Shown here: piece by piece, positions 1 through 64,000 of the stretch
How positions within the stretch are numbered: the stretch's first letter is position 1
How the letters are laid out: every line of letters begins with the position of its first letter
Source: a virus
Direction: 5' to 3' (one strand)
Length of the DNA stretch: 64,000 bases
IMG/VR virus record: IMGVR_UViG_3300005613_002762
Coordinates: 32,001-96,000 of that record
The notes under the pieces: generated by a model
Seen by the model: the letters and a program-made list of their open reading frames with translations, nothing else
Database searches by the model: none
What the model was told of the DNA's origin: nothing
Translations under genes and position numbers: made by a program

Positions 1-2567
1 AAGTTACTATTATTAACATAATCAATACCTGGAGTTACAAATACATTAATGTTTGTTGCTTCAGGGTTAGCGAATGTTTGTTGTCCTAATAGATATGCGT
101 AGTAGTCAGTGTTTGCGTAGTCTTGAGTTCCATCACCTAATGCGATTTCTTTAAATGCTCCCCAACCAACTGCTTGTGGGTATCTTGATGAAGGACAAGC
201 CCCGTTTAAGAAACCACGTCTACCAATTTGGAATTCATCACCGTTTGTTCTGTATTCTCTATAGATATCCCATCCGTCAAATCCACCTTGAACTAACAAT
301 GTAAATTTACGAGCAAATATTCTATAATAAGGATCTGTCGGGAACTCAGGTTCTGTTGTAAATGTTGCGTTACCCGCCACGAATCTTGGTTGACCACTTG
401 TAGAGAACTCAGGTCCGATTGTTAAACCACTTGCGTTTTGATCCATGTGGAAACCAGCAGATCTAAAGTTAAATGGAAGACCGTCAATATCACAAGAGTT
501 AAGAGGATTTCTTTTTCCATAATATTCAAAGAAGTTTGGATCCCAACCTAATGAGTTAGAAATACCCAAATAAGTTCTTCTTACATTATCTCCCGGACTT
601 ATTAGTGAGTTATCATTACCTGATGATAAACCGAATGGTGGGTTATAAATCACTTCACCAGGGAAGTCATATTTACCTTTAATAATTGGGAATGGAGAAC
701 TTGCTCCTGCATAATTTCTAAAGTTAAATCCATTAAATCCACAAGGAAGAGCATCAATCGGAGCGTCTTCAGACATTTCAATCATAACGTAACGAGATCT
801 TAATTCGTATTCACCATCTAAAGTTCCGATTTTATTTGCGATGTAGTTGTTTTGACCCGGATCCATTGAACAATTTGTAAACTTCTCAATAACCACAGGG
901 TTAGCATCTGTATCAAAATAGTCACGAATTAACACGTCAAAAGTTAAATTATTATATGTTTGATTAATAATTGAAATTTTAAGTAAAGTATTGGCTCCGT
1001 CACCATCTGATATTGTGTAGAATCTAAATAAGTCATATACTTTATTACCTCTAAGTTCTGACACCACGAAAGGTGATGATGGTGTTTGCCATCTGTCCAA
1101 ATACCAACCAATTGAATCAGGATCTCCACTTTGAGCCGAATCTAACGCGATTAGGTTAGGGTTAAGACCTCTAATGTATCCTTTTCTCCAAGCGAAGTTT
1201 AAGAATGATTGGAAGTTTTCTTCTGCAAATACCGGAACTTCTAATCTTGGTTTTTGGAAGTTTGTAACCCCAAATACTTTTGTCCAATATTCAGCATCGT
1301 TTTGAGTGAATGAAGTTTCAAATGTATAAGGTGTTCCGAATCTATCAACAACATTAACACCAAAAGTCGAGTATGGGTTTTTAAGAACCGCAGAATATTG
1401 ACCAGTCATGTCTAAAGTTACATCAGATGTTCCTGTAACAGAATATCTTGGGTTCTCAGCGTTTGTATAAGTCGCTAAACCTCTTGATCTTAAAGTTCCA
1501 ACAACAACATTATCATAATCAACATATGATGTTCCTGTGTAATAATAAATCTTACCAACAATAGTTCCTGAATAACAATCGATATTGACAGGAGTTGGTG
1601 TTGGTGTTGGTGATGTAAATGGAACAGGAGACACACAAGGAGCCTGTGAAGGAGTTGGTGTCGGTGTTGACGAAGGTGATATTGTTGTCGTTGTTGTAAC
1701 AACAAATGGAGTCAATCCTGATACATATGTGAAGAAAGAGTATCCTGAATAGTTTGTATTTCCTGTATTAGAAAATAACGCATAATACCAAGAGTCATTC
1801 AAAGGAGAACTTAAACTAGTGTCGTCTAAAGAAACTGAAGGAACATCAAATACATTTGTTTCTCCTGTATATCCAGCACCACTTAATGTCAAATAATCAT
1901 TTGTCGCAATTGATCCAAAGTATGCAATTTGTTCATCTTCAGCTGTTGATGGGTTATTTGCGGTTATAATTCCGAAAATCAAATTTTTAATTTGGGCATC
2001 CAATGTTGAAGTGTCCCCATTAAATTCCTCATATTGTTCGTCTAATATAGTTTGAATTTCAGCAGGGAAATCAACAGAATAACCAATTGTCGATGTTGAG
2101 TTTGTACACGCCGTAAACGGAACTGTAAATGATAATTCTTTTGGTGTAACACAAACAGTTTCACATGTTGCGGTTAAAGTTTGTGAACTTAAACACCAAA
2201 CACCAATAGTTGACGGATCAACGTTAGCGACAGTTGTAACAGACCATGATGGACCTGCATCATATCCTGATAAACCAAGAATTCTAGTTACGAATAACTG
2301 ATTAGATTGTTGAAGGTATGCCTTAGCGATATACGACGCTTCATACTTCGGGATTTGAGTATTTACGAATTTTTCAGGAGATGTTCCCCCGAATACCGTT
2401 TGAAACTCGTCAAAGTTTGTGATAAAAATAGGTTCAAATGCTGGACCTATCAAAGTTTCACCCACAATACCTAATGTTGTTACACCTACACTTTGTGCTA
2501 CAAAGCTTAAGTCAACTTCAGAAGTATATACACCGGGTGAAACAAAAACCTTACTGTTAGTTGCCAT
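1..2567 (-). CDS. Contractile tail sheath protein (3' end runs off window; absent from ORF track)
   Basis: Manual translation from ATG at 2567: MATNSKVFVSPGVYTSEVDLSFVAQSVGVTTLGIVGETLIGPAFEPIFITNFDEFQTVFGG, the classic sheath N-terminus. The same frame reads INVFVTPGIDY near position 1. Confidence 0.93.
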   Translation of the reverse strand, partial: MATNSKVFVSPGVYTSEVDLSFVAQSVGVTTLGIVGETLIGPAFEPIFITNFDEFQTVFGGTSPEKFVNTQIPKYEASYIAKAYLQQSNQLFVTRILGLSGYDAGPSWSVTTVANVDPSTIGVWCLSSQTLTATCETVCVTPKELSFTVPFTACTNSTSTIGYSVDFPAEIQTILDEQYEEFNGDTSTLDAQIKNLIFGIITANNPSTAEDEQIAYFGSIATNDYLTLSGAGYTGETNVFDVPSVSLDDTSLSSPLNDSWYYALFSNTGNTNYSGYSFFTYVSGLTPFVVTTTTTISPSSTPTPTPSQAPCVSPVPFTSPTPTPTPVNIDCYSGTIVGKIYYYTGTSYVDYDNVVVGTLRSRGLATYTNAENPRYSVTGTSDVTLDMTGQYSAVLKNPYSTFGVNVVDRFGTPYTFETSFTQNDAEYWTKVFGVTNFQKPRLEVPVFAEENFQSFLNFAWRKGYIRGLNPNLIALDSAQSGDPDSIGWYLDRWQTPSSPFVVSELRGNKVYDLFRFYTISDGDGANTLLKISIINQTYNNLTFDVLIRDYFDTDANPVVIEKFTNCSMDPGQNNYIANKIGTLDGEYELRSRYVMIEMSEDAPIDALPCGFNGFNFRNYAGASSPFPIIKGKYDFPGEVIYNPPFGLSSGNDNSLISPGDNVRRTYLGISNSLGWDPNFFEYYGKRNPLNSCDIDGLPFNFRSAGFHMDQNASGLTIGPEFSTSGQPRFVAGNATFTTEPEFPTDPYYRIFARKFTLLVQGGFDGWDIYREYRTNGDEFQIGRRGFLNGACPSSRYPQAVGWGAFKEIALGDGTQDYANTDYYAYLLGQQTFANPEATNINVFVTPGIDYVNNSN

Positions 2568-2689
2568 GTTGTAAAATACTTTTTAAATTATTTATTTTTT
2601 CTATAAATACTTGGAAAAAACACAAAAACTTTACAATAAAAAAAGTATTTATAAATTGGTATGATTTTATTCTGCCTTTTTTCTGCCCT

Positions 2690-2854
2690 ATGGATAAAGA
2701 AGTTAAAAAGATAAAGAATTTAAAAATTGATGAGGATGTTCACAATGTTCTAAAAAAATATTGCGATAAGAGGGGTATTAAAATGTATAAGTTTTTAGAG
2801 AACTTAATTTTAGAAAAGTGTAAAGAAAAAAAGGATATATACGGAGAACATTAA
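2690..2854 (+). CDS. Small ribbon-helix-helix DNA-binding protein (54 aa)
   Basis: KNLKIDEDVHNVLKKYCDKRGIKMYKFLENLI fits the RHH strand-helix-G-helix pattern. ATG 2690 preferred over the track's TTG 2561, which overlaps the sheath start. Confidence 0.7.
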   Translation: MDKEVKKIKNLKIDEDVHNVLKKYCDKRGIKMYKFLENLILEKCKEKKDIYGEH

Positions 2855-3894
2855 ACTAAACTTTGAGTGAACGTAACTGAAGGTTCTTGTCCTGTTAAAC
2901 CAATAGTTATATCAATTCTTAATTCATCACCATTATTAATTTGAATAAGTTCTAAATCATCACCAACATATTGGTTATTAATAAACACAGAAAATGATAT
3001 CACATTTGTAGTTCCTTGAAGATATAAATTACAGGTGTATGCAAAAAGTCTTTCTTCAGTTGTTGCACTATTTGGGTATGAATATAAAATACTTTCTAAT
3101 TGAGGTGGTTGTTCTTTTCTTTGAGGTCGTTTTCTTGGTTGTTGATCAACTTCAAACATTTGAAAGGTTCTTGAAAGTGCTGGATAAACCTCGAATTGAT
3201 TTTCATCAATTAAAAAACCCATCATTGTAAAATCATATTTTTGAATATAATATTTTCTAGACTCCAGATCCATTGAAGATTCATCTGTAAATGCGTCATT
3301 AATGATTGGAATATAATGTCCGTTTATATTTTGATACGCTTGTCTTGAGGCAAATGTTTCCATTATTCTTTGATTCAGAGTATTGGCTTCTCTCATTCTA
3401 TTACAAACTATTGCTACCGTGTATTTTAAATCAATTGGAACTGGTTGTGGTATTTTATAAATGTCGGCTCCTTTTCTATTTCCGTCCCATGTTGGAACTT
3501 CCATATAATAATACATTCTTCTATTTGGTATATTATATTGAACTGCCGGATTATTCCCATATTTTACCTCAGGGTTTCTGATTACCGTTAAAAATGGTGG
3601 TTCTAAGTTTTTATCTATATTTTGAAAATCCCAAGTTTCAACAAACTGAGACCAATTTTGTGTTGTGATTAGTATATCAACAACAGGTATTTTTTTTCCT
3701 TCAGAAACAATATTAAATTTTTCTTTCACAAAATCTAAAAACCCTCTATCTAAATCGGCATGTAATAATGACTTAGGTAAATAAGTTCCGTCCTTTGTAA
3801 TCATATCCTTTATTTCTTCTCTTCTCGGAAGAAGAGTTTTAGGGTAATTCAAAGGTATTGTTGGTTTTACTGGTCCTCTTTTAGGTAATCCCAT
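2851..3894 (-). CDS. Tail terminator / neck completion protein (T4 gp15-like)
   Basis: PVPIDLKYTVAIV...EANTLNQRIME segment resembles gp15-like tail terminators; next to sheath and neck genes. Confidence 0.55.
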   Translation of the reverse strand: MGLPKRGPVKPTIPLNYPKTLLPRREEIKDMITKDGTYLPKSLLHADLDRGFLDFVKEKFNIVSEGKKIPVVDILITTQNWSQFVETWDFQNIDKNLEPPFLTVIRNPEVKYGNNPAVQYNIPNRRMYYYMEVPTWDGNRKGADIYKIPQPVPIDLKYTVAIVCNRMREANTLNQRIMETFASRQAYQNINGHYIPIINDAFTDESSMDLESRKYYIQKYDFTMMGFLIDENQFEVYPALSRTFQMFEVDQQPRKRPQRKEQPPQLESILYSYPNSATTEERLFAYTCNLYLQGTTNVISFSVFINNQYVGDDLELIQINNGDELRIDITIGLTGQEPSVTFTQSLV

Positions 3895-3918
3895 AATTTT
3901 TTTTAAATCTATTTAATT

Positions 3919-4431
3919 TTATAATCCTCTAAATTCATTTGGTCCGACAGGGGCTGCAATTATAGTCCTATAAAATGGTTTATACCCTTTATACGTATGT
4001 TTAATGTCTGAAACTACACGACCATCATTTACAACCGTATAATAACGAACAAAGTTTTCAGTATCGTAATAACCAACATAATCACCAAAGTCTATGTCAA
4101 TTTGTAAATCTTCTAATGTTTTTAAATAAACTGACATCGTTATATTTCCCGGCTCCACTTGATCCATTTTGGTTGTCCCAATCATTTTGTTTGTTGGTGC
4201 CGCAATTGCAACATATGCATTGAACTCAACGGGAGGTAAAAATTTTATACCGTCCTCAACAACTTCACCATAAACATCATCGGTTTTAATTTTGTTTCTA
4301 TCTATTTTATACAACACACAAGTGTAATTCATGTCACCAATTAACCACTCTTGACCCATCCCAATTTCAAGTTCAAAATCGCGATCCCCAAAAAATTTAC
4401 CTAACCTTGTTATAGGAACATTACTTTTCAT
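3919..4431 (-). CDS. Head closure / neck protein (gp14-like)
   Basis: 170 aa with DDVYGE and L..LQIDIDFGDYVGY motifs typical of head-tail joining beta-barrels; gene context. Confidence 0.5.
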   Translation of the reverse strand: MKSNVPITRLGKFFGDRDFELEIGMGQEWLIGDMNYTCVLYKIDRNKIKTDDVYGEVVEDGIKFLPPVEFNAYVAIAAPTNKMIGTTKMDQVEPGNITMSVYLKTLEDLQIDIDFGDYVGYYDTENFVRYYTVVNDGRVVSDIKHTYKGYKPFYRTIIAAPVGPNEFRGL

Positions 4432-4446
4432 TATGTTGTTTTATTG

Positions 4447-4458
4447 ATAAATATTTAT
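4447..4458. promoter_or_regulatory. Palindrome ATAAATATTTAT = back-to-back TATTTAT motifs between divergent genes
   Basis: Perfect 12-bp palindrome in the 55-bp gap between divergent starts 4431(-) and 4487(+). Confidence 0.55.
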
Positions 4459-4486
4459 TTTATCGTTATTTTTAATAAAAAGAGTT

Positions 4487-6247
4487 TTGGAAAACACAAA
4501 GTCACTTATAGAACATAAGGCCATTGAGTTATTGGGCTCGTATAGTGGTGCAAATAACTACATTCTTTATTTAAAACAAAAAAAAGAAAATTCTAAAAAG
4601 TTTTATCCCACAAGAACACAATCTGATTATATTGTTAATTATTACGATTCAGTTCCTAAAGTCGCAAGAAAGTGGGTTGATCTTGATAGTTATTTCGCCA
4701 AAAAGTTTGCAGAAGAAAAATATCTATTGGAAACTCCATCACAAATATATATTGAAAAGTTATTGGTTGAGAAAGAAAAATCTTATCACATTTGGGGTAA
4801 GTTTTTTGAAAAAGATTCTTTATCAGAGTTTTGGGTTCCTAAATCTGCACTTATTAAAACCCATAACGTTCAGAGTGTTGAGATTGATTATTCAAAGTAT
4901 TCACATAGACCTCCATTAAATCATCAAAAAATTGCAATTGAAAAATTGGCAGGATCAAAAAGATTTATTTTGGCAGATGATATGGGTCTTGGAAAAACAA
5001 CATCAACAATTATTGCCGCCTTAGAAACAGGATCCAAAAAAATATTAATTGTTTGTCCGGCTTCATTAAAAATAAATTGGCAACGGGAAATTGAAAACTA
5101 TTCAGATCGTCCTGTTTTTATTTGTGAAGGAAAAAAGTTTTCAACCGAACACGATTTTGTAATTATTAATTATGATATATTAAAAAACTTTCACGATCCA
5201 AAAAGTAAGGAATTAACTTTATTAGAACAATGCAATTTTGATTTAGTTATTTTGGATGAAGCTCATATGATTTCAAATGCTCAAGCACAAAGAACAAAAA
5301 TCATAAATAGTTTTGTTAAAAAGATTAATAGAGTATGGTTGTTAACGGGAACACCGATGACTTCACGACCTATGAATTATTACAATCTTTTGAGTATCAT
5401 CGAAAGCCCTGTCGCGCAGAATTGGATGGCTTACGCCATTCGATACTGCCAAGGGTATCAGTTTAAAGCGGGAAATAGAAAAGTATGGAATGTGTCAGGG
5501 GCTTCTAATCTTGAGGAACTAAGGGATCGAACTTCTAAACAAATTCTTAGACGATTAAAAGAAGAGGTTTTAGATTTACCTGATAAAATCATTACACCCG
5601 TTTATTTAAGATTACAATCAAAAGAATATGAAAATCTAATGGGTGAATACTATGATTGGTATGATAAAAACCCTGACGAGTCATCATCACTTACCGTTCA
5701 ATTTTCAAAGTTAATGAAAGTTAGAAAAGTAATTGCAAATGAAAAAACAAGACAAACAATTGAATTTGCTGAAAACATATTAGAACAAGGAAAAAAAGTT
5801 ATTATTTTCACAAACTTTACAGACTCACTTCAAACAATCTATCAACATTTTGGAAAACAAGCGGTTTATTTGGACGGTAGTTGTTCAAATTCAGTTCGTC
5901 AACAAGCTGTTGATCAATTTCAAAATGAAGAAAAAATAAAAGTTTTTGTTGGTAATTTAAAAGCCGCTGGCGTTGGTTTAACTTTAACATCTGCTGAGGT
6001 TGTTATTATGAATGATTTATCATTTGTTCCTGCAGAACACGCACAAGCAGAAGATCGGGCATATCGTTATGGGCAAAAATCAAATGTATTAGTCTATTAT
6101 CCTTTATATGAAAATACAATTGAAGGTGCAATTTATGATATTTTAAATAAGAAAAAAGAAATAATCAGAACCGTTATGGGAGATCAGATACCTGAAAATG
6201 TTGGTGATGTTGCAGAAGAAATATTAAATCTAATTAACAAAAGGTGA
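4487..6247 (+). CDS. SNF2/SWI2-family (HARP/SMARCAL1-like) helicase
   Basis: LADDMGLGKT (Walker A), LIVCPASL, DEAH, LTGTP, AAGVGLTLT, QAEDRAYRYGQ motifs. Confidence 0.93.
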   Translation: MENTKSLIEHKAIELLGSYSGANNYILYLKQKKENSKKFYPTRTQSDYIVNYYDSVPKVARKWVDLDSYFAKKFAEEKYLLETPSQIYIEKLLVEKEKSYHIWGKFFEKDSLSEFWVPKSALIKTHNVQSVEIDYSKYSHRPPLNHQKIAIEKLAGSKRFILADDMGLGKTTSTIIAALETGSKKILIVCPASLKINWQREIENYSDRPVFICEGKKFSTEHDFVIINYDILKNFHDPKSKELTLLEQCNFDLVILDEAHMISNAQAQRTKIINSFVKKINRVWLLTGTPMTSRPMNYYNLLSIIESPVAQNWMAYAIRYCQGYQFKAGNRKVWNVSGASNLEELRDRTSKQILRRLKEEVLDLPDKIITPVYLRLQSKEYENLMGEYYDWYDKNPDESSSLTVQFSKLMKVRKVIANEKTRQTIEFAENILEQGKKVIIFTNFTDSLQTIYQHFGKQAVYLDGSCSNSVRQQAVDQFQNEEKIKVFVGNLKAAGVGLTLTSAEVVIMNDLSFVPAEHAQAEDRAYRYGQKSNVLVYYPLYENTIEGAIYDILNKKKEIIRTVMGDQIPENVGDVAEEILNLINKR

Positions 6248-6271
6248 TATTTATTTAAAAATAGATAAATT

Positions 6272-6700
6272 ATGCCAACAAAATTAGATCAAGATCAGAT
6301 TAGTGGACTAAGTGAAGAACTTAATTCACTAGATTCAATAGACGAATCATTAGAAACAAAAATTTTTACAGAAGACTCAATTAATGATCAAGTGGACGTT
6401 GATTTACAAGGTCAAATTGATGATCTTAAAAACGCAATGTTATCTTTAGTTTTTGGAAATAGATTAGATATAATGAATGATGGGACTAGTTTAATTGCAA
6501 TGACACCAACTGAATTTGCAATACCCGTAATATCAACAACATGGACTTGGTATTTTAACTCAGATATTATTTCTGAGGGAACTTCAAGTTTTTATACACC
6601 TATGATGACAGGTGATTATAAAGCGTCCGTAAGATACATAACAAACTTAGGACCTTATATTTTAGAGTCCGATTTTATATTTTTTGAGGTTCAAAAATAA
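6272..6700 (+). CDS. Hypothetical acidic protein (short coiled coil plus beta domain), probably virion-associated
   Basis: 142-aa ORF with TATTTAT motif upstream; DESLETKI resembles repeat units of the 840-aa fibre. Confidence 0.55.
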   Translation: MPTKLDQDQISGLSEELNSLDSIDESLETKIFTEDSINDQVDVDLQGQIDDLKNAMLSLVFGNRLDIMNDGTSLIAMTPTEFAIPVISTTWTWYFNSDIISEGTSSFYTPMMTGDYKASVRYITNLGPYILESDFIFFEVQK

Positions 6701-6701
6701 C

Positions 6702-8852
6702 ATGAAAGTATCATTCAGTTACGAAAATAAAGAATTTAAAAAACATTCTGACTTTGTTAATAAGTTTATAAAACTTTTGCAACGAGAATTTCCATTAAAA
6801 AATGATTTAAAGATATTTTTTTTAAATCAAAAGAAAGGTGAAATGTCAACAGGTAGTAGAAGATCAGATAATGTTATTAAAGTTTTAGTTGGTGATCGAA
6901 TGAATAGAGACATTATGAGAACCTTGGCTCACGAATGGGTTCACGAACATCAAATGGATGTATTAAATAGAAAAAAAGGACCCGACATTGGTGGTCAAAA
7001 TGAAGATGAAGCGAACGCTTTTGCAGGAAGACTTGTTAAAATGTTTGAAAAAGAAAATCCAAATTACGAACCTAAAATGTATGAAAGTCGAGGAATTGAA
7101 AAAAAACTGAACTTATTAACTGAAGAAATATTATTAACTGAAAAAACAATCATCAAAGAAAATTTGTTGGTTGAGATGAAAAAATTTGGTATAGAAAAAC
7201 TTCCTTATTCATATTCATCTTTATCTCGGTTTATTGATTCAAAAACTATGAATGTTCACTATACCAAACACTATAAAGGTTATGTCGATAAATTAAACAA
7301 GGCTTTAAAGGATAAGGATGGTGATATGACATTGGAAGAAATTATTAGATCCATCAGTAAATTTGATAATGTTGTTAGAAACAACGCAGGGGGAGCATTC
7401 AATCACGCATTATTTTGGAAAATGTTATCCCCAAAAAAACAAAGACCACATGGTGAAGTTTATGAAAAAATCAAAAAAGACTTTGGAAATATTAAAAAAA
7501 TGAAAGACGAATTTAATCAAGCAGCCAAAGATCGTTTTGGGTCAGGTTGGGCTTGGTTATATTTGACAAAAGATGGTAATTTAAAAATAATGTCGACACC
7601 TAATCAAGATAATCCGTTGATGAATATTGTTAAAAAGGGTGGTTATCCGATTTTAGGTCTTGATGTTTGGGAACACGCATATTATTTGAATTACCAAAAC
7701 AAAAGAGACGAATACATACAAAAGTTTTGGGATGTCGTAAATTGGGATTTTGTTGAGGAGTTATATTTGTCAAAAACCAAAAAAGATAAAAAAACTATTA
7801 AAGAAGATACTTCCGATAAAGAAATTATCAATGAGATTAGTAAAACTTTTGCATTCCCATATACCGCAAAAGGATTAAGAGAACTTATGCATTCTCAATA
7901 TGAGGGTTGTTATAATAAACAATATAAGGATGGTTGTTTAGGTAGTATAGAAACAAAAAAATGCACAACTGAATTAGGTATTTTGGGTGGTGATTATTCT
8001 GAAAAAAAATTCGGAGGAACCAGTCAGTGGTCCATTATCAATAGATTCGATACCAACAGTCGTGTAAAAAAAGAAATTTACAACATTTGGTTAGAAGAAA
8101 CTGAAGGATTAACCGACTTTAAAACATGGATCAAGGATCACGCATATGATTTATTTGCAAACGATGGAATGTATTTAGATCGATTGGCAGAACCAAACAT
8201 CGGAACCATTGAAGTTGGAAAAGAAAATGAAAGTTATGCAAAACAAATAATTAGACAAATATATAATCTTAGTCCTGATCAAGAAGGAATATCGTATGAA
8301 TTATACGAACATTGTTCAGGAGATATTAACGATAGAAAGAAAGGACAAGATATTGTTTTAATCATAAAAGGGGGAGACACAATATATTTTCAAGTTAAAC
8401 CTTTTTTAAATCAAAATAATGAAATTGAATTTTTTGATGGTGGAGATAGAGGATACTACTTTAAAGTTGCGTCATGGCATAGACAAACAAAATATAAAGG
8501 AGAAAATGTCGATGTAATTTTATATGTAGACAGAACAGAAGACAAATATATAATGTTTAGAAATGATCATAATAAAATGTTAACAGTTAGTAATCCAAGA
8601 ACACAACCACCTTTTTATATATTCTATTATGAAATGCCTCTACAGAGCAACTTCAAAGTTCCTTTACAAAAAGAAACCCCTAAAGCACCTGTTAAAAAGA
8701 GTATTGCCAAAGATGTAAATAAAGAAATTGAATTTTATAAAGAAAGAATTAATTATTTCACTAACAAAATAAAAGAACTTGGAGGTGAAAATCAAGATAT
8801 AAATGAAATGATTAATTTTTATAAAAAAGAATTGTCTAAGATAATTATATAG
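6702..8852 (+). CDS. sod: Multidomain fusion: HEXXH zincin-like domain + Mn/Fe superoxide dismutase + C-terminal unknown (possibly nuclease-like) domain
   Basis: TLAHEWVH...EDEANA; SOD motifs LPYSY, HYTKH, NHALFW, FGSGWAWL, TPNQDNP, DVWEHAYY. ATG 6702 is the likely start. Confidence 0.88.
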   Translation: MKVSFSYENKEFKKHSDFVNKFIKLLQREFPLKNDLKIFFLNQKKGEMSTGSRRSDNVIKVLVGDRMNRDIMRTLAHEWVHEHQMDVLNRKKGPDIGGQNEDEANAFAGRLVKMFEKENPNYEPKMYESRGIEKKLNLLTEEILLTEKTIIKENLLVEMKKFGIEKLPYSYSSLSRFIDSKTMNVHYTKHYKGYVDKLNKALKDKDGDMTLEEIIRSISKFDNVVRNNAGGAFNHALFWKMLSPKKQRPHGEVYEKIKKDFGNIKKMKDEFNQAAKDRFGSGWAWLYLTKDGNLKIMSTPNQDNPLMNIVKKGGYPILGLDVWEHAYYLNYQNKRDEYIQKFWDVVNWDFVEELYLSKTKKDKKTIKEDTSDKEIINEISKTFAFPYTAKGLRELMHSQYEGCYNKQYKDGCLGSIETKKCTTELGILGGDYSEKKFGGTSQWSIINRFDTNSRVKKEIYNIWLEETEGLTDFKTWIKDHAYDLFANDGMYLDRLAEPNIGTIEVGKENESYAKQIIRQIYNLSPDQEGISYELYEHCSGDINDRKKGQDIVLIIKGGDTIYFQVKPFLNQNNEIEFFDGGDRGYYFKVASWHRQTKYKGENVDVILYVDRTEDKYIMFRNDHNKMLTVSNPRTQPPFYIFYYEMPLQSNFKVPLQKETPKAPVKKSIAKDVNKEIEFYKERINYFTNKIKELGGENQDINEMINFYKKELSKIII

Positions 8853-8860
8853 TTTTAAGA

Positions 8861-8867
8861 TATTTAT
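8861..8867 (+). promoter_or_regulatory. TATTTAT upstream motif (representative copy; candidate late promoter)
   Basis: 13 nt before ATG 8881; same sense-strand motif precedes at least 15 other starts (see findings). Confidence 0.6.
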
Positions 8868-8880
8868 AAAAAAAACTATT

Positions 8881-10008
8881 ATGGCAATTATCAATGAACC
8901 AGAAAGAAGTCAATTCTATCAAAAAGTTAGACATTTACTTGGAGCACCTCTTAGATCAGTAGAATTAGAGGATGAAATGATGGATACTTTATTGGAGTAT
9001 TCTATTGATGAGTATTCGCAATATGTCCAAGATTGGTTAATCGAATCTCAATGGACTTCTTTGTATAATCTAAACTTAGATACTCAATCACTATCAAGAG
9101 CGTTTATTACTAAAAGTTTGGACTTTGAAACCAGATACACATACGCATATTCTAAAATAGTGGGACTTCAAGCCGGGGGTGATTGGGAAATTAAAAAAGA
9201 TTATATTCAATTAGTCCCAAATCAACAAATATACGAAATACCTGCCGGTAGAGAAATTAATGAAGTATTATGGTTTACACCATCAACTCTTAATAATTTA
9301 ATGTTTGGTTTAGGTGGTTTTGCGGGAATTGGAACAGGAACTGGATTAGGTGGTGGAGGCGGTCTTGCTCAGATAGGTAATATGGCGGGAAGTTATTATT
9401 TGACGCCTGTGTTTGATACTTTACTTAGAATGCAAGAAGTTAATATCCAAAAAAGAATATTTGCGGGTGAGTTAACTTATTATATAACCGCACTTCCGGG
9501 AGGAAAGAAAGCGTTACACCTTTTGAATACACCTGGTGGTAAATTTGACTTTGGGAACTCGGAATTGGCAAAAGGTCAAGTTTGGTATTGGTATTATGAC
9601 ACGTCACAAGGAGATAGAGACAAATGTTTGGCCGATAACCCCGATATTATTTTATTACCATCAGACGTTCCTTTTAATAGTATGTCGTGGGATAAACTTA
9701 ATAACCCCGCTCAAGTTTGGGTAAGAAGATGGTTTGTTGCATATTGTAAAGAAACTTTAGCGAGAGTTCGTGGTAAATTTAGTGGTAATTTAAAAACACC
9801 TGATGGTGATTTAACCATGGATTACGCAGCACTATCAACTGAAGCTAAAGACGAAAAAACAAAATTAATTGATGAACTAATCGGTGCTGAAGGTCGTTTA
9901 ACGAGATTAAAACCCGAAAAAGTTATGGAAAGAGAGGCCTTATTAGCAGAAAATCTTAACAAACAATTAAAGTTTAGAGCTATGCCTCGTCAAATATATG
10001 TAATATAA
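8881..10008 (+). CDS. Neck / head-tail adaptor protein (T4 gp13-like)
   Basis: LGAPLRSVELEDE N-terminus and WVRRWFVAYCKETLARVRGKF...EAKDEKTKLIDEL C-terminus match the gp13 pattern. Confidence 0.8.
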   Translation: MAIINEPERSQFYQKVRHLLGAPLRSVELEDEMMDTLLEYSIDEYSQYVQDWLIESQWTSLYNLNLDTQSLSRAFITKSLDFETRYTYAYSKIVGLQAGGDWEIKKDYIQLVPNQQIYEIPAGREINEVLWFTPSTLNNLMFGLGGFAGIGTGTGLGGGGGLAQIGNMAGSYYLTPVFDTLLRMQEVNIQKRIFAGELTYYITALPGGKKALHLLNTPGGKFDFGNSELAKGQVWYWYYDTSQGDRDKCLADNPDIILLPSDVPFNSMSWDKLNNPAQVWVRRWFVAYCKETLARVRGKFSGNLKTPDGDLTMDYAALSTEAKDEKTKLIDELIGAEGRLTRLKPEKVMEREALLAENLNKQLKFRAMPRQIYVI

Positions 10009-10011
10009 GTT

Positions 10012-10359
10012 ATGGGAATTTATAAAGAAAAACCAATTAGAAAAACCGTTTTTCGTGGTGGAAGATCTTTAAACCTTAACACCTTTGAAACGATTGTGGT
10101 TAGTGAACCAATTTACTCAACAAATGGTGAAATTTTATTATTAGTAAAAGATGTTACTCAATGTAAGGTTAAATTAGACTCAACAACCACCGATAAAATC
10201 ACCATAAAGTCATTGACCAATTGTGCAATTGTTCCTGATATGGGAAGAATTGATGAAGATTGGGATGAAATCCATATAGGTAGAGGTGCATGTATAGAAC
10301 TCCAAAACATACAAGGAATTTGGTATATCTTATCCAGTGATGGGTTGAAACTTGACTAA
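10012..10359 (+). CDS. Hypothetical small beta-rich protein, probably structural
   Basis: 115-aa ORF coupled to the neck gene; 3' end overlaps the polymerase 3' end by 30 nt. Confidence 0.6.
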   Translation: MGIYKEKPIRKTVFRGGRSLNLNTFETIVVSEPIYSTNGEILLLVKDVTQCKVKLDSTTTDKITIKSLTNCAIVPDMGRIDEDWDEIHIGRGACIELQNIQGIWYILSSDGLKLD

Positions 10360-13149
10360 TTCATTTTCAGGAACGTATTTTAACATACTATCATCCGCCA
10401 ACTTATACATGTGGTATGGAGTTTCATTAACTCTATTCCAAAACGACATTTCCTCGTCAGATATTTCCATAACATCTTCCAACTTATCTTGATCACCTTC
10501 ATCAAAAGGTTGTCCGTTGATTAGTTCACACTGATCTTTAGTAAAAAATGGTCTGTCTTCAGGATTTTTAACTAACAACCCATTTCTAACTTCTTGTTTA
10601 AACACAACAAGTAATGGCTCAACTCTTTTATTGAATGTTGCAATCGCTCGCTGAATATTGTATTGACCTTTCATTGTTGGGTTAGTTTCTAAATCTGAAG
10701 GATCAATTCGGTAACAATTAAGTTGTATTATAGATTCTAAGTTTTCAGGAATAGGTCCACCGTAAGTATTGATATGTTCTTGAGACCACCCCTTCTTTGG
10801 TTTATTAACTTTCTGAACATCACCGTGTGAAGCTTTAGTTCCGTTATTTACATAGAAGATTATATCACCAAGATTTACATTAAGACCTTCTTTAATTGCT
10901 AACTCCATATGTGCTTGACGAGACATTAAACTTCCTGCCTTAGTTGTTTGTTTACTACGAATAATATAGTCATCAATACTTTGTTTCACTTTTGCTTTGT
11001 TTGCAATATCCATTAAAGGAATTTGTAAATCAAAAATCTGTTGGACGTATTCATAATACCACTCTACAAACTCTTGTCCTTTACCATCAAGTAAAAGTTT
11101 GATCCCCTTATCTAAGAACTTCTCAATGTAGATTGGCATTTTTTTAGATTTGATTGAGTTTCCTGTTAGTTTGATTTTACCTTTGGCGGTGATAAGTGCG
11201 TAGTTTTTTCGAGCCAAGTTGATACACGCCGGCCATTGTCCATCTGTGTCAAGTGCCATTTCACCTCTCATCGCAAGATCATTAAACTCCATTACATCGG
11301 CTTCTTCACCAATATATTCTTTACCTTCTTTCACTTTCCAGTTCAAACCTTTACCAATATACTTTCTTTCTTCTACACCTTCAGGAACCGAAAAGTTGAT
11401 ACCATCCGTATCCATTACAAGAGGTGTGTATCCACGATCCATAAAGAAACTAATCATCATTCTAAGATACTGACGACCTGTGCAAGTAATCATTTCCCCT
11501 TTATCCATATCACCCCAATGAAATACTTGTGGTGCCGACAACGCCCCGAACATGGAGTTGATGAAGATCTTAATTGGTAATTGTTTACGGTCATAAGAAG
11601 TTGATTTCTTTTTATCAATACTCGCATATTCTTCGGCCAATTGTTTGTATTTGATTCGGCTATTTCTAAAATAAGTCAAAAGACCTTTCATCGCACCTGT
11701 AACATCACAATCAGGAAACACATCGTGAACCAACTGAATGGAGGGGTATAGAGACGAGTAGTCAAGTTTTAGAACGTTCTTGGAGTAACCTGTTCGGATA
11801 AGACGAGAAAGTCCTCCTACGAAGTTCCCTTTATCATTCTTGGCGGGAATTGCTAACTTATGTTTATAAGACCAAGCCAACATCAACATTTTCCATAATG
11901 TTGCCGTTCCCATCGTTGAAACTCTTTCATATGTTGTTGGAAGAAGGGATGCCAACAAAAATGAACCTTGATTGAATTCTTCATCAACCAATAGAGTTTC
12001 TTCTAAGTCATCGTCAAGGTAACGTTCAATAATGTCGTCCCCCGTTGTTTTAATATAAACATTTGAGTGTCTTGAACAAACCTCATCAATCTTCGGATCT
12101 ACACCAACTTTTTTGTATTTACCATTTTCAATGTTTAACCAATATTCTTCCTTTTCACGATACATTGACCCAATTTTATTATGTTCAACATAAACACGAT
12201 CAGGAGCCTCAGCCTCAATATATTTTGTAATATACTTCAAACCAGCTTCTTTAATGTTTGAGTTAATTGCTTGAGCTCTACGAACTGAATGTAAAATATC
12301 AATAATGTTATAACCCCACATTTGAGTTTGAGTAAATTTCTCAACCTCGTTTGCAAGTTTCAACATTGACTCTTTTTGTGAAATAGATTTTTCAGGGTTT
12401 AAAGATTTGGCAACTCGTTTGATATCAAGATTCAAGATTTTACATCTTTCATAAATCCAATACCAGTCAAAGTTAAATGAGTTATATCCTGAAAGAATTG
12501 AAGGTTTTTGTTCTTCAATAATTCTAAAGAACTCCGTAATACCTCTACGTTCTTCGTCTTCGTTTGAACACTCAATAACTTTTTTGAATCCTTTGTTTGT
12601 TTTAATTCCGATCATGAAGATACGACCATCCTTGGGTTCAAGTGAGGTCGTCTCAAGGTCAAATACCATTCTCGTAATGTCGTTGTATTCCTCAAATCCT
12701 TTAAATAGTCGTTTCTCTTTTGAGATGAGGTATTGCTCAACAGGAGGTAAAACCATAATAAGGTCTCTCACATTTTCACCCCAAGGATCAACTCCACCTT
12801 CTCTAAAAAACTGAATAAGGTTTCTATAACCTTTCATTGACTTAACCATAAAAGTAAGTCCTCGTTCTAAACGATCATTACCTTCAGTTTTTAGTTTTTC
12901 TATAATAATACCATGTTTGGTCATGGCTTCTTTCTGTAATGCTTTTGATTTTGAATAAAAGTTAAGATTTCGTAGATCTCCTACCCAAGCAAAAGATATT
13001 AGAGTATCTCGTTGGATCTGTTTTCCTTTACCAGGAACTTCTTTTATTTTAAAAATTTTGTCGGATAAGTAATCGTATTCTACAGATACGATATATTCTT
13101 CAGGATCATTTCCCTGAAGAAATTGTTCAATTTCTTCTTGTGATATCAT
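10330..13149 (-). CDS. polB: Family B DNA polymerase with 3'-5' exonuclease
   Basis: ExoI FDLETT, ExoII GYNSFNFD, motif A LDYSSLYPS, motif B KIFINSMFG, motif C VMDTDG, RKNYA. Confidence 0.96.
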   Translation of the reverse strand: MISQEEIEQFLQGNDPEEYIVSVEYDYLSDKIFKIKEVPGKGKQIQRDTLISFAWVGDLRNLNFYSKSKALQKEAMTKHGIIIEKLKTEGNDRLERGLTFMVKSMKGYRNLIQFFREGGVDPWGENVRDLIMVLPPVEQYLISKEKRLFKGFEEYNDITRMVFDLETTSLEPKDGRIFMIGIKTNKGFKKVIECSNEDEERRGITEFFRIIEEQKPSILSGYNSFNFDWYWIYERCKILNLDIKRVAKSLNPEKSISQKESMLKLANEVEKFTQTQMWGYNIIDILHSVRRAQAINSNIKEAGLKYITKYIEAEAPDRVYVEHNKIGSMYREKEEYWLNIENGKYKKVGVDPKIDEVCSRHSNVYIKTTGDDIIERYLDDDLEETLLVDEEFNQGSFLLASLLPTTYERVSTMGTATLWKMLMLAWSYKHKLAIPAKNDKGNFVGGLSRLIRTGYSKNVLKLDYSSLYPSIQLVHDVFPDCDVTGAMKGLLTYFRNSRIKYKQLAEEYASIDKKKSTSYDRKQLPIKIFINSMFGALSAPQVFHWGDMDKGEMITCTGRQYLRMMISFFMDRGYTPLVMDTDGINFSVPEGVEERKYIGKGLNWKVKEGKEYIGEEADVMEFNDLAMRGEMALDTDGQWPACINLARKNYALITAKGKIKLTGNSIKSKKMPIYIEKFLDKGIKLLLDGKGQEFVEWYYEYVQQIFDLQIPLMDIANKAKVKQSIDDYIIRSKQTTKAGSLMSRQAHMELAIKEGLNVNLGDIIFYVNNGTKASHGDVQKVNKPKKGWSQEHINTYGGPIPENLESIIQLNCYRIDPSDLETNPTMKGQYNIQRAIATFNKRVEPLLVVFKQEVRNGLLVKNPEDRPFFTKDQCELINGQPFDEGDQDKLEDVMEISDEEMSFWNRVNETPYHMYKLADDSMLKYVPENELVKFQPITG

Positions 13150-13174
13150 GGTTATTTACTTTTGGTCTATTAGC

Positions 13175-13200
13175 TGTCGAATAAGGTCGACATTTACCTT
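13175..13200 (-). promoter_or_regulatory. Structured polymerase mRNA leader (hairpin / H-type pseudoknot)
   Basis: Sense sequence AAGGU AAA UGUCG ACCUU AUU CGACA has two interleaved perfect 5-bp complements, 25 nt before the ATG. Confidence 0.5.
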
Positions 13201-13255
13201 CGTAAATAAATATAGAAGTAAAAATTACTCTTATCAACTAAACTACAAAAAAATA

Positions 13256-13777
13256 TTATGTTAAACTTTGGGTTGGTGTTGGTGTGTTTGTTGGTGTCGG
13301 TGTAGGTGTTTGACTAAGTTCGGGGTAATTAGTTGGAGTTGGTGTTGGTGTTGGGAATGGAGTCACACAACAATTATAATCTAAGACATAACAATTATCA
13401 TATGGTAAACTATTAGATAAATAACTTTCAACCACATTAATATATAACTTTTCTCGAATTGGTAAGACAAGTGTCCCTGTTTCATTTATAAAAACAAATT
13501 GACCTTCATAACGACCTGGTTTACTTGTGTCTTGAGGTGTAAATCGATAGTAAACATAAAACTCAGGACTTGCGTTTGGATTCATTTCCATTTTCTCAAC
13601 AAAACTTGCTGCTTCGGAATTGATTTTTAAAACTCCCGTTTCTGAATCTATCATTGAAAAAAATATTGATGATGTCTCAATAAAACCCATCATAGATTGA
13701 TAATCAGTTATACCATCTTTTACAACTTGTAATTTTAATAATGGTAAACTTGAATTTTGACCGATTGTAAATTCCAT
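13256..13777 (-). CDS. Virion protein, BppU-N-like domain with Pro/Thr tail
   Basis: YYRFTPQDTSKPGRYEGQF resembles baseplate upper protein N-domains; ends in TPTP repeats; paralog of 13816..14856. Confidence 0.55.
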   Translation of the reverse strand: MEFTIGQNSSLPLLKLQVVKDGITDYQSMMGFIETSSIFFSMIDSETGVLKINSEAASFVEKMEMNPNASPEFYVYYRFTPQDTSKPGRYEGQFVFINETGTLVLPIREKLYINVVESYLSNSLPYDNCYVLDYNCCVTPFPTPTPTPTNYPELSQTPTPTPTNTPTPTQSLT

Positions 13778-13815
13778 CTATACTTTCTTTATAAATACCT
13801 TAGTTGTGATTTTAG

Positions 13816-14856
13816 TTAGGGACAAACACCACCAACACAATTGTCGTTTCCTCCTGTCACAGAAATATAATTATATGGTTGTGTAAAGGCGGCACAGAAA
13901 GTTTGAGATCCATTAAATGGTAAAGTTATTGCAACACTATTACCATTACAATTCACATATATCGAATTAAACACATTATTTTGTGTTTTAGTATACGTAA
14001 AACATTTACAAGGAAATGAAGTTCCACACTCATGGGAATAAATCACTTGACTATAATTACCAAACAATCCACTATACGCACCAACATACACTACTGTATT
14101 TGGTAAGTAAGGTAATCCATTTCTTTTTAAAACTTTAAACCAACCGCCGTTAGTTGCAAAAGAATATGTATTAAAACTTGGTGATGCCCAAAGAGTTTGA
14201 CCAATTGTTAACGCCGACATTACAGGTGTGTATGCGGTTGCATATTGAGCAGTTTGTGAACATGCGTTATTAACAGCACCCGACCCAAATGACACAACCC
14301 ACTCAGTATAACCTGTTGGTTCAGGACCTAAAGTTGTTGATGTTGTTGTTACGGGTATTGATGTGGTTGATGTTGTAGTTGGTGCTATGGTTGATGTGGT
14401 AGTTGTTGGTATTGGAGGAACTGGTGGTGGTATAGGTTGTGATTTACAACAAGGAAAATCTACAACATAACAACTTTGATATTCATAATCATTTATTATA
14501 AAACTATCCGTTACGTTTACAAATATGTTTTGATTTAATGGTAATGTTAAAATTCCTGTTTCATTTCTAAATAAAAATTGACCTTGATATCTACCAACAC
14601 TTTTTGTGTCTTTTGGTGTGAATTGATAATAAACATAGTATTCAGGTTCTAATGTTGGATCAATTTGTTCTTTTTTCATTACACCAGCAGGTCTTGTAGT
14701 AAATTTTGGAATACCTGTTTCAGTATCAACCATAGAAAAAAATATGTCGGTTTCTTCTAAAAACCGCATAGTTCTATCATAATCACTTCGTCCGTCTTTT
14801 ATGACGTTTATCTTTAATACGGGAAGAGTCGCACCTTTTTTAATGAAAAATTCCAT
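13816..14856 (-). CDS. Virion protein: BppU-N-like domain + Pro/Thr linker + Cys-containing C-domain
   Basis: N-domain paralogous to the 173-aa neighbour (YYQFTPKDTKSVGRYQGQF); PPPVPPIPTTTTST linker. Confidence 0.55.
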   Translation of the reverse strand: MEFFIKKGATLPVLKINVIKDGRSDYDRTMRFLEETDIFFSMVDTETGIPKFTTRPAGVMKKEQIDPTLEPEYYVYYQFTPKDTKSVGRYQGQFLFRNETGILTLPLNQNIFVNVTDSFIINDYEYQSCYVVDFPCCKSQPIPPPVPPIPTTTTSTIAPTTTSTTSIPVTTTSTTLGPEPTGYTEWVVSFGSGAVNNACSQTAQYATAYTPVMSALTIGQTLWASPSFNTYSFATNGGWFKVLKRNGLPYLPNTVVYVGAYSGLFGNYSQVIYSHECGTSFPCKCFTYTKTQNNVFNSIYVNCNGNSVAITLPFNGSQTFCAAFTQPYNYISVTGGNDNCVGGVCP

Positions 14857-14884
14857 TCAAGTTCTTTTTCAATAAATACTTGAA

Positions 14885-16552
14885 TTAAAATTCTTTTCTT
14901 AAACTACCCTCATAGAATTCGAACCTGTTGTGTTCTGTTGGTGTCATAAGAAGAACACCACTACTAATTCGACCTTTTATTGTTTCTTTATAACAATATG
15001 ACATTAAGGTCTGTTCATATGGATAGTCAAATTTAGTTTCGATATAACATTTGTAATTACCTTCTTTTGATAATATAATTGGCCAGTTAGATAAATATAC
15101 ATCACCTGTTGCGTATGGAATACCTTCATATGATTTTATATTTTTGAACTCTAAACATGGTGAATTTGGATCTTGACCCTGTTTTGGAAGTTCGGGATTC
15201 ATAGGCCAATGTTTTTTTCTAAACTCTTGATCCACATTATACCAAGACCATTGTTTTTCATGACTACCAAAAAACTCCGTAAAATTTAATTTAAGAAAAT
15301 CTAATTCTTCTTTTTTGAATATCTGTAAAACTTTTCTATATAGATTTTTAGTTTTTCGATTAAATCCGTTTTTACACACATCATCGATACCATTATAAAA
15401 AAACATATCATCTTCGAAGAAATAATAATAATCCATATCGGATTCGTTAAAATGTTCTGCAACAAAAACACGTCCGCCAGTTATTCCGATATTATCTTTT
15501 TTAATATGTTCGAACCCATATTGTTCACAAAGTTCCAAGTATCTTGGAGTTGTTGATAAATCCGTTGAGTTATTTAATAAGAATTTCTTTGTTTTAGAAA
15601 TAAAATCTGAATCATATTCTAACATGGAATTGATCAGTGTTTCAAATTGTTTTGGGCTATTGAATGAAATCACATATAGACCAACATCTCCTGACGAAAT
15701 CTTAACTATTTTTTTTGTTTTCCTTAAAGTTTTTAATTCAACGGAATCATTTTTAACATCTTCAAAAAATTTATACATAAGACCATTCGATTCAATTTCA
15801 ACGTAATCTATTATTGTCGGATTTTGATATAAAAGAATTGAAAATAAACTTTCTTCAGTTCCCATTAAACCTTTTTGTAATGTTGATTTAATTAACCCAT
15901 AATAAAGACCATTCATATGTCGAATAAGTTCTTTTGTTCCACCAAAGAATCCACCTCTACAAACTTTATCAACCCTTGTTTCAGTTATCTTATCCATTTG
16001 TTTAATATCAAATCCATGTATTTCACGATCCGCTTGGTATGGGAAACAAACAAATAAAAAGTTATCGGTTAATTTATCTATTTTTGGTAAAACATTGTCG
16101 TGAGTAAAATAACCCATGTGAACCGTATTTGCCAATCCCGCATCAATCCAATAAAGTTTTTCTGAATTAAATTTATCTAAAATAACCGCATCATGTAAAA
16201 GAAACATTTTTGACATAACCAAAGGGTTATACATTTCAAGTTTCGCTTGAGTAGAATCTTTTAACCATCCGGCTAAATTATACCATTTTGGATTGTTTCT
16301 AATCGTTTGTATTTGATAATAAAACTCACCATTTTTAAACCAATCTAAATCTCTTAATACAAATTGAGTGTTAGAGTTATTTCTTTTTGATGAAACAAAA
16401 TCTTGTAGTTCTTTGTCACCAAAAATTATCATATTACAATCAATTTGTAATAGTTGTTCAAACTTATTTAAATAATGATCAAATGATCGAGACCAACCCT
16501 CAGATAAGTTTCCTCGACCAATATCCCATAAACCAGTGACTAACGTAATCAT
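14885..16552 (-). CDS. HtrL/YibB-like glycosyltransferase fused to a second GT-A domain
   Basis: ITLVTGLWDIGR, YWIDAGL, GGFFGG (HtrL-like); C-half with FFEDDM DxD-like motif. Confidence 0.7.
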   Translation of the reverse strand: MITLVTGLWDIGRGNLSEGWSRSFDHYLNKFEQLLQIDCNMIIFGDKELQDFVSSKRNNSNTQFVLRDLDWFKNGEFYYQIQTIRNNPKWYNLAGWLKDSTQAKLEMYNPLVMSKMFLLHDAVILDKFNSEKLYWIDAGLANTVHMGYFTHDNVLPKIDKLTDNFLFVCFPYQADREIHGFDIKQMDKITETRVDKVCRGGFFGGTKELIRHMNGLYYGLIKSTLQKGLMGTEESLFSILLYQNPTIIDYVEIESNGLMYKFFEDVKNDSVELKTLRKTKKIVKISSGDVGLYVISFNSPKQFETLINSMLEYDSDFISKTKKFLLNNSTDLSTTPRYLELCEQYGFEHIKKDNIGITGGRVFVAEHFNESDMDYYYFFEDDMFFYNGIDDVCKNGFNRKTKNLYRKVLQIFKKEELDFLKLNFTEFFGSHEKQWSWYNVDQEFRKKHWPMNPELPKQGQDPNSPCLEFKNIKSYEGIPYATGDVYLSNWPIILSKEGNYKCYIETKFDYPYEQTLMSYCYKETIKGRISSGVLLMTPTEHNRFEFYEGSLRKEF

Positions 16553-16581
16553 AGTTAATTGTTAACAATTTTATTTTGAAA

Positions 16582-17463
16582 TTAAATACCGTTTAATTCC
16601 TCTAATATTTTATAAAAACTTTTTTCTGTCTTGGTTAATTCTTTTAAATCAACGCCAGGTATATTATCGTCTTCATGCCACCAAATATCAAAAAATAATG
16701 GACTAAACAAATCTTTATTGTTGTAATAAATTAAAGACATAATGTTCTCCTCAAGGTATAAAGTATTTTCATTTTCTAAAACCTCATCAATTTGGTTTAA
16801 CATCATTTTACAATAATCCATTACCAATTCTTTTTTACCACCAAAAAAACCACCAATTATGTGATGGTCAAAACAATACTTATCGTAATAGCTTTGAGGT
16901 AAAGTTTTTGACCAATGATTTCTTCTATTTTCTTTTGCACATAACACAATTTTATTATCTGAAGTTTTTATCAGATTATTTAAAAGATTATTATTAAATA
17001 ATTTAGATTCAAAATACTTTTCCCAATACCCCCTTGTTTGATCTAAAAGTCTTGGTGGAATTAAACCACTATGAGAAAGACCAGCATCAAACCAAAAGAT
17101 ATTTGTTGTTGTGTCGTCAATTTCGTTTAAACACCAATTAAATTTTGAATACTGAATTTCATAACATCTATCTTTAATCACATTTGTTTGTGTTGATTTA
17201 ATTTGTGAAATTCTATTGTGAAATTTATTATCACGTAAATTTGAAACTTTAAATGTAATTTGTGATTCTGAAAAATTATTTTCTTTATAAAAAAAGTTTT
17301 GAAGAATACCTAACTCTTCTTGACTTGTATAACACACAAATTGTGCATCGGTCATTTTTAATAAACTTTTAACCGAGTTTAAATAATGTCCTTGTCTACT
17401 ATCTCTTCCACCAAGATCGGTATTGAACAGGTTTGAATAAATTGCGGTAACAATTTTTATCAT
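16582..17463 (-). CDS. HtrL/YibB-like glycosyltransferase
   Basis: IVTAIY, SKFNW, FWFDAGL, IIGGFFGG, EENIM motifs parallel the neighbouring gene. Confidence 0.65.
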   Translation of the reverse strand: MIKIVTAIYSNLFNTDLGGRDSRQGHYLNSVKSLLKMTDAQFVCYTSQEELGILQNFFYKENNFSESQITFKVSNLRDNKFHNRISQIKSTQTNVIKDRCYEIQYSKFNWCLNEIDDTTTNIFWFDAGLSHSGLIPPRLLDQTRGYWEKYFESKLFNNNLLNNLIKTSDNKIVLCAKENRRNHWSKTLPQSYYDKYCFDHHIIGGFFGGKKELVMDYCKMMLNQIDEVLENENTLYLEENIMSLIYYNNKDLFSPLFFDIWWHEDDNIPGVDLKELTKTEKSFYKILEELNGI

Positions 17464-18704
17464 AAATTACCAACAATTCTATCACACCAATCTTTAGATG
17501 TCGAGTGAGGCCAAATAACCCAATACGACGGAATTTCTTTTGTGTGAAACTCTCTCCACACTTTACCAACACCACTTGGATCTGACTTTAATCTCATAAT
17601 CTCATTTGGATCGGCATCTTGTCTAAACAAAGTATTATTATCTTTATCGTGAAAAGCAACCACCCAAAAATCATAATCAGTTTCAGGAACTCGATTTAAA
17701 TCTAAATCAATACAATGTCTAAAAATTGTTGTAAAAGATTCTTTCCATTCTTCTTCAGTTTTAAACTCATATGTATTTGGTGGATATTTTTTATCTTTTG
17801 TTTCTTGTTGTATACCTCGAGTTTCGAATAATATTCCAGCATATTTTTCATAGTCACGAACCGTTCTTTTTGTTCCGAACCATTCAGAATAATCACCATC
17901 ATAAGTTTCACCATCAACACCAAGTAATTGTCTATTCTTTTTATGACATGCGGTATTTTTTAAATACCAATCCTTATCATCATCCCATTGCTTAACTCGA
18001 CCTTTTCTTGTGTATTCATGCCAAATTAAAACTTTATGTGGGTGAAACAAATCATAACCATGTGTATATGCTCTTACCGTAATTGAAATTTCTTCCCCAT
18101 GAAAATAAAATTCAGGATCGTGTTGAACTTCTTTTGAAAACTCACCCAAAGTAAAACAATAATGTGCCGAATAAAATCTTGCGGGAATTGGTTCGGTCAT
18201 TTCTTTCCATCCTGGTATAACTTCAGGTAAAAAGAAAACAACACCTTCGGGTGTAAATCGATCAAATGTCATACGCCAAGGTTCCGTAACTCTTCCTTCA
18301 GGATCATTTTCAGGATCAAATGAAGAAACATAACCTGTCAATAATGGTTTTTTATGACCTTTCTTTTGGAGTTGTTTAATCATTTTGATCATTTCTTTAT
18401 CCCAATTTTTTTCGAATCTCATATGAGAATCTATTTGAAGGGTATATTTTTCTCCATCATATTGTTGTTGTGTCAAATGTCTTGCCCAACACACACCTTT
18501 TGATTCCTTATAATCTATGTTAATAATTTTAAATCTTGGGTCATTTTCATACTCTGATAAATCATCAAAACCATCTTCAGGATGAAATTGTCTGGCAATT
18601 GATAAAACCAAATTTTCGGGGTTTTTTGCCATTTCCAACATGTTTTTAATTGTTGGGATAAGTTGGGGGTCTCGATAAGACGCTATTTGAACAAATATTT
18701 TCAT
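17460..18704 (-). CDS. GT60-family polypeptide alpha-GlcNAc transferase
   Basis: IFVQIASYRDP, SKGVCWAR, LQIDSHMRF (DSH metal motif), FHGEEI, THGYDLFHP are GT60 signatures. Confidence 0.85.
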   Translation of the reverse strand: MKIFVQIASYRDPQLIPTIKNMLEMAKNPENLVLSIARQFHPEDGFDDLSEYENDPRFKIINIDYKESKGVCWARHLTQQQYDGEKYTLQIDSHMRFEKNWDKEMIKMIKQLQKKGHKKPLLTGYVSSFDPENDPEGRVTEPWRMTFDRFTPEGVVFFLPEVIPGWKEMTEPIPARFYSAHYCFTLGEFSKEVQHDPEFYFHGEEISITVRAYTHGYDLFHPHKVLIWHEYTRKGRVKQWDDDKDWYLKNTACHKKNRQLLGVDGETYDGDYSEWFGTKRTVRDYEKYAGILFETRGIQQETKDKKYPPNTYEFKTEEEWKESFTTIFRHCIDLDLNRVPETDYDFWVVAFHDKDNNTLFRQDADPNEIMRLKSDPSGVGKVWREFHTKEIPSYWVIWPHSTSKDWCDRIVGNL

Positions 18705-18782
18705 AATGAAAAAATAAATAAATCAAGTAAAGTGTAAATTGTTTTGATCGATTTAAACACTATGATGATCCATAAATAAATG

Positions 18783-19721
18783 TCAACTTACAATTTCCAA
18801 AACTTTTAGATAAACTTGTAAAACTGATGGGTGACATTCAAATGATTTTTTATTTTCCAAACAATTAACAAGAGACGGAATACCTTGTATTGATCCCCAC
18901 TCTCTAACTCCATGTTTCATATCAGACGCACAATGTAATCCACACCCACCATTGACATAATGATATTTGTATTGTTGTGAACCATGTCTGTATGGTGATC
19001 TAAACTCAGGATTTATTGAACTTCCTAATTGTATAATTTCACAATCTGTTGTTCCTGCCAAATGTAAAAGACCTGAATCCATTGTTATAAAACAAGAACA
19101 ATTATTTATTAAATACCAAGTTTGATCAAGAGATGTTTGGTTCATTAAGTTATGTCCTAACTTTATTGGAAAATCAAAAACTGGTTTATCAACATTTGAC
19201 CCCCCTAACTCTGATGAATTCTTTCCAATTGAAATTACCGATATTCCTTTTTCATTTAATAGTTGTGTTAACATTTGCCAATTTTTTGCGGACCAAGTTC
19301 TTGAATTCCAATTTTGAACGGGATGTATTAAAACGTATTTATTAGGTAAATGTGGAAGTATCACATCTTCGTTTGGGATATAGTCCAAAGTCATTTCATC
19401 TTTGGTTAACATAAACCCAAGATTAATTGCGTGTAATTGTCTAATGTCCATCACATTATGTTTATTACAAACTCCATTGTCTTTATATGAAACATCAAAC
19501 GTGGAAAGTATCTGATAGTCAGATTTAATTTTATCTAGTAATTCGGAAGTATATTGAAAACTATCTTTTACGTATGGTAGATTTAAAAATATTTCAGAGT
19601 GGTGTGATATAACTGAAACTTGGTTATTATAAGTTTGACTTATTTTTTTAACAACGGGTGTTGCACATATTGTATCACCTAAAGCCCTACAACCTGTAAT
19701 ATCAATACAAATTTCTTTCAC
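18783..19721 (-). CDS. GT9 / heptosyltransferase-like glycosyltransferase
   Basis: ALGDTICATP, SRTWSAKNW, FITMDSGLLHLA; C-terminal Cys cluster CGLHC...C...FEC. Confidence 0.85.
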   Translation of the reverse strand: MKEICIDITGCRALGDTICATPVVKKISQTYNNQVSVISHHSEIFLNLPYVKDSFQYTSELLDKIKSDYQILSTFDVSYKDNGVCNKHNVMDIRQLHAINLGFMLTKDEMTLDYIPNEDVILPHLPNKYVLIHPVQNWNSRTWSAKNWQMLTQLLNEKGISVISIGKNSSELGGSNVDKPVFDFPIKLGHNLMNQTSLDQTWYLINNCSCFITMDSGLLHLAGTTDCEIIQLGSSINPEFRSPYRHGSQQYKYHYVNGGCGLHCASDMKHGVREWGSIQGIPSLVNCLENKKSFECHPSVLQVYLKVLEIVS

Positions 19722-19772
19722 GATACAATAATAACTTATTCACAAATAAATTGAATGAATTATTTTTCTTAT

Positions 19773-22688
19773 ATGAAAAAAATTAAATTATTGTATTTGG
19801 TTCCCCATCTTTCAACAGGAGGAATGCCTCAATTTGCATTAAAAAGAATTGAGTCACTTCAAAAATTCAAGGATCAAATAGAAATATTTTTAATTGAATA
19901 CTCGCAATTTAGCACAATATATTTGGTTCAAAGAAATAAGATTTTAGAATTATTAGACGATAATCATTTTTTTTCGTTGGGTGGATTTACCGAAGTTGAA
20001 AAAAAACATAAGTTAATTGATATTCTAAATGAAAATGAAATAGACATCGTTCATATTGAAGAAATTCCAGAAGGGTTTGAAAGTTTTAATAAAATACCAT
20101 TAAACTTATTAAATCAACTTTATGATAATGACAGATCTTGGAAAATAATTGAGTCATGTCATAATGTTTGGTATAATCCTGAAAATAAAAAACTTCACCC
20201 TGACGCATATTCATTTGTCACCCCATATCATTTTGAAACATTTAAATCTGAAAAATCATATAAGAAACTTCATACATATCCATATGAAAATAAAATTGAT
20301 CCGATATTAAAAGAATTAAATATATTTTTAACCGAACACAGAGTTCCGTTACTTAAAAAATTAACAGAAAGAGAAAAGTTAAAAATAGACCTAACTAAAA
20401 CACATATCTTAAATGTTGGGTTATGGACCGAAGGAAAAAATCAAAAAGAGGGTATTGAAGTTGCAAGATTACTTGAAAATAGTCATCCCGATTTACATTT
20501 TCATTTCATTGGAAATCAAGCGGAAAATTTTGAATCTTATTGGAAACCAATTATGGAAAACCTGCCGAGTAATGTTACCGTATGGGGTGAAAGAAGTGAT
20601 GTTGATTCATTTATGATTGCTTGTGATGTTATGATGTTTAATTCGGTTTGGGAATGTAATCCGTTGGTAATTAGAGAATCAATCAATTATGGTATGAAAA
20701 TTATTGCAAGAAACTTTTCACACTATATGGGAATGTTTGATAACTATATCACACCAATAGAAACTAATGATTGTTTAAACATTTCTAATCAACTATTAAA
20801 ACTTATTAGTAGTGATAAAACATATGAAATAGAAAATCAAAAAGATTTTGGAAAAGATCTTTTATCTTTTTACGATGAGGTTTTAAAAATTGAAAAATAC
20901 AATAATAACCCGATTGAAAACGATTATGTTATTAAACAACATTTTGTTGTAAACCCGTTTTTTGAAATATTGGGTCAGGGGGATAGAGAATTTAATATTA
21001 AATTATTTGATGAGAAATCTTTGGTTTATGAAAACAACATTAAAATAAATAGTTGGGTTAAACTCAACCGAGAATATTATACAAAATGGAAAACTGAAGT
21101 TAGAGAAAACAACAATCTTATTTATGAAAATGTTTTAGATCTAAAAGACAAAAGAGTTTATATTTCTTTTGGGTCAAAATCTCTTGGTGATACATTAGCA
21201 TGGATCCCATATTGTGAAGAGTTTAGATTAAAACATAATTGTAAGTTGATAGTTTCAACATTTATGAATTATTTGTTTAAAACACAATACCCCGAAATAG
21301 AGTTTGTTGAACCTGGCGAAGTTGTTTTAAACATTCAGGCACAATATAGATTGGGTTGGTTTTATAATGAAAATGGAGAATTAAACTCCAATATTCATAA
21401 AACAGATATTAAAACACAACCACTTCAAAAAACGGCAACCGATATTCTTGGTTTAGACTATAAAGAAATAAGACCAAATCTTAATTTACCAAATGTAGAA
21501 AAAAAGAAAAAAGTTGGGATCGGTTTTCATTCTACAGCACAAGCAAAATATTGGAACAATAAAAGTGGTTGGCAAGAAGTTGTTGATTACTTAAATAATC
21601 TTGGGTATGAATGTATGATTTACTCAAAAGAAGGTGATGGTTATATGAATAACTTTTACCCAAAAGGAGTTTCAGTTTTTAAAGGTGGAAACTTACAAGA
21701 GGTAATTAATGATCTATCCACTTGTGAATTTTTTGTAGGTCTTGGATCAGGTTTATCTTGGTTGGCTTGGGCTTGTAAACTACCCGTTGTTCTTATATCA
21801 GGGTTTAGTGAAAAATGGGCAGAAACAAAATTAGATACATATAGGGTAATAAATGAAAACGTTTGTCATGGATGTTTTAATTGGGATAGATTAGACGCAG
21901 GAGATTGGAATTGGTGTCCTTTACATAAAGGAACTGATCGTCAATTTGAGTGTTCAAAACAAATAACATCTGAAATGGTGATAAAAGAAATTAATAAAAT
22001 TATGAATAAAGAAGAAAAGTCCATTCAAATTGATGAGGTTACATTTGATTGGGGTAAAAAAAGTGAATGGTATGTGAGTCAAGCAACTCAAGAAATATTT
22101 GAGTATAACATATATGAAAGATTATTTGAAGTAGAAGAAGGTGATGTTGTTGTTGATTTAGGAGCATCATTAGGACCATTTACATATTCAATACTTCCAA
22201 AAAATCCAAAACAATGTTTTGTGGTGGAACCATTATCTTATCACATAGATATTTTAAATAAAAATGTGGGACGAGAAAATGTTAAAATTATTCAAGGGGC
22301 AATTTCAGATAAAAAGAAATTAGAAATCACTTGGGATAATATTACAGAAACTTCACCAACATTTACCTTTAAAGAATTTTTAGATGATAATAACATAAAT
22401 AAAATAGACTTTTTAAAATGTGACTGCGAGGGGGGTGAGTATGATGTGTTTTCTAAAAGTAATATTGAGTTCTTAAAAACAATACCAAAAATTGTTGTTG
22501 AGTTTCATTTAAGAAATGACGAAAACTTTCACCAATGTAAGTTCAGATGGTTTAGAGACAATATTCTAAATATGTTTGAAAACTTTGAAGTGTATTCTAT
22601 TGATGGTGTAAATATAAAGTGGGATCTTTGGAACGAACACTTTATTGAATATTATAACGAAGTTATTTTTTATTTTGATAATAGATAA
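19773..22688 (+). CDS. Triple fusion: GT4-like glycosyltransferase + TibC/AAH-type autotransporter O-heptosyltransferase + FkbM methyltransferase
   Basis: PHLSTGGMPQ, ECNPLVIRES (GT4); SLGDTLAW, QPLQ, STAQAKYWNN, GLGSGLSWLAWA, CHGC..WCP..FECSK (TibC/AAH with iron finger); DLGASLG, LKCDCEGGE (FkbM). Start 19773 or 19755. Confidence 0.88.
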   Translation: MKKIKLLYLVPHLSTGGMPQFALKRIESLQKFKDQIEIFLIEYSQFSTIYLVQRNKILELLDDNHFFSLGGFTEVEKKHKLIDILNENEIDIVHIEEIPEGFESFNKIPLNLLNQLYDNDRSWKIIESCHNVWYNPENKKLHPDAYSFVTPYHFETFKSEKSYKKLHTYPYENKIDPILKELNIFLTEHRVPLLKKLTEREKLKIDLTKTHILNVGLWTEGKNQKEGIEVARLLENSHPDLHFHFIGNQAENFESYWKPIMENLPSNVTVWGERSDVDSFMIACDVMMFNSVWECNPLVIRESINYGMKIIARNFSHYMGMFDNYITPIETNDCLNISNQLLKLISSDKTYEIENQKDFGKDLLSFYDEVLKIEKYNNNPIENDYVIKQHFVVNPFFEILGQGDREFNIKLFDEKSLVYENNIKINSWVKLNREYYTKWKTEVRENNNLIYENVLDLKDKRVYISFGSKSLGDTLAWIPYCEEFRLKHNCKLIVSTFMNYLFKTQYPEIEFVEPGEVVLNIQAQYRLGWFYNENGELNSNIHKTDIKTQPLQKTATDILGLDYKEIRPNLNLPNVEKKKKVGIGFHSTAQAKYWNNKSGWQEVVDYLNNLGYECMIYSKEGDGYMNNFYPKGVSVFKGGNLQEVINDLSTCEFFVGLGSGLSWLAWACKLPVVLISGFSEKWAETKLDTYRVINENVCHGCFNWDRLDAGDWNWCPLHKGTDRQFECSKQITSEMVIKEINKIMNKEEKSIQIDEVTFDWGKKSEWYVSQATQEIFEYNIYERLFEVEEGDVVVDLGASLGPFTYSILPKNPKQCFVVEPLSYHIDILNKNVGRENVKIIQGAISDKKKLEITWDNITETSPTFTFKEFLDDNNINKIDFLKCDCEGGEYDVFSKSNIEFLKTIPKIVVEFHLRNDENFHQCKFRWFRDNILNMFENFEVYSIDGVNIKWDLWNEHFIEYYNEVIFYFDNR

Positions 22689-23204
22689 TTAACCATTGGC
22701 CGCTTTTATCCATTGACAAGTTAAACTTTCGGCACTATTGGCAACAAGTCCTGACACTATCAAATAAACGTCGGATGTCCAATTTATTGATAATGTACTA
22801 AATCCTCCTGTGTAATTATACGAACCCATGTCATCTCTACCATTGAACGATGTTGAAACAACTTGTGTACCATTTCCTGAACCATCGGCTGTGACAATTG
22901 CAAGTCTTCTGTAATTTTGTGCTGCCCTTGTTGATGTCCCAAAATTAGAAAATGTTGCTAAAAGTGTTGCCCCAACTAAAGAGGATGATGTGTTGTAATA
23001 AAAGTATGTACTACCTTGATACACTCCACCTGATTTTGTTACACAGGTTTCTAATGTTACAATATCGTTTGATGAAAAAGTATTCGCAGGTATTAATATT
23101 GAGTGTATAAGTGTATTGGATAATGAATTTACACTCCCTGTTGGAGTTGTTGTTGTTACAATTTTATACAAATTACCAACATTAAAATTATTAATTTTAG
23201 CCAT
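22689..23204 (-). CDS. Fibre-associated beta protein, paralog 3 of 3
   Basis: IPANTF, RRLAIVTADGSGNG, INWTSD motifs shared with 23197..23718 and 23979..24488. Confidence 0.6.
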   Translation of the reverse strand: MAKINNFNVGNLYKIVTTTTPTGSVNSLSNTLIHSILIPANTFSSNDIVTLETCVTKSGGVYQGSTYFYYNTSSSLVGATLLATFSNFGTSTRAAQNYRRLAIVTADGSGNGTQVVSTSFNGRDDMGSYNYTGGFSTLSINWTSDVYLIVSGLVANSAESLTCQWIKAANG

Positions 23205-23718
23205 TTGTTACTCTCATCCATTGACAGTTTATTGAATCTGAAGCATTTGCGACGTTTCCAGCAATAATAACCCAACTATCAACCGTCCAATTTATTGCTA
23301 ATGATGTGTTAACATAGTTACCTATTCTTAGGTAATCTTGATAAACATTATCGGTGTTTAGATGATTAAAAGTGCCATCACCACTCCCGTCGGCAGTTAC
23401 TATTGACGCTCTTCTTGAAAAAAAAATTGGTGTTGTTGTTGTACCAACAACATTAGTATATTGTAACATTTGTAAGGGTGTCGGTGAAGATATACTATCA
23501 GCACTATTCCAGTAAAGTTTGAAACTAGATAAACCATTACTTCCTGTTTTTTTTATGGCAACTTCTATTTTAATTACATCACCAACCCCAAAGGTGTTCG
23601 CAGGAATGTTTATAGACGCTAATTTTGTTTCTAAAGTTGACGAAGTTGTGGGTTGAGGAGTCGTCAAATTTACCGTTTTAAACGGACTATACATATTATA
23701 TCCTATTATCTGAGTCAT
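23197..23718 (-). CDS. Fibre-associated beta protein, paralog 2 of 3
   Basis: IPANTF, RRASIVTADGSGDG, INWTVD motifs. Confidence 0.6.
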   Translation of the reverse strand: MTQIIGYNMYSPFKTVNLTTPQPTTSSTLETKLASINIPANTFGVGDVIKIEVAIKKTGSNGLSSFKLYWNSADSISSPTPLQMLQYTNVVGTTTTPIFFSRRASIVTADGSGDGTFNHLNTDNVYQDYLRIGNYVNTSLAINWTVDSWVIIAGNVANASDSINCQWMRVTNG

Positions 23719-23977
23719 TATAACCGTATATGTAATTTACCAAATCGTTTATTGTGTCAAATGTGTTATTATCAATACTAACCTCATTAAGTTTAAAAAA
23801 AATAATGTTTTCGTCTAATTCAATAGATAATTCATAAGGGTTATATGAAAAATAACCTCTAGTTCCTTCTTCATCTACATAAGTGAAAGTAAGTTCTCTT
23901 GGAACATCTAAAAATGAATTTCCTTCAGAACCATTTTTTTTTACTAATGTATTTTTTATTTTTTCTAAATATATCAT
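23696..23977 (-). CDS. Hypothetical protein (93 aa)
   Basis: Tightly packed ORF within the fibre operon. Confidence 0.55.
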   Translation of the reverse strand: MIYLEKIKNTLVKKNGSEGNSFLDVPRELTFTYVDEEGTRGYFSYNPYELSIELDENIIFFKLNEVSIDNNTFDTINDLVNYIYGYNDSDNRI

Positions 23978-23978
23978 A

Positions 23979-24488
23979 TCAGTTTGTAACTTTTAAAAAT
24001 TGTGATCTAACACCTGTCCCTGTACCACTATATCCAGCAATAATAATATAACTATCAACAGTCCAATTTAATACTACACCAGTACTTATTGCGAAAGACG
24101 CCACCGCAAAATCACTATCCAGTGCGTTTCCAACACCATATAATATTGAACCATTACCTGTTCCATTAGCAACTGAAATGGATAATCTTCTATTGTGAAC
24201 TGCGTTAACATTTGCATTTGAATATGTTCTTGTCATTAATTGGACGGGGGTTGTTAAATCATCGGTCTCATTCCAATATAAATATTGAATTAAATTTCCC
24301 GTAGTTAGTCCTGTAAGTCTCAAACGATATTCTATGTGTAATATATCACCGGCAACAAAAGTATTTGCAGGTATAAAAACAGATGTTATCTTCGTATTTA
24401 CTGATGCATTAACATAACTACTCGGAATAGAATTACATATAGAAACTTGTTTATCATTATAAAAATCATAACCGTTAAACTTACTCAT
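23979..24488 (-). CDS. Fibre-associated beta protein, paralog 1 of 3
   Basis: IPANTF, RRLSISVANGTGNG, LNWTVD motifs. Confidence 0.6.
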   Translation of the reverse strand: MSKFNGYDFYNDKQVSICNSIPSSYVNASVNTKITSVFIPANTFVAGDILHIEYRLRLTGLTTGNLIQYLYWNETDDLTTPVQLMTRTYSNANVNAVHNRRLSISVANGTGNGSILYGVGNALDSDFAVASFAISTGVVLNWTVDSYIIIAGYSGTGTGVRSQFLKVTN

Positions 24489-24491
24489 ATC

Positions 24492-27400
24492 TTATATTTC
24501 TACCCAACTATTATCAGGACTAAAATAAATTATTTCATTTGTTCCGTCTATACTATAACCAATAATTCTAATAACATCACCACTTGATGATGGTGCGGTA
24601 GTTGTCACTCCACCTGCAGTTGTCGATACGTAAATTATATCACCTGTATTTGTTGTAAATCCTGAATTTCTAATATATCCTCTAACCAACATACCGTCCG
24701 AAGCCGAGGTACCAAGAGCAAATGCTAACATCCCTGTCGATGATGATGTGGCGTTTGCATCTGCAGATGACCAAGAACCCAAGGAGTCCAAGTAATATAA
24801 ATTACCGGCAGTCAATGAACCACCGCCAAAAGTTACAATATCACCATATCCTTCTACAGATGTTGTTAATTCTGTAGTTGGGTTATGTATAAACGAAGTG
24901 TCTCCAGAAACTATTAATTTTCTTGATGGTGTATCAGTTCCAATACCAACATTATCTGTAGAGGCATCAACATAAAATAAATTACTATCAGAACCCCCTT
25001 TTATTTGAAAGTCTGATGTTGTAGTATTGGAATTATTAAATATTGCAATACCTTCGTCCGCAAAAACTGAGTAATTATCACCAGCACCTGCGGCACTAAC
25101 TCTTAAACCATAATTCTCTTTTGCGTCATTTTGTACTAAAATGTTAACACCGTATTTTATTGAGGATAAAGGGTTACTTGTTCCGTAAACATGAAAATAA
25201 CCTCCTGTCTGTGTGTCTCCACCGCCACTATCAACGTTAAAATTGTCAATTTTTATACCATAAGAACTTCCAACATTTCCCGGCAATACCGATTCAAATC
25301 CGATATTAAAGTCACTACCATCAGAAACCGCAGTAGAAATTCCCCAATGATTTTCAGATACACCACCAATCGTAAACTCAGCACCTATTTTATCACCTAA
25401 ATTGTCATCTGAGTTTGCAAAAACATCACCCCTTATTCCGGTTTGTCTTGATGAACCTTTAGTCGTATTATTTAATATTTGAAGTCCGACATTATCACCA
25501 AAAGAGGTATTATTACCAACCAATATGTCAATACCGACATTTATTATTGTTGCGTCATAAGTAGTAACTTTTTGACCTGTTAATTCAATTATCGTTGATT
25601 GATCACCAATCGATTCTATGTTTATGTTTGAATATCCTGTAGTTTGATTAGTTTGCTGAGAACTAACATATAGAGCGTATGTACCACTACCAACAGTATC
25701 TACAATGTTTTGATATCCTGTCACATCAAGTCTATTGGTCGCCGCACCAAAAACTAAATTAGTTTCAGCGACAATACCACCTAAACCATCTGATGTTAAC
25801 ACTTGATTGTTTGATCCCCCTACGGTTGGTGAGACTCCGCTAGTTCCATCAGTACCGCTAGTACCGTTTGTACCACTACTTCCTGAGGTTCCATTTGTAC
25901 CTGACGTACCATTAGTCCCACTTGATCCCGACGTGCCGTTTGTTCCTGAAGTTCCGTCTGTACCGCTAGACCCCGAAGTACCATTAGTCCCTGATGTTCC
26001 ATTAGTTCCGCTAGACCCCGAAGTACCATCAGTCCCAGATGTTCCATTAGTACCACTTGTCCCATTTGTACCTGATGAACCGCTAGTACCATTTGTTCCG
26101 CTACTACCACTAGTTCCATTAGTTCCTGAAGAACCTGAGGTTCCGTCCGTTCCGCTAGTTCCATTTGTACCATCAGTCCCGCTTGAACCATTTGTTCCGT
26201 CTGTCCCACTAGTCCCATCAGTTCCTGAAGTTCCATCCGTACCACTTGAGCCCGATGTTCCATCCGTACCGCTAGAACCATTTGTTCCATTTGTACCTGA
26301 GGTACCATCTGTTCCTGAACTCCCACTAGTACCATTAGTTCCATTTGTTCCATCGGTACCGCTAGTTCCATCTGTACCTGAAGATCCATTCGTACCGTCA
26401 GTTCCTGAACTACCATTAGTACCATCTGTTCCGCTAGTACCGTCTGTCCCCGAAGATCCGTTAGTTCCATCAGTCCCACTTGTTCCATTAGTCCCCGAAG
26501 ATCCGTTTGTACCTGAAGTACCATTAATACCACTAGTACCGTCAGTTCCACTTGAGCCTGATGTACCATTGGTCCCTGAACTTCCATTAGTACCATCAGT
26601 TCCGCTAGTACCATCTGTACCACTTGAGCCATTTGTTCCGTCTGTTCCACTAGTACCATCAGTACCCGAAGTCCCATCAGTTCCGCTAGATCCATTTGTA
26701 CCCGATGTTCCGTCCGTTCCTGAACTACCACTTGAACCATTAGTTCCGTCTGTTCCTGAAGTACCATCAGTACCCGAAGATCCATTTGTTCCGTCTGTTC
26801 CTGAAGTTCCATCTGTACCAGATGTTCCATCAGTACCATTAGTTCCTGAAGTTCCGTTAGTTCCACTTGTTCCATTAGATCCACTAGTACCGCTTGTTCC
26901 ATCTGTTCCTGAACTACCATTAGTTCCGTCTGTTCCGCTAGTCCCGTTTGTACCGCTACTACCACTAGATCCATTTGTTCCACTAGTACCATTAGTCCCT
27001 GATGATCCGTCAGTTCCGCTAGTTCCATCACTACCATTTGTTCCACTTGTTCCTGAACTACCACTCGTCCCTGAACTACCACTTGTTCCTGATGTTCCGT
27101 TTGTTCCTGAACTCCCATCAGTCCCTGATGTTCCATTCGTCCCACTTGAACCTGAAGTTCCGCTACTTCCTGATGACCCATCGGTTCCATTGGTTCCGCT
27201 ACTTCCTGACGACCCATCGGTTCCATTTGTCCCTGATGATCCATTAGTTCCTGACGATCCATTAGTTCCTGATGATCCATTAGTTCCTGATGATCCATTA
27301 GTTCCTGATGACCCACTTGTTCCTGATGACCCACTCGACCCGTTAGTTCCGTTAGTTCCACTCGACCCGTTAGTTCCGTTTGTACCTGATGTTCCATTTG

Positions 27401-27710
27401 TACCACTGGTTCCATTAGTTCCTGACGATCCATTTGTACCACTAGTCCCGTTAGTTCCTGATGTTCCATCAAAACCGTTAGTTCCGCTAGTTCCATTCGT
27501 CCCATCAGTTCCGCTAGTTCCATTAGTCCCTGACGTTCCACTAGGACCTGTCGATCCACTTAATATTGCTTGTAAATCACTCAACGGAGCAAAATAGGAA
27601 GATCCTTGAGGGCTTTGTGATGTATCTCCTGTAACAACGACATGAAAAATGTCATTTAAGGTTACTGCGGATACTTTTTGTCGGTCTGTTAATCTATTGT
27701 ATGTCGGCAT
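24492..27710 (-). CDS. Long fibre protein: collagen-like Gly-(T/S)-(S/N/D) repeat, beta-solenoid and cement-like C-terminal domain
   Basis: Gly at every third residue over about 576 aa; NVGIGTDTP..KL.VSG fibre motif; C-terminal GDIIYVS..AG..TTTAPS..GDVIRIIGY. Confidence 0.8.
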   Translation of the reverse strand: MPTYNRLTDRQKVSAVTLNDIFHVVVTGDTSQSPQGSSYFAPLSDLQAILSGSTGPSGTSGTNGTSGTDGTNGTSGTNGFDGTSGTNGTSGTNGSSGTNGTSGTNGTSGTNGTNGSSGTNGTNGSSGSSGTSGSSGTNGSSGTNGSSGTNGSSGTNGSSGTNGTDGSSGSSGTNGTDGSSGSSGTSGSSGTNGTSGTDGSSGTNGTSGTSGSSGTSGSSGTSGTNGSDGTSGTDGSSGTNGTSGTNGSSGSSGTNGTSGTDGTNGSSGTDGTSGTSGSNGTSGTNGTSGTNGTDGTSGTDGTSGTDGTNGSSGTDGTSGTDGTNGSSGSSGTDGTSGTNGSSGTDGTSGTDGTSGTDGTNGSSGTDGTSGTDGTNGSSGTNGTSGSSGTDGTSGINGTSGTNGSSGTNGTSGTDGTNGSSGTDGTSGTDGTNGSSGTDGTNGSSGTDGTSGTDGTNGTNGTSGSSGTDGTSGTNGTNGSSGTDGTSGSSGTDGTSGTDGTSGTDGTNGSSGTDGTNGTSGTDGTSGSSGTNGTSGSSGTNGTSGSSGTNGTSGTNGTSGTDGTSGSSGTNGTSGTNGTSGSSGTDGTSGTNGTSGSSGTNGTSGTNGTSGSSGTNGTSGTDGTSGVSPTVGGSNNQVLTSDGLGGIVAETNLVFGAATNRLDVTGYQNIVDTVGSGTYALYVSSQQTNQTTGYSNINIESIGDQSTIIELTGQKVTTYDATIINVGIDILVGNNTSFGDNVGLQILNNTTKGSSRQTGIRGDVFANSDDNLGDKIGAEFTIGGVSENHWGISTAVSDGSDFNIGFESVLPGNVGSSYGIKIDNFNVDSGGGDTQTGGYFHVYGTSNPLSSIKYGVNILVQNDAKENYGLRVSAAGAGDNYSVFADEGIAIFNNSNTTTSDFQIKGGSDSNLFYVDASTDNVGIGTDTPSRKLIVSGDTSFIHNPTTELTTSVEGYGDIVTFGGGSLTAGNLYYLDSLGSWSSADANATSSSTGMLAFALGTSASDGMLVRGYIRNSGFTTNTGDIIYVSTTAGGVTTTAPSSSGDVIRIIGYSIDGTNEIIYFSPDNSWVEI
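25830..27557 (-). repeat. Degenerate 9-bp-period coding repeat (about 190 Gly-X-Y triplets)
   Basis: Units GTS/GTN/GTD/GSS; includes four near-perfect 18-bp copies of cctgaYgatccattagtt at 27232-27303. Confidence 0.95.
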
Positions 27711-27725
27711 ATCATTAATAAATAT

Positions 27726-28022
27726 TTAAGGACCTTGAAATAAAAATATATCTGCGTCTTGAAATAAAAATATTTCGAAGTTTTCAAATTCTTTTCCATA
27801 AATCTCTTCACAAGAAAGAAGATATATTTTTTCACAATTGTTTGAATCGACCACTTTTAAAATAATTGGTGTTGACTGATCTAATGGTGAAGGAACATCA
27901 AACACATATGGAGACGAAGTTATTGCTGAAACAAAAAAACAATAAGTTATTGTTTGATCACAAACATATATATCGAATGGTGATGTTCCACTTAAAGAAT
28001 TTATTTGAATTGTATTTGGCAT
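27726..28022 (-). CDS. Small Cys-containing putative virion protein (98 aa)
   Basis: Beta-rich ORF directly upstream of the fibre gene, with TATTTAT motif upstream. Confidence 0.6.
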   Translation of the reverse strand: MPNTIQINSLSGTSPFDIYVCDQTITYCFFVSAITSSPYVFDVPSPLDQSTPIILKVVDSNNCEKIYLLSCEEIYGKEFENFEIFLFQDADIFLFQGP

Positions 28023-28070
28023 ATTATATAAATATAAACCCTTAAATAAGTATTCATCTATTTATAGTAT

Positions 28071-28628
28071 ATGTCGAAAAATAAACTGAATAAAATGAAA
28101 CTTGATCTTTATTTAAAAGAATTAAATCTTTTAGAATCAGAGAAACAATATGTAGATGAGTTCACATCACACTATAAACCTCAGTTTATGGAAGACGCAA
28201 TTAAATTAGGTTATGTGTCACCAATTATTACAGGAGAAACAAATTCTTCTTGTGGTATAAAAAAAGACAAAGCATTTGAGGTAACGAATGAAGAGAAAAA
28301 AACTATTAAAACAATTTTCAGATCTATAGCCAAGGAATGTCATCCTGATAAAACAAAAAGTCCAATAAGGGTTAAATGGTATGAAGAAGCCCAAATTGCA
28401 TATGAAAAAAATGATCTTTTAACATTATATAAGATTGCAAAAAAAATCAATATTGAAATAGATTTTGAAATAAATGGGACTATATTACTACAAAAGACAA
28501 TAGAAGAAAAGAAAAAAGAATTACAATCGGTATCAGGTTCTTTTTTGTGGTTATGGGTTCATTCTGAAACTCAAGAACAAAAAGACGAAATAATAAAACA
28601 ATTTATAAACCAAACAAAACAACAGTGA
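28071..28628 (+). CDS. J-domain (DnaJ-like) co-chaperone
   Basis: IKTIFRSIAKECHPDK contains helix II and the HPD motif. Confidence 0.75.
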   Translation: MSKNKLNKMKLDLYLKELNLLESEKQYVDEFTSHYKPQFMEDAIKLGYVSPIITGETNSSCGIKKDKAFEVTNEEKKTIKTIFRSIAKECHPDKTKSPIRVKWYEEAQIAYEKNDLLTLYKIAKKINIEIDFEINGTILLQKTIEEKKKELQSVSGSFLWLWVHSETQEQKDEIIKQFINQTKQQ

Positions 28629-29827
28629 TGAAAAATTTAAAAATTGGAATTACATTAGGTTTACAATCAAACACAGAATCAATATGGACAAACGGAATGA
28701 AACAAAATGTTTTAATGTTTGTTCATTTATTAAAACAATCCAAAAACAATTATGAAGTTTTTATATTAAACACATTTGATGTAGATTTTTCAGAAAAAAG
28801 ACCTTCTTATTTGGATGGTATTGATATCCATAACTTTAAAGAAAAATTTATGGACATGGATCTTATCGTTATGATGGGAGCTCAAGTTTATGATGAAGAC
28901 ATTAAGAAATTTAAAGAAGATAAAAATAAAAGATTTATCGGTTATAAATGTGGAAACAATTATGTTATACACATGGAAAACGTAATGTTTAAAGAAAATA
29001 CCAAAAAATATTTTGAGTATGAAACAACGTTTGACGAATTATGGTATATTCCACAACAAGACGAAACAAACAAAGGATTCTTTTCAACATTATATAGAAC
29101 AAATGCATTTATTGTTCCATTCATTTGGCATGATAAATTTTTAAAAGAGGCCGTTATTGGTATTGAAAAAGGATTTAAAGATGGTCGTTATAAAAAAGGT
29201 TATAAATATAATCCCGAAAAAGAAAAAAAGGTTTTGGGTATTATGGAACCAAATATTAATATTGTTAAATATGGTTTAATCCCAACCATGATTGCCGAAG
29301 AATCTTTTAGAACTGAAACCGGAAAAAACCATATTGATAAGTTAATGATTACAAATGGTGAAAAATTAAAAACTAATCACGAGTTTTTATCTATTATTAA
29401 AACTTTTGATCTTTATAAAGATGGTAAAATAACTGCAGAGTCTCGTTATCAAACGGCATTTGTTTTAACTCAATATTTTGATGTTCTAATATCTCATCAG
29501 ATTCTAAATCCATTAAATTATCTGTATTTGGATGCTGCGTATTTAGGTTATCCTGTATTACATAATGCAACTCTATGTAAAGATTTAGGTTATTATTATG
29601 ATAATAGTGATACTAAACAAGGTGCCGAAATGTTAAATTATATTTTAACAGAACATGATAAAAATATTACAGAGTATCATGAAAAAAATAATAAAGTGTT
29701 AGAAAGATATTATGCCGATGATGAGACTTTAGTAGAAACTTATGACAAACTTATTTATAATTTATTTAATGGTGGAAATAAGGATTTGATTTATAACCCA
29801 AATACAAATAGATACGATAATCTATAA
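28628..29827 (+). CDS. DUF2827-family GT-B-fold putative glycosyltransferase
   Basis: SIWTNGMKQN, CGNNY, MEPNINIVK, SHQILNPLNYLYLDAAYLGYPVLHN motifs. Confidence 0.75.
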   Translation: MKNLKIGITLGLQSNTESIWTNGMKQNVLMFVHLLKQSKNNYEVFILNTFDVDFSEKRPSYLDGIDIHNFKEKFMDMDLIVMMGAQVYDEDIKKFKEDKNKRFIGYKCGNNYVIHMENVMFKENTKKYFEYETTFDELWYIPQQDETNKGFFSTLYRTNAFIVPFIWHDKFLKEAVIGIEKGFKDGRYKKGYKYNPEKEKKVLGIMEPNINIVKYGLIPTMIAEESFRTETGKNHIDKLMITNGEKLKTNHEFLSIIKTFDLYKDGKITAESRYQTAFVLTQYFDVLISHQILNPLNYLYLDAAYLGYPVLHNATLCKDLGYYYDNSDTKQGAEMLNYILTEHDKNITEYHEKNNKVLERYYADDETLVETYDKLIYNLFNGGNKDLIYNPNTNRYDNL

Positions 29828-29844
29828 CTTAACTTACTACTAAT

Positions 29845-29878
29845 AAAAAAGGGGTTCCGAAGAACCCCTTTTCTTTTT
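29845..29878. terminator. Bidirectional intrinsic terminator
   Basis: AAAAGGGGTTC-CGAA-GAACCCCTTTT between convergent genes; C(UUCG)G tetraloop and U6 tract on the minus strand. Confidence 0.9.
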
Positions 29879-29893
29879 GGTTAAAACCAAAGA

Positions 29894-32416
29894 TTAAGCG
29901 TAAACACCGTAAGCAGTTACTTTACCACCATCAGCTGGAGTATAAGTAAAGGTTACAGTTGCACCAGTCATGTTGTAATCTACACCAGCTTCTTGAAGAA
30001 GACCGTTATAGTAGATTGCTTCAGAGTTAGTTCTTACATCAGATGCCAAAGTGAATTCTTTGTTAGTTCCATTAACTAAACCGCTAACAGAAACTCTCTT
30101 GAAGTAAGTGTTCTCGAAATCATTTGTAATGTTTTCAAGTTCAGTTACAACTTCTGAGAAAGAGTCGATAGCTGTAAGATCTGTGTTTGAGATCAAGTTA
30201 GCAACTTCAGTAGACAATGCCTCTTCTAACGATTCTTCAGCGGCCTCAGCTCTTGAAATTTCAGAAGATAATTGTGACATTAATCCTTCCTCTACTTCAC
30301 CGATAAATACTTCAAGTGAGTTATCTTTAGCAAGTCTTGCAGACTCCTCATTAGAGATAGCACTATTAATAGAAGTTTTAGCGTCATTTAATGATGTTTC
30401 TAATGAACTATCACCAACAACTCTTGAAGAAGCTTCAGTAGAAATAGCGGCATTTGCATCAGTTCTGTTAGTTGCAATTACGCTCTCTAATGAACTATCA
30501 CCAACAACTCTTGAAGAAGCTTCAGCAGAGATAGCTGTGTTTGCGTCAGTTTTATTAGTAGCGATTACACTTGCTAATGAACCGTCAGCAGATTCCATAG
30601 CATCCTCAACCTCATCGATTGTTAAACCAATAGAAGTTACGGCAGACAATAATGCGTTATCGTTTTCTAAGTCAATAGCATTAACGAAAGAAACGATTTC
30701 GGCAAATTGATCTAAATCAACATCAGAACCATCAAGGATAGCATCGATACGTTCTTTTTCATCTTCGATTGCGTTAGCTAATGAAGTATCTGCCGATTGA
30801 CGGTCAGTAATTTCTGTGCTGATTTTTCCGTTAATAGACTCCTTAGCTTCATTAATAGAAGATGCCAATGAAGTGTCACCAGAAATACGGTTAGAAATTT
30901 CAACTGAAATTCTGTCGTCGATAGATTCATCTGCAGATGTGTGGATTGAGCAACACTCAGAGATTTCAATAGATAACTCATTATCTTTTGAGTTCATTGC
31001 AACCAAGTTAGAACTGATAACAGATTCTAATGAATCATCAGCATTGTTCATTGCAACCAAGTTAGAACTGATAACAGTTTCTAATGAATCATCAGCATTG
31101 TTCATTGCCACCAAGTTAGAACTAATAACAGTTTCTAATGAAGTGTCGGCAGTGTTCATTGCAGTCAAGTTAGCACCGATAACAGTTTCTAATGAAGTGT
31201 CCACGGCAAGACGTTCATCTTCTTCTCTAGATACGCGAGCGTCGATAGAAGCGTTAGCCGCGATGATTTCAGCGTCTACATAATCCTCCAAAGAGTTGTC
31301 TGCGGCCAAGCGAGTTGACTCTTCAGCAGTTAATCGAGTGTCAATTGAACCTTCAGCAGATACATGGTGAGCATGTTCTGTAGAGATTTCAATAGAAATC
31401 AATGTTGCCAATGAAGTGTCAGCAGTTGCACGAGCGGCCTCCTCAGTAGAAACACGAGAAGTTAAAGAAGTGTCAGCGGCTTCACGAGCAGCAACTTCAG
31501 TAGATACAGCAGATTCGCGGTTAACAACTTCAAGAGAAATGTCAGAAGACAATACTCCTTCAGCAGCAAGAGCACGAGTTTCTTCAGCGTCTACATCGGC
31601 AGCACGGTTAACGATTTCAGAAGAAAGGTTAGCGGCAATTGATGCCTCAGCGGCTGTTGCACGAGATACTTCAGCAGAAGTTGCGGTTGATGCGTTAGCA
31701 GCTAAAGTTGTGATTGCGTTGTTGATGTCACCATCAGCAGATTGGAATGCACCTACGATTTCAGTCAATGAATCAAGAGCGGCTGGATCTGTGTTAGAGA
31801 TCACGAAGTCAATCTTTGTGTTCAATGAAGTATCGGCAGCGGCACGGGCAGTTGCTTCGTCAGCTAAGTCACTTGCCAATGAACCTTCAGCTGCGACAGC
31901 ACGAGACTCTTCAGCGTCAACATCAGCAGTACGAGCAGTTACTTCAGCCGCCAATGCGTTTGCGATAGACGTTTCAGAAGATTGTGCACGAGACTCTTCA
32001 GCGGCTAAATCGTTAGTTAAAGATAACTCAGCAGCAAGTGCACGAGTTTCTTCAGCATCTACGTCAGCGATGCGATTTGCAACCTCAGTTGAAAGGTTAG
32101 TTGACAAAGTGTTGTCACCGGCGATACGAGCAGCCACTTCAGTAGAAACTGCCGCAGCACGATTAACAACTTCGCTTGACAAATTAAGAGCAACTGAATC
32201 ATCACCAACAACTCTTAATGAAGCTTCGGTAGAAACAGCAGTTGATCTATCAGCAACTTCTTGAGCGACGTTTGTAGACAACGTTCCTAACTCAGAGTCA
32301 ACGTTAGTTGAACCATAAGCGATGTCACCAGCAACGATACCCAATGGGGTTGTGATTGATGGACTGGTTAACACCAAGTCCGATTGTAAGTCTAAAACTA
32401 TTTTAGTAGTAGCCAT
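29894..32416 (-). CDS. Long coiled-coil fibre protein (840 aa) with C-terminal beta-sandwich domain
   Basis: Ala/Ser/Glu-rich E..R..AD/E repeats; three LD(S/Q)(L/F).E(I/V)V-type neck motifs; C-terminal NGTNKEFTL...IYYNGLLQ..GVDY domain. Confidence 0.8.
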   Translation of the reverse strand: MATTKIVLDLQSDLVLTSPSITTPLGIVAGDIAYGSTNVDSELGTLSTNVAQEVADRSTAVSTEASLRVVGDDSVALNLSSEVVNRAAAVSTEVAARIAGDNTLSTNLSTEVANRIADVDAEETRALAAELSLTNDLAAEESRAQSSETSIANALAAEVTARTADVDAEESRAVAAEGSLASDLADEATARAAADTSLNTKIDFVISNTDPAALDSLTEIVGAFQSADGDINNAITTLAANASTATSAEVSRATAAEASIAANLSSEIVNRAADVDAEETRALAAEGVLSSDISLEVVNRESAVSTEVAAREAADTSLTSRVSTEEAARATADTSLATLISIEISTEHAHHVSAEGSIDTRLTAEESTRLAADNSLEDYVDAEIIAANASIDARVSREEDERLAVDTSLETVIGANLTAMNTADTSLETVISSNLVAMNNADDSLETVISSNLVAMNNADDSLESVISSNLVAMNSKDNELSIEISECCSIHTSADESIDDRISVEISNRISGDTSLASSINEAKESINGKISTEITDRQSADTSLANAIEDEKERIDAILDGSDVDLDQFAEIVSFVNAIDLENDNALLSAVTSIGLTIDEVEDAMESADGSLASVIATNKTDANTAISAEASSRVVGDSSLESVIATNRTDANAAISTEASSRVVGDSSLETSLNDAKTSINSAISNEESARLAKDNSLEVFIGEVEEGLMSQLSSEISRAEAAEESLEEALSTEVANLISNTDLTAIDSFSEVVTELENITNDFENTYFKRVSVSGLVNGTNKEFTLASDVRTNSEAIYYNGLLQEAGVDYNMTGATVTFTYTPADGGKVTAYGVYA
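30399..30525 (-). repeat. 87-bp-period (29-aa) coding duplication
   Basis: Identical 40-mer tctaatgaactatcaccaacaactcttgaagaagcttcag at 30399 and 30486. Confidence 0.85.
30992..31201 (-). repeat. 54-bp (18-aa) coding tandem repeat, about 4 copies
   Basis: Units start at 30992, 31046, 31100, 31154; peptide D(T/D)SLE(T/S)VISSNLVAMNNA. Confidence 0.9.
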
Positions 32417-32610
32417 AAAAAAAATTATTTTTTATTTGTTAAAAAGTGTTCTTCACACCTCGACCCCAACTCTTGAGGCGAGTTGGCTGATACATACAAA
32501 TATTAACCTGAGTAACCCAATAGATTACTCACTAAATATTTTTATAAATTTAAATAGGAAGATTAATAAGAAATATTAATAATCGCCGAAAATTCGACTT
32601 TGATTTACAT
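32417..32610 (-). promoter_or_regulatory. Structured 5' leader (about 190 nt) of the coiled-coil fibre gene
   Basis: Five stem-loops between the TATTTAT motif (32611-32617) and ATG 32416; G-U pairs valid only on the sense strand. Confidence 0.55.
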
Positions 32611-32645
32611 ATAAATATCTCGTAAATTTGAAAAAGACAAACTTT

Positions 32646-32879
32646 TTACAAATTATATAATAAATTTTTCAAATTCTTAATTGAATTTGTATATAAGAGA
32701 GGTTCACAAGAACCGGTCTCGTTTAAATAATTATTTACTTCTTGTTGTAATTCTTCCGTTTTGTCAAAAATAAAAACTGCTTTATTTCTTTGCTTTTCAA
32801 CTGACATTTTAAATCCTTTCAATTTCAAGTAAGCTCCTAAATAAAGATCACTTGTTGTATATTTTTCTACTTGTTCCAT
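32646..32879 (-). CDS. DUF5659-like small protein
   Basis: YTTSDLYLGAYLKLKGF...KAVFIF pattern. Confidence 0.55.
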   Translation of the reverse strand: MEQVEKYTTSDLYLGAYLKLKGFKMSVEKQRNKAVFIFDKTEELQQEVNNYLNETGSCEPLLYTNSIKNLKNLLYNL

Positions 32880-32946
32880 TTTCTTTTTTTTCTTTATATA
32901 AATATGTTTAGTTTTTAAGTTATTTAGGTATTATGTTAAATTATTT

Positions 32947-33732
32947 TTAATAAAATCTATACGAACACGTTATTTTACTTGAGGATGGTGGTGAAATACT
33001 AAATGTTATTGTTTTTCCGTTAATAACATAATCATTATTTTCACCCTGATCTTGTAAAAGACCGTTTAGATATATATGTTCACTACCATTTTTTGGTAAT
33101 TCAGTTAATTCAAATACTTTATTTATCCCATTAATTTCACCAACAGGATATTCGTGATCAATAAAATTAATTTCACTATAAGTTCTATAAGAACAAAGTA
33201 ATTTACTTCCAATTTTTGGTGGATTGTTAAACGTAATTGTTTTTCCACTTATTATATAATCAAGATTAGACCCTCTATCTTGTAAGAGTCCATTATAATA
33301 AATGTGTTCTGAATTTAATTCTGGTGTAAAACGAAGTTGGAATTCTTTATTTACACTATCGATAGAACCCGAAATTAATTCACGATCAATAAATGTTGAT
33401 GAATTAACACCAGGAACTACTAAATTATTCGGTAAATTTTCAAGAACTTCTAATTGTGTGGAACTTAAAAAAAAGATCTCTTCCCAATCACTTAATTCGA
33501 AAGACCAAAAGATATTTTTAAGTTTGAAAAATCGAGAACCTCCGTCGACTCCGACAATCATACCAGGTCTTCGTCTGTCGTAGGGTATTAAATTTAAATC
33601 CGATTCTTCGTCTACATTACGTAATCCATCGATCCCATATAAAGGATCAATAACTGCATAAGTATCTAATGTGTCCATCGGGGAGATGAAGCCCATAATC
33701 CCCACCCCACCGATTTTACTAAAATCGGCCAT
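32947..33732 (-). CDS. Virion protein with two copies of the NGLLQ beta-sandwich domain
   Basis: Two repeats of G.I..(V/I)NK.F.L...SEHIY.NGLLQD.G...DY.I.GKTITF...P; N-domain IPYDRRRPGMIVGV. Confidence 0.7.
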   Translation of the reverse strand: MADFSKIGGVGIMGFISPMDTLDTYAVIDPLYGIDGLRNVDEESDLNLIPYDRRRPGMIVGVDGGSRFFKLKNIFWSFELSDWEEIFFLSSTQLEVLENLPNNLVVPGVNSSTFIDRELISGSIDSVNKEFQLRFTPELNSEHIYYNGLLQDRGSNLDYIISGKTITFNNPPKIGSKLLCSYRTYSEINFIDHEYPVGEINGINKVFELTELPKNGSEHIYLNGLLQDQGENNDYVINGKTITFSISPPSSSKITCSYRFY

Positions 33733-33758
33733 TTAAATTTCGATATACATATATAATA

Positions 33759-35315
33759 TTATTCACATAACCACACGTCAACTTTCGCAGAAGTCGATAC
33801 ATATGATCTATATATTGAATAAATAGTCGAATTACCTAAATTGTCAATTATATTTATGTCAGGTTTTGTTGTTATTGGAATAACATTACCATTACAACCC
33901 CAATTACTGTTTCTAAATATAGATGGTTGATTACTTGTGGATGGAATTAAAATATAAAAATAACCCGGCCCTGAAGGAATTTCCAAATATAAATTAGTTG
34001 TTTGTGAGGTATCAATTGTCGACAACAACAACTCATCTCCTGAATTAAAGTTTGAATTTACTGATTTTCCAAAATAAATTTTTGGAATAGTCGTTGGTGT
34101 TGATGTAGGTGTTGGTGTTGGGGTCGGTGTTTGAGTAATTGTGGTAGTTGGTGTTGGGGTCGGTGTTTCACTGATTGTTGGTGTCGGAGTTGGGGTTTCA
34201 GTTGATGTTGGTGTTGGGGTATTAGTCGGAGTTGATGTTAGTGTATTAGTTGGTGTTGGTGTAGGTGTTGCCGTTAAAGTATTAGTAGGTGTAACCGTAG
34301 GTGTTGTTGTTGGGGTATTTGTGGGTGTATTTGTAGGTGTTGTTGTCGGAGTATTTGTTGGTGTAACCGTAGGTGTTGGTGTATTTGTTGACGTTGGTGT
34401 TGGTGAAGCCCCTAAACTTGGTGTGACAGTAGGTGTTGGTGTATTTGTTGGTGTTGAAGTTGGCGTGTTTGTTGGAGTATTTGTTGGTGTATTTGTTGGT
34501 GTTGAAGTTGGCGTGTTTGTTGGAGTATTAGTCGGTGTATTTGTTGGGTCTGTAGTTTTAGTTGGTGTCGGAGTTGGTGTGGTTTGTTTTTGTGTCGAAA
34601 TTTTAAAATCAGGAATAATGTTTGAACCTAAAATTTTACTATTTTCTAGTATAACAACATCCTTTAATGAGTCAAAATCCATGTCAAGTCTTGTCTCAAA
34701 TATACCGTTCATGGTTCCTGCGTCAATTAAAATTTCTTTTGGGACAACAATTCTTTCATTTGTTTTCGTTGTTAATATCGCATCAAAGGAAATATATGTG
34801 TTAGTTGTTAGTGGTCTATTATAGGATATTGTTGATTTTAAAATTACAGATCCAGGCATTATCTCCAACATAATTATAACCTCAAATGGTGGTAACGGGG
34901 TAACACAAATATCCCAAGTTGGTGTCGGAGTTGGTGTGACACTAATTGTTGGTGTAGGTGTTGGTGTCTGAGTTGAAGTCGGTGTTGGACTCGGAACTTT
35001 ACAAGGATCAAATGTTGGAGTCGGTGTAACAGTTGAAGTAGGTGTAGGTGTAGGTGTTCTTGTCGGAGTAACTGTTGGTGTAGGTGTCGGTGTTGGTCTA
35101 ACAACATTTAAAAAATAAGGACAATTTGATGAAACAGGTTTAATCGTATATGTTCCGTATATTTCTCTTGGTGGATATAATAAATTAGGTTCAAATAAAA
35201 ATGGTAATGTTATTTCGTCAAAATTTAAAACAACATCATCGTTATCTGGTTTGAATAAGACTTCTGCCAATTCACCATCATAAAAAACACTATTAATTAA
35301 TATATTCTGACTCAT
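33759..35315 (-). CDS. Mucin-like Pro/Thr-rich putative virion protein (518 aa)
   Basis: Three globular segments separated by TPTPTVTP and TPTNTPT tracts. Confidence 0.75.
34085..34585 (-). repeat. Low-complexity (T/N/S/V/P)TPT coding repeat
   Basis: About 165 aa of 2- and 4-residue Pro/Thr periodicity; gttggt-type repeats on the + strand. Confidence 0.9.
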
Positions 35316-37682
35316 CTATTCATTAATTATTGTATATGTAAAATCATTAGGAAGACAAGACGCCAAATCACAATTTGGACAATCGGGATCGAACATGTAG
35401 TAAGTATCTCTTAATAATTTGAAATTATGTTTCACTTCAGGTGAAGATAGTGGTTCTGTATAAAATCTAAGTTGTTGAATAGCTCCGTCAAAAGTTCCTG
35501 CAAAGTTTTCTTCTATTAGAATATGTGTTTTAAGTTTGTTTAATGTGGTTGCACTTAAAATGTTTTCAGGGAAACATTCCGGATCTTGAAGGTAATCGTC
35601 ACTCTTAAGATGATATTTTCCTGAAAAACTTAAAACATTATTTGGGTTTGAAACCGTAAATGCTGGTGTCGAATTTTTATCTACGATTATACTTCCTGTC
35701 GTATTTGTAAGACCAGTTAAAACGGCAGGATCATTATTACAATCGTTATATACTATATCAGTGACTGATGTCCCTGCAGTATAGTTCCAAATTTTACAGA
35801 AATTTAAAGTTAAATTTTCGTGAAGACCTTGAGTTCCACCACCCCAAGATATATTAAAAGGAACACCAAGTTGTCTTTCCTTATCGGTGTCTAATGCTCT
35901 TGGTATAACTTCTTCAAAATTTTCTATTGTATAAAATATTCGACCATTTATATAAATTTTTAATCGACCCATTCTAAACTTGGTATCGTCTAACCATCTT
36001 TGATTTAATTGGACGATCTCTATTTCGCCAGGAACTTCATAACCATTCGTGTATGGTGGAGCAATTAACGCTTGAGCATTGTTCGCTAAACTTTGTAATA
36101 ACTCAACTCTTGTTATATCATCTAAACCACCAAACCATTTTAGATCGCAATAGTCTAAATACGTATATCGTTCCCAAACAACATTAAGTAAAAACCAACG
36201 CTCAACTCCTAACCATGCAGGATTAACTTCTAAACAGTAAGGATATATTGGTGGAGTGCAAATATCAACAATCGTATAACCAGTGACATATGTCTGACCC
36301 GTTACACAAGAACCTGTTGTTTCACAATCACCTGTGATTTTAATTGCTCGTATACCGATTCCAGGATTTTGTGGATCACCACATAATCTAAATGAAATGT
36401 TGTTTGATAACGCATCAAATTTTGGATCTTTTTCACAAGTGTCTTCCACAGATGAAAAAGTTAATGACGGTGTTGTTGGAGGACATCCACATACATTACA
36501 ACCACAATTAGGACAAGACGAACAACATCCTGCCGTTGGGCTACATTCGATTATTCTTGGATATGTATCACAAGGTGGTGTTGATGTTGGGGTTGGAGTT
36601 GGTGTCGGTGTTGGGATATTAATATCAGAACAATCATGATTAAAACACATCCACCCACAAACTTCACATGGTGGTTTATCACAACCACAACCACAAGTTA
36701 ATTTTTTTTGATCGTCACCATGACATAAATCACAACCATAATTTACGTGAGGATCGTAAACACCACCTTTTGGTCTTGGTGGGTAAACGTATATACATCG
36801 ACTATTCTTAATTGAGTAATCACAACAAGCACAAGTTTCTTCTTTTGTTAATCCTGATGTAACTCTTGTATATCCTGTATCACATTTAGGTGATCCATCA
36901 GCATGGTGATAAAATTTATTTTCAGCTCTTGCCCCCATATAAAAAAATGTATTTTTATTGTTGGGGTATATTTGATTTAAAGTCGTATAACCTGGTGGTG
37001 GAGAAAATTCATCAACAAATCTTGGTTTTAATAACATTTCAACAGACCAACCTTTATTCATTCTTTCAGGTAAAATATCATAATCATATCCAAACAACTT
37101 ATAAAACCCTTGATAAAACCCACCATACAACTCAACGTATCTACCAAAAATAGGACTAACCTTTGATACCATTTGATATGTTGTATATTGAGATATTCCT
37201 GAAAATTTGTTATTGTCGGGAACATTTGTTGTGGGTTGAATAAATTTCATTCTTCTATCGTAATAGAACCTTTTGAATTTTTCACTATCGTCGAATAGTC
37301 CATTTGTGAATACTAAACTATCACCTTTAATTTTTGTCGTTAAACCATTATCAATACCTGTTAAACCAATATCACATGTTGTATTACTAGAAAAACAAAG
37401 TAAATTAAGATCTTTTGGTTGATAAAAATTTTCAGAGATAATAACATTGTTTGGATTATAGGATCCATATGTTAAAGTTAAATTTTGTGTTGTAAGAGGA
37501 CTATTTAAGTTGAGTGATAATGGTAGTCTTTCACCATTATCAATTCCTATTAGAAATGGTGAAAACACAACTTCTTGATTAAAATCAACCTCATCAGAAG
37601 CCAACGACATATCTTGCCCGTCATAAATGACTTGCATTTTTAATTTCTGATAATTATATTGATTTATATTTTGGTAAGCCAT
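35316..37682 (-). CDS. Virion protein with LamG/ConA-like motifs interrupted by Cys-rich and Pro/Thr inserts (788 aa)
   Basis: WSVEMLLKP, RLKIYINGR, FDGAIQQLRFYTEPLS (LamG-like); CGCGC, CCSSCPNCGCNVCGC. Confidence 0.6.
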   Translation of the reverse strand: MAYQNINQYNYQKLKMQVIYDGQDMSLASDEVDFNQEVVFSPFLIGIDNGERLPLSLNLNSPLTTQNLTLTYGSYNPNNVIISENFYQPKDLNLLCFSSNTTCDIGLTGIDNGLTTKIKGDSLVFTNGLFDDSEKFKRFYYDRRMKFIQPTTNVPDNNKFSGISQYTTYQMVSKVSPIFGRYVELYGGFYQGFYKLFGYDYDILPERMNKGWSVEMLLKPRFVDEFSPPPGYTTLNQIYPNNKNTFFYMGARAENKFYHHADGSPKCDTGYTRVTSGLTKEETCACCDYSIKNSRCIYVYPPRPKGGVYDPHVNYGCDLCHGDDQKKLTCGCGCDKPPCEVCGWMCFNHDCSDINIPTPTPTPTPTSTPPCDTYPRIIECSPTAGCCSSCPNCGCNVCGCPPTTPSLTFSSVEDTCEKDPKFDALSNNISFRLCGDPQNPGIGIRAIKITGDCETTGSCVTGQTYVTGYTIVDICTPPIYPYCLEVNPAWLGVERWFLLNVVWERYTYLDYCDLKWFGGLDDITRVELLQSLANNAQALIAPPYTNGYEVPGEIEIVQLNQRWLDDTKFRMGRLKIYINGRIFYTIENFEEVIPRALDTDKERQLGVPFNISWGGGTQGLHENLTLNFCKIWNYTAGTSVTDIVYNDCNNDPAVLTGLTNTTGSIIVDKNSTPAFTVSNPNNVLSFSGKYHLKSDDYLQDPECFPENILSATTLNKLKTHILIEENFAGTFDGAIQQLRFYTEPLSSPEVKHNFKLLRDTYYMFDPDCPNCDLASCLPNDFTYTIINE

Positions 37683-37735
37683 CTGTTTTTATAATAAATA
37701 CCACAGATGAAAGTATTTATTAAGAAAGTTAAATC

Positions 37736-38623
37736 ATGATTAAACTTAACCAAGAATATTTTAACTCACCTTATTATTTTTATTTAAAAGATAAGGGTAG
37801 TAAAATTAATGTATATTACTCTGTATCGGAAACTATTGTCGAATCAAGAAAAAATGATGACGTTGTTGTTATTGATAAAAAAGATTTTGAAGATATCCAA
37901 AAAATGATTTCTAAAATTATGAAATCAGGAAAAAAATTAACAAAAAACCAAGTTCATAAACTTTTAGATTCCAAATCACAATCAACACAAAAACCTGATG
38001 GTGAATTAGGTGAGTTAGTTAATCCTGACGGGTCATTGATGGGGTCAAGTATTCCGATTTTAAATCAAAGAAATTTGGCAAAGAAAACTACAGACCAAAC
38101 GGTTCGTATGACAAAGGCAAATCAATTTCCATTTATTCGTGTTTATTATGGTGAAGGTGAAGAGGTTGATGGTAAATTATTAGATGAGGTTGACCAATCT
38201 GAATCATTTGGTTTTGAAGAAACTGAAGACGCTCCCACATATGATGTTGCGAACAAAATATTAAAAAAGATGGGTGTTGAAGATCCGTTTGAAAGAAATG
38301 AACGGTTAGAAAGATTAGGTTTTGATAGAAAATTAGACAAAGAATTAAAATACGAAAAGAAAAGAGGTGAATGTAAAAATTGTTTTACAAAAAGACGTTT
38401 ATCGGAACTTGAAAAACAAAAAATGGAAAAAATGATTGACGAGATATTATTATCAAAAAAATCAAAAGACAAAGAAGTTGTTAAAAAAACAAAAGAATCT
38501 AATGACGATGATAGTGTTATGTCAAAATTGTTAATTCGAAATATTGAGGCAATTAAAAAATTGGCCGATAGAGAAAACATAAGTATAGATAAGTTAGTTA
38601 AACATTTGAAACAAGGTGAATAG
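37736..38623 (+). CDS. Hypothetical charged protein (295 aa)
   Basis: Long ORF, TATTTAT 15 nt upstream. Confidence 0.7.
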   Translation: MIKLNQEYFNSPYYFYLKDKGSKINVYYSVSETIVESRKNDDVVVIDKKDFEDIQKMISKIMKSGKKLTKNQVHKLLDSKSQSTQKPDGELGELVNPDGSLMGSSIPILNQRNLAKKTTDQTVRMTKANQFPFIRVYYGEGEEVDGKLLDEVDQSESFGFEETEDAPTYDVANKILKKMGVEDPFERNERLERLGFDRKLDKELKYEKKRGECKNCFTKRRLSELEKQKMEKMIDEILLSKKSKDKEVVKKTKESNDDDSVMSKLLIRNIEAIKKLADRENISIDKLVKHLKQGE

Positions 38624-39086
38624 TAGTTTATATAATAAAACAATAACATTACCAAAAGAGGTTATGGAATATCTTGAGACTTGTTTCGAGTATATACCAA
38701 ACTCAGATTCAACAATTGAAGGTCATAAACGAAATCAAGAACTGAGAGATTCTGGATACGTCACTTACCAACAATTAGGAAGAATTAAAAATTGGTTTGA
38801 TGAATATGAAGGTGATAAAACTGACGCTCCGTTTATTTTAAATGGTGCTGATTATATGAAAAATTGGGTTGAGTCGACAATACAACAACTAAGAAAAAAT
38901 GACTCATTTTCCAAAGATATGAAAGATGAATTTATGCCAGATCCGATTGATTCAAATTTAGTTAGTGATCTTGGACCATACGCTGATATGATTAGACCTT
39001 CTAAAGACCATAGCACCTTTACACAAGATGTTAGAATCAAAGAAGATTTAGACAGAATAAACCAAATAATTAAACAAATACTTTAA
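38616..39086 (+). CDS. Hypothetical protein (156 aa)
   Basis: Operonic ORF, GTG start overlapping the previous stop. Confidence 0.65.
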   Translation: MNSSLYNKTITLPKEVMEYLETCFEYIPNSDSTIEGHKRNQELRDSGYVTYQQLGRIKNWFDEYEGDKTDAPFILNGADYMKNWVESTIQQLRKNDSFSKDMKDEFMPDPIDSNLVSDLGPYADMIRPSKDHSTFTQDVRIKEDLDRINQIIKQIL

Positions 39087-39088
39087 TT

Positions 39089-39373
39089 ATGCAAACAGAA
39101 AGATTAGATTTTAGTCAACCAGCAAACGACCTTACGGCAATTGCTGACTTACAAAGAAAAAGTTTGATTGTAAAAAATGATTACAAAAACGAAAACCCTT
39201 ATTCATCTACAAATCCTGATGCCATTTCTGATGGTGATGAATTCGGAAAAGGGACAGGTGTATTTTTAGATACAATCAATGGTGGATCTTCTTTAGATGT
39301 TATCGAAAGAAAGAACGAAATAAAAATCAATGAGTATCAACCAGACAAACCTTACACAACACCTTCTGCGTAA
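39089..39373 (+). CDS. Hypothetical protein (94 aa)
   Basis: Operonic ORF, TAATG-coupled to the next gene. Confidence 0.65.
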   Translation: MQTERLDFSQPANDLTAIADLQRKSLIVKNDYKNENPYSSTNPDAISDGDEFGKGTGVFLDTINGGSSLDVIERKNEIKINEYQPDKPYTTPSA

Positions 39374-39753
39374 TGAAACTTTACAACACTTTAAACACTC
39401 TTATATTAGAAGTAGCATCAAGAGACCAAGTTTTTGATGCTATTAAAAATAAACGTGTTTGTGTTATTAACTACAATGGTGATGAACCAGGTGGAAAGGG
39501 GTTAAGGGTTATTGAACCGGTTGCGTTTGGTTTAAGTAAAAAAGGAAATGCCGTTTTGAGAGCATGGGATAGAGAAGGAGCTTCACATACCGCATATAAA
39601 GGTGAAAAACCATTACCGGGGTGGAGACTTTTTAGATTGGATAAAATGGATTTCATTAGACCGACTCAAGAAACTTTTGACACACCAAAACCAGACTATA
39701 ACCCAAATGGGGATAAAAGTATGGAAAGAGTTTTTATAAACGCAGTGTTTTAA
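39373..39753 (+). CDS. Stand-alone WYL-domain protein
   Basis: AIKNKRVCVINY...RVIEPVAFG...LRAW...WRLFRLDKM. Confidence 0.85.
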   Translation: MKLYNTLNTLILEVASRDQVFDAIKNKRVCVINYNGDEPGGKGLRVIEPVAFGLSKKGNAVLRAWDREGASHTAYKGEKPLPGWRLFRLDKMDFIRPTQETFDTPKPDYNPNGDKSMERVFINAVF

Positions 39754-39768
39754 ATATTAAAATTAAAT

Positions 39769-40389
39769 ATGAATTCAGAAGCAGAATTATTACAAAAATT
39801 GATGATTTCAAAAAAAATCATGGAAAAACATAACGACATTGGTCGTGGTCAAGCAAGAAATATGACATCACAAGAAAGTTATTCATCACCGATGGTAGAA
39901 TCTTATGAAGCGATTCCAGCAACATATAATTTACCACAAGAGTTTTTAGAGGAACAAAGACCCGTTCAACAAGTTAATAACCAAGTTCCATTAGAAGATA
40001 GAATTTCAAATTCTAAATTACCTGACGATATAAAAAGGTTAATGATGGAACACCCAATTCAACAACCAACTATGGGTATGGGAACAAATGCGGTATTAAG
40101 TAATGAATTGGTTGAAAAAGCGTCTCGATTGATGAATGCTAACGCCAAAGGTGATGTTGTGAACGAATCAAAAACAAGAAGACAAGTTCAATCACAACCA
40201 TCACAACAAACATCTTCATTATCAGCACAACAAATCAAAGATATTGTTAGAGAAACTATGGAAGAAGTATTATCTGAAAATGGTTTATTAGTTGAATCTG
40301 AATCTAAAAGCGGTGAAATGTTTAAGTTTAGAGTAGGACAACATCTATTTGAAGGTAAGGTTCTAAAGGTTAAAAAAATGGCTAAATAA
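39769..40389 (+). CDS. Hypothetical protein (206 aa)
   Basis: Operonic ORF followed by a terminator. Confidence 0.7.
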   Translation: MNSEAELLQKLMISKKIMEKHNDIGRGQARNMTSQESYSSPMVESYEAIPATYNLPQEFLEEQRPVQQVNNQVPLEDRISNSKLPDDIKRLMMEHPIQQPTMGMGTNAVLSNELVEKASRLMNANAKGDVVNESKTRRQVQSQPSQQTSSLSAQQIKDIVRETMEEVLSENGLLVESESKSGEMFKFRVGQHLFEGKVLKVKKMAK

Positions 40390-40415
40390 TACTTTTCAGG
40401 CGAACTCCTAATATT

Positions 40416-40445
40416 AAACCCACTTCATAAAAGGTGGGTTTTTTT
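40416..40445 (+). terminator. Intrinsic terminator
   Basis: AAACCCAC-loop-GTGGGTTT followed by a T-tract, after stop 40389. Confidence 0.8.
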
Positions 40446-40517
40446 ATTGATTATTCTTTTGTTTTTATATTTTTACCTTTTGACACAACCTTTAATATTT
40501 ATAATATAAAGTGTTAT

Positions 40518-41282
40518 ATGCCACCAAAACTAAATCTTAATGAAAATCTTATTATTAATGAATATAATAAAGGGAAAAGTTCTGTAGAAATTGGGGTTAT
40601 GTTGAATGTTTCAAAACCAACAATACTCGCCATTTTAAACAAACATAATCTTGTGAGAAAACGAAATCGATGTAAGTCTTTAAAGATTATTAAAAATAAT
40701 GATAAATACGTCATTATAAGAAAATGTCCAAAATGTGGACTTGATGTTGTTGTATCATCAAATAACTCATCAATTACTTGTAGAAATTATTACAAGTTAA
40801 AAGATTCGGTATGTAAAAAATGTAGTAATGACCAACAAAAAGGGGAATTAAATCCTTTTTTTGGTAAAAAACACACTGACGAAACATTAAAAAAAATATC
40901 TGAAAAAATATCAAAGAATTTTCCAAAACAAGGACCTGTTTCCAATAAAGAAAAAAAACTTTTGACAGAACTGAAAAAATTAAACCAATCCCCAAAGGGA
41001 TCATTTCCTGTTGATAAATATGTATGTGACATTTATATTGAAAAATATAATTTGATTATAGAGTTTAATGGTGATTATTGGCACTGTAACCCATTAATAT
41101 ATCATGGTGATTATTTTCATCCTCATAAAAAAAAGACAGCGAAAAATATTTGGGATGATGATAAGATAAGAGTTGATAAAATAAAAGAATATGGTTATAA
41201 TTTGGAAATAATATGGGAAAGTGATTTTAATGATCTTACCTATTTAAAAAAAATTATAAAAAAATATGAAAGAAAAAATTAA
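40518..41282 (+). CDS. Free-standing homing-type endonuclease (HTH / Zn finger / NUMOD3 + Vsr/DUF559-like nuclease)
   Basis: CPKC..CKKC, NPFFGKKHTDETLKKIS (NUMOD3), DIYI..IIEFNGDYWH, IIWE. ATG 40518 is the likely start. Confidence 0.8.
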   Translation: MPPKLNLNENLIINEYNKGKSSVEIGVMLNVSKPTILAILNKHNLVRKRNRCKSLKIIKNNDKYVIIRKCPKCGLDVVVSSNNSSITCRNYYKLKDSVCKKCSNDQQKGELNPFFGKKHTDETLKKISEKISKNFPKQGPVSNKEKKLLTELKKLNQSPKGSFPVDKYVCDIYIEKYNLIIEFNGDYWHCNPLIYHGDYFHPHKKKTAKNIWDDDKIRVDKIKEYGYNLEIIWESDFNDLTYLKKIIKKYERKN

Positions 41283-42480
41283 AGTTTTAGTGACCCCCAG
41301 CGATACGTCGGGAGTTGGACGGTTTCGGTCGGTCGACCCCCACATCAAACTCCAAAATTTATACCCAAACGATTTTCATGTAGATATTGATTATCAACCA
41401 AGATTAAACGACCTAAACTATTGGAAAAAATACCAAATAGTTCATTTTCATCGAAGTATTGGTCCGATCGAAAGTTGCCCTTCTTTAATTAAAAGTCTTC
41501 AGAGTTTAGGTATTATTGTAATTGCTGATATCGACGATTATTGGTTACCAACAAAAGAACACCCAATACATCAGTTAATTGTTGAAAACAAAATTCATAC
41601 AAAAATTGTTGAGAATTTAAAAGTTGCTGATTATGTAACAACCACAACTGAGTTGTTTGCAAATGAGATTAGAAAATTCAACAAAAATGTTTTGGTATTA
41701 CCAAACGCAATAGATCCAAAAGAACCACAATTTAATGAACCAACATTAGATTCGGAAAAAATTCGAGTAGGTTGGTTAGGAGGATCATCACATTTACACG
41801 ATTTAAAACTTTTAGATGGGATGGTGTCAAAATTATCATCAATTCAGGATAAATTACAATATTATGTTTGTGGTTTTGATGTTAGAGGGACTGTAACAGA
41901 AATTAATAAAGAAACAGGACAACAAACACAAAGACCAATTAAACCACAAGAAACTGTGTGGGTTAGATATGAAGAAATTTTTACAAATAATTACAAAATT
42001 ATTTCTCCTGAATATAAAACTTACTTAGATAAATTTGAAGAGGGTGATTATCCTGCAATTCAAAAAGAAAATTACGTTAGAGTTTGGACTAGACCTGTTG
42101 ATTCATACGCAAGAAACTATGCAAAATTTGATATCTCTTTGGCACCAATTAAAAACCACATGTTTAATCGAATGAAATCTCAATTAAAAGTTATTGAGGC
42201 AGGATTTTATAAAAAAGCATTAATCGCATCAAATGTTGGTCCATACACAATCGATTTAAAACACGCATTACATCAAGGTAAATTTACCGACGGAAATGCG
42301 TTATTGGTGAATGAATCAAACAACCATAGTGATTGGGCAAAACATGTTAAAAAGTTAGTTGATAATCCTAATTTAATTACCGATCTTGGTGAAAGATTGT
42401 ATGAGACCGTAAAAGAAAGATATGATCTTAATTTGGTCACAAAAACAAGAGCAGATTTTTATAAATCTTTAATTAAATAA
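41266..42480 (+). CDS. GT-B (GT4-like) glycosyltransferase
   Basis: DIDDYW, VLPNAID, RVGWLGGSSH, DISLAP..FNRMKSQLKVIEAG. Confidence 0.85.
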   Translation: MKEKIKVLVTPSDTSGVGRFRSVDPHIKLQNLYPNDFHVDIDYQPRLNDLNYWKKYQIVHFHRSIGPIESCPSLIKSLQSLGIIVIADIDDYWLPTKEHPIHQLIVENKIHTKIVENLKVADYVTTTTELFANEIRKFNKNVLVLPNAIDPKEPQFNEPTLDSEKIRVGWLGGSSHLHDLKLLDGMVSKLSSIQDKLQYYVCGFDVRGTVTEINKETGQQTQRPIKPQETVWVRYEEIFTNNYKIISPEYKTYLDKFEEGDYPAIQKENYVRVWTRPVDSYARNYAKFDISLAPIKNHMFNRMKSQLKVIEAGFYKKALIASNVGPYTIDLKHALHQGKFTDGNALLVNESNNHSDWAKHVKKLVDNPNLITDLGERLYETVKERYDLNLVTKTRADFYKSLIK

Positions 42481-42482
42481 TA

Positions 42483-43184
42483 ATGATTAACATACCTTTA
42501 ACAAAAATTTTATTTTTGGATATTGAAACCGTTGGTGGATGTCCTGATTACACAACATGTAAAGATACAAGTCCAAAAGTTGCTGAACAATTTGAAAAAT
42601 ATTTTGATTGGTTCCAAAAAAGATTCCCTGAAGATTCAAATCTTGATTATGATGGAATGTTTAAAAACAGAGCGGCTTTGGTTCCTGAGTTTGCAAAAAT
42701 TGTTTGTGTTACCATGGCCTTTGTGTTAGACAACGGTGAGGTTAAAAAACAAACATTTTCAGGTGATGATGAAAATAAACTTCTTTTGGAAGTAAGAGAT
42801 TTATTAAACCGATGTCATAAATTAGATTTTTATTTATGTGGTCATAATTTAAAGAATTTTGATATTCCAATGTTAGCAAAACGAATGATAATTAATGGAA
42901 TTATGCCATCAAAATTATTACCTTCTTATGACACGAAGCCATGGGAAGTTAAAGCTATTGATACAAAAGAAATATGGCAATATGGATCATATACCGCAAT
43001 AGGATCGTTAGATTTATTATGTTCTTGTTTAGACATACCAACACCAAAAGATGGTGAAGTAACGGGTAGTCAAGTTCATAACGCATATTGGAATAAAAAT
43101 ATGTTAAAAGAAATTGCAGAATACTGCGAAAAAGATGTCTTAGTATTAGTTGATGCGATTATGAAGTTAAAAAGTTTAAAGTAA
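42483..43184 (+). CDS. Stand-alone DEDDy 3'-5' exonuclease (PolB-exo-like)
   Basis: LFLDIET, GHNLKNFDIP, YCEKDV. Confidence 0.88.
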   Translation: MINIPLTKILFLDIETVGGCPDYTTCKDTSPKVAEQFEKYFDWFQKRFPEDSNLDYDGMFKNRAALVPEFAKIVCVTMAFVLDNGEVKKQTFSGDDENKLLLEVRDLLNRCHKLDFYLCGHNLKNFDIPMLAKRMIINGIMPSKLLPSYDTKPWEVKAIDTKEIWQYGSYTAIGSLDLLCSCLDIPTPKDGEVTGSQVHNAYWNKNMLKEIAEYCEKDVLVLVDAIMKLKSLK

Positions 43185-43792
43185 TGGAAGAATTTGACGA
43201 TATAAATGATAAGGATATAAAAGATCTTATGGATATTTTAGAATCCATGAGTGATGAAGAAACAGATGATGTTGACTATGATCTAATCATGAAAACATTT
43301 GGTTTAGATGTCCCTGAGTTAGAAAAAGAAATGGAGGAATACATTCCAACAATAGATTTGGGTTATACCAAATCGAATGAAAATGCTGTTGATCCAAAAT
43401 ACGCATATTATACCGACTCAGGATTTGACTTATATTCAACAGAAGATAAATGGATTCATCCGTTTGATAGAGCATTAATCCCAACAGGACTTCATTTTGA
43501 TATACCTAGCGGATATGAAATTCAAGTTAGATCTAAAAGTGGTTTGGCTTTAAATCAAGGTCTTATGGTTTTAAACTCACCAGGAACTGTTGATCAAGGA
43601 TATACAGGAGAAATTAAAATAATACTTTTTAACACAACAAATCAAAAAGTAAAAATTGAAAAAGGTCAAAAAATTGCTCAAGCAGTTTTATGTCCCGTGG
43701 TTTCAGGAAAATGGATAAAGATGGTTGAAAAAGATAAACTTGAAAATAAGGATAGAAACCAAAATGGTTTTGGTTCAACGGGAATAATATGA
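43184..43792 (+). CDS. dut: Trimeric dUTPase with acidic N-terminal extension
   Basis: SGFDL, RSKSGLA, PGTVDQGYTGEI, KIAQ, RNQNGFGSTG. Confidence 0.95.
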   Translation: MEEFDDINDKDIKDLMDILESMSDEETDDVDYDLIMKTFGLDVPELEKEMEEYIPTIDLGYTKSNENAVDPKYAYYTDSGFDLYSTEDKWIHPFDRALIPTGLHFDIPSGYEIQVRSKSGLALNQGLMVLNSPGTVDQGYTGEIKIILFNTTNQKVKIEKGQKIAQAVLCPVVSGKWIKMVEKDKLENKDRNQNGFGSTGII

Positions 43793-45285
43793 TAACGATA
43801 ATTTACTCAACACATAAAGATCAAGAATACAATAAAAAATTCCAACAACATTTATTAAATACCGTTGGGGTTAAAGACATTCAAATATTAGAATATGTAA
43901 ACCATAATCAATATTCATTAGCCCAAGTTTATAATAGTGGGTTAACTGAGTCGGTTTATGATATAGTGGTTTGTTGTCATAACGACATTAAGTTAGAAAA
44001 AAATTGGGGGAAAAAACTTTTAGAAGATTTCTCTAATAACCCCGAATTCGGTGTAATTGGAAAAGCAGGTTCTTGTTATTTCCCAAAGTCAGGAGTATAC
44101 TGGGAACGAATGCAACAAACGATGGTAGGTCAAGTTTATCATCACCCTGAAGGTCAAAAAAAATGGATTAATAGGTATTCCATAAAAATGGATAAACTTA
44201 TACCTGTAGTAACGATTGATGGTTTATTTATTTCATTTGATAAGACAAAAATAAAACACCATTTTGATGAAACAGTTGGGAAGTTCCATTTTTACGATCA
44301 TGGTTTTTGTGTTCCAAATTATATAGATGGTGTTAAACTTGGAATTACATCTTCATTTGAAATTACTCATGAATCTATTGGTAAACCAAATGATGAATTT
44401 TGGGTGAGTAAAGAAAAGTTTGTTGAGAAATGGGGTCATGTGTTACCATTAGATTTGAAACCCTCTGAAATCTTCGTTCCACTTATTAAAGAAAAACCAA
44501 TAAAAAATATTGGTAAAGTCGCAATAATAATACCAACGAAGGGTAATGTTGATATGTTATATGAGTGTGTTAAGTCTTTTTATGACCACTGTAATCAAGA
44601 CTATTTTGAAATTTTCATTGCCGACACAGGATCAACAGATTCCGAAAAAGAGTGGATTCAAAATAACATACTTAATTTAGGATTTATTAATTTTATCGAA
44701 TACGACTATTACAATTTTGCCAAAATAAATAACGATGTTGTTAAAAATCATTTAAACGATGATTATGAATTTATTTTGTTTTCAAATAACGATATTAAAA
44801 TATTAAATAATGTTGTTTATGGGATGTTAAAAATTATGAAGGAAAAACCTAAGGTAGGGACTGTAGGTTGCAGACTTCATTTCGAAGATAATACCGTTCA
44901 ACATGATGGGGTTATTTTTCAACAAATACCAAATTCCAAAAAAATTAACTTGACTCATGCGAATTTAGGTTCATATTATCAATATACGACATCAATTAAA
45001 GATGTTATGGGAAATACGGCAGCACTAATGATGATAAGAAAAAAAATATTTGAAAAAGTTGGAGGATTCAACGAAAAGTATAATACTTGTTTTGAAGATG
45101 TTGAGTTAAATTTAAGTGTGGGATTACAAGGTTTAAAGAATTACTATGATGGATCTTTAGTTTCTTATCATTTTGAAAGTAAAACAAGAACAAAATCCCA
45201 ACAAAATCAAAAGGGAGAATATGATGATTACATGCAAACTTTAATTCCTTTTATTGAAAAAAACTATAATAAACTATTTAAATAA
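43789..45285 (+). CDS. Double GT2-like glycosyltransferase
   Basis: N-domain CCHNDI, FHFYD; C-domain IIIPTK, ADTGSTD, FSNNDI, GGFNE, FEDVE. Confidence 0.88.
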   Translation: MITIIYSTHKDQEYNKKFQQHLLNTVGVKDIQILEYVNHNQYSLAQVYNSGLTESVYDIVVCCHNDIKLEKNWGKKLLEDFSNNPEFGVIGKAGSCYFPKSGVYWERMQQTMVGQVYHHPEGQKKWINRYSIKMDKLIPVVTIDGLFISFDKTKIKHHFDETVGKFHFYDHGFCVPNYIDGVKLGITSSFEITHESIGKPNDEFWVSKEKFVEKWGHVLPLDLKPSEIFVPLIKEKPIKNIGKVAIIIPTKGNVDMLYECVKSFYDHCNQDYFEIFIADTGSTDSEKEWIQNNILNLGFINFIEYDYYNFAKINNDVVKNHLNDDYEFILFSNNDIKILNNVVYGMLKIMKEKPKVGTVGCRLHFEDNTVQHDGVIFQQIPNSKKINLTHANLGSYYQYTTSIKDVMGNTAALMMIRKKIFEKVGGFNEKYNTCFEDVELNLSVGLQGLKNYYDGSLVSYHFESKTRTKSQQNQKGEYDDYMQTLIPFIEKNYNKLFK

Positions 45286-45289
45286 AATA

Positions 45290-45841
45290 ATGATAACATT
45301 TATTATTCCATCTTTGAATAGACCGACATTGGAAAGGTCCATAAATTCTTTGGTAAGTCAAACAAATCCAAATTGGGAGTGTATTGTTGTTTATGATGGT
45401 GTTGATGGTATTTCTTTTAATGACGATAGAATTAAAACAATAAAAATTGATAAACTTGGTGGTTTTAGTGATCATCATGGAAAATCAGGTTTAGTGAGGA
45501 ATGAAGGGATAAGATTGGTTAACACAGAATGGATTGGTTTTTTAGACGACGACGATTCAATTCATCATAAATATGTTGAGGATCTTTTTACAAAGTATTC
45601 GAATTTTGACTTTGTTCTTTGGAGAATGGTTTATGAAAATGGAATTGTATTACCACCACTAACAAGTAACCAAATAAAATTTGGTCAAGTAGGTATATCA
45701 TTTTGTTTTAAAAACAAATTTGAAAATTTATTATTCGACAATAATAGAGATGGTGAAGATTATGATTTTATAATTAAATTAAAATCTTTAACAAATAATT
45801 GGGTTGTAACACCTGAAATATATTATAACATAAATCACTAA
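45290..45841 (+). CDS. GT2 glycosyltransferase
   Basis: ITFIIPS, VVYDG, RNEGI, IGFLDDDD, GEDY. ATG 45290 is the likely start. Confidence 0.88.
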   Translation: MITFIIPSLNRPTLERSINSLVSQTNPNWECIVVYDGVDGISFNDDRIKTIKIDKLGGFSDHHGKSGLVRNEGIRLVNTEWIGFLDDDDSIHHKYVEDLFTKYSNFDFVLWRMVYENGIVLPPLTSNQIKFGQVGISFCFKNKFENLLFDNNRDGEDYDFIIKLKSLTNNWVVTPEIYYNINH

Positions 45842-46467
45842 TGAAAATAACAGAATTTTTTGATAAAACATATTGCGTAAATTTAGATCGTAGACCAGAT
45901 AGGTGGAGTGAATGTGTTGTTGAATTTGAAAATAAAGAATTAAAAAACATCGAAAGGGTTTCTGCAGTTGACGGAAAAGATTTAATGTTTTTTTCACAAA
46001 AAGTTAATTCTTCGGCTTTGGCTTTAATTTTAACCAACGAAAAAATATTTGAGTCCGCAATTAAAAATGATTACGAAACAATTCTAATTTTAGAAGATGA
46101 CGTAGAATTTACAGATCAAGTAAAAGATATCTCTTCTTTTGTTGAGAAATTACCTGAAAATTGGGACATGATATATTTTGGTGGTAATCACAATACACAT
46201 GTCGGATATAAATCTCCCGAAGTAATAAATGATAAAGTTGTTAAATTACATCACACTTTTAGCACGCATTGTATAGGTATAAATAAAAAAGCATACCAAC
46301 CCATATTAGATAGAATTAGGAAAATGGATCAACCATTAGATGTGATTTATAGTGATTTACAAAAAAAATTAAACGTATATTCTTTTTCACCTGCAATGGC
46401 AACACAAAGAGTGAGTTTTAGTGATATTGAAAATAAGGTTACGGATTATAAATGGTTAATTAAATAA
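45841..46467 (+). CDS. GT25 glycosyltransferase
   Basis: CVNLDRRPDRW, RVSAVDG, ILILEDDV, WDMIYFGG. Confidence 0.88.
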   Translation: MKITEFFDKTYCVNLDRRPDRWSECVVEFENKELKNIERVSAVDGKDLMFFSQKVNSSALALILTNEKIFESAIKNDYETILILEDDVEFTDQVKDISSFVEKLPENWDMIYFGGNHNTHVGYKSPEVINDKVVKLHHTFSTHCIGINKKAYQPILDRIRKMDQPLDVIYSDLQKKLNVYSFSPAMATQRVSFSDIENKVTDYKWLIK

Positions 46468-46581
46468 ATCTTACAAATAAGGACATTCAATTTTTACCGA
46501 TATACACTATTAAATAAAAAAAAAATTAGATGAATAAATTATTTATTGACTAAATATAAAGTATCATTAAGTTATATTAAT

Positions 46582-47661
46582 ATGGACAAAAATATATCAA
46601 TAATCGGTGTTGGAAAATTAGGATTGTGTCTGGCACTAAATTTAGAACGAAAAGGATTTAATATTACCGGAATAGACGTTTCAGAAGAATATATATCATC
46701 TTTAAGAGAAAAAAATTTTATTTCGTCTGAACCCTACGTTTCATCTTATTTAAAAGACTCGAAAAATATTAATTTTTCTACAAATTTGGAGGACTCCTTA
46801 AAAAACAATATTATTTTTGTAGTCGTCAAAACCCCATCAACATCAGATTGGAAGTATGATCATACTCAAATAGACGAAATTGTTGATAATTTAATTAAAT
46901 TAGGTAAACAAGATCGTAGAAAAGAACTCATAATAAATTCGACTACGTTTCCTGGTTATTGTGATACCATCCAAAAAAAATTGGAGGATTTTAATTATAA
47001 AGTATCATACAATCCTGAATTTATTGCTCAAGGATCGATAATAAAAGATCAGTTGAATTGCGACTCAGTCTTGATTGGTCAAGCTGATAACGAGTCAGGT
47101 CAAATTATTGAGGAAATTTATCGAATAATGTGTGATTCAAACCCAATTATTAACAAAATGAGTAGAACAGAGGCTGAGTTAACGAAACTTTCTGTCAATT
47201 GTTATTTAACTACTAAAATAAGTTTTGCTAATATGGTTGGTGACATTTCGCAAAGATATAATTGTAATCCAGATGTGGTCCTTAATGCCATTGGTAGTGA
47301 CTCAAGAATTGGTAATAAATATTTGAAACACGGGTTTGGTTTTGGTGGTCCTTGTTTCCCAAGGGACAATAGGGCGCTGTCCAAATGTGCCGAAGAAGTT
47401 GGCATTGAAGCAATAATATCAAAAGCGACCGATGTGATGAATGACTATCACTTGACATATCAAGTAGAGGACTTTGTCAAAAAAAATCCTGAAAAACATA
47501 ATGAAGTAGTTTTTGATTACCTAACATATAAAAAAGAAAGTACCTTGTTGGAAGAATCTCAACAACTAAAGTTCGCATTGAAGCTTAAAGAAAAAGGATA
47601 TAAAATAAAAGTTTTAGACAACAGAGAAGAAGTTACTAAACAATTAAAAAATATTTTATGA
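46582..47661 (+). CDS. ugd: UDP-glucose/GDP-mannose 6-dehydrogenase
   Basis: IIGVGKLG, VKTPS, STTFPG, YNPEFIAQG, AELTKL..N, GFGGPCFPRD. ATG 46582 is the likely start. Confidence 0.92.
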   Translation: MDKNISIIGVGKLGLCLALNLERKGFNITGIDVSEEYISSLREKNFISSEPYVSSYLKDSKNINFSTNLEDSLKNNIIFVVVKTPSTSDWKYDHTQIDEIVDNLIKLGKQDRRKELIINSTTFPGYCDTIQKKLEDFNYKVSYNPEFIAQGSIIKDQLNCDSVLIGQADNESGQIIEEIYRIMCDSNPIINKMSRTEAELTKLSVNCYLTTKISFANMVGDISQRYNCNPDVVLNAIGSDSRIGNKYLKHGFGFGGPCFPRDNRALSKCAEEVGIEAIISKATDVMNDYHLTYQVEDFVKKNPEKHNEVVFDYLTYKKESTLLEESQQLKFALKLKEKGYKIKVLDNREEVTKQLKNIL

Positions 47662-48425
47662 TTTTATCTGAAAAAATAATCAATTGGTTGGCAAGTTATT
47701 TGGATGAAAACAACTTGTCTTGTTTTGTGGTAGGTATAAGTGGAGGAATTGATTCCGCAGTTGTATCTACATTATGTTCTTTGACAGGTAAAAAAACGAT
47801 TGTTGTCACATTACCAATACATCAGAACGAAAACCAATACAAATTAGCAAAAAAACATATTGATTGGTTGAGATTGAATTTTTCGAATGTGAGTTCTTTA
47901 GATATTGATTTAACCAATCTTTTTGAAAATTACAAGAAAATTTTTCCAGGGTCAGATGATTTGTCTCTAGCAAATACTAGATCGAGATTACGAATGACGA
48001 CTCTTTATCAAATAGCATCTATGAACAATAACAGAGGAATTGTTGTCGGCACTGGAAATAAAATTGAAGATTTTGGTATTGGGTTTTTTACAAAATATGG
48101 TGACGGTGGGGTTGATATTTCTCCAATTGGAGATCTAAATAAAAGTGAAGTAAGATCATTAGGAAAACAATTAGGTGTTATCGAAGAAATAATTTTGGCT
48201 AAACCAACTGATGGGTTGTGGGACGACAATAGAAATGATGAGGATCAAATAGGCGCAACTTATGAAGAATTAGAAAAAATTATGGATATGTTATCCTTAC
48301 ATTCAGAAAGTTATTTATATCAAAACTTAAAAGGAAGGGATCGAGAAGTTTTAATAACTTATTTAGATTTTCATAAAAAAAATAAACACAAAATGATAAA
48401 TATACCTGTATTCAAAAACAACTAA
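47658..48425 (+). CDS. nadE: NH3-dependent NAD+ synthetase
   Basis: VGISGGIDSAV, NTRSRLRM, GTGNKIE, FFTKYGDGGVDISPI, PTDGLW, DEDQIG. Confidence 0.95.
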   Translation: MILSEKIINWLASYLDENNLSCFVVGISGGIDSAVVSTLCSLTGKKTIVVTLPIHQNENQYKLAKKHIDWLRLNFSNVSSLDIDLTNLFENYKKIFPGSDDLSLANTRSRLRMTTLYQIASMNNNRGIVVGTGNKIEDFGIGFFTKYGDGGVDISPIGDLNKSEVRSLGKQLGVIEEIILAKPTDGLWDDNRNDEDQIGATYEELEKIMDMLSLHSESYLYQNLKGRDREVLITYLDFHKKNKHKMINIPVFKNN

Positions 48426-48426
48426 T

Positions 48427-49266
48427 ATGAAAGGGATTACAAATTTACAAATATTAAACCACAGAGAAGGAAGATTCGGTAACCAACTATTTAGGATAGC
48501 AACCTTGATTGGTCAATCTTTGGACAAAAATATAGATTATTTCATTCCTAAAGAATGGGAACATTGTGAATTATTCACAAACCTAAAAAATACTTTTTTA
48601 TCTGAAGATATAAAAAAAAATATAAATAAAAAACATCAGGAATCTAAGTTCGGATACCACGATATTGAAACTTCAGACAAGGTTACTGAAATTGTCGGTT
48701 ATTTTCAATCACATAGATTCTTTTCAAACCACGAATCGACCATAAAACACGATTTAGAACTCAATCAAGAATTGGTTGACAAAGTTAAAAAAAAGTTAAA
48801 TCCAAAAACTATTAAAGTTTGTATCCACATTAGATGGGGAGATCCATATGATAGAAACGTTGGGGGAGGACATAAAGGTGTTGAAAATCGACATCCCGTA
48901 ATGACTCTTAATTATTATGAAAAATCTTTGGAGTATATTTTGAACAACAGAAAAATTGATGAACTTTTGATCTTTACTGATAACGTTGATTCGAAGGACT
49001 TCATAAATAAAAAATTTGACAAATTCGAAGTTCCGATAGTTTATTTTGATTATAGCGATGATTATGTTTCCGATTTTATTGCACAATCCTTATGTGATCA
49101 TTTTATTATTGCAAATAGCACTTTTTCTTGGTGGTCGTCCTATCTGTCAAATAAAACAGACAAAATTGTTTGTTGCCCACAACCAAACGAGTGGTTTGGT
49201 CCTGAATATCGCCATTTCGACACATCAACCCTACTACCAAAAGATTGGATAAACATCAATCAGTAA
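48427..49266 (+). CDS. GT11 alpha-1,2-fucosyltransferase-like protein
   Basis: GRFGNQLF, GYFQS, HIRWGD, IIANSTFSWW. Confidence 0.9.
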   Translation: MKGITNLQILNHREGRFGNQLFRIATLIGQSLDKNIDYFIPKEWEHCELFTNLKNTFLSEDIKKNINKKHQESKFGYHDIETSDKVTEIVGYFQSHRFFSNHESTIKHDLELNQELVDKVKKKLNPKTIKVCIHIRWGDPYDRNVGGGHKGVENRHPVMTLNYYEKSLEYILNNRKIDELLIFTDNVDSKDFINKKFDKFEVPIVYFDYSDDYVSDFIAQSLCDHFIIANSTFSWWSSYLSNKTDKIVCCPQPNEWFGPEYRHFDTSTLLPKDWININQ

Positions 49267-49272
49267 AAAAAT

Positions 49273-50205
49273 ATGTATGATTTAAATTTCATCGAGTTTA
49301 TAGAAAAAAACAATTTAGATTTTTTAAGTGGATCCGCAATTAAACACATTTTAGACTCAAAAAAAAATGATGAGGCTGATGAAATCAGAAGCGCAATTTC
49401 AATTTTAGAAAAAAAATTAGTTTATTTAGATAAAAATAGAATAAATTCTTCTGTTAATAACAAATACACTGAAAATCCGAAAATTTTATTAAAAAATATT
49501 GAATTTTATTTTATAAATTTAGATAAAAGGACTGATAGATTATCTCATGTCAAAAAAGAATTGTCAAAAATAAATTTGAGCGCCCAAAAATATAAAGCAA
49601 TTGATACTTTAGATGGATGCACAATCAATTTTGGAAAGGATTTTACCGAGGGTCAAAAAAAATGTTATTTATCTCATTATTCCTTAATCAAAAATTATAA
49701 CGTTAATAGTGATAAAATTTTAGGTATTTTTGAGGATGATGTCATTTTCTGTCAAGATTTTTTAGAAAGATTTAACTATGTTGAAAAATACTTTGACTTA
49801 GATTGGGATGTGTTTTATCTTTCATCTTTTTATCACTTAAATGATGACGAGAAAAGATGGAACAAAACTGGAGATTATGAAAAAACAAATGTAAAATACA
49901 TTCACAGAGTATATGGTTCTTTTTGTTGTCATTCTTATTTAATTAACCCAAGATCAATTCCAAAAATATTAAAATTATTAGACGAGGTTATTGACCAATC
50001 TAGAGCTATTGACCACTCATTTATTTTAATTCAACCTAAATTGAACTGTTTTTCATTCACACCTGGTATGACTAATCAGATAACAAACACAAGTGATACT
50101 GACGGAGGACTCCGTGATCAAACTCATTTTTTAAACATCCTTGGTCAACATTATTACATAAACAATCTTTCAGAGTTTGATTACGATGAATATTTTAAAA
50201 ATTAA
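49273..50205 (+). CDS. GT25 glycosyltransferase
   Basis: INLDKRTDR, CYLSH, IFEDDV, WDVFYL. Confidence 0.88.
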   Translation: MYDLNFIEFIEKNNLDFLSGSAIKHILDSKKNDEADEIRSAISILEKKLVYLDKNRINSSVNNKYTENPKILLKNIEFYFINLDKRTDRLSHVKKELSKINLSAQKYKAIDTLDGCTINFGKDFTEGQKKCYLSHYSLIKNYNVNSDKILGIFEDDVIFCQDFLERFNYVEKYFDLDWDVFYLSSFYHLNDDEKRWNKTGDYEKTNVKYIHRVYGSFCCHSYLINPRSIPKILKLLDEVIDQSRAIDHSFILIQPKLNCFSFTPGMTNQITNTSDTDGGLRDQTHFLNILGQHYYINNLSEFDYDEYFKN

Positions 50206-50215
50206 AAATTACACT

Positions 50216-50947
50216 ATGAACATTTCCAATAAAGTTAACAATTATATTTTTAGAAATAACGAACAAAAATACATAATAAAAAATTTTGATTACTTTAGCA
50301 CTGAATATAGAATTGACTCAAATGTTGTCCTAAATGAGTTACCCGATTATTCAATAATGATTGATCTCGTAAAAAAAATAGATAAAAGTAAAATAATTAT
50401 CGACATTGGTGCCAATTGCGGACTATTTTGTGTCCCAATTTCTTTGTCAGGTTATAAAACATATGCTTTTGAACCTATATCTTTGAATCTCGACTTACTA
50501 AAGTTGAATAAATCGGAAAATGATTGTGAAAAATTAGAAATAATAGATGTTGCATTGATGGATTTTAATGGTGTTAAAGACATTTATATACCCTATTGTC
50601 CTGACAATACCTCATTTAATAAATCAGTAGCAATATCTAACATGACAAAAAAAGATTTTGTTGTTGAAAACGTAAAATGTAAAACCTTCGACAGTTGGGT
50701 TTTAGAAAATGAAATTACAGATGTTGGTTTTATTAAAATTGACGTTCAGGGATTCGAATACAACGTTATCAAGGGTATGGGTGACTTCTTGGAGAACTCA
50801 AAAGATATATCTGTTTTATTAGAATGGGATGAAAAACACACTAGTAGTGCGGGTTACTCACTTGAAGAAATTTACAATTTTTTGACGGAAAAAGGGTTCA
50901 AAAATACATACTCTTTTTCGAACGATAAACTTTTTTATAAAGAATAA
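50216..50947 (+). CDS. FkbM-family methyltransferase
   Basis: IDIGANCG, YAFEP, IKIDVQGFE. ATG 50216 is the likely start. Confidence 0.9.
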   Translation: MNISNKVNNYIFRNNEQKYIIKNFDYFSTEYRIDSNVVLNELPDYSIMIDLVKKIDKSKIIIDIGANCGLFCVPISLSGYKTYAFEPISLNLDLLKLNKSENDCEKLEIIDVALMDFNGVKDIYIPYCPDNTSFNKSVAISNMTKKDFVVENVKCKTFDSWVLENEITDVGFIKIDVQGFEYNVIKGMGDFLENSKDISVLLEWDEKHTSSAGYSLEEIYNFLTEKGFKNTYSFSNDKLFYKE

Positions 50948-51984
50948 TGAATAAAAAAATTTTAGTATTAGGTGGTGGTGGTTTTATTGGAGGTCACTTG
51001 TCTAAACGATTATTTAAGGAAGGTAATTACGTTAGAGTTGTCGATATTAAACCAAAACATGAATATTTTGAAACTGAAGAGTTTTGTAGTGAATATATTT
51101 GTGGAGATTTGAGAGACGCTCAAATTGTGTCAAAAATTATGTTTGCCCCAAATCAAATATCAATTGACGATAAACAAACATCTTTTGATGAGGTTTATCA
51201 ACTAGCGGCAGACATGGGAGGTGCTGGATATATATTTACAGGTGAAAATGATGCGAATGTGATGCATAATTCAGCTTTAGTTAATTTGAATGTTGCGTAT
51301 TACGCATCAAAATTCAGTGTCAAAAAAATATTTTATTCGTCTTCTGCTTGTATGTATCCCGAACATAATCAACTAGACCCTGAAAACCCTAACTGTGAAG
51401 AATCATCAGCATATCCTGCAAATCCAGATTCGGAATACGGATGGGAAAAATTATTTAGTGAAAGATTATTCTTTGCGTTTGGTAGAAATTATAGATTAAA
51501 TATTAGAGTTGCAAGATTCCATAACATTTTTGGTCCTTATGGGACTTGGGATGGTGGGAAAGAAAAGGCACCTGCGGCGATGTGTCGTAAAGCGGCAGAA
51601 ACTCCCGATGGTGGTGAAATTGAAGTTTGGGGTGATGGTAAACAAACAAGATCATTTTTATATGTTGATGAATGTATTGAGGCGGTTTTAAAATTAATGG
51701 ATAGTGACTTTATTGGTCCTGTTAATATTGGATCTGAAGAAATGGTAACAATAAACGAACTGGCTCAAATGGCAATCGATATTTCACAGAAAAATATCAA
51801 TATCAATAATATTGACGGAAAGAATTTTTATGATAAATATGGGTTCAAATGTCCAGTTGGTGTTAGAGGTAGAACTTCTGATAATAAATTATATAATGAA
51901 AAAGTTGGTTGGGTCGTTTCCGAACCACTCAGAATAGGAATGGAAAAAACCTTCCAATGGATAAGTAAACAAGTAAATGGATAA
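50947..51984 (+). CDS. NAD-dependent epimerase, GDP-mannose 3',5'-epimerase-like
   Basis: GGGGFIG, LAADMGG, SSSACMYP, YGWEK, RFHNIFGP.GTW.GG.EKAPAA.CRK. Confidence 0.88.
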   Translation: MNKKILVLGGGGFIGGHLSKRLFKEGNYVRVVDIKPKHEYFETEEFCSEYICGDLRDAQIVSKIMFAPNQISIDDKQTSFDEVYQLAADMGGAGYIFTGENDANVMHNSALVNLNVAYYASKFSVKKIFYSSSACMYPEHNQLDPENPNCEESSAYPANPDSEYGWEKLFSERLFFAFGRNYRLNIRVARFHNIFGPYGTWDGGKEKAPAAMCRKAAETPDGGEIEVWGDGKQTRSFLYVDECIEAVLKLMDSDFIGPVNIGSEEMVTINELAQMAIDISQKNININNIDGKNFYDKYGFKCPVGVRGRTSDNKLYNEKVGWVVSEPLRIGMEKTFQWISKQVNG

Positions 51985-52423
51985 ACAAAATAGAGTTATC
52001 GGAATAACTTGTTCTACATTTGATCTTCTTCATGCGGGGCATATAATAATGTTAGAAGAATGTAAAAAGTATTGTGACTACCTAATATGTGCACTTCAAG
52101 TTGACCCGTCAATCGATCGACCTGAAAAAAACAAACCCATACAATCTTTAGTTGAAAGATACATTCAATTAAATGCCGTTCAATACGTAGATAAGATTAT
52201 TCCATACACTACCGAAGAAGAGTTGATAACTATATTTTCTTCATTAGATTTAGATGTAAGAATCATTGGTGAAGAATATAAAGACACTGAATTTACGGCT
52301 AAAAATATTTGTCAAAAACGAGGTATAAAATTAGTATACAATAAACGAGATCATGACTTTTCAACCACAAATTTAAGAGAAAGAATTTACAACCAAGAAT
52401 CAAATAAACGTTTTTTAAAATAA
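51977..52423 (+). CDS. tagD: Glycerol-3-phosphate cytidylyltransferase-like (HIGH) nucleotidyltransferase
   Basis: TFDLLHAGH, YVDKIIPY, RDHDFSTT. Confidence 0.8.
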   Translation: MDKQNRVIGITCSTFDLLHAGHIIMLEECKKYCDYLICALQVDPSIDRPEKNKPIQSLVERYIQLNAVQYVDKIIPYTTEEELITIFSSLDLDVRIIGEEYKDTEFTAKNICQKRGIKLVYNKRDHDFSTTNLRERIYNQESNKRFLK

Positions 52424-52426
52424 TAC

Positions 52427-53158
52427 ATGGTAAGAAGAAAAACAAACACACCAACCGAGGAAATTAAAACCCCACAATCAAAAAAAGATTTTATAAACTC
52501 GGTAATAAAGAAAAAACAGAGGAGTAAATTTCTTACTGAAAATCAAAGAGAATATTATAATAAATTAATTTCAAACCAAATTACAATATGTTCAGGACCC
52601 GCAGGTGTTGGTAAGAGTTATATTGCAATGAAAGCGGCTGTTGATTTACTAATGGAACCTGATAATGGTTATGAGAAAATTATTATCGTAAGACCAGCAG
52701 TCGAAGCCGAAGAAAAATTAGGATCATTACCAGGAAATTTAGAAGAAAAGTTAGACCCTTACATTTTTCCATCTTATTATCTTTTAAATAAAATTATTGG
52801 AAAAGACGCAAGGGAAAAACTAAAAGAAGCTGAAATTATTGAGGTGTTTGCTTTGGCATATATGAGAGGAATGAATATTGATAATTCAATACTAATTTTT
52901 GAGGAAGCTCAAAACTCGACTCCAAACCAAATGAAACTTCTTTTAACCAGAATTGGATTTTCAAGTAAATTCTTTATATCAGGAGACTTGGAACAAACTG
53001 ATAGATATAAGGATAAAAAACAATCAGGTCTTTACGATGCGATAACAAGGTTTAATTTTATTAGTGATATTGGGACTTTTGAATTCAACGATAAAGATGT
53101 TGTAAGAAATCCATTAATTTCAAAAATACTTCAAAAATATGACGAGAATCGCGATTGA
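52427..53158 (+). CDS. phoH: PhoH-like ATPase
   Basis: GPAGVGKS, RPAVEA.EKLGSLPG, YMRG, EEAQN, GDLEQTD, VVRNPLI. Confidence 0.95.
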   Translation: MVRRKTNTPTEEIKTPQSKKDFINSVIKKKQRSKFLTENQREYYNKLISNQITICSGPAGVGKSYIAMKAAVDLLMEPDNGYEKIIIVRPAVEAEEKLGSLPGNLEEKLDPYIFPSYYLLNKIIGKDAREKLKEAEIIEVFALAYMRGMNIDNSILIFEEAQNSTPNQMKLLLTRIGFSSKFFISGDLEQTDRYKDKKQSGLYDAITRFNFISDIGTFEFNDKDVVRNPLISKILQKYDENRD

Positions 53159-53804
53159 TATTAACGGTGTTCTAAGAGATACTATTGGTAAGTTTGATCA
53201 ATTATATGAGAAACATTTAATTGAAAAAAATGAAGATCAATTTTTAGGTCAAACTTATGAACTTGATATGTCAGGTAATACCGAAATTATTGAAACCTCA
53301 GAAGATAACTTTAAGTATGAAAAATTATCTGATGTTACCACTCTTAATTTAAACGATCATTATACATTTAAGAGTTCAGAAGAACTTTTTAATTTTATGT
53401 TTGAAGAATATGCTATGGAATTATTTGGTCACGCTCCGTCCACCGAAATGACAACATTTAATATGTTAAATGACTTGTATTTTGATTTAAGAGATGATAA
53501 CGAACTTTTAGTAGTGTCTCGAGAGATTGGTAAATCAAAACCATCATCACTATTTTTTCTATCTAAATTCGGATGTCTTTTAGAAAAAGTTGTATTTTTT
53601 AGTGATATCACAACTAATGATATGTGGAATCAAGTAGATATTTTACTTACCGCAGATCCTATGTTATTATTAGATAAACCAACAAACAAAATTGTTGTAA
53701 AATTTAACACATCCTACAATAAACAAATTTCGTCTGAATATGAGGTATCATCTTTATCTGAGTTTGGCGAAATACTAAAAAAATTAAAAGAAAATGTTAT
53801 TTAA
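53139..53804 (+). CDS. HAD-like 5'(3')-nucleotidase family protein (possibly degenerate)
   Basis: RIAIDINGVLRD motif I variant; YNK near C-terminus. Confidence 0.6.
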   Translation: MTRIAIDINGVLRDTIGKFDQLYEKHLIEKNEDQFLGQTYELDMSGNTEIIETSEDNFKYEKLSDVTTLNLNDHYTFKSSEELFNFMFEEYAMELFGHAPSTEMTTFNMLNDLYFDLRDDNELLVVSREIGKSKPSSLFFLSKFGCLLEKVVFFSDITTNDMWNQVDILLTADPMLLLDKPTNKIVVKFNTSYNKQISSEYEVSSLSEFGEILKKLKENVI

Positions 53805-54051
53805 TATATTTGGTGAAAATTATTACATAGATATCGACAAAGTAGAAAAAGAAGTCGAGATGGCAAATTTAAGTGGAGAATCACAAATTCATTTAGTCAA
53901 ATACGAATTAATTAAAACTATGATTGAGGTTTTGATAACAGAATCAGAACCAGTTGATGAAAAAATGGGACCAACTAATAGTGAATTAACTATTCCCTTT
54001 AAAATATCATTTAATAGTTTAGTAATGAAAAACATAATAAATAAAATATAA
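53794..54051 (+). CDS. Hypothetical protein (85 aa)
   Basis: Operonic ORF. Confidence 0.6.
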   Translation: MLFNIFGENYYIDIDKVEKEVEMANLSGESQIHLVKYELIKTMIEVLITESEPVDEKMGPTNSELTIPFKISFNSLVMKNIINKI

Positions 54052-54057
54052 TACAAT

Positions 54058-55116
54058 ATGAGCAACGACAATTTTGAAAAGTTAGAAAACTCCATAAATA
54101 GAATGAAAGAAAAACTTTCACGAATCTATTTTATGGTTCAAGACACTAAAGGGAATGCGAAAGCATCGGTTCGTTATATCTACCAAATGGCTTTGACATT
54201 AAAAAGAAATGGATATAACTCAATAATTCTACACGAAAAACCTGAATACTTTGGTGTATCATCTTGGTTAGGTGAAGAGTATATGACAGAACTTGATCAC
54301 AGAGCAATCGAAGGAACGAGTTTGGAAATTTCTCCTGATGATTTAATTATCATTCCTGAAATCTACGGATTTATCATGGATCAAATTACAAAACTTCCTT
54401 GTGGAAAAATTGTTTTAAGTCAGGCATTTGATCACATATTTGAAACTTTACAACCAGGACAATCTTGGTCACAATTAGGTTTTTATAAGTGTATTACAAC
54501 ATCTGAAAAACAAAAAGAATTAATTGAATCTGTTATGAGAAATATTAGTGTTGATGTTGTTGAACCTTACATTTCTGAAAACTTTCAAAAAAATGAGTTC
54601 CCACCAAAAACAATCATTAATATTCACACAAGAGATCAAAGAGACACAGCAAACTTAATTAAAAGTTTCTATGTTAAATTTCCACAATATAGATGGATTA
54701 CTTTTAGAGATTTAAGAGGTCTTAGTGAATCTGAGTTTTCTGAAGCAATGAAAGACAGTTTTATTTCTGTTTGGATTGATCAAACAAGTTCATATGGAAC
54801 TTTTCCTTTAGAATCAATGAAGATGGGTATTCCAGTGTTAGGTTTAGTTCCTGACATTGTTCCTTCTTGGATGAATGAAAATAACGGTTTATGGGTTAAT
54901 AATAAAACGATTATTGTAGATGTATTAGCAGACTTCATTCAAAATTGGTTGGAGGATAATTTAAATCCTGAACTTTTTGATCAAATGGAAAATACACTTG
55001 GTAATATTAGCACAAAAGAAAGTTTCGAGAATAACACATTATCACTATTCTCAAACATTTTTGAAAAACGAATCACTTCTTTTGAAGATCAACTTTCTAA
55101 ATTTGAAACAATATAA
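54058..55116 (+). CDS. GT-B-fold putative glycosyltransferase
   Basis: DLIIIPEI; SSYGTFPLESMKMGIPVLG resembles the GT4 C-terminal motif. Confidence 0.65.
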   Translation: MSNDNFEKLENSINRMKEKLSRIYFMVQDTKGNAKASVRYIYQMALTLKRNGYNSIILHEKPEYFGVSSWLGEEYMTELDHRAIEGTSLEISPDDLIIIPEIYGFIMDQITKLPCGKIVLSQAFDHIFETLQPGQSWSQLGFYKCITTSEKQKELIESVMRNISVDVVEPYISENFQKNEFPPKTIINIHTRDQRDTANLIKSFYVKFPQYRWITFRDLRGLSESEFSEAMKDSFISVWIDQTSSYGTFPLESMKMGIPVLGLVPDIVPSWMNENNGLWVNNKTIIVDVLADFIQNWLEDNLNPELFDQMENTLGNISTKESFENNTLSLFSNIFEKRITSFEDQLSKFETI

Positions 55117-55118
55117 TT

Positions 55119-55925
55119 ATGAATACAGAACAAAAAATTTCAGTAATTTTACCGATTAAATCGGCAAAAGCAATCGGATTTGAAGACTTTTTTGATAAGT
55201 CAATTCAGTCCGTAAAAAATCAAAAAGATCACTTGAACGAATTAATAATTGTTCACGGCAATGAAGAACTATTAATCAATCACTTAACATCATATGATTT
55301 TGGTGATTTAAATGTGGTTTTAGAAAATTGGACTCAGGAACCTAACTTCGCAAAACAAGTCAATCACGGAGTATCAATTTCAAATTCTAATTGGTGTTCA
55401 ATTTTAGAGTTTGATGATGAGTATTCAAATATTTGGTTCAAAAACGCAACAAAATATATGGGAATCTATAAAAATGTTGAGGTATTTTTACCGATCGTTG
55501 TTGATATTGATGATAAAATGGTATTTGCTGGTTTCACAAATGAAGCAACATTTGCACAAAATATTTCTTCTGAAATGGGTATTTTAACAAATGAAACCTT
55601 ACAAAATTTTCAAAACTTTCAAATTTCAGGAATGGTTTTCCAAAAAGAAAAATTCTTAGAAGTTGGTGGTATTAAATCAAATCTTAAATTAACTTTTGGT
55701 TATGAATTATTTTTAAGATTGACACATAACTCGGCAAGAATTATGACAATTCCAAGAATCGGATACAAACATATGAATCTTAGAGAAGGATCTATTTTTT
55801 GGAATTACAAAAATGGTGAAAATAGATTAACTCAAGACGAAGCGAGATTTTGGATCGAAACTGCAAAAAAAGAATATTTTTTCAACTCTGAAAGAGATAT
55901 ACAGTATGAATCACAAGAAGTTTAA
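55119..55925 (+). CDS. GT2-like glycosyltransferase
   Basis: ISVILPI, VNHGV, ILEFDDEY, VGG, ELFLRL. Confidence 0.75.
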   Translation: MNTEQKISVILPIKSAKAIGFEDFFDKSIQSVKNQKDHLNELIIVHGNEELLINHLTSYDFGDLNVVLENWTQEPNFAKQVNHGVSISNSNWCSILEFDDEYSNIWFKNATKYMGIYKNVEVFLPIVVDIDDKMVFAGFTNEATFAQNISSEMGILTNETLQNFQNFQISGMVFQKEKFLEVGGIKSNLKLTFGYELFLRLTHNSARIMTIPRIGYKHMNLREGSIFWNYKNGENRLTQDEARFWIETAKKEYFFNSERDIQYESQEV

Positions 55926-56668
55926 TGTCAGAAATCCAAACGGAAATATCGAACGAAAAGAAAAAGAAAGGAAGAAAACCGAGCACATTAAATTACTTCG
56001 CAGAAAGAGAAGAAAAAGCTGTTAGAGATTTTTTAACAGCGGAGACTTTTGAAGAACGAAATAAGATTTATAATGAATTCTTAAAAGATCCTTTAGATAA
56101 AATGATATCATCTATAATTAGAAGATATAAATTATATAGAAAAGACATGAACTACGAAGAAATTCATGTTGATACACATTCATTTCTTATGACCAAAATA
56201 GAAAAGTTTAAGCCTTCAAAAGAGAAGAAGGCTTATTCTTATCTTGGGACAATTTGTAAAAATTATCTGATGGGACAAATTATGAAGGACCAAAAAGAAA
56301 TGAATAGAAAAATTCCTTACGAAGATATATCTTCAGATTTAACCAACAGACCTGAAATGTCATATGTTATTGATAATGATGATCTTAGTTCGGAATATGT
56401 TATTAAAAAATTTCTTGATAAATTAAAAAATGAACTAAATAATGATGATTGTAGCGATCAAGAATTTAAATTAGGATCGGCAATCTACGACTTATTTGAA
56501 AATTATGGAACTATATTTCCAGACACAAATAACAATAAATTTAACAAAAATATTATTTTATTTGAGTTAAGAGAAATGACAAATTTGTCCACCAAAGAAA
56601 TCAGAAATTCTATAAAAAAGTATAAAAAACTATATTTTGATTTAGTTCAAGATTTACTCAAAAGTTAA
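55925..56668 (+). CDS. Sigma-factor-like protein (candidate late sigma, gp55-analogous)
   Basis: KIEKFKPSKEKKAYSYLGTICKNYL resembles sigma region 2 (gp55 F.P....NPFAYFT); C-terminal HTH-like LREMTNLSTKEIR. Confidence 0.55.
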   Translation: MSEIQTEISNEKKKKGRKPSTLNYFAEREEKAVRDFLTAETFEERNKIYNEFLKDPLDKMISSIIRRYKLYRKDMNYEEIHVDTHSFLMTKIEKFKPSKEKKAYSYLGTICKNYLMGQIMKDQKEMNRKIPYEDISSDLTNRPEMSYVIDNDDLSSEYVIKKFLDKLKNELNNDDCSDQEFKLGSAIYDLFENYGTIFPDTNNNKFNKNIILFELREMTNLSTKEIRNSIKKYKKLYFDLVQDLLKS

Positions 56669-56680
56669 TATTTATTTATT

Positions 56681-57052
56681 ATGCCAAGACCACCAAAAAA
56701 AGAGATTAATTTAAGCAAAGAGTCAATGTTATCATTGATGCAAGAAATATACAATGAACTTGTAGAACAAAGAAATACCGCAATTAGAATTCAAAATAAA
56801 ATGTTAACTATGATGAAAGAACCTGAAGATATGACTCTGATTGGTCCTGTAATCGAAAAACAACAAAAAATAATTAATGACTGTGTGGATAAGAAATTAA
56901 CTCTTTCTAAACTTCAAGCACAAATGTGGCAAAAAAATACGGAAAAAGAAGAAGATTTCACACTTTCTGATTTAGATATTGATGATGAAACTTTTCAAAA
57001 TTTACTAAAAAAAGATATGAACAAAGATGAGTCATATAAAATGAAAAAATAA
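56681..57052 (+). CDS. Hypothetical helical protein (123 aa)
   Basis: Coiled-coil-like ORF with TATTTAT upstream. Confidence 0.65.
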   Translation: MPRPPKKEINLSKESMLSLMQEIYNELVEQRNTAIRIQNKMLTMMKEPEDMTLIGPVIEKQQKIINDCVDKKLTLSKLQAQMWQKNTEKEEDFTLSDLDIDDETFQNLLKKDMNKDESYKMKK

Positions 57053-57058
57053 TAAATT

Positions 57059-58987
57059 ATGGCAGTCGATATTAATAGTGAATTAAAAAAAGCAGCCAAT
57101 AAGACTAATGTTTATAAAACCTATAAGGAATATAAACAAGGATATGACGATTTAAAAAAGAAGGCCGGAGACTCGCAAGAACCGGCAAATAAGTTTTTGT
57201 CAAATCAGTTAGGTAAATTTGTTGAAAATAGAAAAAAACATACCTCAAACGCAAAGACTTTCATTGATGAACTAATAACTCAACTTAAAGAATTAAAAGG
57301 GTCGGGATTAGAAACCGATACATTAATAAAAAGAATTTTTGTTAATTCATTAAAAAAAATTAAACCAGAACTTAAGGATTTAATTATTAGTGAGGCTCAG
57401 AAGGCTTTAGCGTGTAGTAATTTACAAGAATATCAGTTCAACACCACTTATTATATACCAGTTAAATCTGTTGATTTATTTGGTATTTTGGAGTCATCAC
57501 CTCAAGAACGAGTTGGTAAGTTATTTTACGAAAAAGACCCAATTTCATTTAATTCTTTTCCTTTTTCCATGAATAAAGAATTATATGACAGAATACAAAA
57601 TTTAAATCAACCATATACCGCAGTTGCAGGAACCGATTATTTAGGAACATCACAACAAAATTTATTTGACATCAGTTATGTTGAAAGTTACTTTGACATT
57701 CCAACTCAACAAACCATACAAGGTAGCTTTTTTAAAGTGGATTTAAAACCAAGACAAACAGCACCTGTTATTGATGAATTTTTAAATGACTACTATAGCA
57801 CAATAGACATATTAGATTATAAAACATTTTTTACAAATTTAACTGATTACGTTACAGGGGCAATATCTTTTAGTAGAGGTGATGGTAAATTAAAATTAGC
57901 ATCAATTCAAAAGTCACTTATGATAATGCAAAGAATTTTGGGATTATGTTCAGATTCAAATAAAGAAATAAATGTTGGTGGGACATCTAAAGTATCAGAA
58001 GTTGACAACATTGACGAATCTTTCTATGAATTTACTGATATCGATTTAAGAATAATAGATCAAATCACATCTGATATTAAGTTAGGTGTCGTTGAATTTG
58101 AGGATTGTGATAATATAAAAGTTCCCATGAATGTTGATGCGGTTTTAACAGCATTAGATGATTTAGTATTTAATGAAGATACTTCGGATGTTAATGAAAT
58201 TAATAACGCTTTAGGTGTTATCTATCCTGTAGTTGATGAGGACCCTACTTTCAAACTGGCAATCGATGCTGGGTTCTTTCAACAATTTATAAAAGCACTA
58301 ACTAATACTGTTTTATCACCAAAGGCAGTATTACCGATTATGATTGCAGCTGGTATGGTAAATCAACCAATTTTCAATCAAATAGGTAATTTGGAAGATT
58401 TTTTAAAAAGATTTAAAAATTTCTTTAATGAATTTTTAACAAAAATCGCATCAGTTTTTACAAAGGCCGTATTTGACGAACTTAAAAAAGAAATTAAAGT
58501 TTTGGTAAGTCTTCTTTTGAAGGATATTGCAGATGAAAAAACTAAAAAGAAATATCGTATGATTTTGTCTATTGTTGCAATTTTACCAGCATTAACTCAA
58601 GTGGTTAAAGATTTTAGAGAATGTAAAAGTGTCTTAGATGAATTATTACAATTGTTAAATATTGGTGTTAGAAAACGACTTGACGTTTTATCTGCTGCGG
58701 GTGGTGATTTACCATTACCACTTTTACTATCCGCAAGACTCTTAGATGGTTATTCGCCGACAAGATCTTTTTTGAATACGGTTCAAAATTTACAAGAGTT
58801 AGGAATACCAACAGGGCCAATGCCAGATGGAAGTCCAAATAAGTTTTTAGCATCAATAAAAGCAATGATTGACGGTAATTCACAAGAAATTGCGGAAAAT
58901 GGAAAAGTCGCGATCGGAATAGGTCCATTAACAATTACTCCTGCGGGAGTTACAATACCAAAAGATGCATATGGAAAGTTCATTTAA
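57059..58987 (+). CDS. Hypothetical large protein, probably baseplate-related (642 aa)
   Basis: Long ORF upstream of the gp5-like gene; no motif recognised. Confidence 0.6.
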   Translation: MAVDINSELKKAANKTNVYKTYKEYKQGYDDLKKKAGDSQEPANKFLSNQLGKFVENRKKHTSNAKTFIDELITQLKELKGSGLETDTLIKRIFVNSLKKIKPELKDLIISEAQKALACSNLQEYQFNTTYYIPVKSVDLFGILESSPQERVGKLFYEKDPISFNSFPFSMNKELYDRIQNLNQPYTAVAGTDYLGTSQQNLFDISYVESYFDIPTQQTIQGSFFKVDLKPRQTAPVIDEFLNDYYSTIDILDYKTFFTNLTDYVTGAISFSRGDGKLKLASIQKSLMIMQRILGLCSDSNKEINVGGTSKVSEVDNIDESFYEFTDIDLRIIDQITSDIKLGVVEFEDCDNIKVPMNVDAVLTALDDLVFNEDTSDVNEINNALGVIYPVVDEDPTFKLAIDAGFFQQFIKALTNTVLSPKAVLPIMIAAGMVNQPIFNQIGNLEDFLKRFKNFFNEFLTKIASVFTKAVFDELKKEIKVLVSLLLKDIADEKTKKKYRMILSIVAILPALTQVVKDFRECKSVLDELLQLLNIGVRKRLDVLSAAGGDLPLPLLLSARLLDGYSPTRSFLNTVQNLQELGIPTGPMPDGSPNKFLASIKAMIDGNSQEIAENGKVAIGIGPLTITPAGVTIPKDAYGKFI

Positions 58988-59207
58988 TATTAACGAAAAG
59001 AAAATAAGGGCTGGTGAAGTTTTAGAAATTATTAAAGACTACAAAGAAAAGTCTAATAAAGATTTAAAAATTGCCATGGACTTTATTCAAGAAGATTTCA
59101 CTTTAACAAAAGAGTCAATATTAAAATTGACACATCATTTAGATAAGTTAGAAAATACATATAATTTACTATATAAAGAATATACTGAGAGGACTAAAAT
59201 AAAATGA
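58965..59207 (+). CDS. Hypothetical coiled-coil protein (80 aa)
   Basis: Overlapping operonic ORF. Confidence 0.6.
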   Translation: MHMESSFNINEKKIRAGEVLEIIKDYKEKSNKDLKIAMDFIQEDFTLTKESILKLTHHLDKLENTYNLLYKEYTERTKIK

Positions 59208-60754
59208 ATGACGATAAATTAATATCACAAGGATTTGTAATTAACAATCAAGACCCTTTAATGTTAGGAAGAATTAGAGCGGTTCCTGTTGAGGAGCTAG
59301 AATCTGCTTTATTACCTGAAGATTGGAATGAGGAGACTGATATATGGACAGAAAAAGATCCTCTAATTTATTTACCCCTTTTACCGTATTACATTAGTCA
59401 AGTCCCAAAAGTTGATGAATATATACACATATTCTATTACAACAAAAGACAAGTAATTGACAATTCAAAGTTTTATATTCAAGGTCCAATCACAAGACCG
59501 CAAAATAATAGTTTTGAATACTATAAAAATTCAGAATCAATGCTTGCAAGTGGGACATTTTTAAAACAAGCGAATAACATAAAAGATCCTTTAACTTTTG
59601 AATTAAAAGGTCAATCACAAGGGATTTACCCTGAACCTGGTGACAATTCTATTTTAGGAAGGGGAACGTCTGATGTAATTGTTAAAGAAAATGACGTTTT
59701 AATTAGAGCAGGAAAAAATATAAAAAGTCAAACCGCAGGGTTTAATCTACCGACACCAAGACAAAATAGAAGTTTTTTACAAATATCACTATACGATCAA
59801 GAAAAAAAAGAATTAGAACCAATAAATCGAAGAGTCTTTTCAAACAAACCCCAATTAGTTAAAAAATTAATAGAATGGGATATTACCGATGAGTTTATTT
59901 TGACAGGTTTTACAAGTGGAGGTGGGGTTACAGGAACAACAACATATAATGGTAATATTAAGTTATATTCTTTATTACCAAAAGATCAAACAAAAACTAC
60001 CGAAATTGATATGACCACACCTTTAGATTCTTTTAAAAGTGGTCCTGAATATACTTTAGACTTTACAGGTAAGACTTTAGATGAGGGTGTTAAAATAATT
60101 AATCAATTTATAAATGGTGTTAATCAAGGTAAAATAAATGTTGATGGATATACCCAATTTCCATTAGAGAATGATACCAAATTAGAAAAACAATTTCCAT
60201 TCTATTTTAGACCTTCAAAAGATAGTATTGACAAGTTGTCATCAACAGGGTCAACCGATTTTAACATGATTAACAATTTCTTTAGACGAATTAAATTATT
60301 ACCATCAGATCGTCAATTTGGAAGTGTTTTAGTTTGGTCAAAAAACGTTGTAGGGGAACAACTTACATTACAAAAGGAAACTTTAAGACAAAGTGTTTAT
60401 ACACCAAATCCGGTGTCGTATGGAACAATCGCCTCTGATTTTGTTTATTTATTATCACATAAATCAGATATACCATCAAAACAAAAAATTAATCTCGAAC
60501 CGAAAGAAACTCTATATGGGATTTCACAAGAATATTTTACGGAGCAAATTTTACCAAATACCGACCCAATGGTTAGAGGAAACGAACTTATGAAACTTCT
60601 AACATTGATTGTCAATTTTTTAGCATCACATGTTCACAATATTAATGAGGCTCCGATTCCAATTGGAACTGATGGGACTCAATTAGAAGATATAAGAAAA
60701 ATCTTACAAGACGCAGATAATTCAATTTTAAATCAAAATATTCGAATCAATTGA
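59204..60754 (+). CDS. Baseplate central spike / hub protein (gp5/VgrG OB-fold-like)
   Basis: VINNQDPLMLGRIRA...PLLP...PKVDE OB-fold start; C-terminal GNEL...SHVH metal-binding tip motif. Confidence 0.75.
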   Translation: MNDDKLISQGFVINNQDPLMLGRIRAVPVEELESALLPEDWNEETDIWTEKDPLIYLPLLPYYISQVPKVDEYIHIFYYNKRQVIDNSKFYIQGPITRPQNNSFEYYKNSESMLASGTFLKQANNIKDPLTFELKGQSQGIYPEPGDNSILGRGTSDVIVKENDVLIRAGKNIKSQTAGFNLPTPRQNRSFLQISLYDQEKKELEPINRRVFSNKPQLVKKLIEWDITDEFILTGFTSGGGVTGTTTYNGNIKLYSLLPKDQTKTTEIDMTTPLDSFKSGPEYTLDFTGKTLDEGVKIINQFINGVNQGKINVDGYTQFPLENDTKLEKQFPFYFRPSKDSIDKLSSTGSTDFNMINNFFRRIKLLPSDRQFGSVLVWSKNVVGEQLTLQKETLRQSVYTPNPVSYGTIASDFVYLLSHKSDIPSKQKINLEPKETLYGISQEYFTEQILPNTDPMVRGNELMKLLTLIVNFLASHVHNINEAPIPIGTDGTQLEDIRKILQDADNSILNQNIRIN

Positions 60755-60774
60755 TATTTATAAAGAAAAAGTAA

Positions 60775-62244
60775 ATGTCGATTCACAATTCCTACTTTAG
60801 TAGAAATAATACAATAGTATACAACAGTTATGTAAATACGGGAAGAAACCCTGTAATGCAACTGTATTACGGTGAAGGTGGTTTAGTTAGTCCTATTGGA
60901 TATTCTAGATTCATTTTTGATTTAGATCTAACATCTTTACGTGAAAAAATTGCTGACGGAACAATTTCTACAAATTGCCAAAATTCAAGTTTGACTCACA
61001 TATTGAAAATGACGAATACATCGTCGTTTAATAACGAATTATTAAACACATCGATGCCCGATGGTAGTTTAAGATCAACGTCATTCGATTTAATTTTATT
61101 TAGAATACCACCAATTAATTTTGATCCTGCATTTCCACAAATATGGGATGAGGGAGTTGGGTATGACTTTTATGATGTTCCTGATCAATTAGGACCAAAT
61201 AGAGATTATTCAGTAAGACCTTCAAATTGGTTTCAAAGAACAACAATTAATAATTGGCAACAAGCAGGAATTTATGACAATACAAACGGAGGTTTAGTTC
61301 CTTTTTCATCAATAACAATCGTTGACATCCAACATTTTGAATTTGGGAATGAAAACATCGAATTTGATATGTCCACAGAAATAAATGATGTTTTAAGTGG
61401 AGCAATACAAAACCCAACAGGGTGGGGAATTGCATATCTACCACAGGTTGAAAATTTATCAGGAACTACAGGGACATATTCAGTTGGGTTTTTCACACGA
61501 CACACACAAACATTTTATGAACCATATCTTCAAACAACATATAACGATTTAATTGATGATAGTAGAAATAATTTTTCTATGGGTAGATCTAATAAGTTAT
61601 ATTTATACGCATATGAAGATGGTGATTTTGTTAATTTAGATCAAAATCCTTTGGTATCACTTTCAGATTCTTCAGGAACCCCAATTGTTGGTCTTCAAAA
61701 TCTAACAACATGCAGAAGAACAAAAGGAGTTTATGAGGTGACGATTCCACCATTAATTGGTTATCAAACACCTTGCACATTCACAGATACTTGGTCTAAC
61801 ATTGAATTGAATGGATTTAATTTACCAAATCAAGTTAATGAATTTGTTTTATATCCATTTAAAAAAACAATACAAATCGGAACAAATACAAATGATCCAG
61901 CTCAATACGGATTTTCATATTATGGAATCAAACAAGATGAAAGAATATTAAATACCGATATTAGAAAAGTTGGGGTTGTTATTAAACAAGCATATACAAC
62001 AAACAAACAACTTCCAAACATAGATGGTCAATATAGGGTTTATGTAAAGGAGGGAACAACTGAAGTTATTGTTCAAGATTGGACAACTTTAAATAAAACA
62101 CCAAATGAATATTATTTCATATTTGACACAAGAGACAAAATTGCAAATGAATATTTCATTGACATTAAGGTTACAACTTCAGGACAAGTTAATGTTTATA
62201 AACAACAAATTAATTTCTTTATTGTTAATGTTAAACCAGAATAA
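60775..62244 (+). CDS. Putative structural (baseplate-associated) protein (489 aa)
   Basis: YSRFIFDLDL, WDEGVGY beta-rich pattern; follows the spike gene; TATTTAT upstream. Confidence 0.55.
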   Translation: MSIHNSYFSRNNTIVYNSYVNTGRNPVMQLYYGEGGLVSPIGYSRFIFDLDLTSLREKIADGTISTNCQNSSLTHILKMTNTSSFNNELLNTSMPDGSLRSTSFDLILFRIPPINFDPAFPQIWDEGVGYDFYDVPDQLGPNRDYSVRPSNWFQRTTINNWQQAGIYDNTNGGLVPFSSITIVDIQHFEFGNENIEFDMSTEINDVLSGAIQNPTGWGIAYLPQVENLSGTTGTYSVGFFTRHTQTFYEPYLQTTYNDLIDDSRNNFSMGRSNKLYLYAYEDGDFVNLDQNPLVSLSDSSGTPIVGLQNLTTCRRTKGVYEVTIPPLIGYQTPCTFTDTWSNIELNGFNLPNQVNEFVLYPFKKTIQIGTNTNDPAQYGFSYYGIKQDERILNTDIRKVGVVIKQAYTTNKQLPNIDGQYRVYVKEGTTEVIVQDWTTLNKTPNEYYFIFDTRDKIANEYFIDIKVTTSGQVNVYKQQINFFIVNVKPE

Positions 62245-62269
62245 AGAGATATTTATAAAATAAAATATT

Positions 62270-62875
62270 ATGGCAGATTATTATTATTCAGGTCAAAGTT
62301 GCGTTGACAATTCGGTTATTGCGGTATTGAGCGCTATGACACCATACAATATTGGTGATGTTGTTGGTGCAATTGGTCCATTTGATTGTTTTACTATTAC
62401 ATCTTTAGCAAATTCTGGAGACACAGGAACTTTAAGTATTGTTGATAGTTATGACGATTGTATTTCTTGTATTAAAGATGGAGGTGGTGTTTTTATTTTC
62501 TCAGAATGTTCAGATCCTACGTCATTATTTAGCATTGATGTTAATGAATTTAACACGGTTCCATCATTTCTTCAATCATATTATTTAGAATTAACAGGAT
62601 CGACAGGTTGTTTTGTATTTCAAGAATGGAACCCGTCAGATATTCCAGATGAATCTATATCGTTAATATTAGGACCATACGAAGAATGTAATGTATGTGA
62701 AGGATATAACATCCCAACTTCAGCAAATACCGAATACACACTGTGCACAACCGACTGTGATGGAAATCCTGTAGAGTTAGAATTTCCTCATCCTGTGTAT
62801 ACAAATAATTATGGAAATGCAGTTACTCAATTAAACGCAGTTCAATTAGGAGGACCAAACGGATTAAATAATTAA
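62270..62875 (+). CDS. Acidic Cys-rich putative virion protein (201 aa)
   Basis: Two internal repeats ending YDDCISC and YEECNVC. Confidence 0.6.
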   Translation: MADYYYSGQSCVDNSVIAVLSAMTPYNIGDVVGAIGPFDCFTITSLANSGDTGTLSIVDSYDDCISCIKDGGGVFIFSECSDPTSLFSIDVNEFNTVPSFLQSYYLELTGSTGCFVFQEWNPSDIPDESISLILGPYEECNVCEGYNIPTSANTEYTLCTTDCDGNPVELEFPHPVYTNNYGNAVTQLNAVQLGGPNGLNN

Positions 62876-62879
62876 TAAT

Positions 62880-63332
62880 ATGAGAAATTTAGATTCAATT
62901 ATTAGAAGAGTTATTAAAGAAACTCACGAAGAAAAATCTTCACGATATATGTTCTTTTCAAATTTAGAACAAATGAGAAGACAATGTGACTTACTTTTAG
63001 ATTTAGATAGAGATATGGTTGAGGAAATACTAGAACATGGACACGATTGGGCTCAAGACCATATTAGTGAAGCAAAAAATAATATGGATCAAGTTTTTGA
63101 TTTTTTAATGAATGAAACCAATTCCGATTCTGATATGGAAATGGAAGACAATATCATGATGGAAGGTAGAAAAAAAACAGGAACAAAACTTTGTGCGAGA
63201 GGAAAAGCCGCCGCTAAAGCCAAATATGACGTATACCCCTCGGCATATGCTAATGGTTACGCTGTTCAAGTCTGTAAAGGAAAAAAACCTGGTTTAGACG
63301 GAAAAAGAAGGTGTTCAGGGGTTTATTGCTAA
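62880..63332 (+). CDS. Hypothetical protein with acidic N-half and basic PSAYA C-domain
   Basis: IIRRVIKE N-terminus; AKAKYDVYPSAYANGYAVQVC. Confidence 0.7.
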   Translation: MRNLDSIIRRVIKETHEEKSSRYMFFSNLEQMRRQCDLLLDLDRDMVEEILEHGHDWAQDHISEAKNNMDQVFDFLMNETNSDSDMEMEDNIMMEGRKKTGTKLCARGKAAAKAKYDVYPSAYANGYAVQVCKGKKPGLDGKRRCSGVYC

Positions 63333-63405
63333 ATTTTTTTTTAAAAAATTTTTTTTATTCACTTTATATCATATATTTGTAGAACAAAATAAAAACTACA
63401 AATAC

Positions 63406-63834
63406 ATGAAAAAATTTTTCAAACGAATTTATAAGAGATTTAAAGTTAAAATGGCTCGAAGAATGCGAAATAACATGGTCACACATGAAGAAGTTGAGTT
63501 ACATGAAAAAACCGCATTTAAAATTTGTGTTAAAGTTATATCACACCCTTCTTCAGATTTTATGATTGCGCCACTATCGGATAAAAGATATGTGATTAAC
63601 GAAGATCTTAATCTTTTTATTATTATAAATTGGAATAAAGTTGAGATTACAAATCACATATTTCATTATGATGTTGTTTTATCAAAAAGGGATCACGAAA
63701 GAGTTATATATTTATACGATACGGAAACAGAAAAAAGAAGAACAAATACTGAGGCCAATGTAAAAGCAAATATTAAAAATTCTTTAGATACTCTATTATC
63801 CAAGATAAATCAGAATATGGAAAATAATAAATAA
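63406..63834 (+). CDS. Hypothetical protein (142 aa)
   Basis: ORF with A-rich leader; TATATTTG at 63372-63379 matches the Bacteroidota TAnnTTTG -7 element. Confidence 0.7.
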   Translation: MKKFFKRIYKRFKVKMARRMRNNMVTHEEVELHEKTAFKICVKVISHPSSDFMIAPLSDKRYVINEDLNLFIIINWNKVEITNHIFHYDVVLSKRDHERVIYLYDTETEKRRTNTEANVKANIKNSLDTLLSKINQNMENNK

Positions 63835-63999
63835 TTATTTTTTTCTTGGTTTATAACTTGTCATTACAGGTTTTTGACCTTTACCCCTTTGTGGATCTTT
63901 CTTTTCGGCAGTCCTTTTTTGTTGACAAGCCGATCTTTTTTGAGAATCCGACATTTTACTAGCAACGCCAGCAGCCCTACATTTTGGATAAGCACCTTT
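63835..63999 (-). CDS. C-terminal part of a basic YPKC-motif protein (starts beyond window)
   Basis: Manual translation KGAYPKCRAAGVASKMSDSQKRSACQQKR...KPRKK*; stop abuts the stop of the convergent gene. Confidence 0.7.
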   Translation of the reverse strand, partial: KGAYPKCRAAGVASKMSDSQKRSACQQKRTAEKKDPQRGKGQKPVMTSYKPRKK

Positions 64000-64000
64000 A

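Follow-up and report, generated by a model that had tools for sequence, protein, structure and literature searches.

Layout of the locus

The 64,000-nucleotide window analysed here belongs to the genome of a T4-type jumbo phage. It was taken from a 149-kb record that covers about half a genome (51% complete) and carries MCP, portal, TerL and baseplate wedge genes; the capsid is of the T4 type. The stretch from 13256 to 37682 had been described in an initial annotation as six glycosyltransferase genes interleaved with structural genes. That observation was confirmed, with corrections, and its gene calls and coordinates stand. All six glycosyltransferase genes are real, five being recognised by Pfam and the sixth, a 293-aa HtrL paralogue, by BLASTP. 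The structural genes, all six of which had been credited with long Ser/Thr-rich tracts, are of three kinds. The proteins of 173, 346, 518 and 788 aa do carry Pro/Thr tracts, but the 1072-aa protein is a proline-free collagen-like fibre and the 840-aa protein an Ala/Ser/Glu-rich coiled-coil fibre, so these two had been mis-described. No signal peptides or membrane segments were predicted for the enzymes and fibre proteins of the stretch.

GT60, the HtrL enzymes and the Pro/Thr-tract proteins

Six genes on the minus strand form a run in the order GT9, GT60, HtrL paralogue, HtrL555, PT346 and PT173, and PolB follows 106 nt on. The gaps between them (78, -4, 29, 28 and 38 nt) bear out the claim that the four enzyme genes are co-oriented with, and lead into, two Pro/Thr genes. 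The first is a GT9-like glycosyltransferase (18783–19721; Pfam GT9, E 1e-15) that scored below the cut-off of every NCBIfam heptosyltransferase model. The second (17460–18704) is a soluble GT60 glycosyltransferase (PF11397, E 2.6e-72, 244.7 bits, cut-off 21), a family represented by 78 viral loci and more than 7,000 protein clusters.

The single-domain HtrL paralogue (16582–17463) gave no match in the Pfam search. It aligned by BLASTP with residues 1–281 of HtrL555 (E 1e-9) and has the motifs W-x-D-A-G-L and G-G-F-F-G-G in common with the N-terminal half of that protein. HtrL555 itself (14885–16552, 555 aa) matches Pfam HtrL_YibB in its N-domain, and an E-D-D motif at 380–382 in its C-domain is invariant in the alignment columns. 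The predicted model of HtrL555 (pLDDT 90.3) has a fold of two GT-A domains, with LARGE1, LH3, the chondroitin polymerase K4CP, Mimivirus R699, COLGALT1 and PmHS2 as top Foldseek matches (E 4e-11 to 1e-7). Glycosyltransferase activity of the HtrL proteins, and of DUF2827 (see below), is putative.

PT173 (13256–13777, minus strand) consists of a BppU-N/Ig-like N-domain of ~135 aa, with a Cys-Cys motif at its end, and a 35-aa Pro/Thr tail. Its paralogue PT346 (13816–14856, minus; 48% identity in alignment) has the same N-domain and, after a Pro/Thr linker of 46 aa, a C-domain rich in Cys. The PT346 N-domain model (pLDDT 77) was most similar to the BppU-type baseplate N-domains of phages 80alpha, TP901-1 and NF5 (Z 7.2–8.2), and BFVD returned BppU and tail-fibre proteins. 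PT346 is thus a candidate baseplate-anchored appendage and a candidate GT60 acceptor.

At the other end of the stretch, also on the minus strand, lie two putative virion proteins. PT518 (33759–35315) has two Pro/Thr tracts, 68 and 178 aa long, between a small N-domain and a beta-rich C-domain. PT788 (35316–37682) is Cys-rich with just 29 aa of Pro/Thr, as a linker; its C-terminal half is probably ConA/LamG-like, and its atlas look-alikes are phage Laminin_G_3 clusters, which is a lead only. In relatives PT788 stands first in the run of Pro/Thr proteins. A tract scan placed four of the six Pro/Thr-tract proteins of the 149-kb record within the 24-kb stretch, more than expected by chance. Elsewhere in the window, the 3' part of a gene for a 1115-aa protein (3–2567, minus) encodes a 44-aa Pro/Thr/Ser tract; this candidate further acceptor has tract-bearing orthologues at the equivalent place in relatives selected by PolB.

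The pairing of GT60 and HtrL with Pro/Thr-tract proteins recurs in both phages and bacteria. In 13 of 38 GT60 lineages a co-oriented Pro/Thr-tract ORF lies immediately upstream of GT60, and in 18/32 a Pro/Thr-tract ORF immediately follows HtrL555, against a background of 69/619 ORFs. The upstream ORFs include PT518 homologues as well as non-homologous proteins, many having no similarity to the window's Pro/Thr proteins (tblastn, E 1e-5). Of 32 relatives selected by PolB, 29 have HtrL555 and 31 a PT346-type gene, placed directly downstream of HtrL555. At 52 bacterial loci, 11 of the 104 positions -1 and -2 hold a long Pro/Thr-tract ORF, compared with 1 of 299 positions at least five ORFs away.

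These results suggest that GT60, a candidate initiating enzyme, probably initiates O-glycosylation at Thr within the Pro/Thr tracts of proteins that carry a BppU-like anchoring N-domain. The two HtrL enzymes would probably then extend this sugar, HtrL555 resembling bifunctional chain-building enzymes. The proteins would be modified in the host cytoplasm, while the fibres assemble or beforehand. An intergenic motif found at many genes is no marker of a late class, and the run leads into PolB, so co-expression with structural genes is only presumed.

The tracts, collagen repeats and coiled coils could instead be plain, unmodified linkers or stalks, placed beside the enzymes by shuffling in a hypervariable island, with the enzymes acting on small molecules or on other proteins of phage or host. 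The co-occurrence of GT60 with Pro/Thr proteins, which had been proposed as a check, is indeed enriched in relatives and bacteria, but six distant lineages keep GT60/HtrL with no Pro/Thr tract nearby, and a tract also occurs far from the enzymes, in a 259-aa protein between portal and TerL. Against this, Pro/Thr ORFs lie at both flanks of the GT60-HtrL unit and their enrichment recurs in bacteria of other phyla. Unmodified stalks are therefore considered improbable, a judgement to which the collagen-like genes (below) also contribute.

The proximity of the GT60-HtrL unit to PolB, in this lineage and in the Xanthomonas phage XacN1, might suggest that the enzymes glycosylate phage DNA, giving hypermodified bases that evade restriction; the glycosyltransferases that decorate phage DNA are diverse, according to work cited in PMC12619734. 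The record contains no thymidylate-synthase-family or ThyX gene, which at 51% completeness is weak evidence. Five near-complete relatives (93–100%) each have one such gene, with ordinary bacterial thymidylate synthases as best matches and no hydroxymethylase among the 60 matches listed. GT60, the bacterial autotransporter heptosyltransferases (BAHT) and DUF2827 are not known to be DNA-glycosylating families. A role in DNA modification is thus very hard to credit.

The TibC-like fusion and the collagen-like fibre

Divergent from the GT9-like gene, in an arrangement kept in relatives, is a plus-strand gene (19755–22688) for a 977-aa fusion of a GT4 domain (~200–360), a TibC/Aah-type BAHT domain (~410–750) and an FkbM methyltransferase (~790–925). 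Pfam matched it to GT4, GT9 and FkbM. The middle domain matched TibC (PDB 4rap, E 1.5e-64) and passed NCBIfam TIGR04414 with 283 bits, above the curated cut-off of 200 by which it can be assigned, from its sequence, to the TibC/Aah-type protein O-heptosyltransferase family. The catalytic Asp110 of TibC is retained, as are three of its four sugar-binding residues (Thr226, Lys230 and Trp305) and all four iron-finger cysteines (PMC4358343). Arg286 is replaced by Val and Pro300 by Gly. As Arg286 is changed and no heptose pathway (no GmhA, no kinase) was found in the 51% complete record, the donor may not be heptose.

Facing the fusion gene is an operon on the minus strand that encodes a 1072-aa collagen-like fibre (24492–27710) and, at its 3' end, three small paralogues of 171, 173 and 169 aa (22689–24488, from their translations). 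The fibre has ~190 Gly-X-Y triplets, of the proline-free form Gly-(Thr/Ser)-(Ser/Asn/Asp), and a 450-aa C-terminal domain. The triplets are a collagen repeat rather than a mucin tract (Pfam Collagen, E 3.8e-83), and the fibre matched PHROG tail-fibre families to E 8e-74. The small paralogues form a phage-only family that accompanies both the fusion and the collagen gene in four lineages. As had been noted, both long fibre operons end convergently against a glycosyltransferase gene, here at 22688/22689 and for the coiled-coil fibre at 29827/29894.

A co-occurrence of TibC-like with collagen-like genes was found. A collagen-like ORF (up to 566 triplets) lies within the next two ORFs in 16 of 27 TibC lineages and within the previous two in none of the 27, and the background is under 1% (4/1191 and 9/1170 ORFs). 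Many phages without such enzymes also have collagen-like tail fibres (PHROG families), as expected for unmodified stalks, but the strict placement of the collagen-like genes downstream of the TibC-like gene argues against that explanation. The fusion and its divergent GT9 partner thus probably glycosylate and methylate the collagen-like fibre.

DUF2827 and the coiled-coil fibre

The third pairing begins with a plus-strand gene for a 185-aa J-domain-like protein (28071–28628; a weak DnaJ match below cut-off), which overlaps start-to-stop with the gene for DUF2827, a putative fibre glycosyltransferase (28625–29827, plus; Pfam 325.9 bits, E 3.6e-97). A strong bidirectional intrinsic-terminator-like hairpin (29847–29872; an 11-bp stem between A and T runs) separates DUF2827 from the gene for the 840-aa coiled-coil type fibre (29894–32416, minus). 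This protein has Ala/Ser/Glu-rich helical repeats (A16 S14 E10) and a C-terminal fibre-tip module; its translation contains no Ser/Thr tract, and it is not mucin-like. The C-terminal 65 aa are homologous (E 3e-17) to the repeats of a 261-aa protein (32947–33732, minus) with two copies of the module and matches to PHROG virion structural and tail-fibre families (E 1.6e-8 to 9e-6).

Of 49 loci examined, most have the J-domain gene ahead of DUF2827, with the unit facing a long fibre gene; in ~22 this gene is of the 840-aa type and convergent. Bacterial DUF2827 genes adjoin those for trimeric autotransporter adhesins (bioRxiv 10.64898/2026.01.22.700529). This suggests that DUF2827, made together with the J-domain protein, probably glycosylates the coiled-coil fibre.

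The second sugar cluster and the likely target

A second cluster of glycosyltransferases and nucleotide-sugar enzymes (41266–55925, plus strand) is present as originally noted: one GT4-like, three GT2, two GT25 and one GT11 gene, with an NDP-sugar dehydrogenase, an SDR epimerase/reductase, a nucleotidyltransferase and FkbM. Scattered among these are genes for dUTPase, NAD synthase and PhoH and a PolB-exo-like gene. The proposal that it supplies fibre glycosylation was not supported, its two best candidates for ADP-heptose enzymes falling far below curated cut-offs and GmhA and the kinase being absent from the record.

Sugar-gene clusters in cyanophages and other jumbo phages have been given a host-envelope role, and a review of jumbo phages reads them as capsule/LPS modification systems (PMC7824862). 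The enzymes here might similarly remodel LPS, capsule or surface glycoproteins during infection, for example against superinfection, the fibres merely sharing a variable region with them. HtrL_YibB, GT9, GT25 and GT2 are families characteristic of LPS/LOS loci (PMC4172580), and the second cluster sits among nucleotide-metabolism genes and PhoH, away from the fibre genes. On the other hand, the model that the TibC-type domain passes is an equivalog for protein O-glycosyltransferases, both GT60 and DUF2827 have links to protein acceptors, and neither a flippase nor a polymerase nor a lipid-carrier transferase turned up within the window. Moreover, every enzyme type keeps to its own type of fibre in different lineages and in bacteria as well, which a shared variable region does not predict. 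Envelope remodelling is therefore rather unlikely.

The reading favoured here, and held to be probable from gene content and order, is that the virion fibres are glycosylated by the phage's own adjoining enzymes. Three enzyme/fibre pairings are co-located inside one 24-kb stretch and relatives repeat all three adjacencies; most likely, then, the phage itself coats its fibres with sugar. Most of the phage loci belong to one lineage, and conservation of order thus partly reflects shared ancestry. The stretch is best explained as the variable appendage region of an abundant, uncultured T4-type jumbo phage with three enzyme and fibre cassettes. The earlier interpretation is partly borne out, as regards enzymes with known or proposed protein substrates beside fibre genes in recurring pairings; a complete pathway, supply from the second cluster, a glycocalyx covering the entire virion instead of modified fibres, and the functions proposed for it are hypothetical. 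The glycans would most likely serve fibre folding or stability and surface properties; we infer that the adjoining proteins are the acceptors, and likewise which sugars they receive.

Comparison with known systems

Several known systems resemble parts of this arrangement. The GT60 family PF11397 includes the polypeptide alpha-GlcNAc-transferases of protists (Dictyostelium; mucin initiation in Trypanosoma cruzi; Skp1 Gnt1). The phage enzyme is a strong member of it and has Thr/Pro-rich tracts encoded next door, in phages as in bacteria. Unlike the protist enzymes it is prokaryotic-viral, soluble, without a membrane anchor and always accompanied by HtrL-type GT-A partners. HtrL555 has the build of the two-GT-A enzymes LARGE1, K4CP, PmHS2, LH3 and R699, but sequence identity is only 8–11% and the orientation of the domains keeps TM-scores low; any polymerase activity is conjecture.

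An experimental precedent comes from a cultured phage with the GT60, HtrL and GT9 enzymes, Xanthomonas jumbo phage XacN1 (AP018399), which has GT60 (46% identity), full-length HtrL555 (40%), an HtrL paralogue and GT9 adjoining baseplate genes and PolB. Its virions contain at least two Schiff-positive bands, without assignment to proteins or to these enzymes (PMC5852040). XacN1 differs from the window's phage in an extra carbamoyltransferase and in having no Pro/Thr tract within 9 kb of GT60.

In TibC-TibA and Aah-AIDA-I of E. coli (PDB 4rap/4rb4; PMC4358343), as here, a soluble cytoplasmic BAHT enzyme of the same family model, with the same kept residues, is encoded beside a long, repetitive, Ser/Thr-rich fibrous protein. 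The phage has no autotransporter, the neighbour being a collagen-like triple helix rather than a beta-helix, and its BAHT domain is fused to GT4 and FkbM and carries the two substitutions, so that donor specificity may differ. The bacterial DUF2827 loci likewise place a cytoplasmic DUF2827, sometimes in tandem copies, beside a gene for a long coiled-coil fibrous protein; the phage gene differs in being co-transcribed with a J-domain protein and in facing a fibre of the virion type that bears a phage tip module. In mycobacteriophages, glycosyltransferases encoded beside structural genes have been proposed, and in some cases shown, to add O-linked glycans to virion proteins (Freeman et al. 2023, PMC10527164, as cited in PMC12619734). 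In those phages the enzyme families and host phylum differ, and the sugars go to extensions at the C-termini of capsid and tail-tube subunits; in the present phage the candidate acceptors are fibre or appendage proteins whose repeats are Pro/Thr-rich, collagen-like or of the coiled-coil kind.

Results and discussion

The window covers positions 32001-96000 of one IMG/VR virus record (149,190 bp, GC 31.6%, CheckV completeness 51%), which comes from a tailed phage encoding a T4-type major capsid protein, a portal, a large terminase and a baseplate wedge. The closest cultured capsids were those of Microcystis phage Mel-JY01, the Flavobacterium 'immuto' phages and Rhodothermus RM378 (about 37-45% identity), and near-complete relatives have genomes of 274-304 kb. 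PolB relatives in IMG/VR numbered 597 or more and GT60 protein clusters from metagenomes over 7,000, and the stretch is present in runs from 12 public studies, so that the lineage is a very common one. It is also uncultured, and a nucleotide search of deposited phages with the 24-kb stretch of glycosyltransferase and fibre genes gave no match. Large Bacteroidota phages with four core glycosyltransferase groups have been described in the 'moraphage' paper (PMC12619734). GT60 was also seen, at 61-64% identity, in contigs filed as Saprospiraceae or other MAGs (L305-L312, e.g. CALJOK010000014.1, 230 kb, GC 0.34), most of which carry HtrL555, the 555-aa HtrL_YibB protein, alongside it. The GC of these contigs is mostly phage-like (0.33-0.39, one at 0.50); here phage sequence has probably been binned together with bacterial contigs, and at most the contigs hint at the host. 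A complete Fe/Mn-type SOD (both Pfam domains) is embedded in a 722-aa protein (6684-8852) whose N- and C-terminal regions have no assignment and which adjoins PolB in relatives too.

All six glycosyltransferase genes claimed in the initial annotation are present as described. The middle domain of the 977-aa GT4-BAHT-FkbM fusion (19755..22688, plus strand) scored 283.3 bits against NCBIfam TIGR04414 (BAHT/TibC-Aah; curated equivalog cut-off 200) and matched TibC (PDB 4rap) with an E-value of 1.5e-64. The residues named for TibC are the catalytic base Asp110 and the sugar-binding Thr226, Lys230, Arg286 and Trp305 (PMC4358343). When the alignment was mapped by hand, Asp110, Thr226, Lys230 and Trp305 were found to be kept in the fusion, Arg286 was replaced by Val and Pro300 by Gly; the four iron-finger cysteines of TibC (339, 342, 358 and 370) all align with Cys. 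Judged by its family-model score and PDB match, the middle domain is a genuine TibC/Aah-type enzyme. No autotransporter was found in the window, and the neighbour of the fusion is a collagen-like fibre.

GT60 (17460..18704, minus strand) scored 244.7 bits against Pfam PF11397 (gathering score 21) with most of the domain covered; this domain was carried by all 120 closest GT60 homologue clusters listed, and a sequence search of the PDB gave no match. The activity associated with GT60 is the transfer of GlcNAc to peptide-bound Thr/Ser or Hyp; for the phage protein this activity is putative, the evidence being the enrichment of Pro/Thr-tract ORFs beside the gene in phages and bacteria. The DUF2827 gene (28625..29827, plus strand) matched Pfam PF10933 over its full length (profile positions 1-362, 325.9 bits).

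HtrL555 (14885..16552, minus strand) scored 62.5 bits against HtrL_YibB (Pfam PF09612, cut-off 24.1), a family without known activity (PMC4172580). Its 293-aa paralogue (16582..17463, minus strand) had no Pfam hit and was related by BLASTP to the HtrL domain of the 555-aa protein (E 1e-9). The model of HtrL555 (pLDDT 90.3) contains two GT-A domains, with E-D-D invariant in the second, and its best structural matches were the bifunctional two-GT-A enzymes LARGE1, LH3, K4CP, Mimivirus R699, COLGALT1 and PmHS2. As modelled, HtrL555 is a two-GT-A protein with a polymerase-like fold. A single, marginal PDB sequence match of HtrL555 to dUTPase (E 0.88) was put down to chance.

The gene order and both convergent fibre/glycosyltransferase junctions were as first read. 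The description of the neighbouring genes as Ser/Thr-rich structural genes had to be corrected. Four of them encode Pro/Thr-tract proteins, named by their length in residues: PT173, PT346 (13816..14856, minus strand), PT518 (33759..35315, minus strand) and PT788, in which the tract is only 29 aa long. The other two are fibres of different kinds. The 1072-aa protein (24492..27710, minus strand) is a collagen-like fibre; direct reading showed it to be proline-free with about 190 Gly-X-Y triplets, and it scored 273.6 bits against Pfam PF01391 (collagen triple-helix repeat) with uninterrupted Gly-X-Y periodicity. The 840-aa protein (29894..32416, minus strand) is an Ala/Ser/Glu-rich fibre of the coiled-coil type and shares a C-terminal module (E 3e-17) with a 261-aa protein (32947..33732, minus strand); the latter and the collagen-like protein matched PHROG tail-fibre/virion families. 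The collagen repeat (25900-27500) appeared in many length variants in contigs from public runs (skips, back-steps and a 27-nt insertion at 25908). The likely reason is either strain-to-strain variation in triplet number or poor assembly of the repeat.

Structure modelling gave an Ig-like sandwich for the N-domain conserved between PT346 and PT173; its best structural matches were BppU-type N-domains of phage baseplates, at Z 7.2-8.2, a range in which fold likeness alone is weak evidence. PT518 and PT788 are only putative virion proteins; for PT788, a ConA/LamG-like C-terminal half is no more than a lead, and its sequence had no match in the PDB. Even with E-values up to 10 allowed, the 293-, 346-, 518- and 788-aa proteins had no Pfam match. 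A tract scan of the 149-kb record found six Pro/Thr/Ser-tract proteins, and the capsid protein is absent from the six. A 259-aa protein with an 80-aa Pro/Thr tract is encoded between the portal and large-terminase genes, outside the window (L003:8704-9483, genome 104704-105483); it may serve as an acceptor in the head, at a distance from the enzymes. All the enzymes and fibre proteins lack a signal peptide or membrane segment, which would fit cytoplasmic modification before assembly.

The pairing of GT60 and HtrL555 with Pro/Thr-tract proteins was analysed in 78 GT60-selected viral loci, which gave 38 lineages when collapsed at 90% identity, the only correction for kinship in the pairing counts. 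The order in these loci is Pro/Thr-tract ORFs, GT60, a variable insert of 0-6 kb, HtrL555, a PT346-type gene and PolB. Against a background of 69/619 ORFs, a co-oriented Pro/Thr-tract ORF lay directly upstream of GT60 in 13 of the 38 lineages and a Pro/Thr-tract ORF directly followed HtrL555 in 18 of 32. Many of the upstream ORFs are large, the longest having 1618 aa and an 845-aa tract. Many have no similarity to the Pro/Thr proteins of the window detectable by tblastn at E 1e-5, perhaps because the gene in this place has been exchanged repeatedly. Of 32 unbiased PolB-selected loci with at least 8 kb upstream, 29 carried HtrL555, 31 the PT346-type gene and 22 GT60; in two apparent exceptions (L141 and L165) GT60 and HtrL555 are located elsewhere on the contig. 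The GT60-HtrL unit is near-universal in the lineage. In this phage about 15 kb with the other two cassettes is inserted between PT518 and GT60.

The same pairing was seen in bacteria. In 52 bacterial loci (GT60 identity at most 57%), Pro/Thr tracts of at least 40 aa were present in ORFs at positions -1 and -2 in 11/104 cases, compared with 1/299 at five or more ORFs away, and HtrL555 homologues lie beside GT60 in about half of the loci.

Among viral loci with a TibC-like domain the best 80 were used; they collapsed to 32 lineages, 27 of which had at least 2 kb downstream. A collagen-like ORF was found within the next two ORFs of the TibC-like gene in 16 of these 27 and within the previous two in none, compared with background frequencies of 4/1191 in GT60-selected and 9/1170 in PolB-selected loci. 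These ORFs contain runs of 12 to 566 triplets and are Gly/Thr/Ser/Asn-rich and Pro-poor. In three further lineages (L221, L227 and L257) other parts of a collagen operon occupy the downstream position, and the divergent GT9 partner of the TibC-like gene (here 18783..19721, minus strand) is conserved in relatives as well. In Mel-JY01 (PP395634) a TibC-like/FkbM gene lies between two regions coding for Gly-Thr-Ser repeats, a case that is tentative because the opposite strand is annotated there. The annotated minus-strand genes (L085:1-3052 and 9152-9658) would encode Pro-Leu-Val-Pro-Glu-Val-Pro repeats, and on the plus strand an open frame of 1016 aa specifies a collagen-like Gly-Thr-Ser protein that continues into a C-domain of fibre type. 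The wrong strand was probably annotated.

A J-domain-like gene and DUF2827, in one or two copies, form a unit in 49 viral loci and usually face a long fibre gene, which belongs to the 840-aa Ala/Ser/Glu type in some 22 of the 49 and is another long Ser/Thr/Gly/Leu-rich ORF in most others. DUF2827 is convergent with the long fibre gene in this window and in most of the 49 loci. Bacterial DUF2827 genes, often in tandem, adjoin trimeric autotransporter adhesins, and their products are cytoplasmic proteins with a glycosyltransferase-like fold, for which adhesin glycosylation has been proposed (bioRxiv 10.64898/2026.01.22.700529).

Most phage loci share ancestry, which leaves some room for chance co-location in a variable island; this explanation is weakened by the positional specificity of the pairings and by the presence of the signal in bacteria too. 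Glycosylation of phage DNA by these enzymes is unlikely. The hydroxymethyl-pyrimidine route was looked at and no thymidylate-synthase-family dCMP/dUMP hydroxymethylase was found in the record (51% complete); five near-complete relatives have one gene of that family each, which looks like an ordinary thymidylate synthase, and the 60 matches listed for these genes include no hydroxymethylase.

It is conceivable, if rather unlikely, that this one phage has three substrate-dedicated protein O-glycosylation systems, in which a GT60 initiator and the two-GT-A polymerase-like HtrL would furnish Pro/Thr stalks with long repeating sugar chains, so that the phage would make mucin- or proteoglycan-like appendages, and the collagen-like fibre would need TibC-type Thr/Ser glycosylation to fold without proline. 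For all three pairings the donor sugars, acceptor residues and biological role are inferred.

The sugar-gene families of the second cluster (41266-55925) were confirmed and no links between this cluster and the fibres were found. For these genes remodelling of the host envelope is plausible: phage sugar clusters are usually read in this way (PMC7824862) and the cluster sits among nucleotide-metabolism genes. Such remodelling does not predict that each enzyme family should follow its own fibre type. A 148-aa nucleotidyltransferase was closest to RfaE domain II (74.6 bits, cut-off 181.5) and a 345-aa SDR to GDP-fucose synthase or heptose epimerase, both proteins scoring far below cut-off. As these candidates score so low and neither GmhA (isomerase) nor the PfkB-type kinase of the ADP-heptose pathway was found in the record (51% complete), a heptose pathway is not established. 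Two genes (45841-46467 and 49273-50205) belong to the GT25 family, which includes the animal collagen hydroxylysine galactosyltransferases; a link to the collagen-like fibre is doubtful since its repeats have no lysine. The upstream flank of the cluster carries a NUMOD3-type homing-endonuclease-like gene (40434-41282) and a small WYL-domain gene (39373-39753).

Scans for sigma-70 promoters and terminators did no better than shuffles, one terminator excepted. Intergenic regions of the whole record are enriched in the motif (A/G)TATTTAT(A/T), which precedes about 60 start codons, mostly at a distance of 11-45 nt (e.g. 13798-13806, 14879-14887, 18721-18729 and 27725-27733). It is probably a general promoter element, presumably akin to the Bacteroidota -7 box. 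As it precedes genes of all functional kinds (e.g. portal, TerL, PT173, PT346, GT60, collagen gene and SNF2), it cannot put the glycosyltransferase genes in the late class. Short near-identical metatranscriptome contigs from two studies contain pieces of PT173, PT346, HtrL555, the HtrL paralogue, GT60, the fusion and the collagen gene; they are no more than a hint of expression, as DNA carry-over is possible and the contigs carry no levels or strand.

Should these abundant aquatic jumbo phages use three enzyme families to sugar-coat their fibres, protein glycosylation would be a common and modular component both of the way phages recognise hosts and of the surface chemistry of their particles. 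HtrL_YibB and DUF2827 would gain their first functions, TibC-type enzymes would extend beyond autotransporters, and the phages would be a source of soluble enzymes to glycosylate Pro/Thr, collagen-like and coiled-coil scaffolds.

Comparison with known systems

To our knowledge, only some mycobacteriophages have been proven to glycosylate their virions with enzymes that they encode themselves. In this nearest proven system both enzymes and acceptors differ from those of the window: the glycans are on C-terminal extensions of capsid or tail-tube subunits, whereas the candidate acceptors here are fibre or appendage proteins, the capsid protein had no Pro/Thr/Ser tract in the scan and no tail-tube gene was identified in the record. 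TibC and Aah use ADP-heptose to modify an autotransporter adhesin passenger; the window has a collagen-like fibre neighbour and no autotransporter.

In the literature searched, no description was found of GT60, TibC-type or DUF2827 enzymes paired with phage fibres, of GT60 in phages, or of collagen-like genes with a heptosyltransferase in phages. The presence of three enzyme-fibre cassettes together in one 24-kb stretch is new.

The Xanthomonas jumbo phage XacN1, like the window, encodes GT60 (46% identity), a full-length HtrL555 homologue (40%), an HtrL paralogue and a GT9. These genes adjoin baseplate wedge genes, a 3313-aa protein and PolB; unlike in the window, no Pro/Thr tract lies within 9 kb. 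A 765-aa carbamoyltransferase, ORF333 (L084:10409-12706), is encoded between the GT60 and HtrL genes, which suggests that the glycan is O-carbamoylated in that phage. XacN1 virions show at least two Schiff-positive bands, not assigned to proteins, which were proposed by the authors to be made by the phage glycosyltransferases (PMC5852040). Also new are the predicted two-GT-A polymerase-like fold of HtrL555, the near-universality of the GT60-HtrL unit in this lineage and its presence in a phage whose virions stain for glycoprotein. With XacN1 available in culture and its virion proteomics publicly deposited as PXD008065, the idea is already open to testing.
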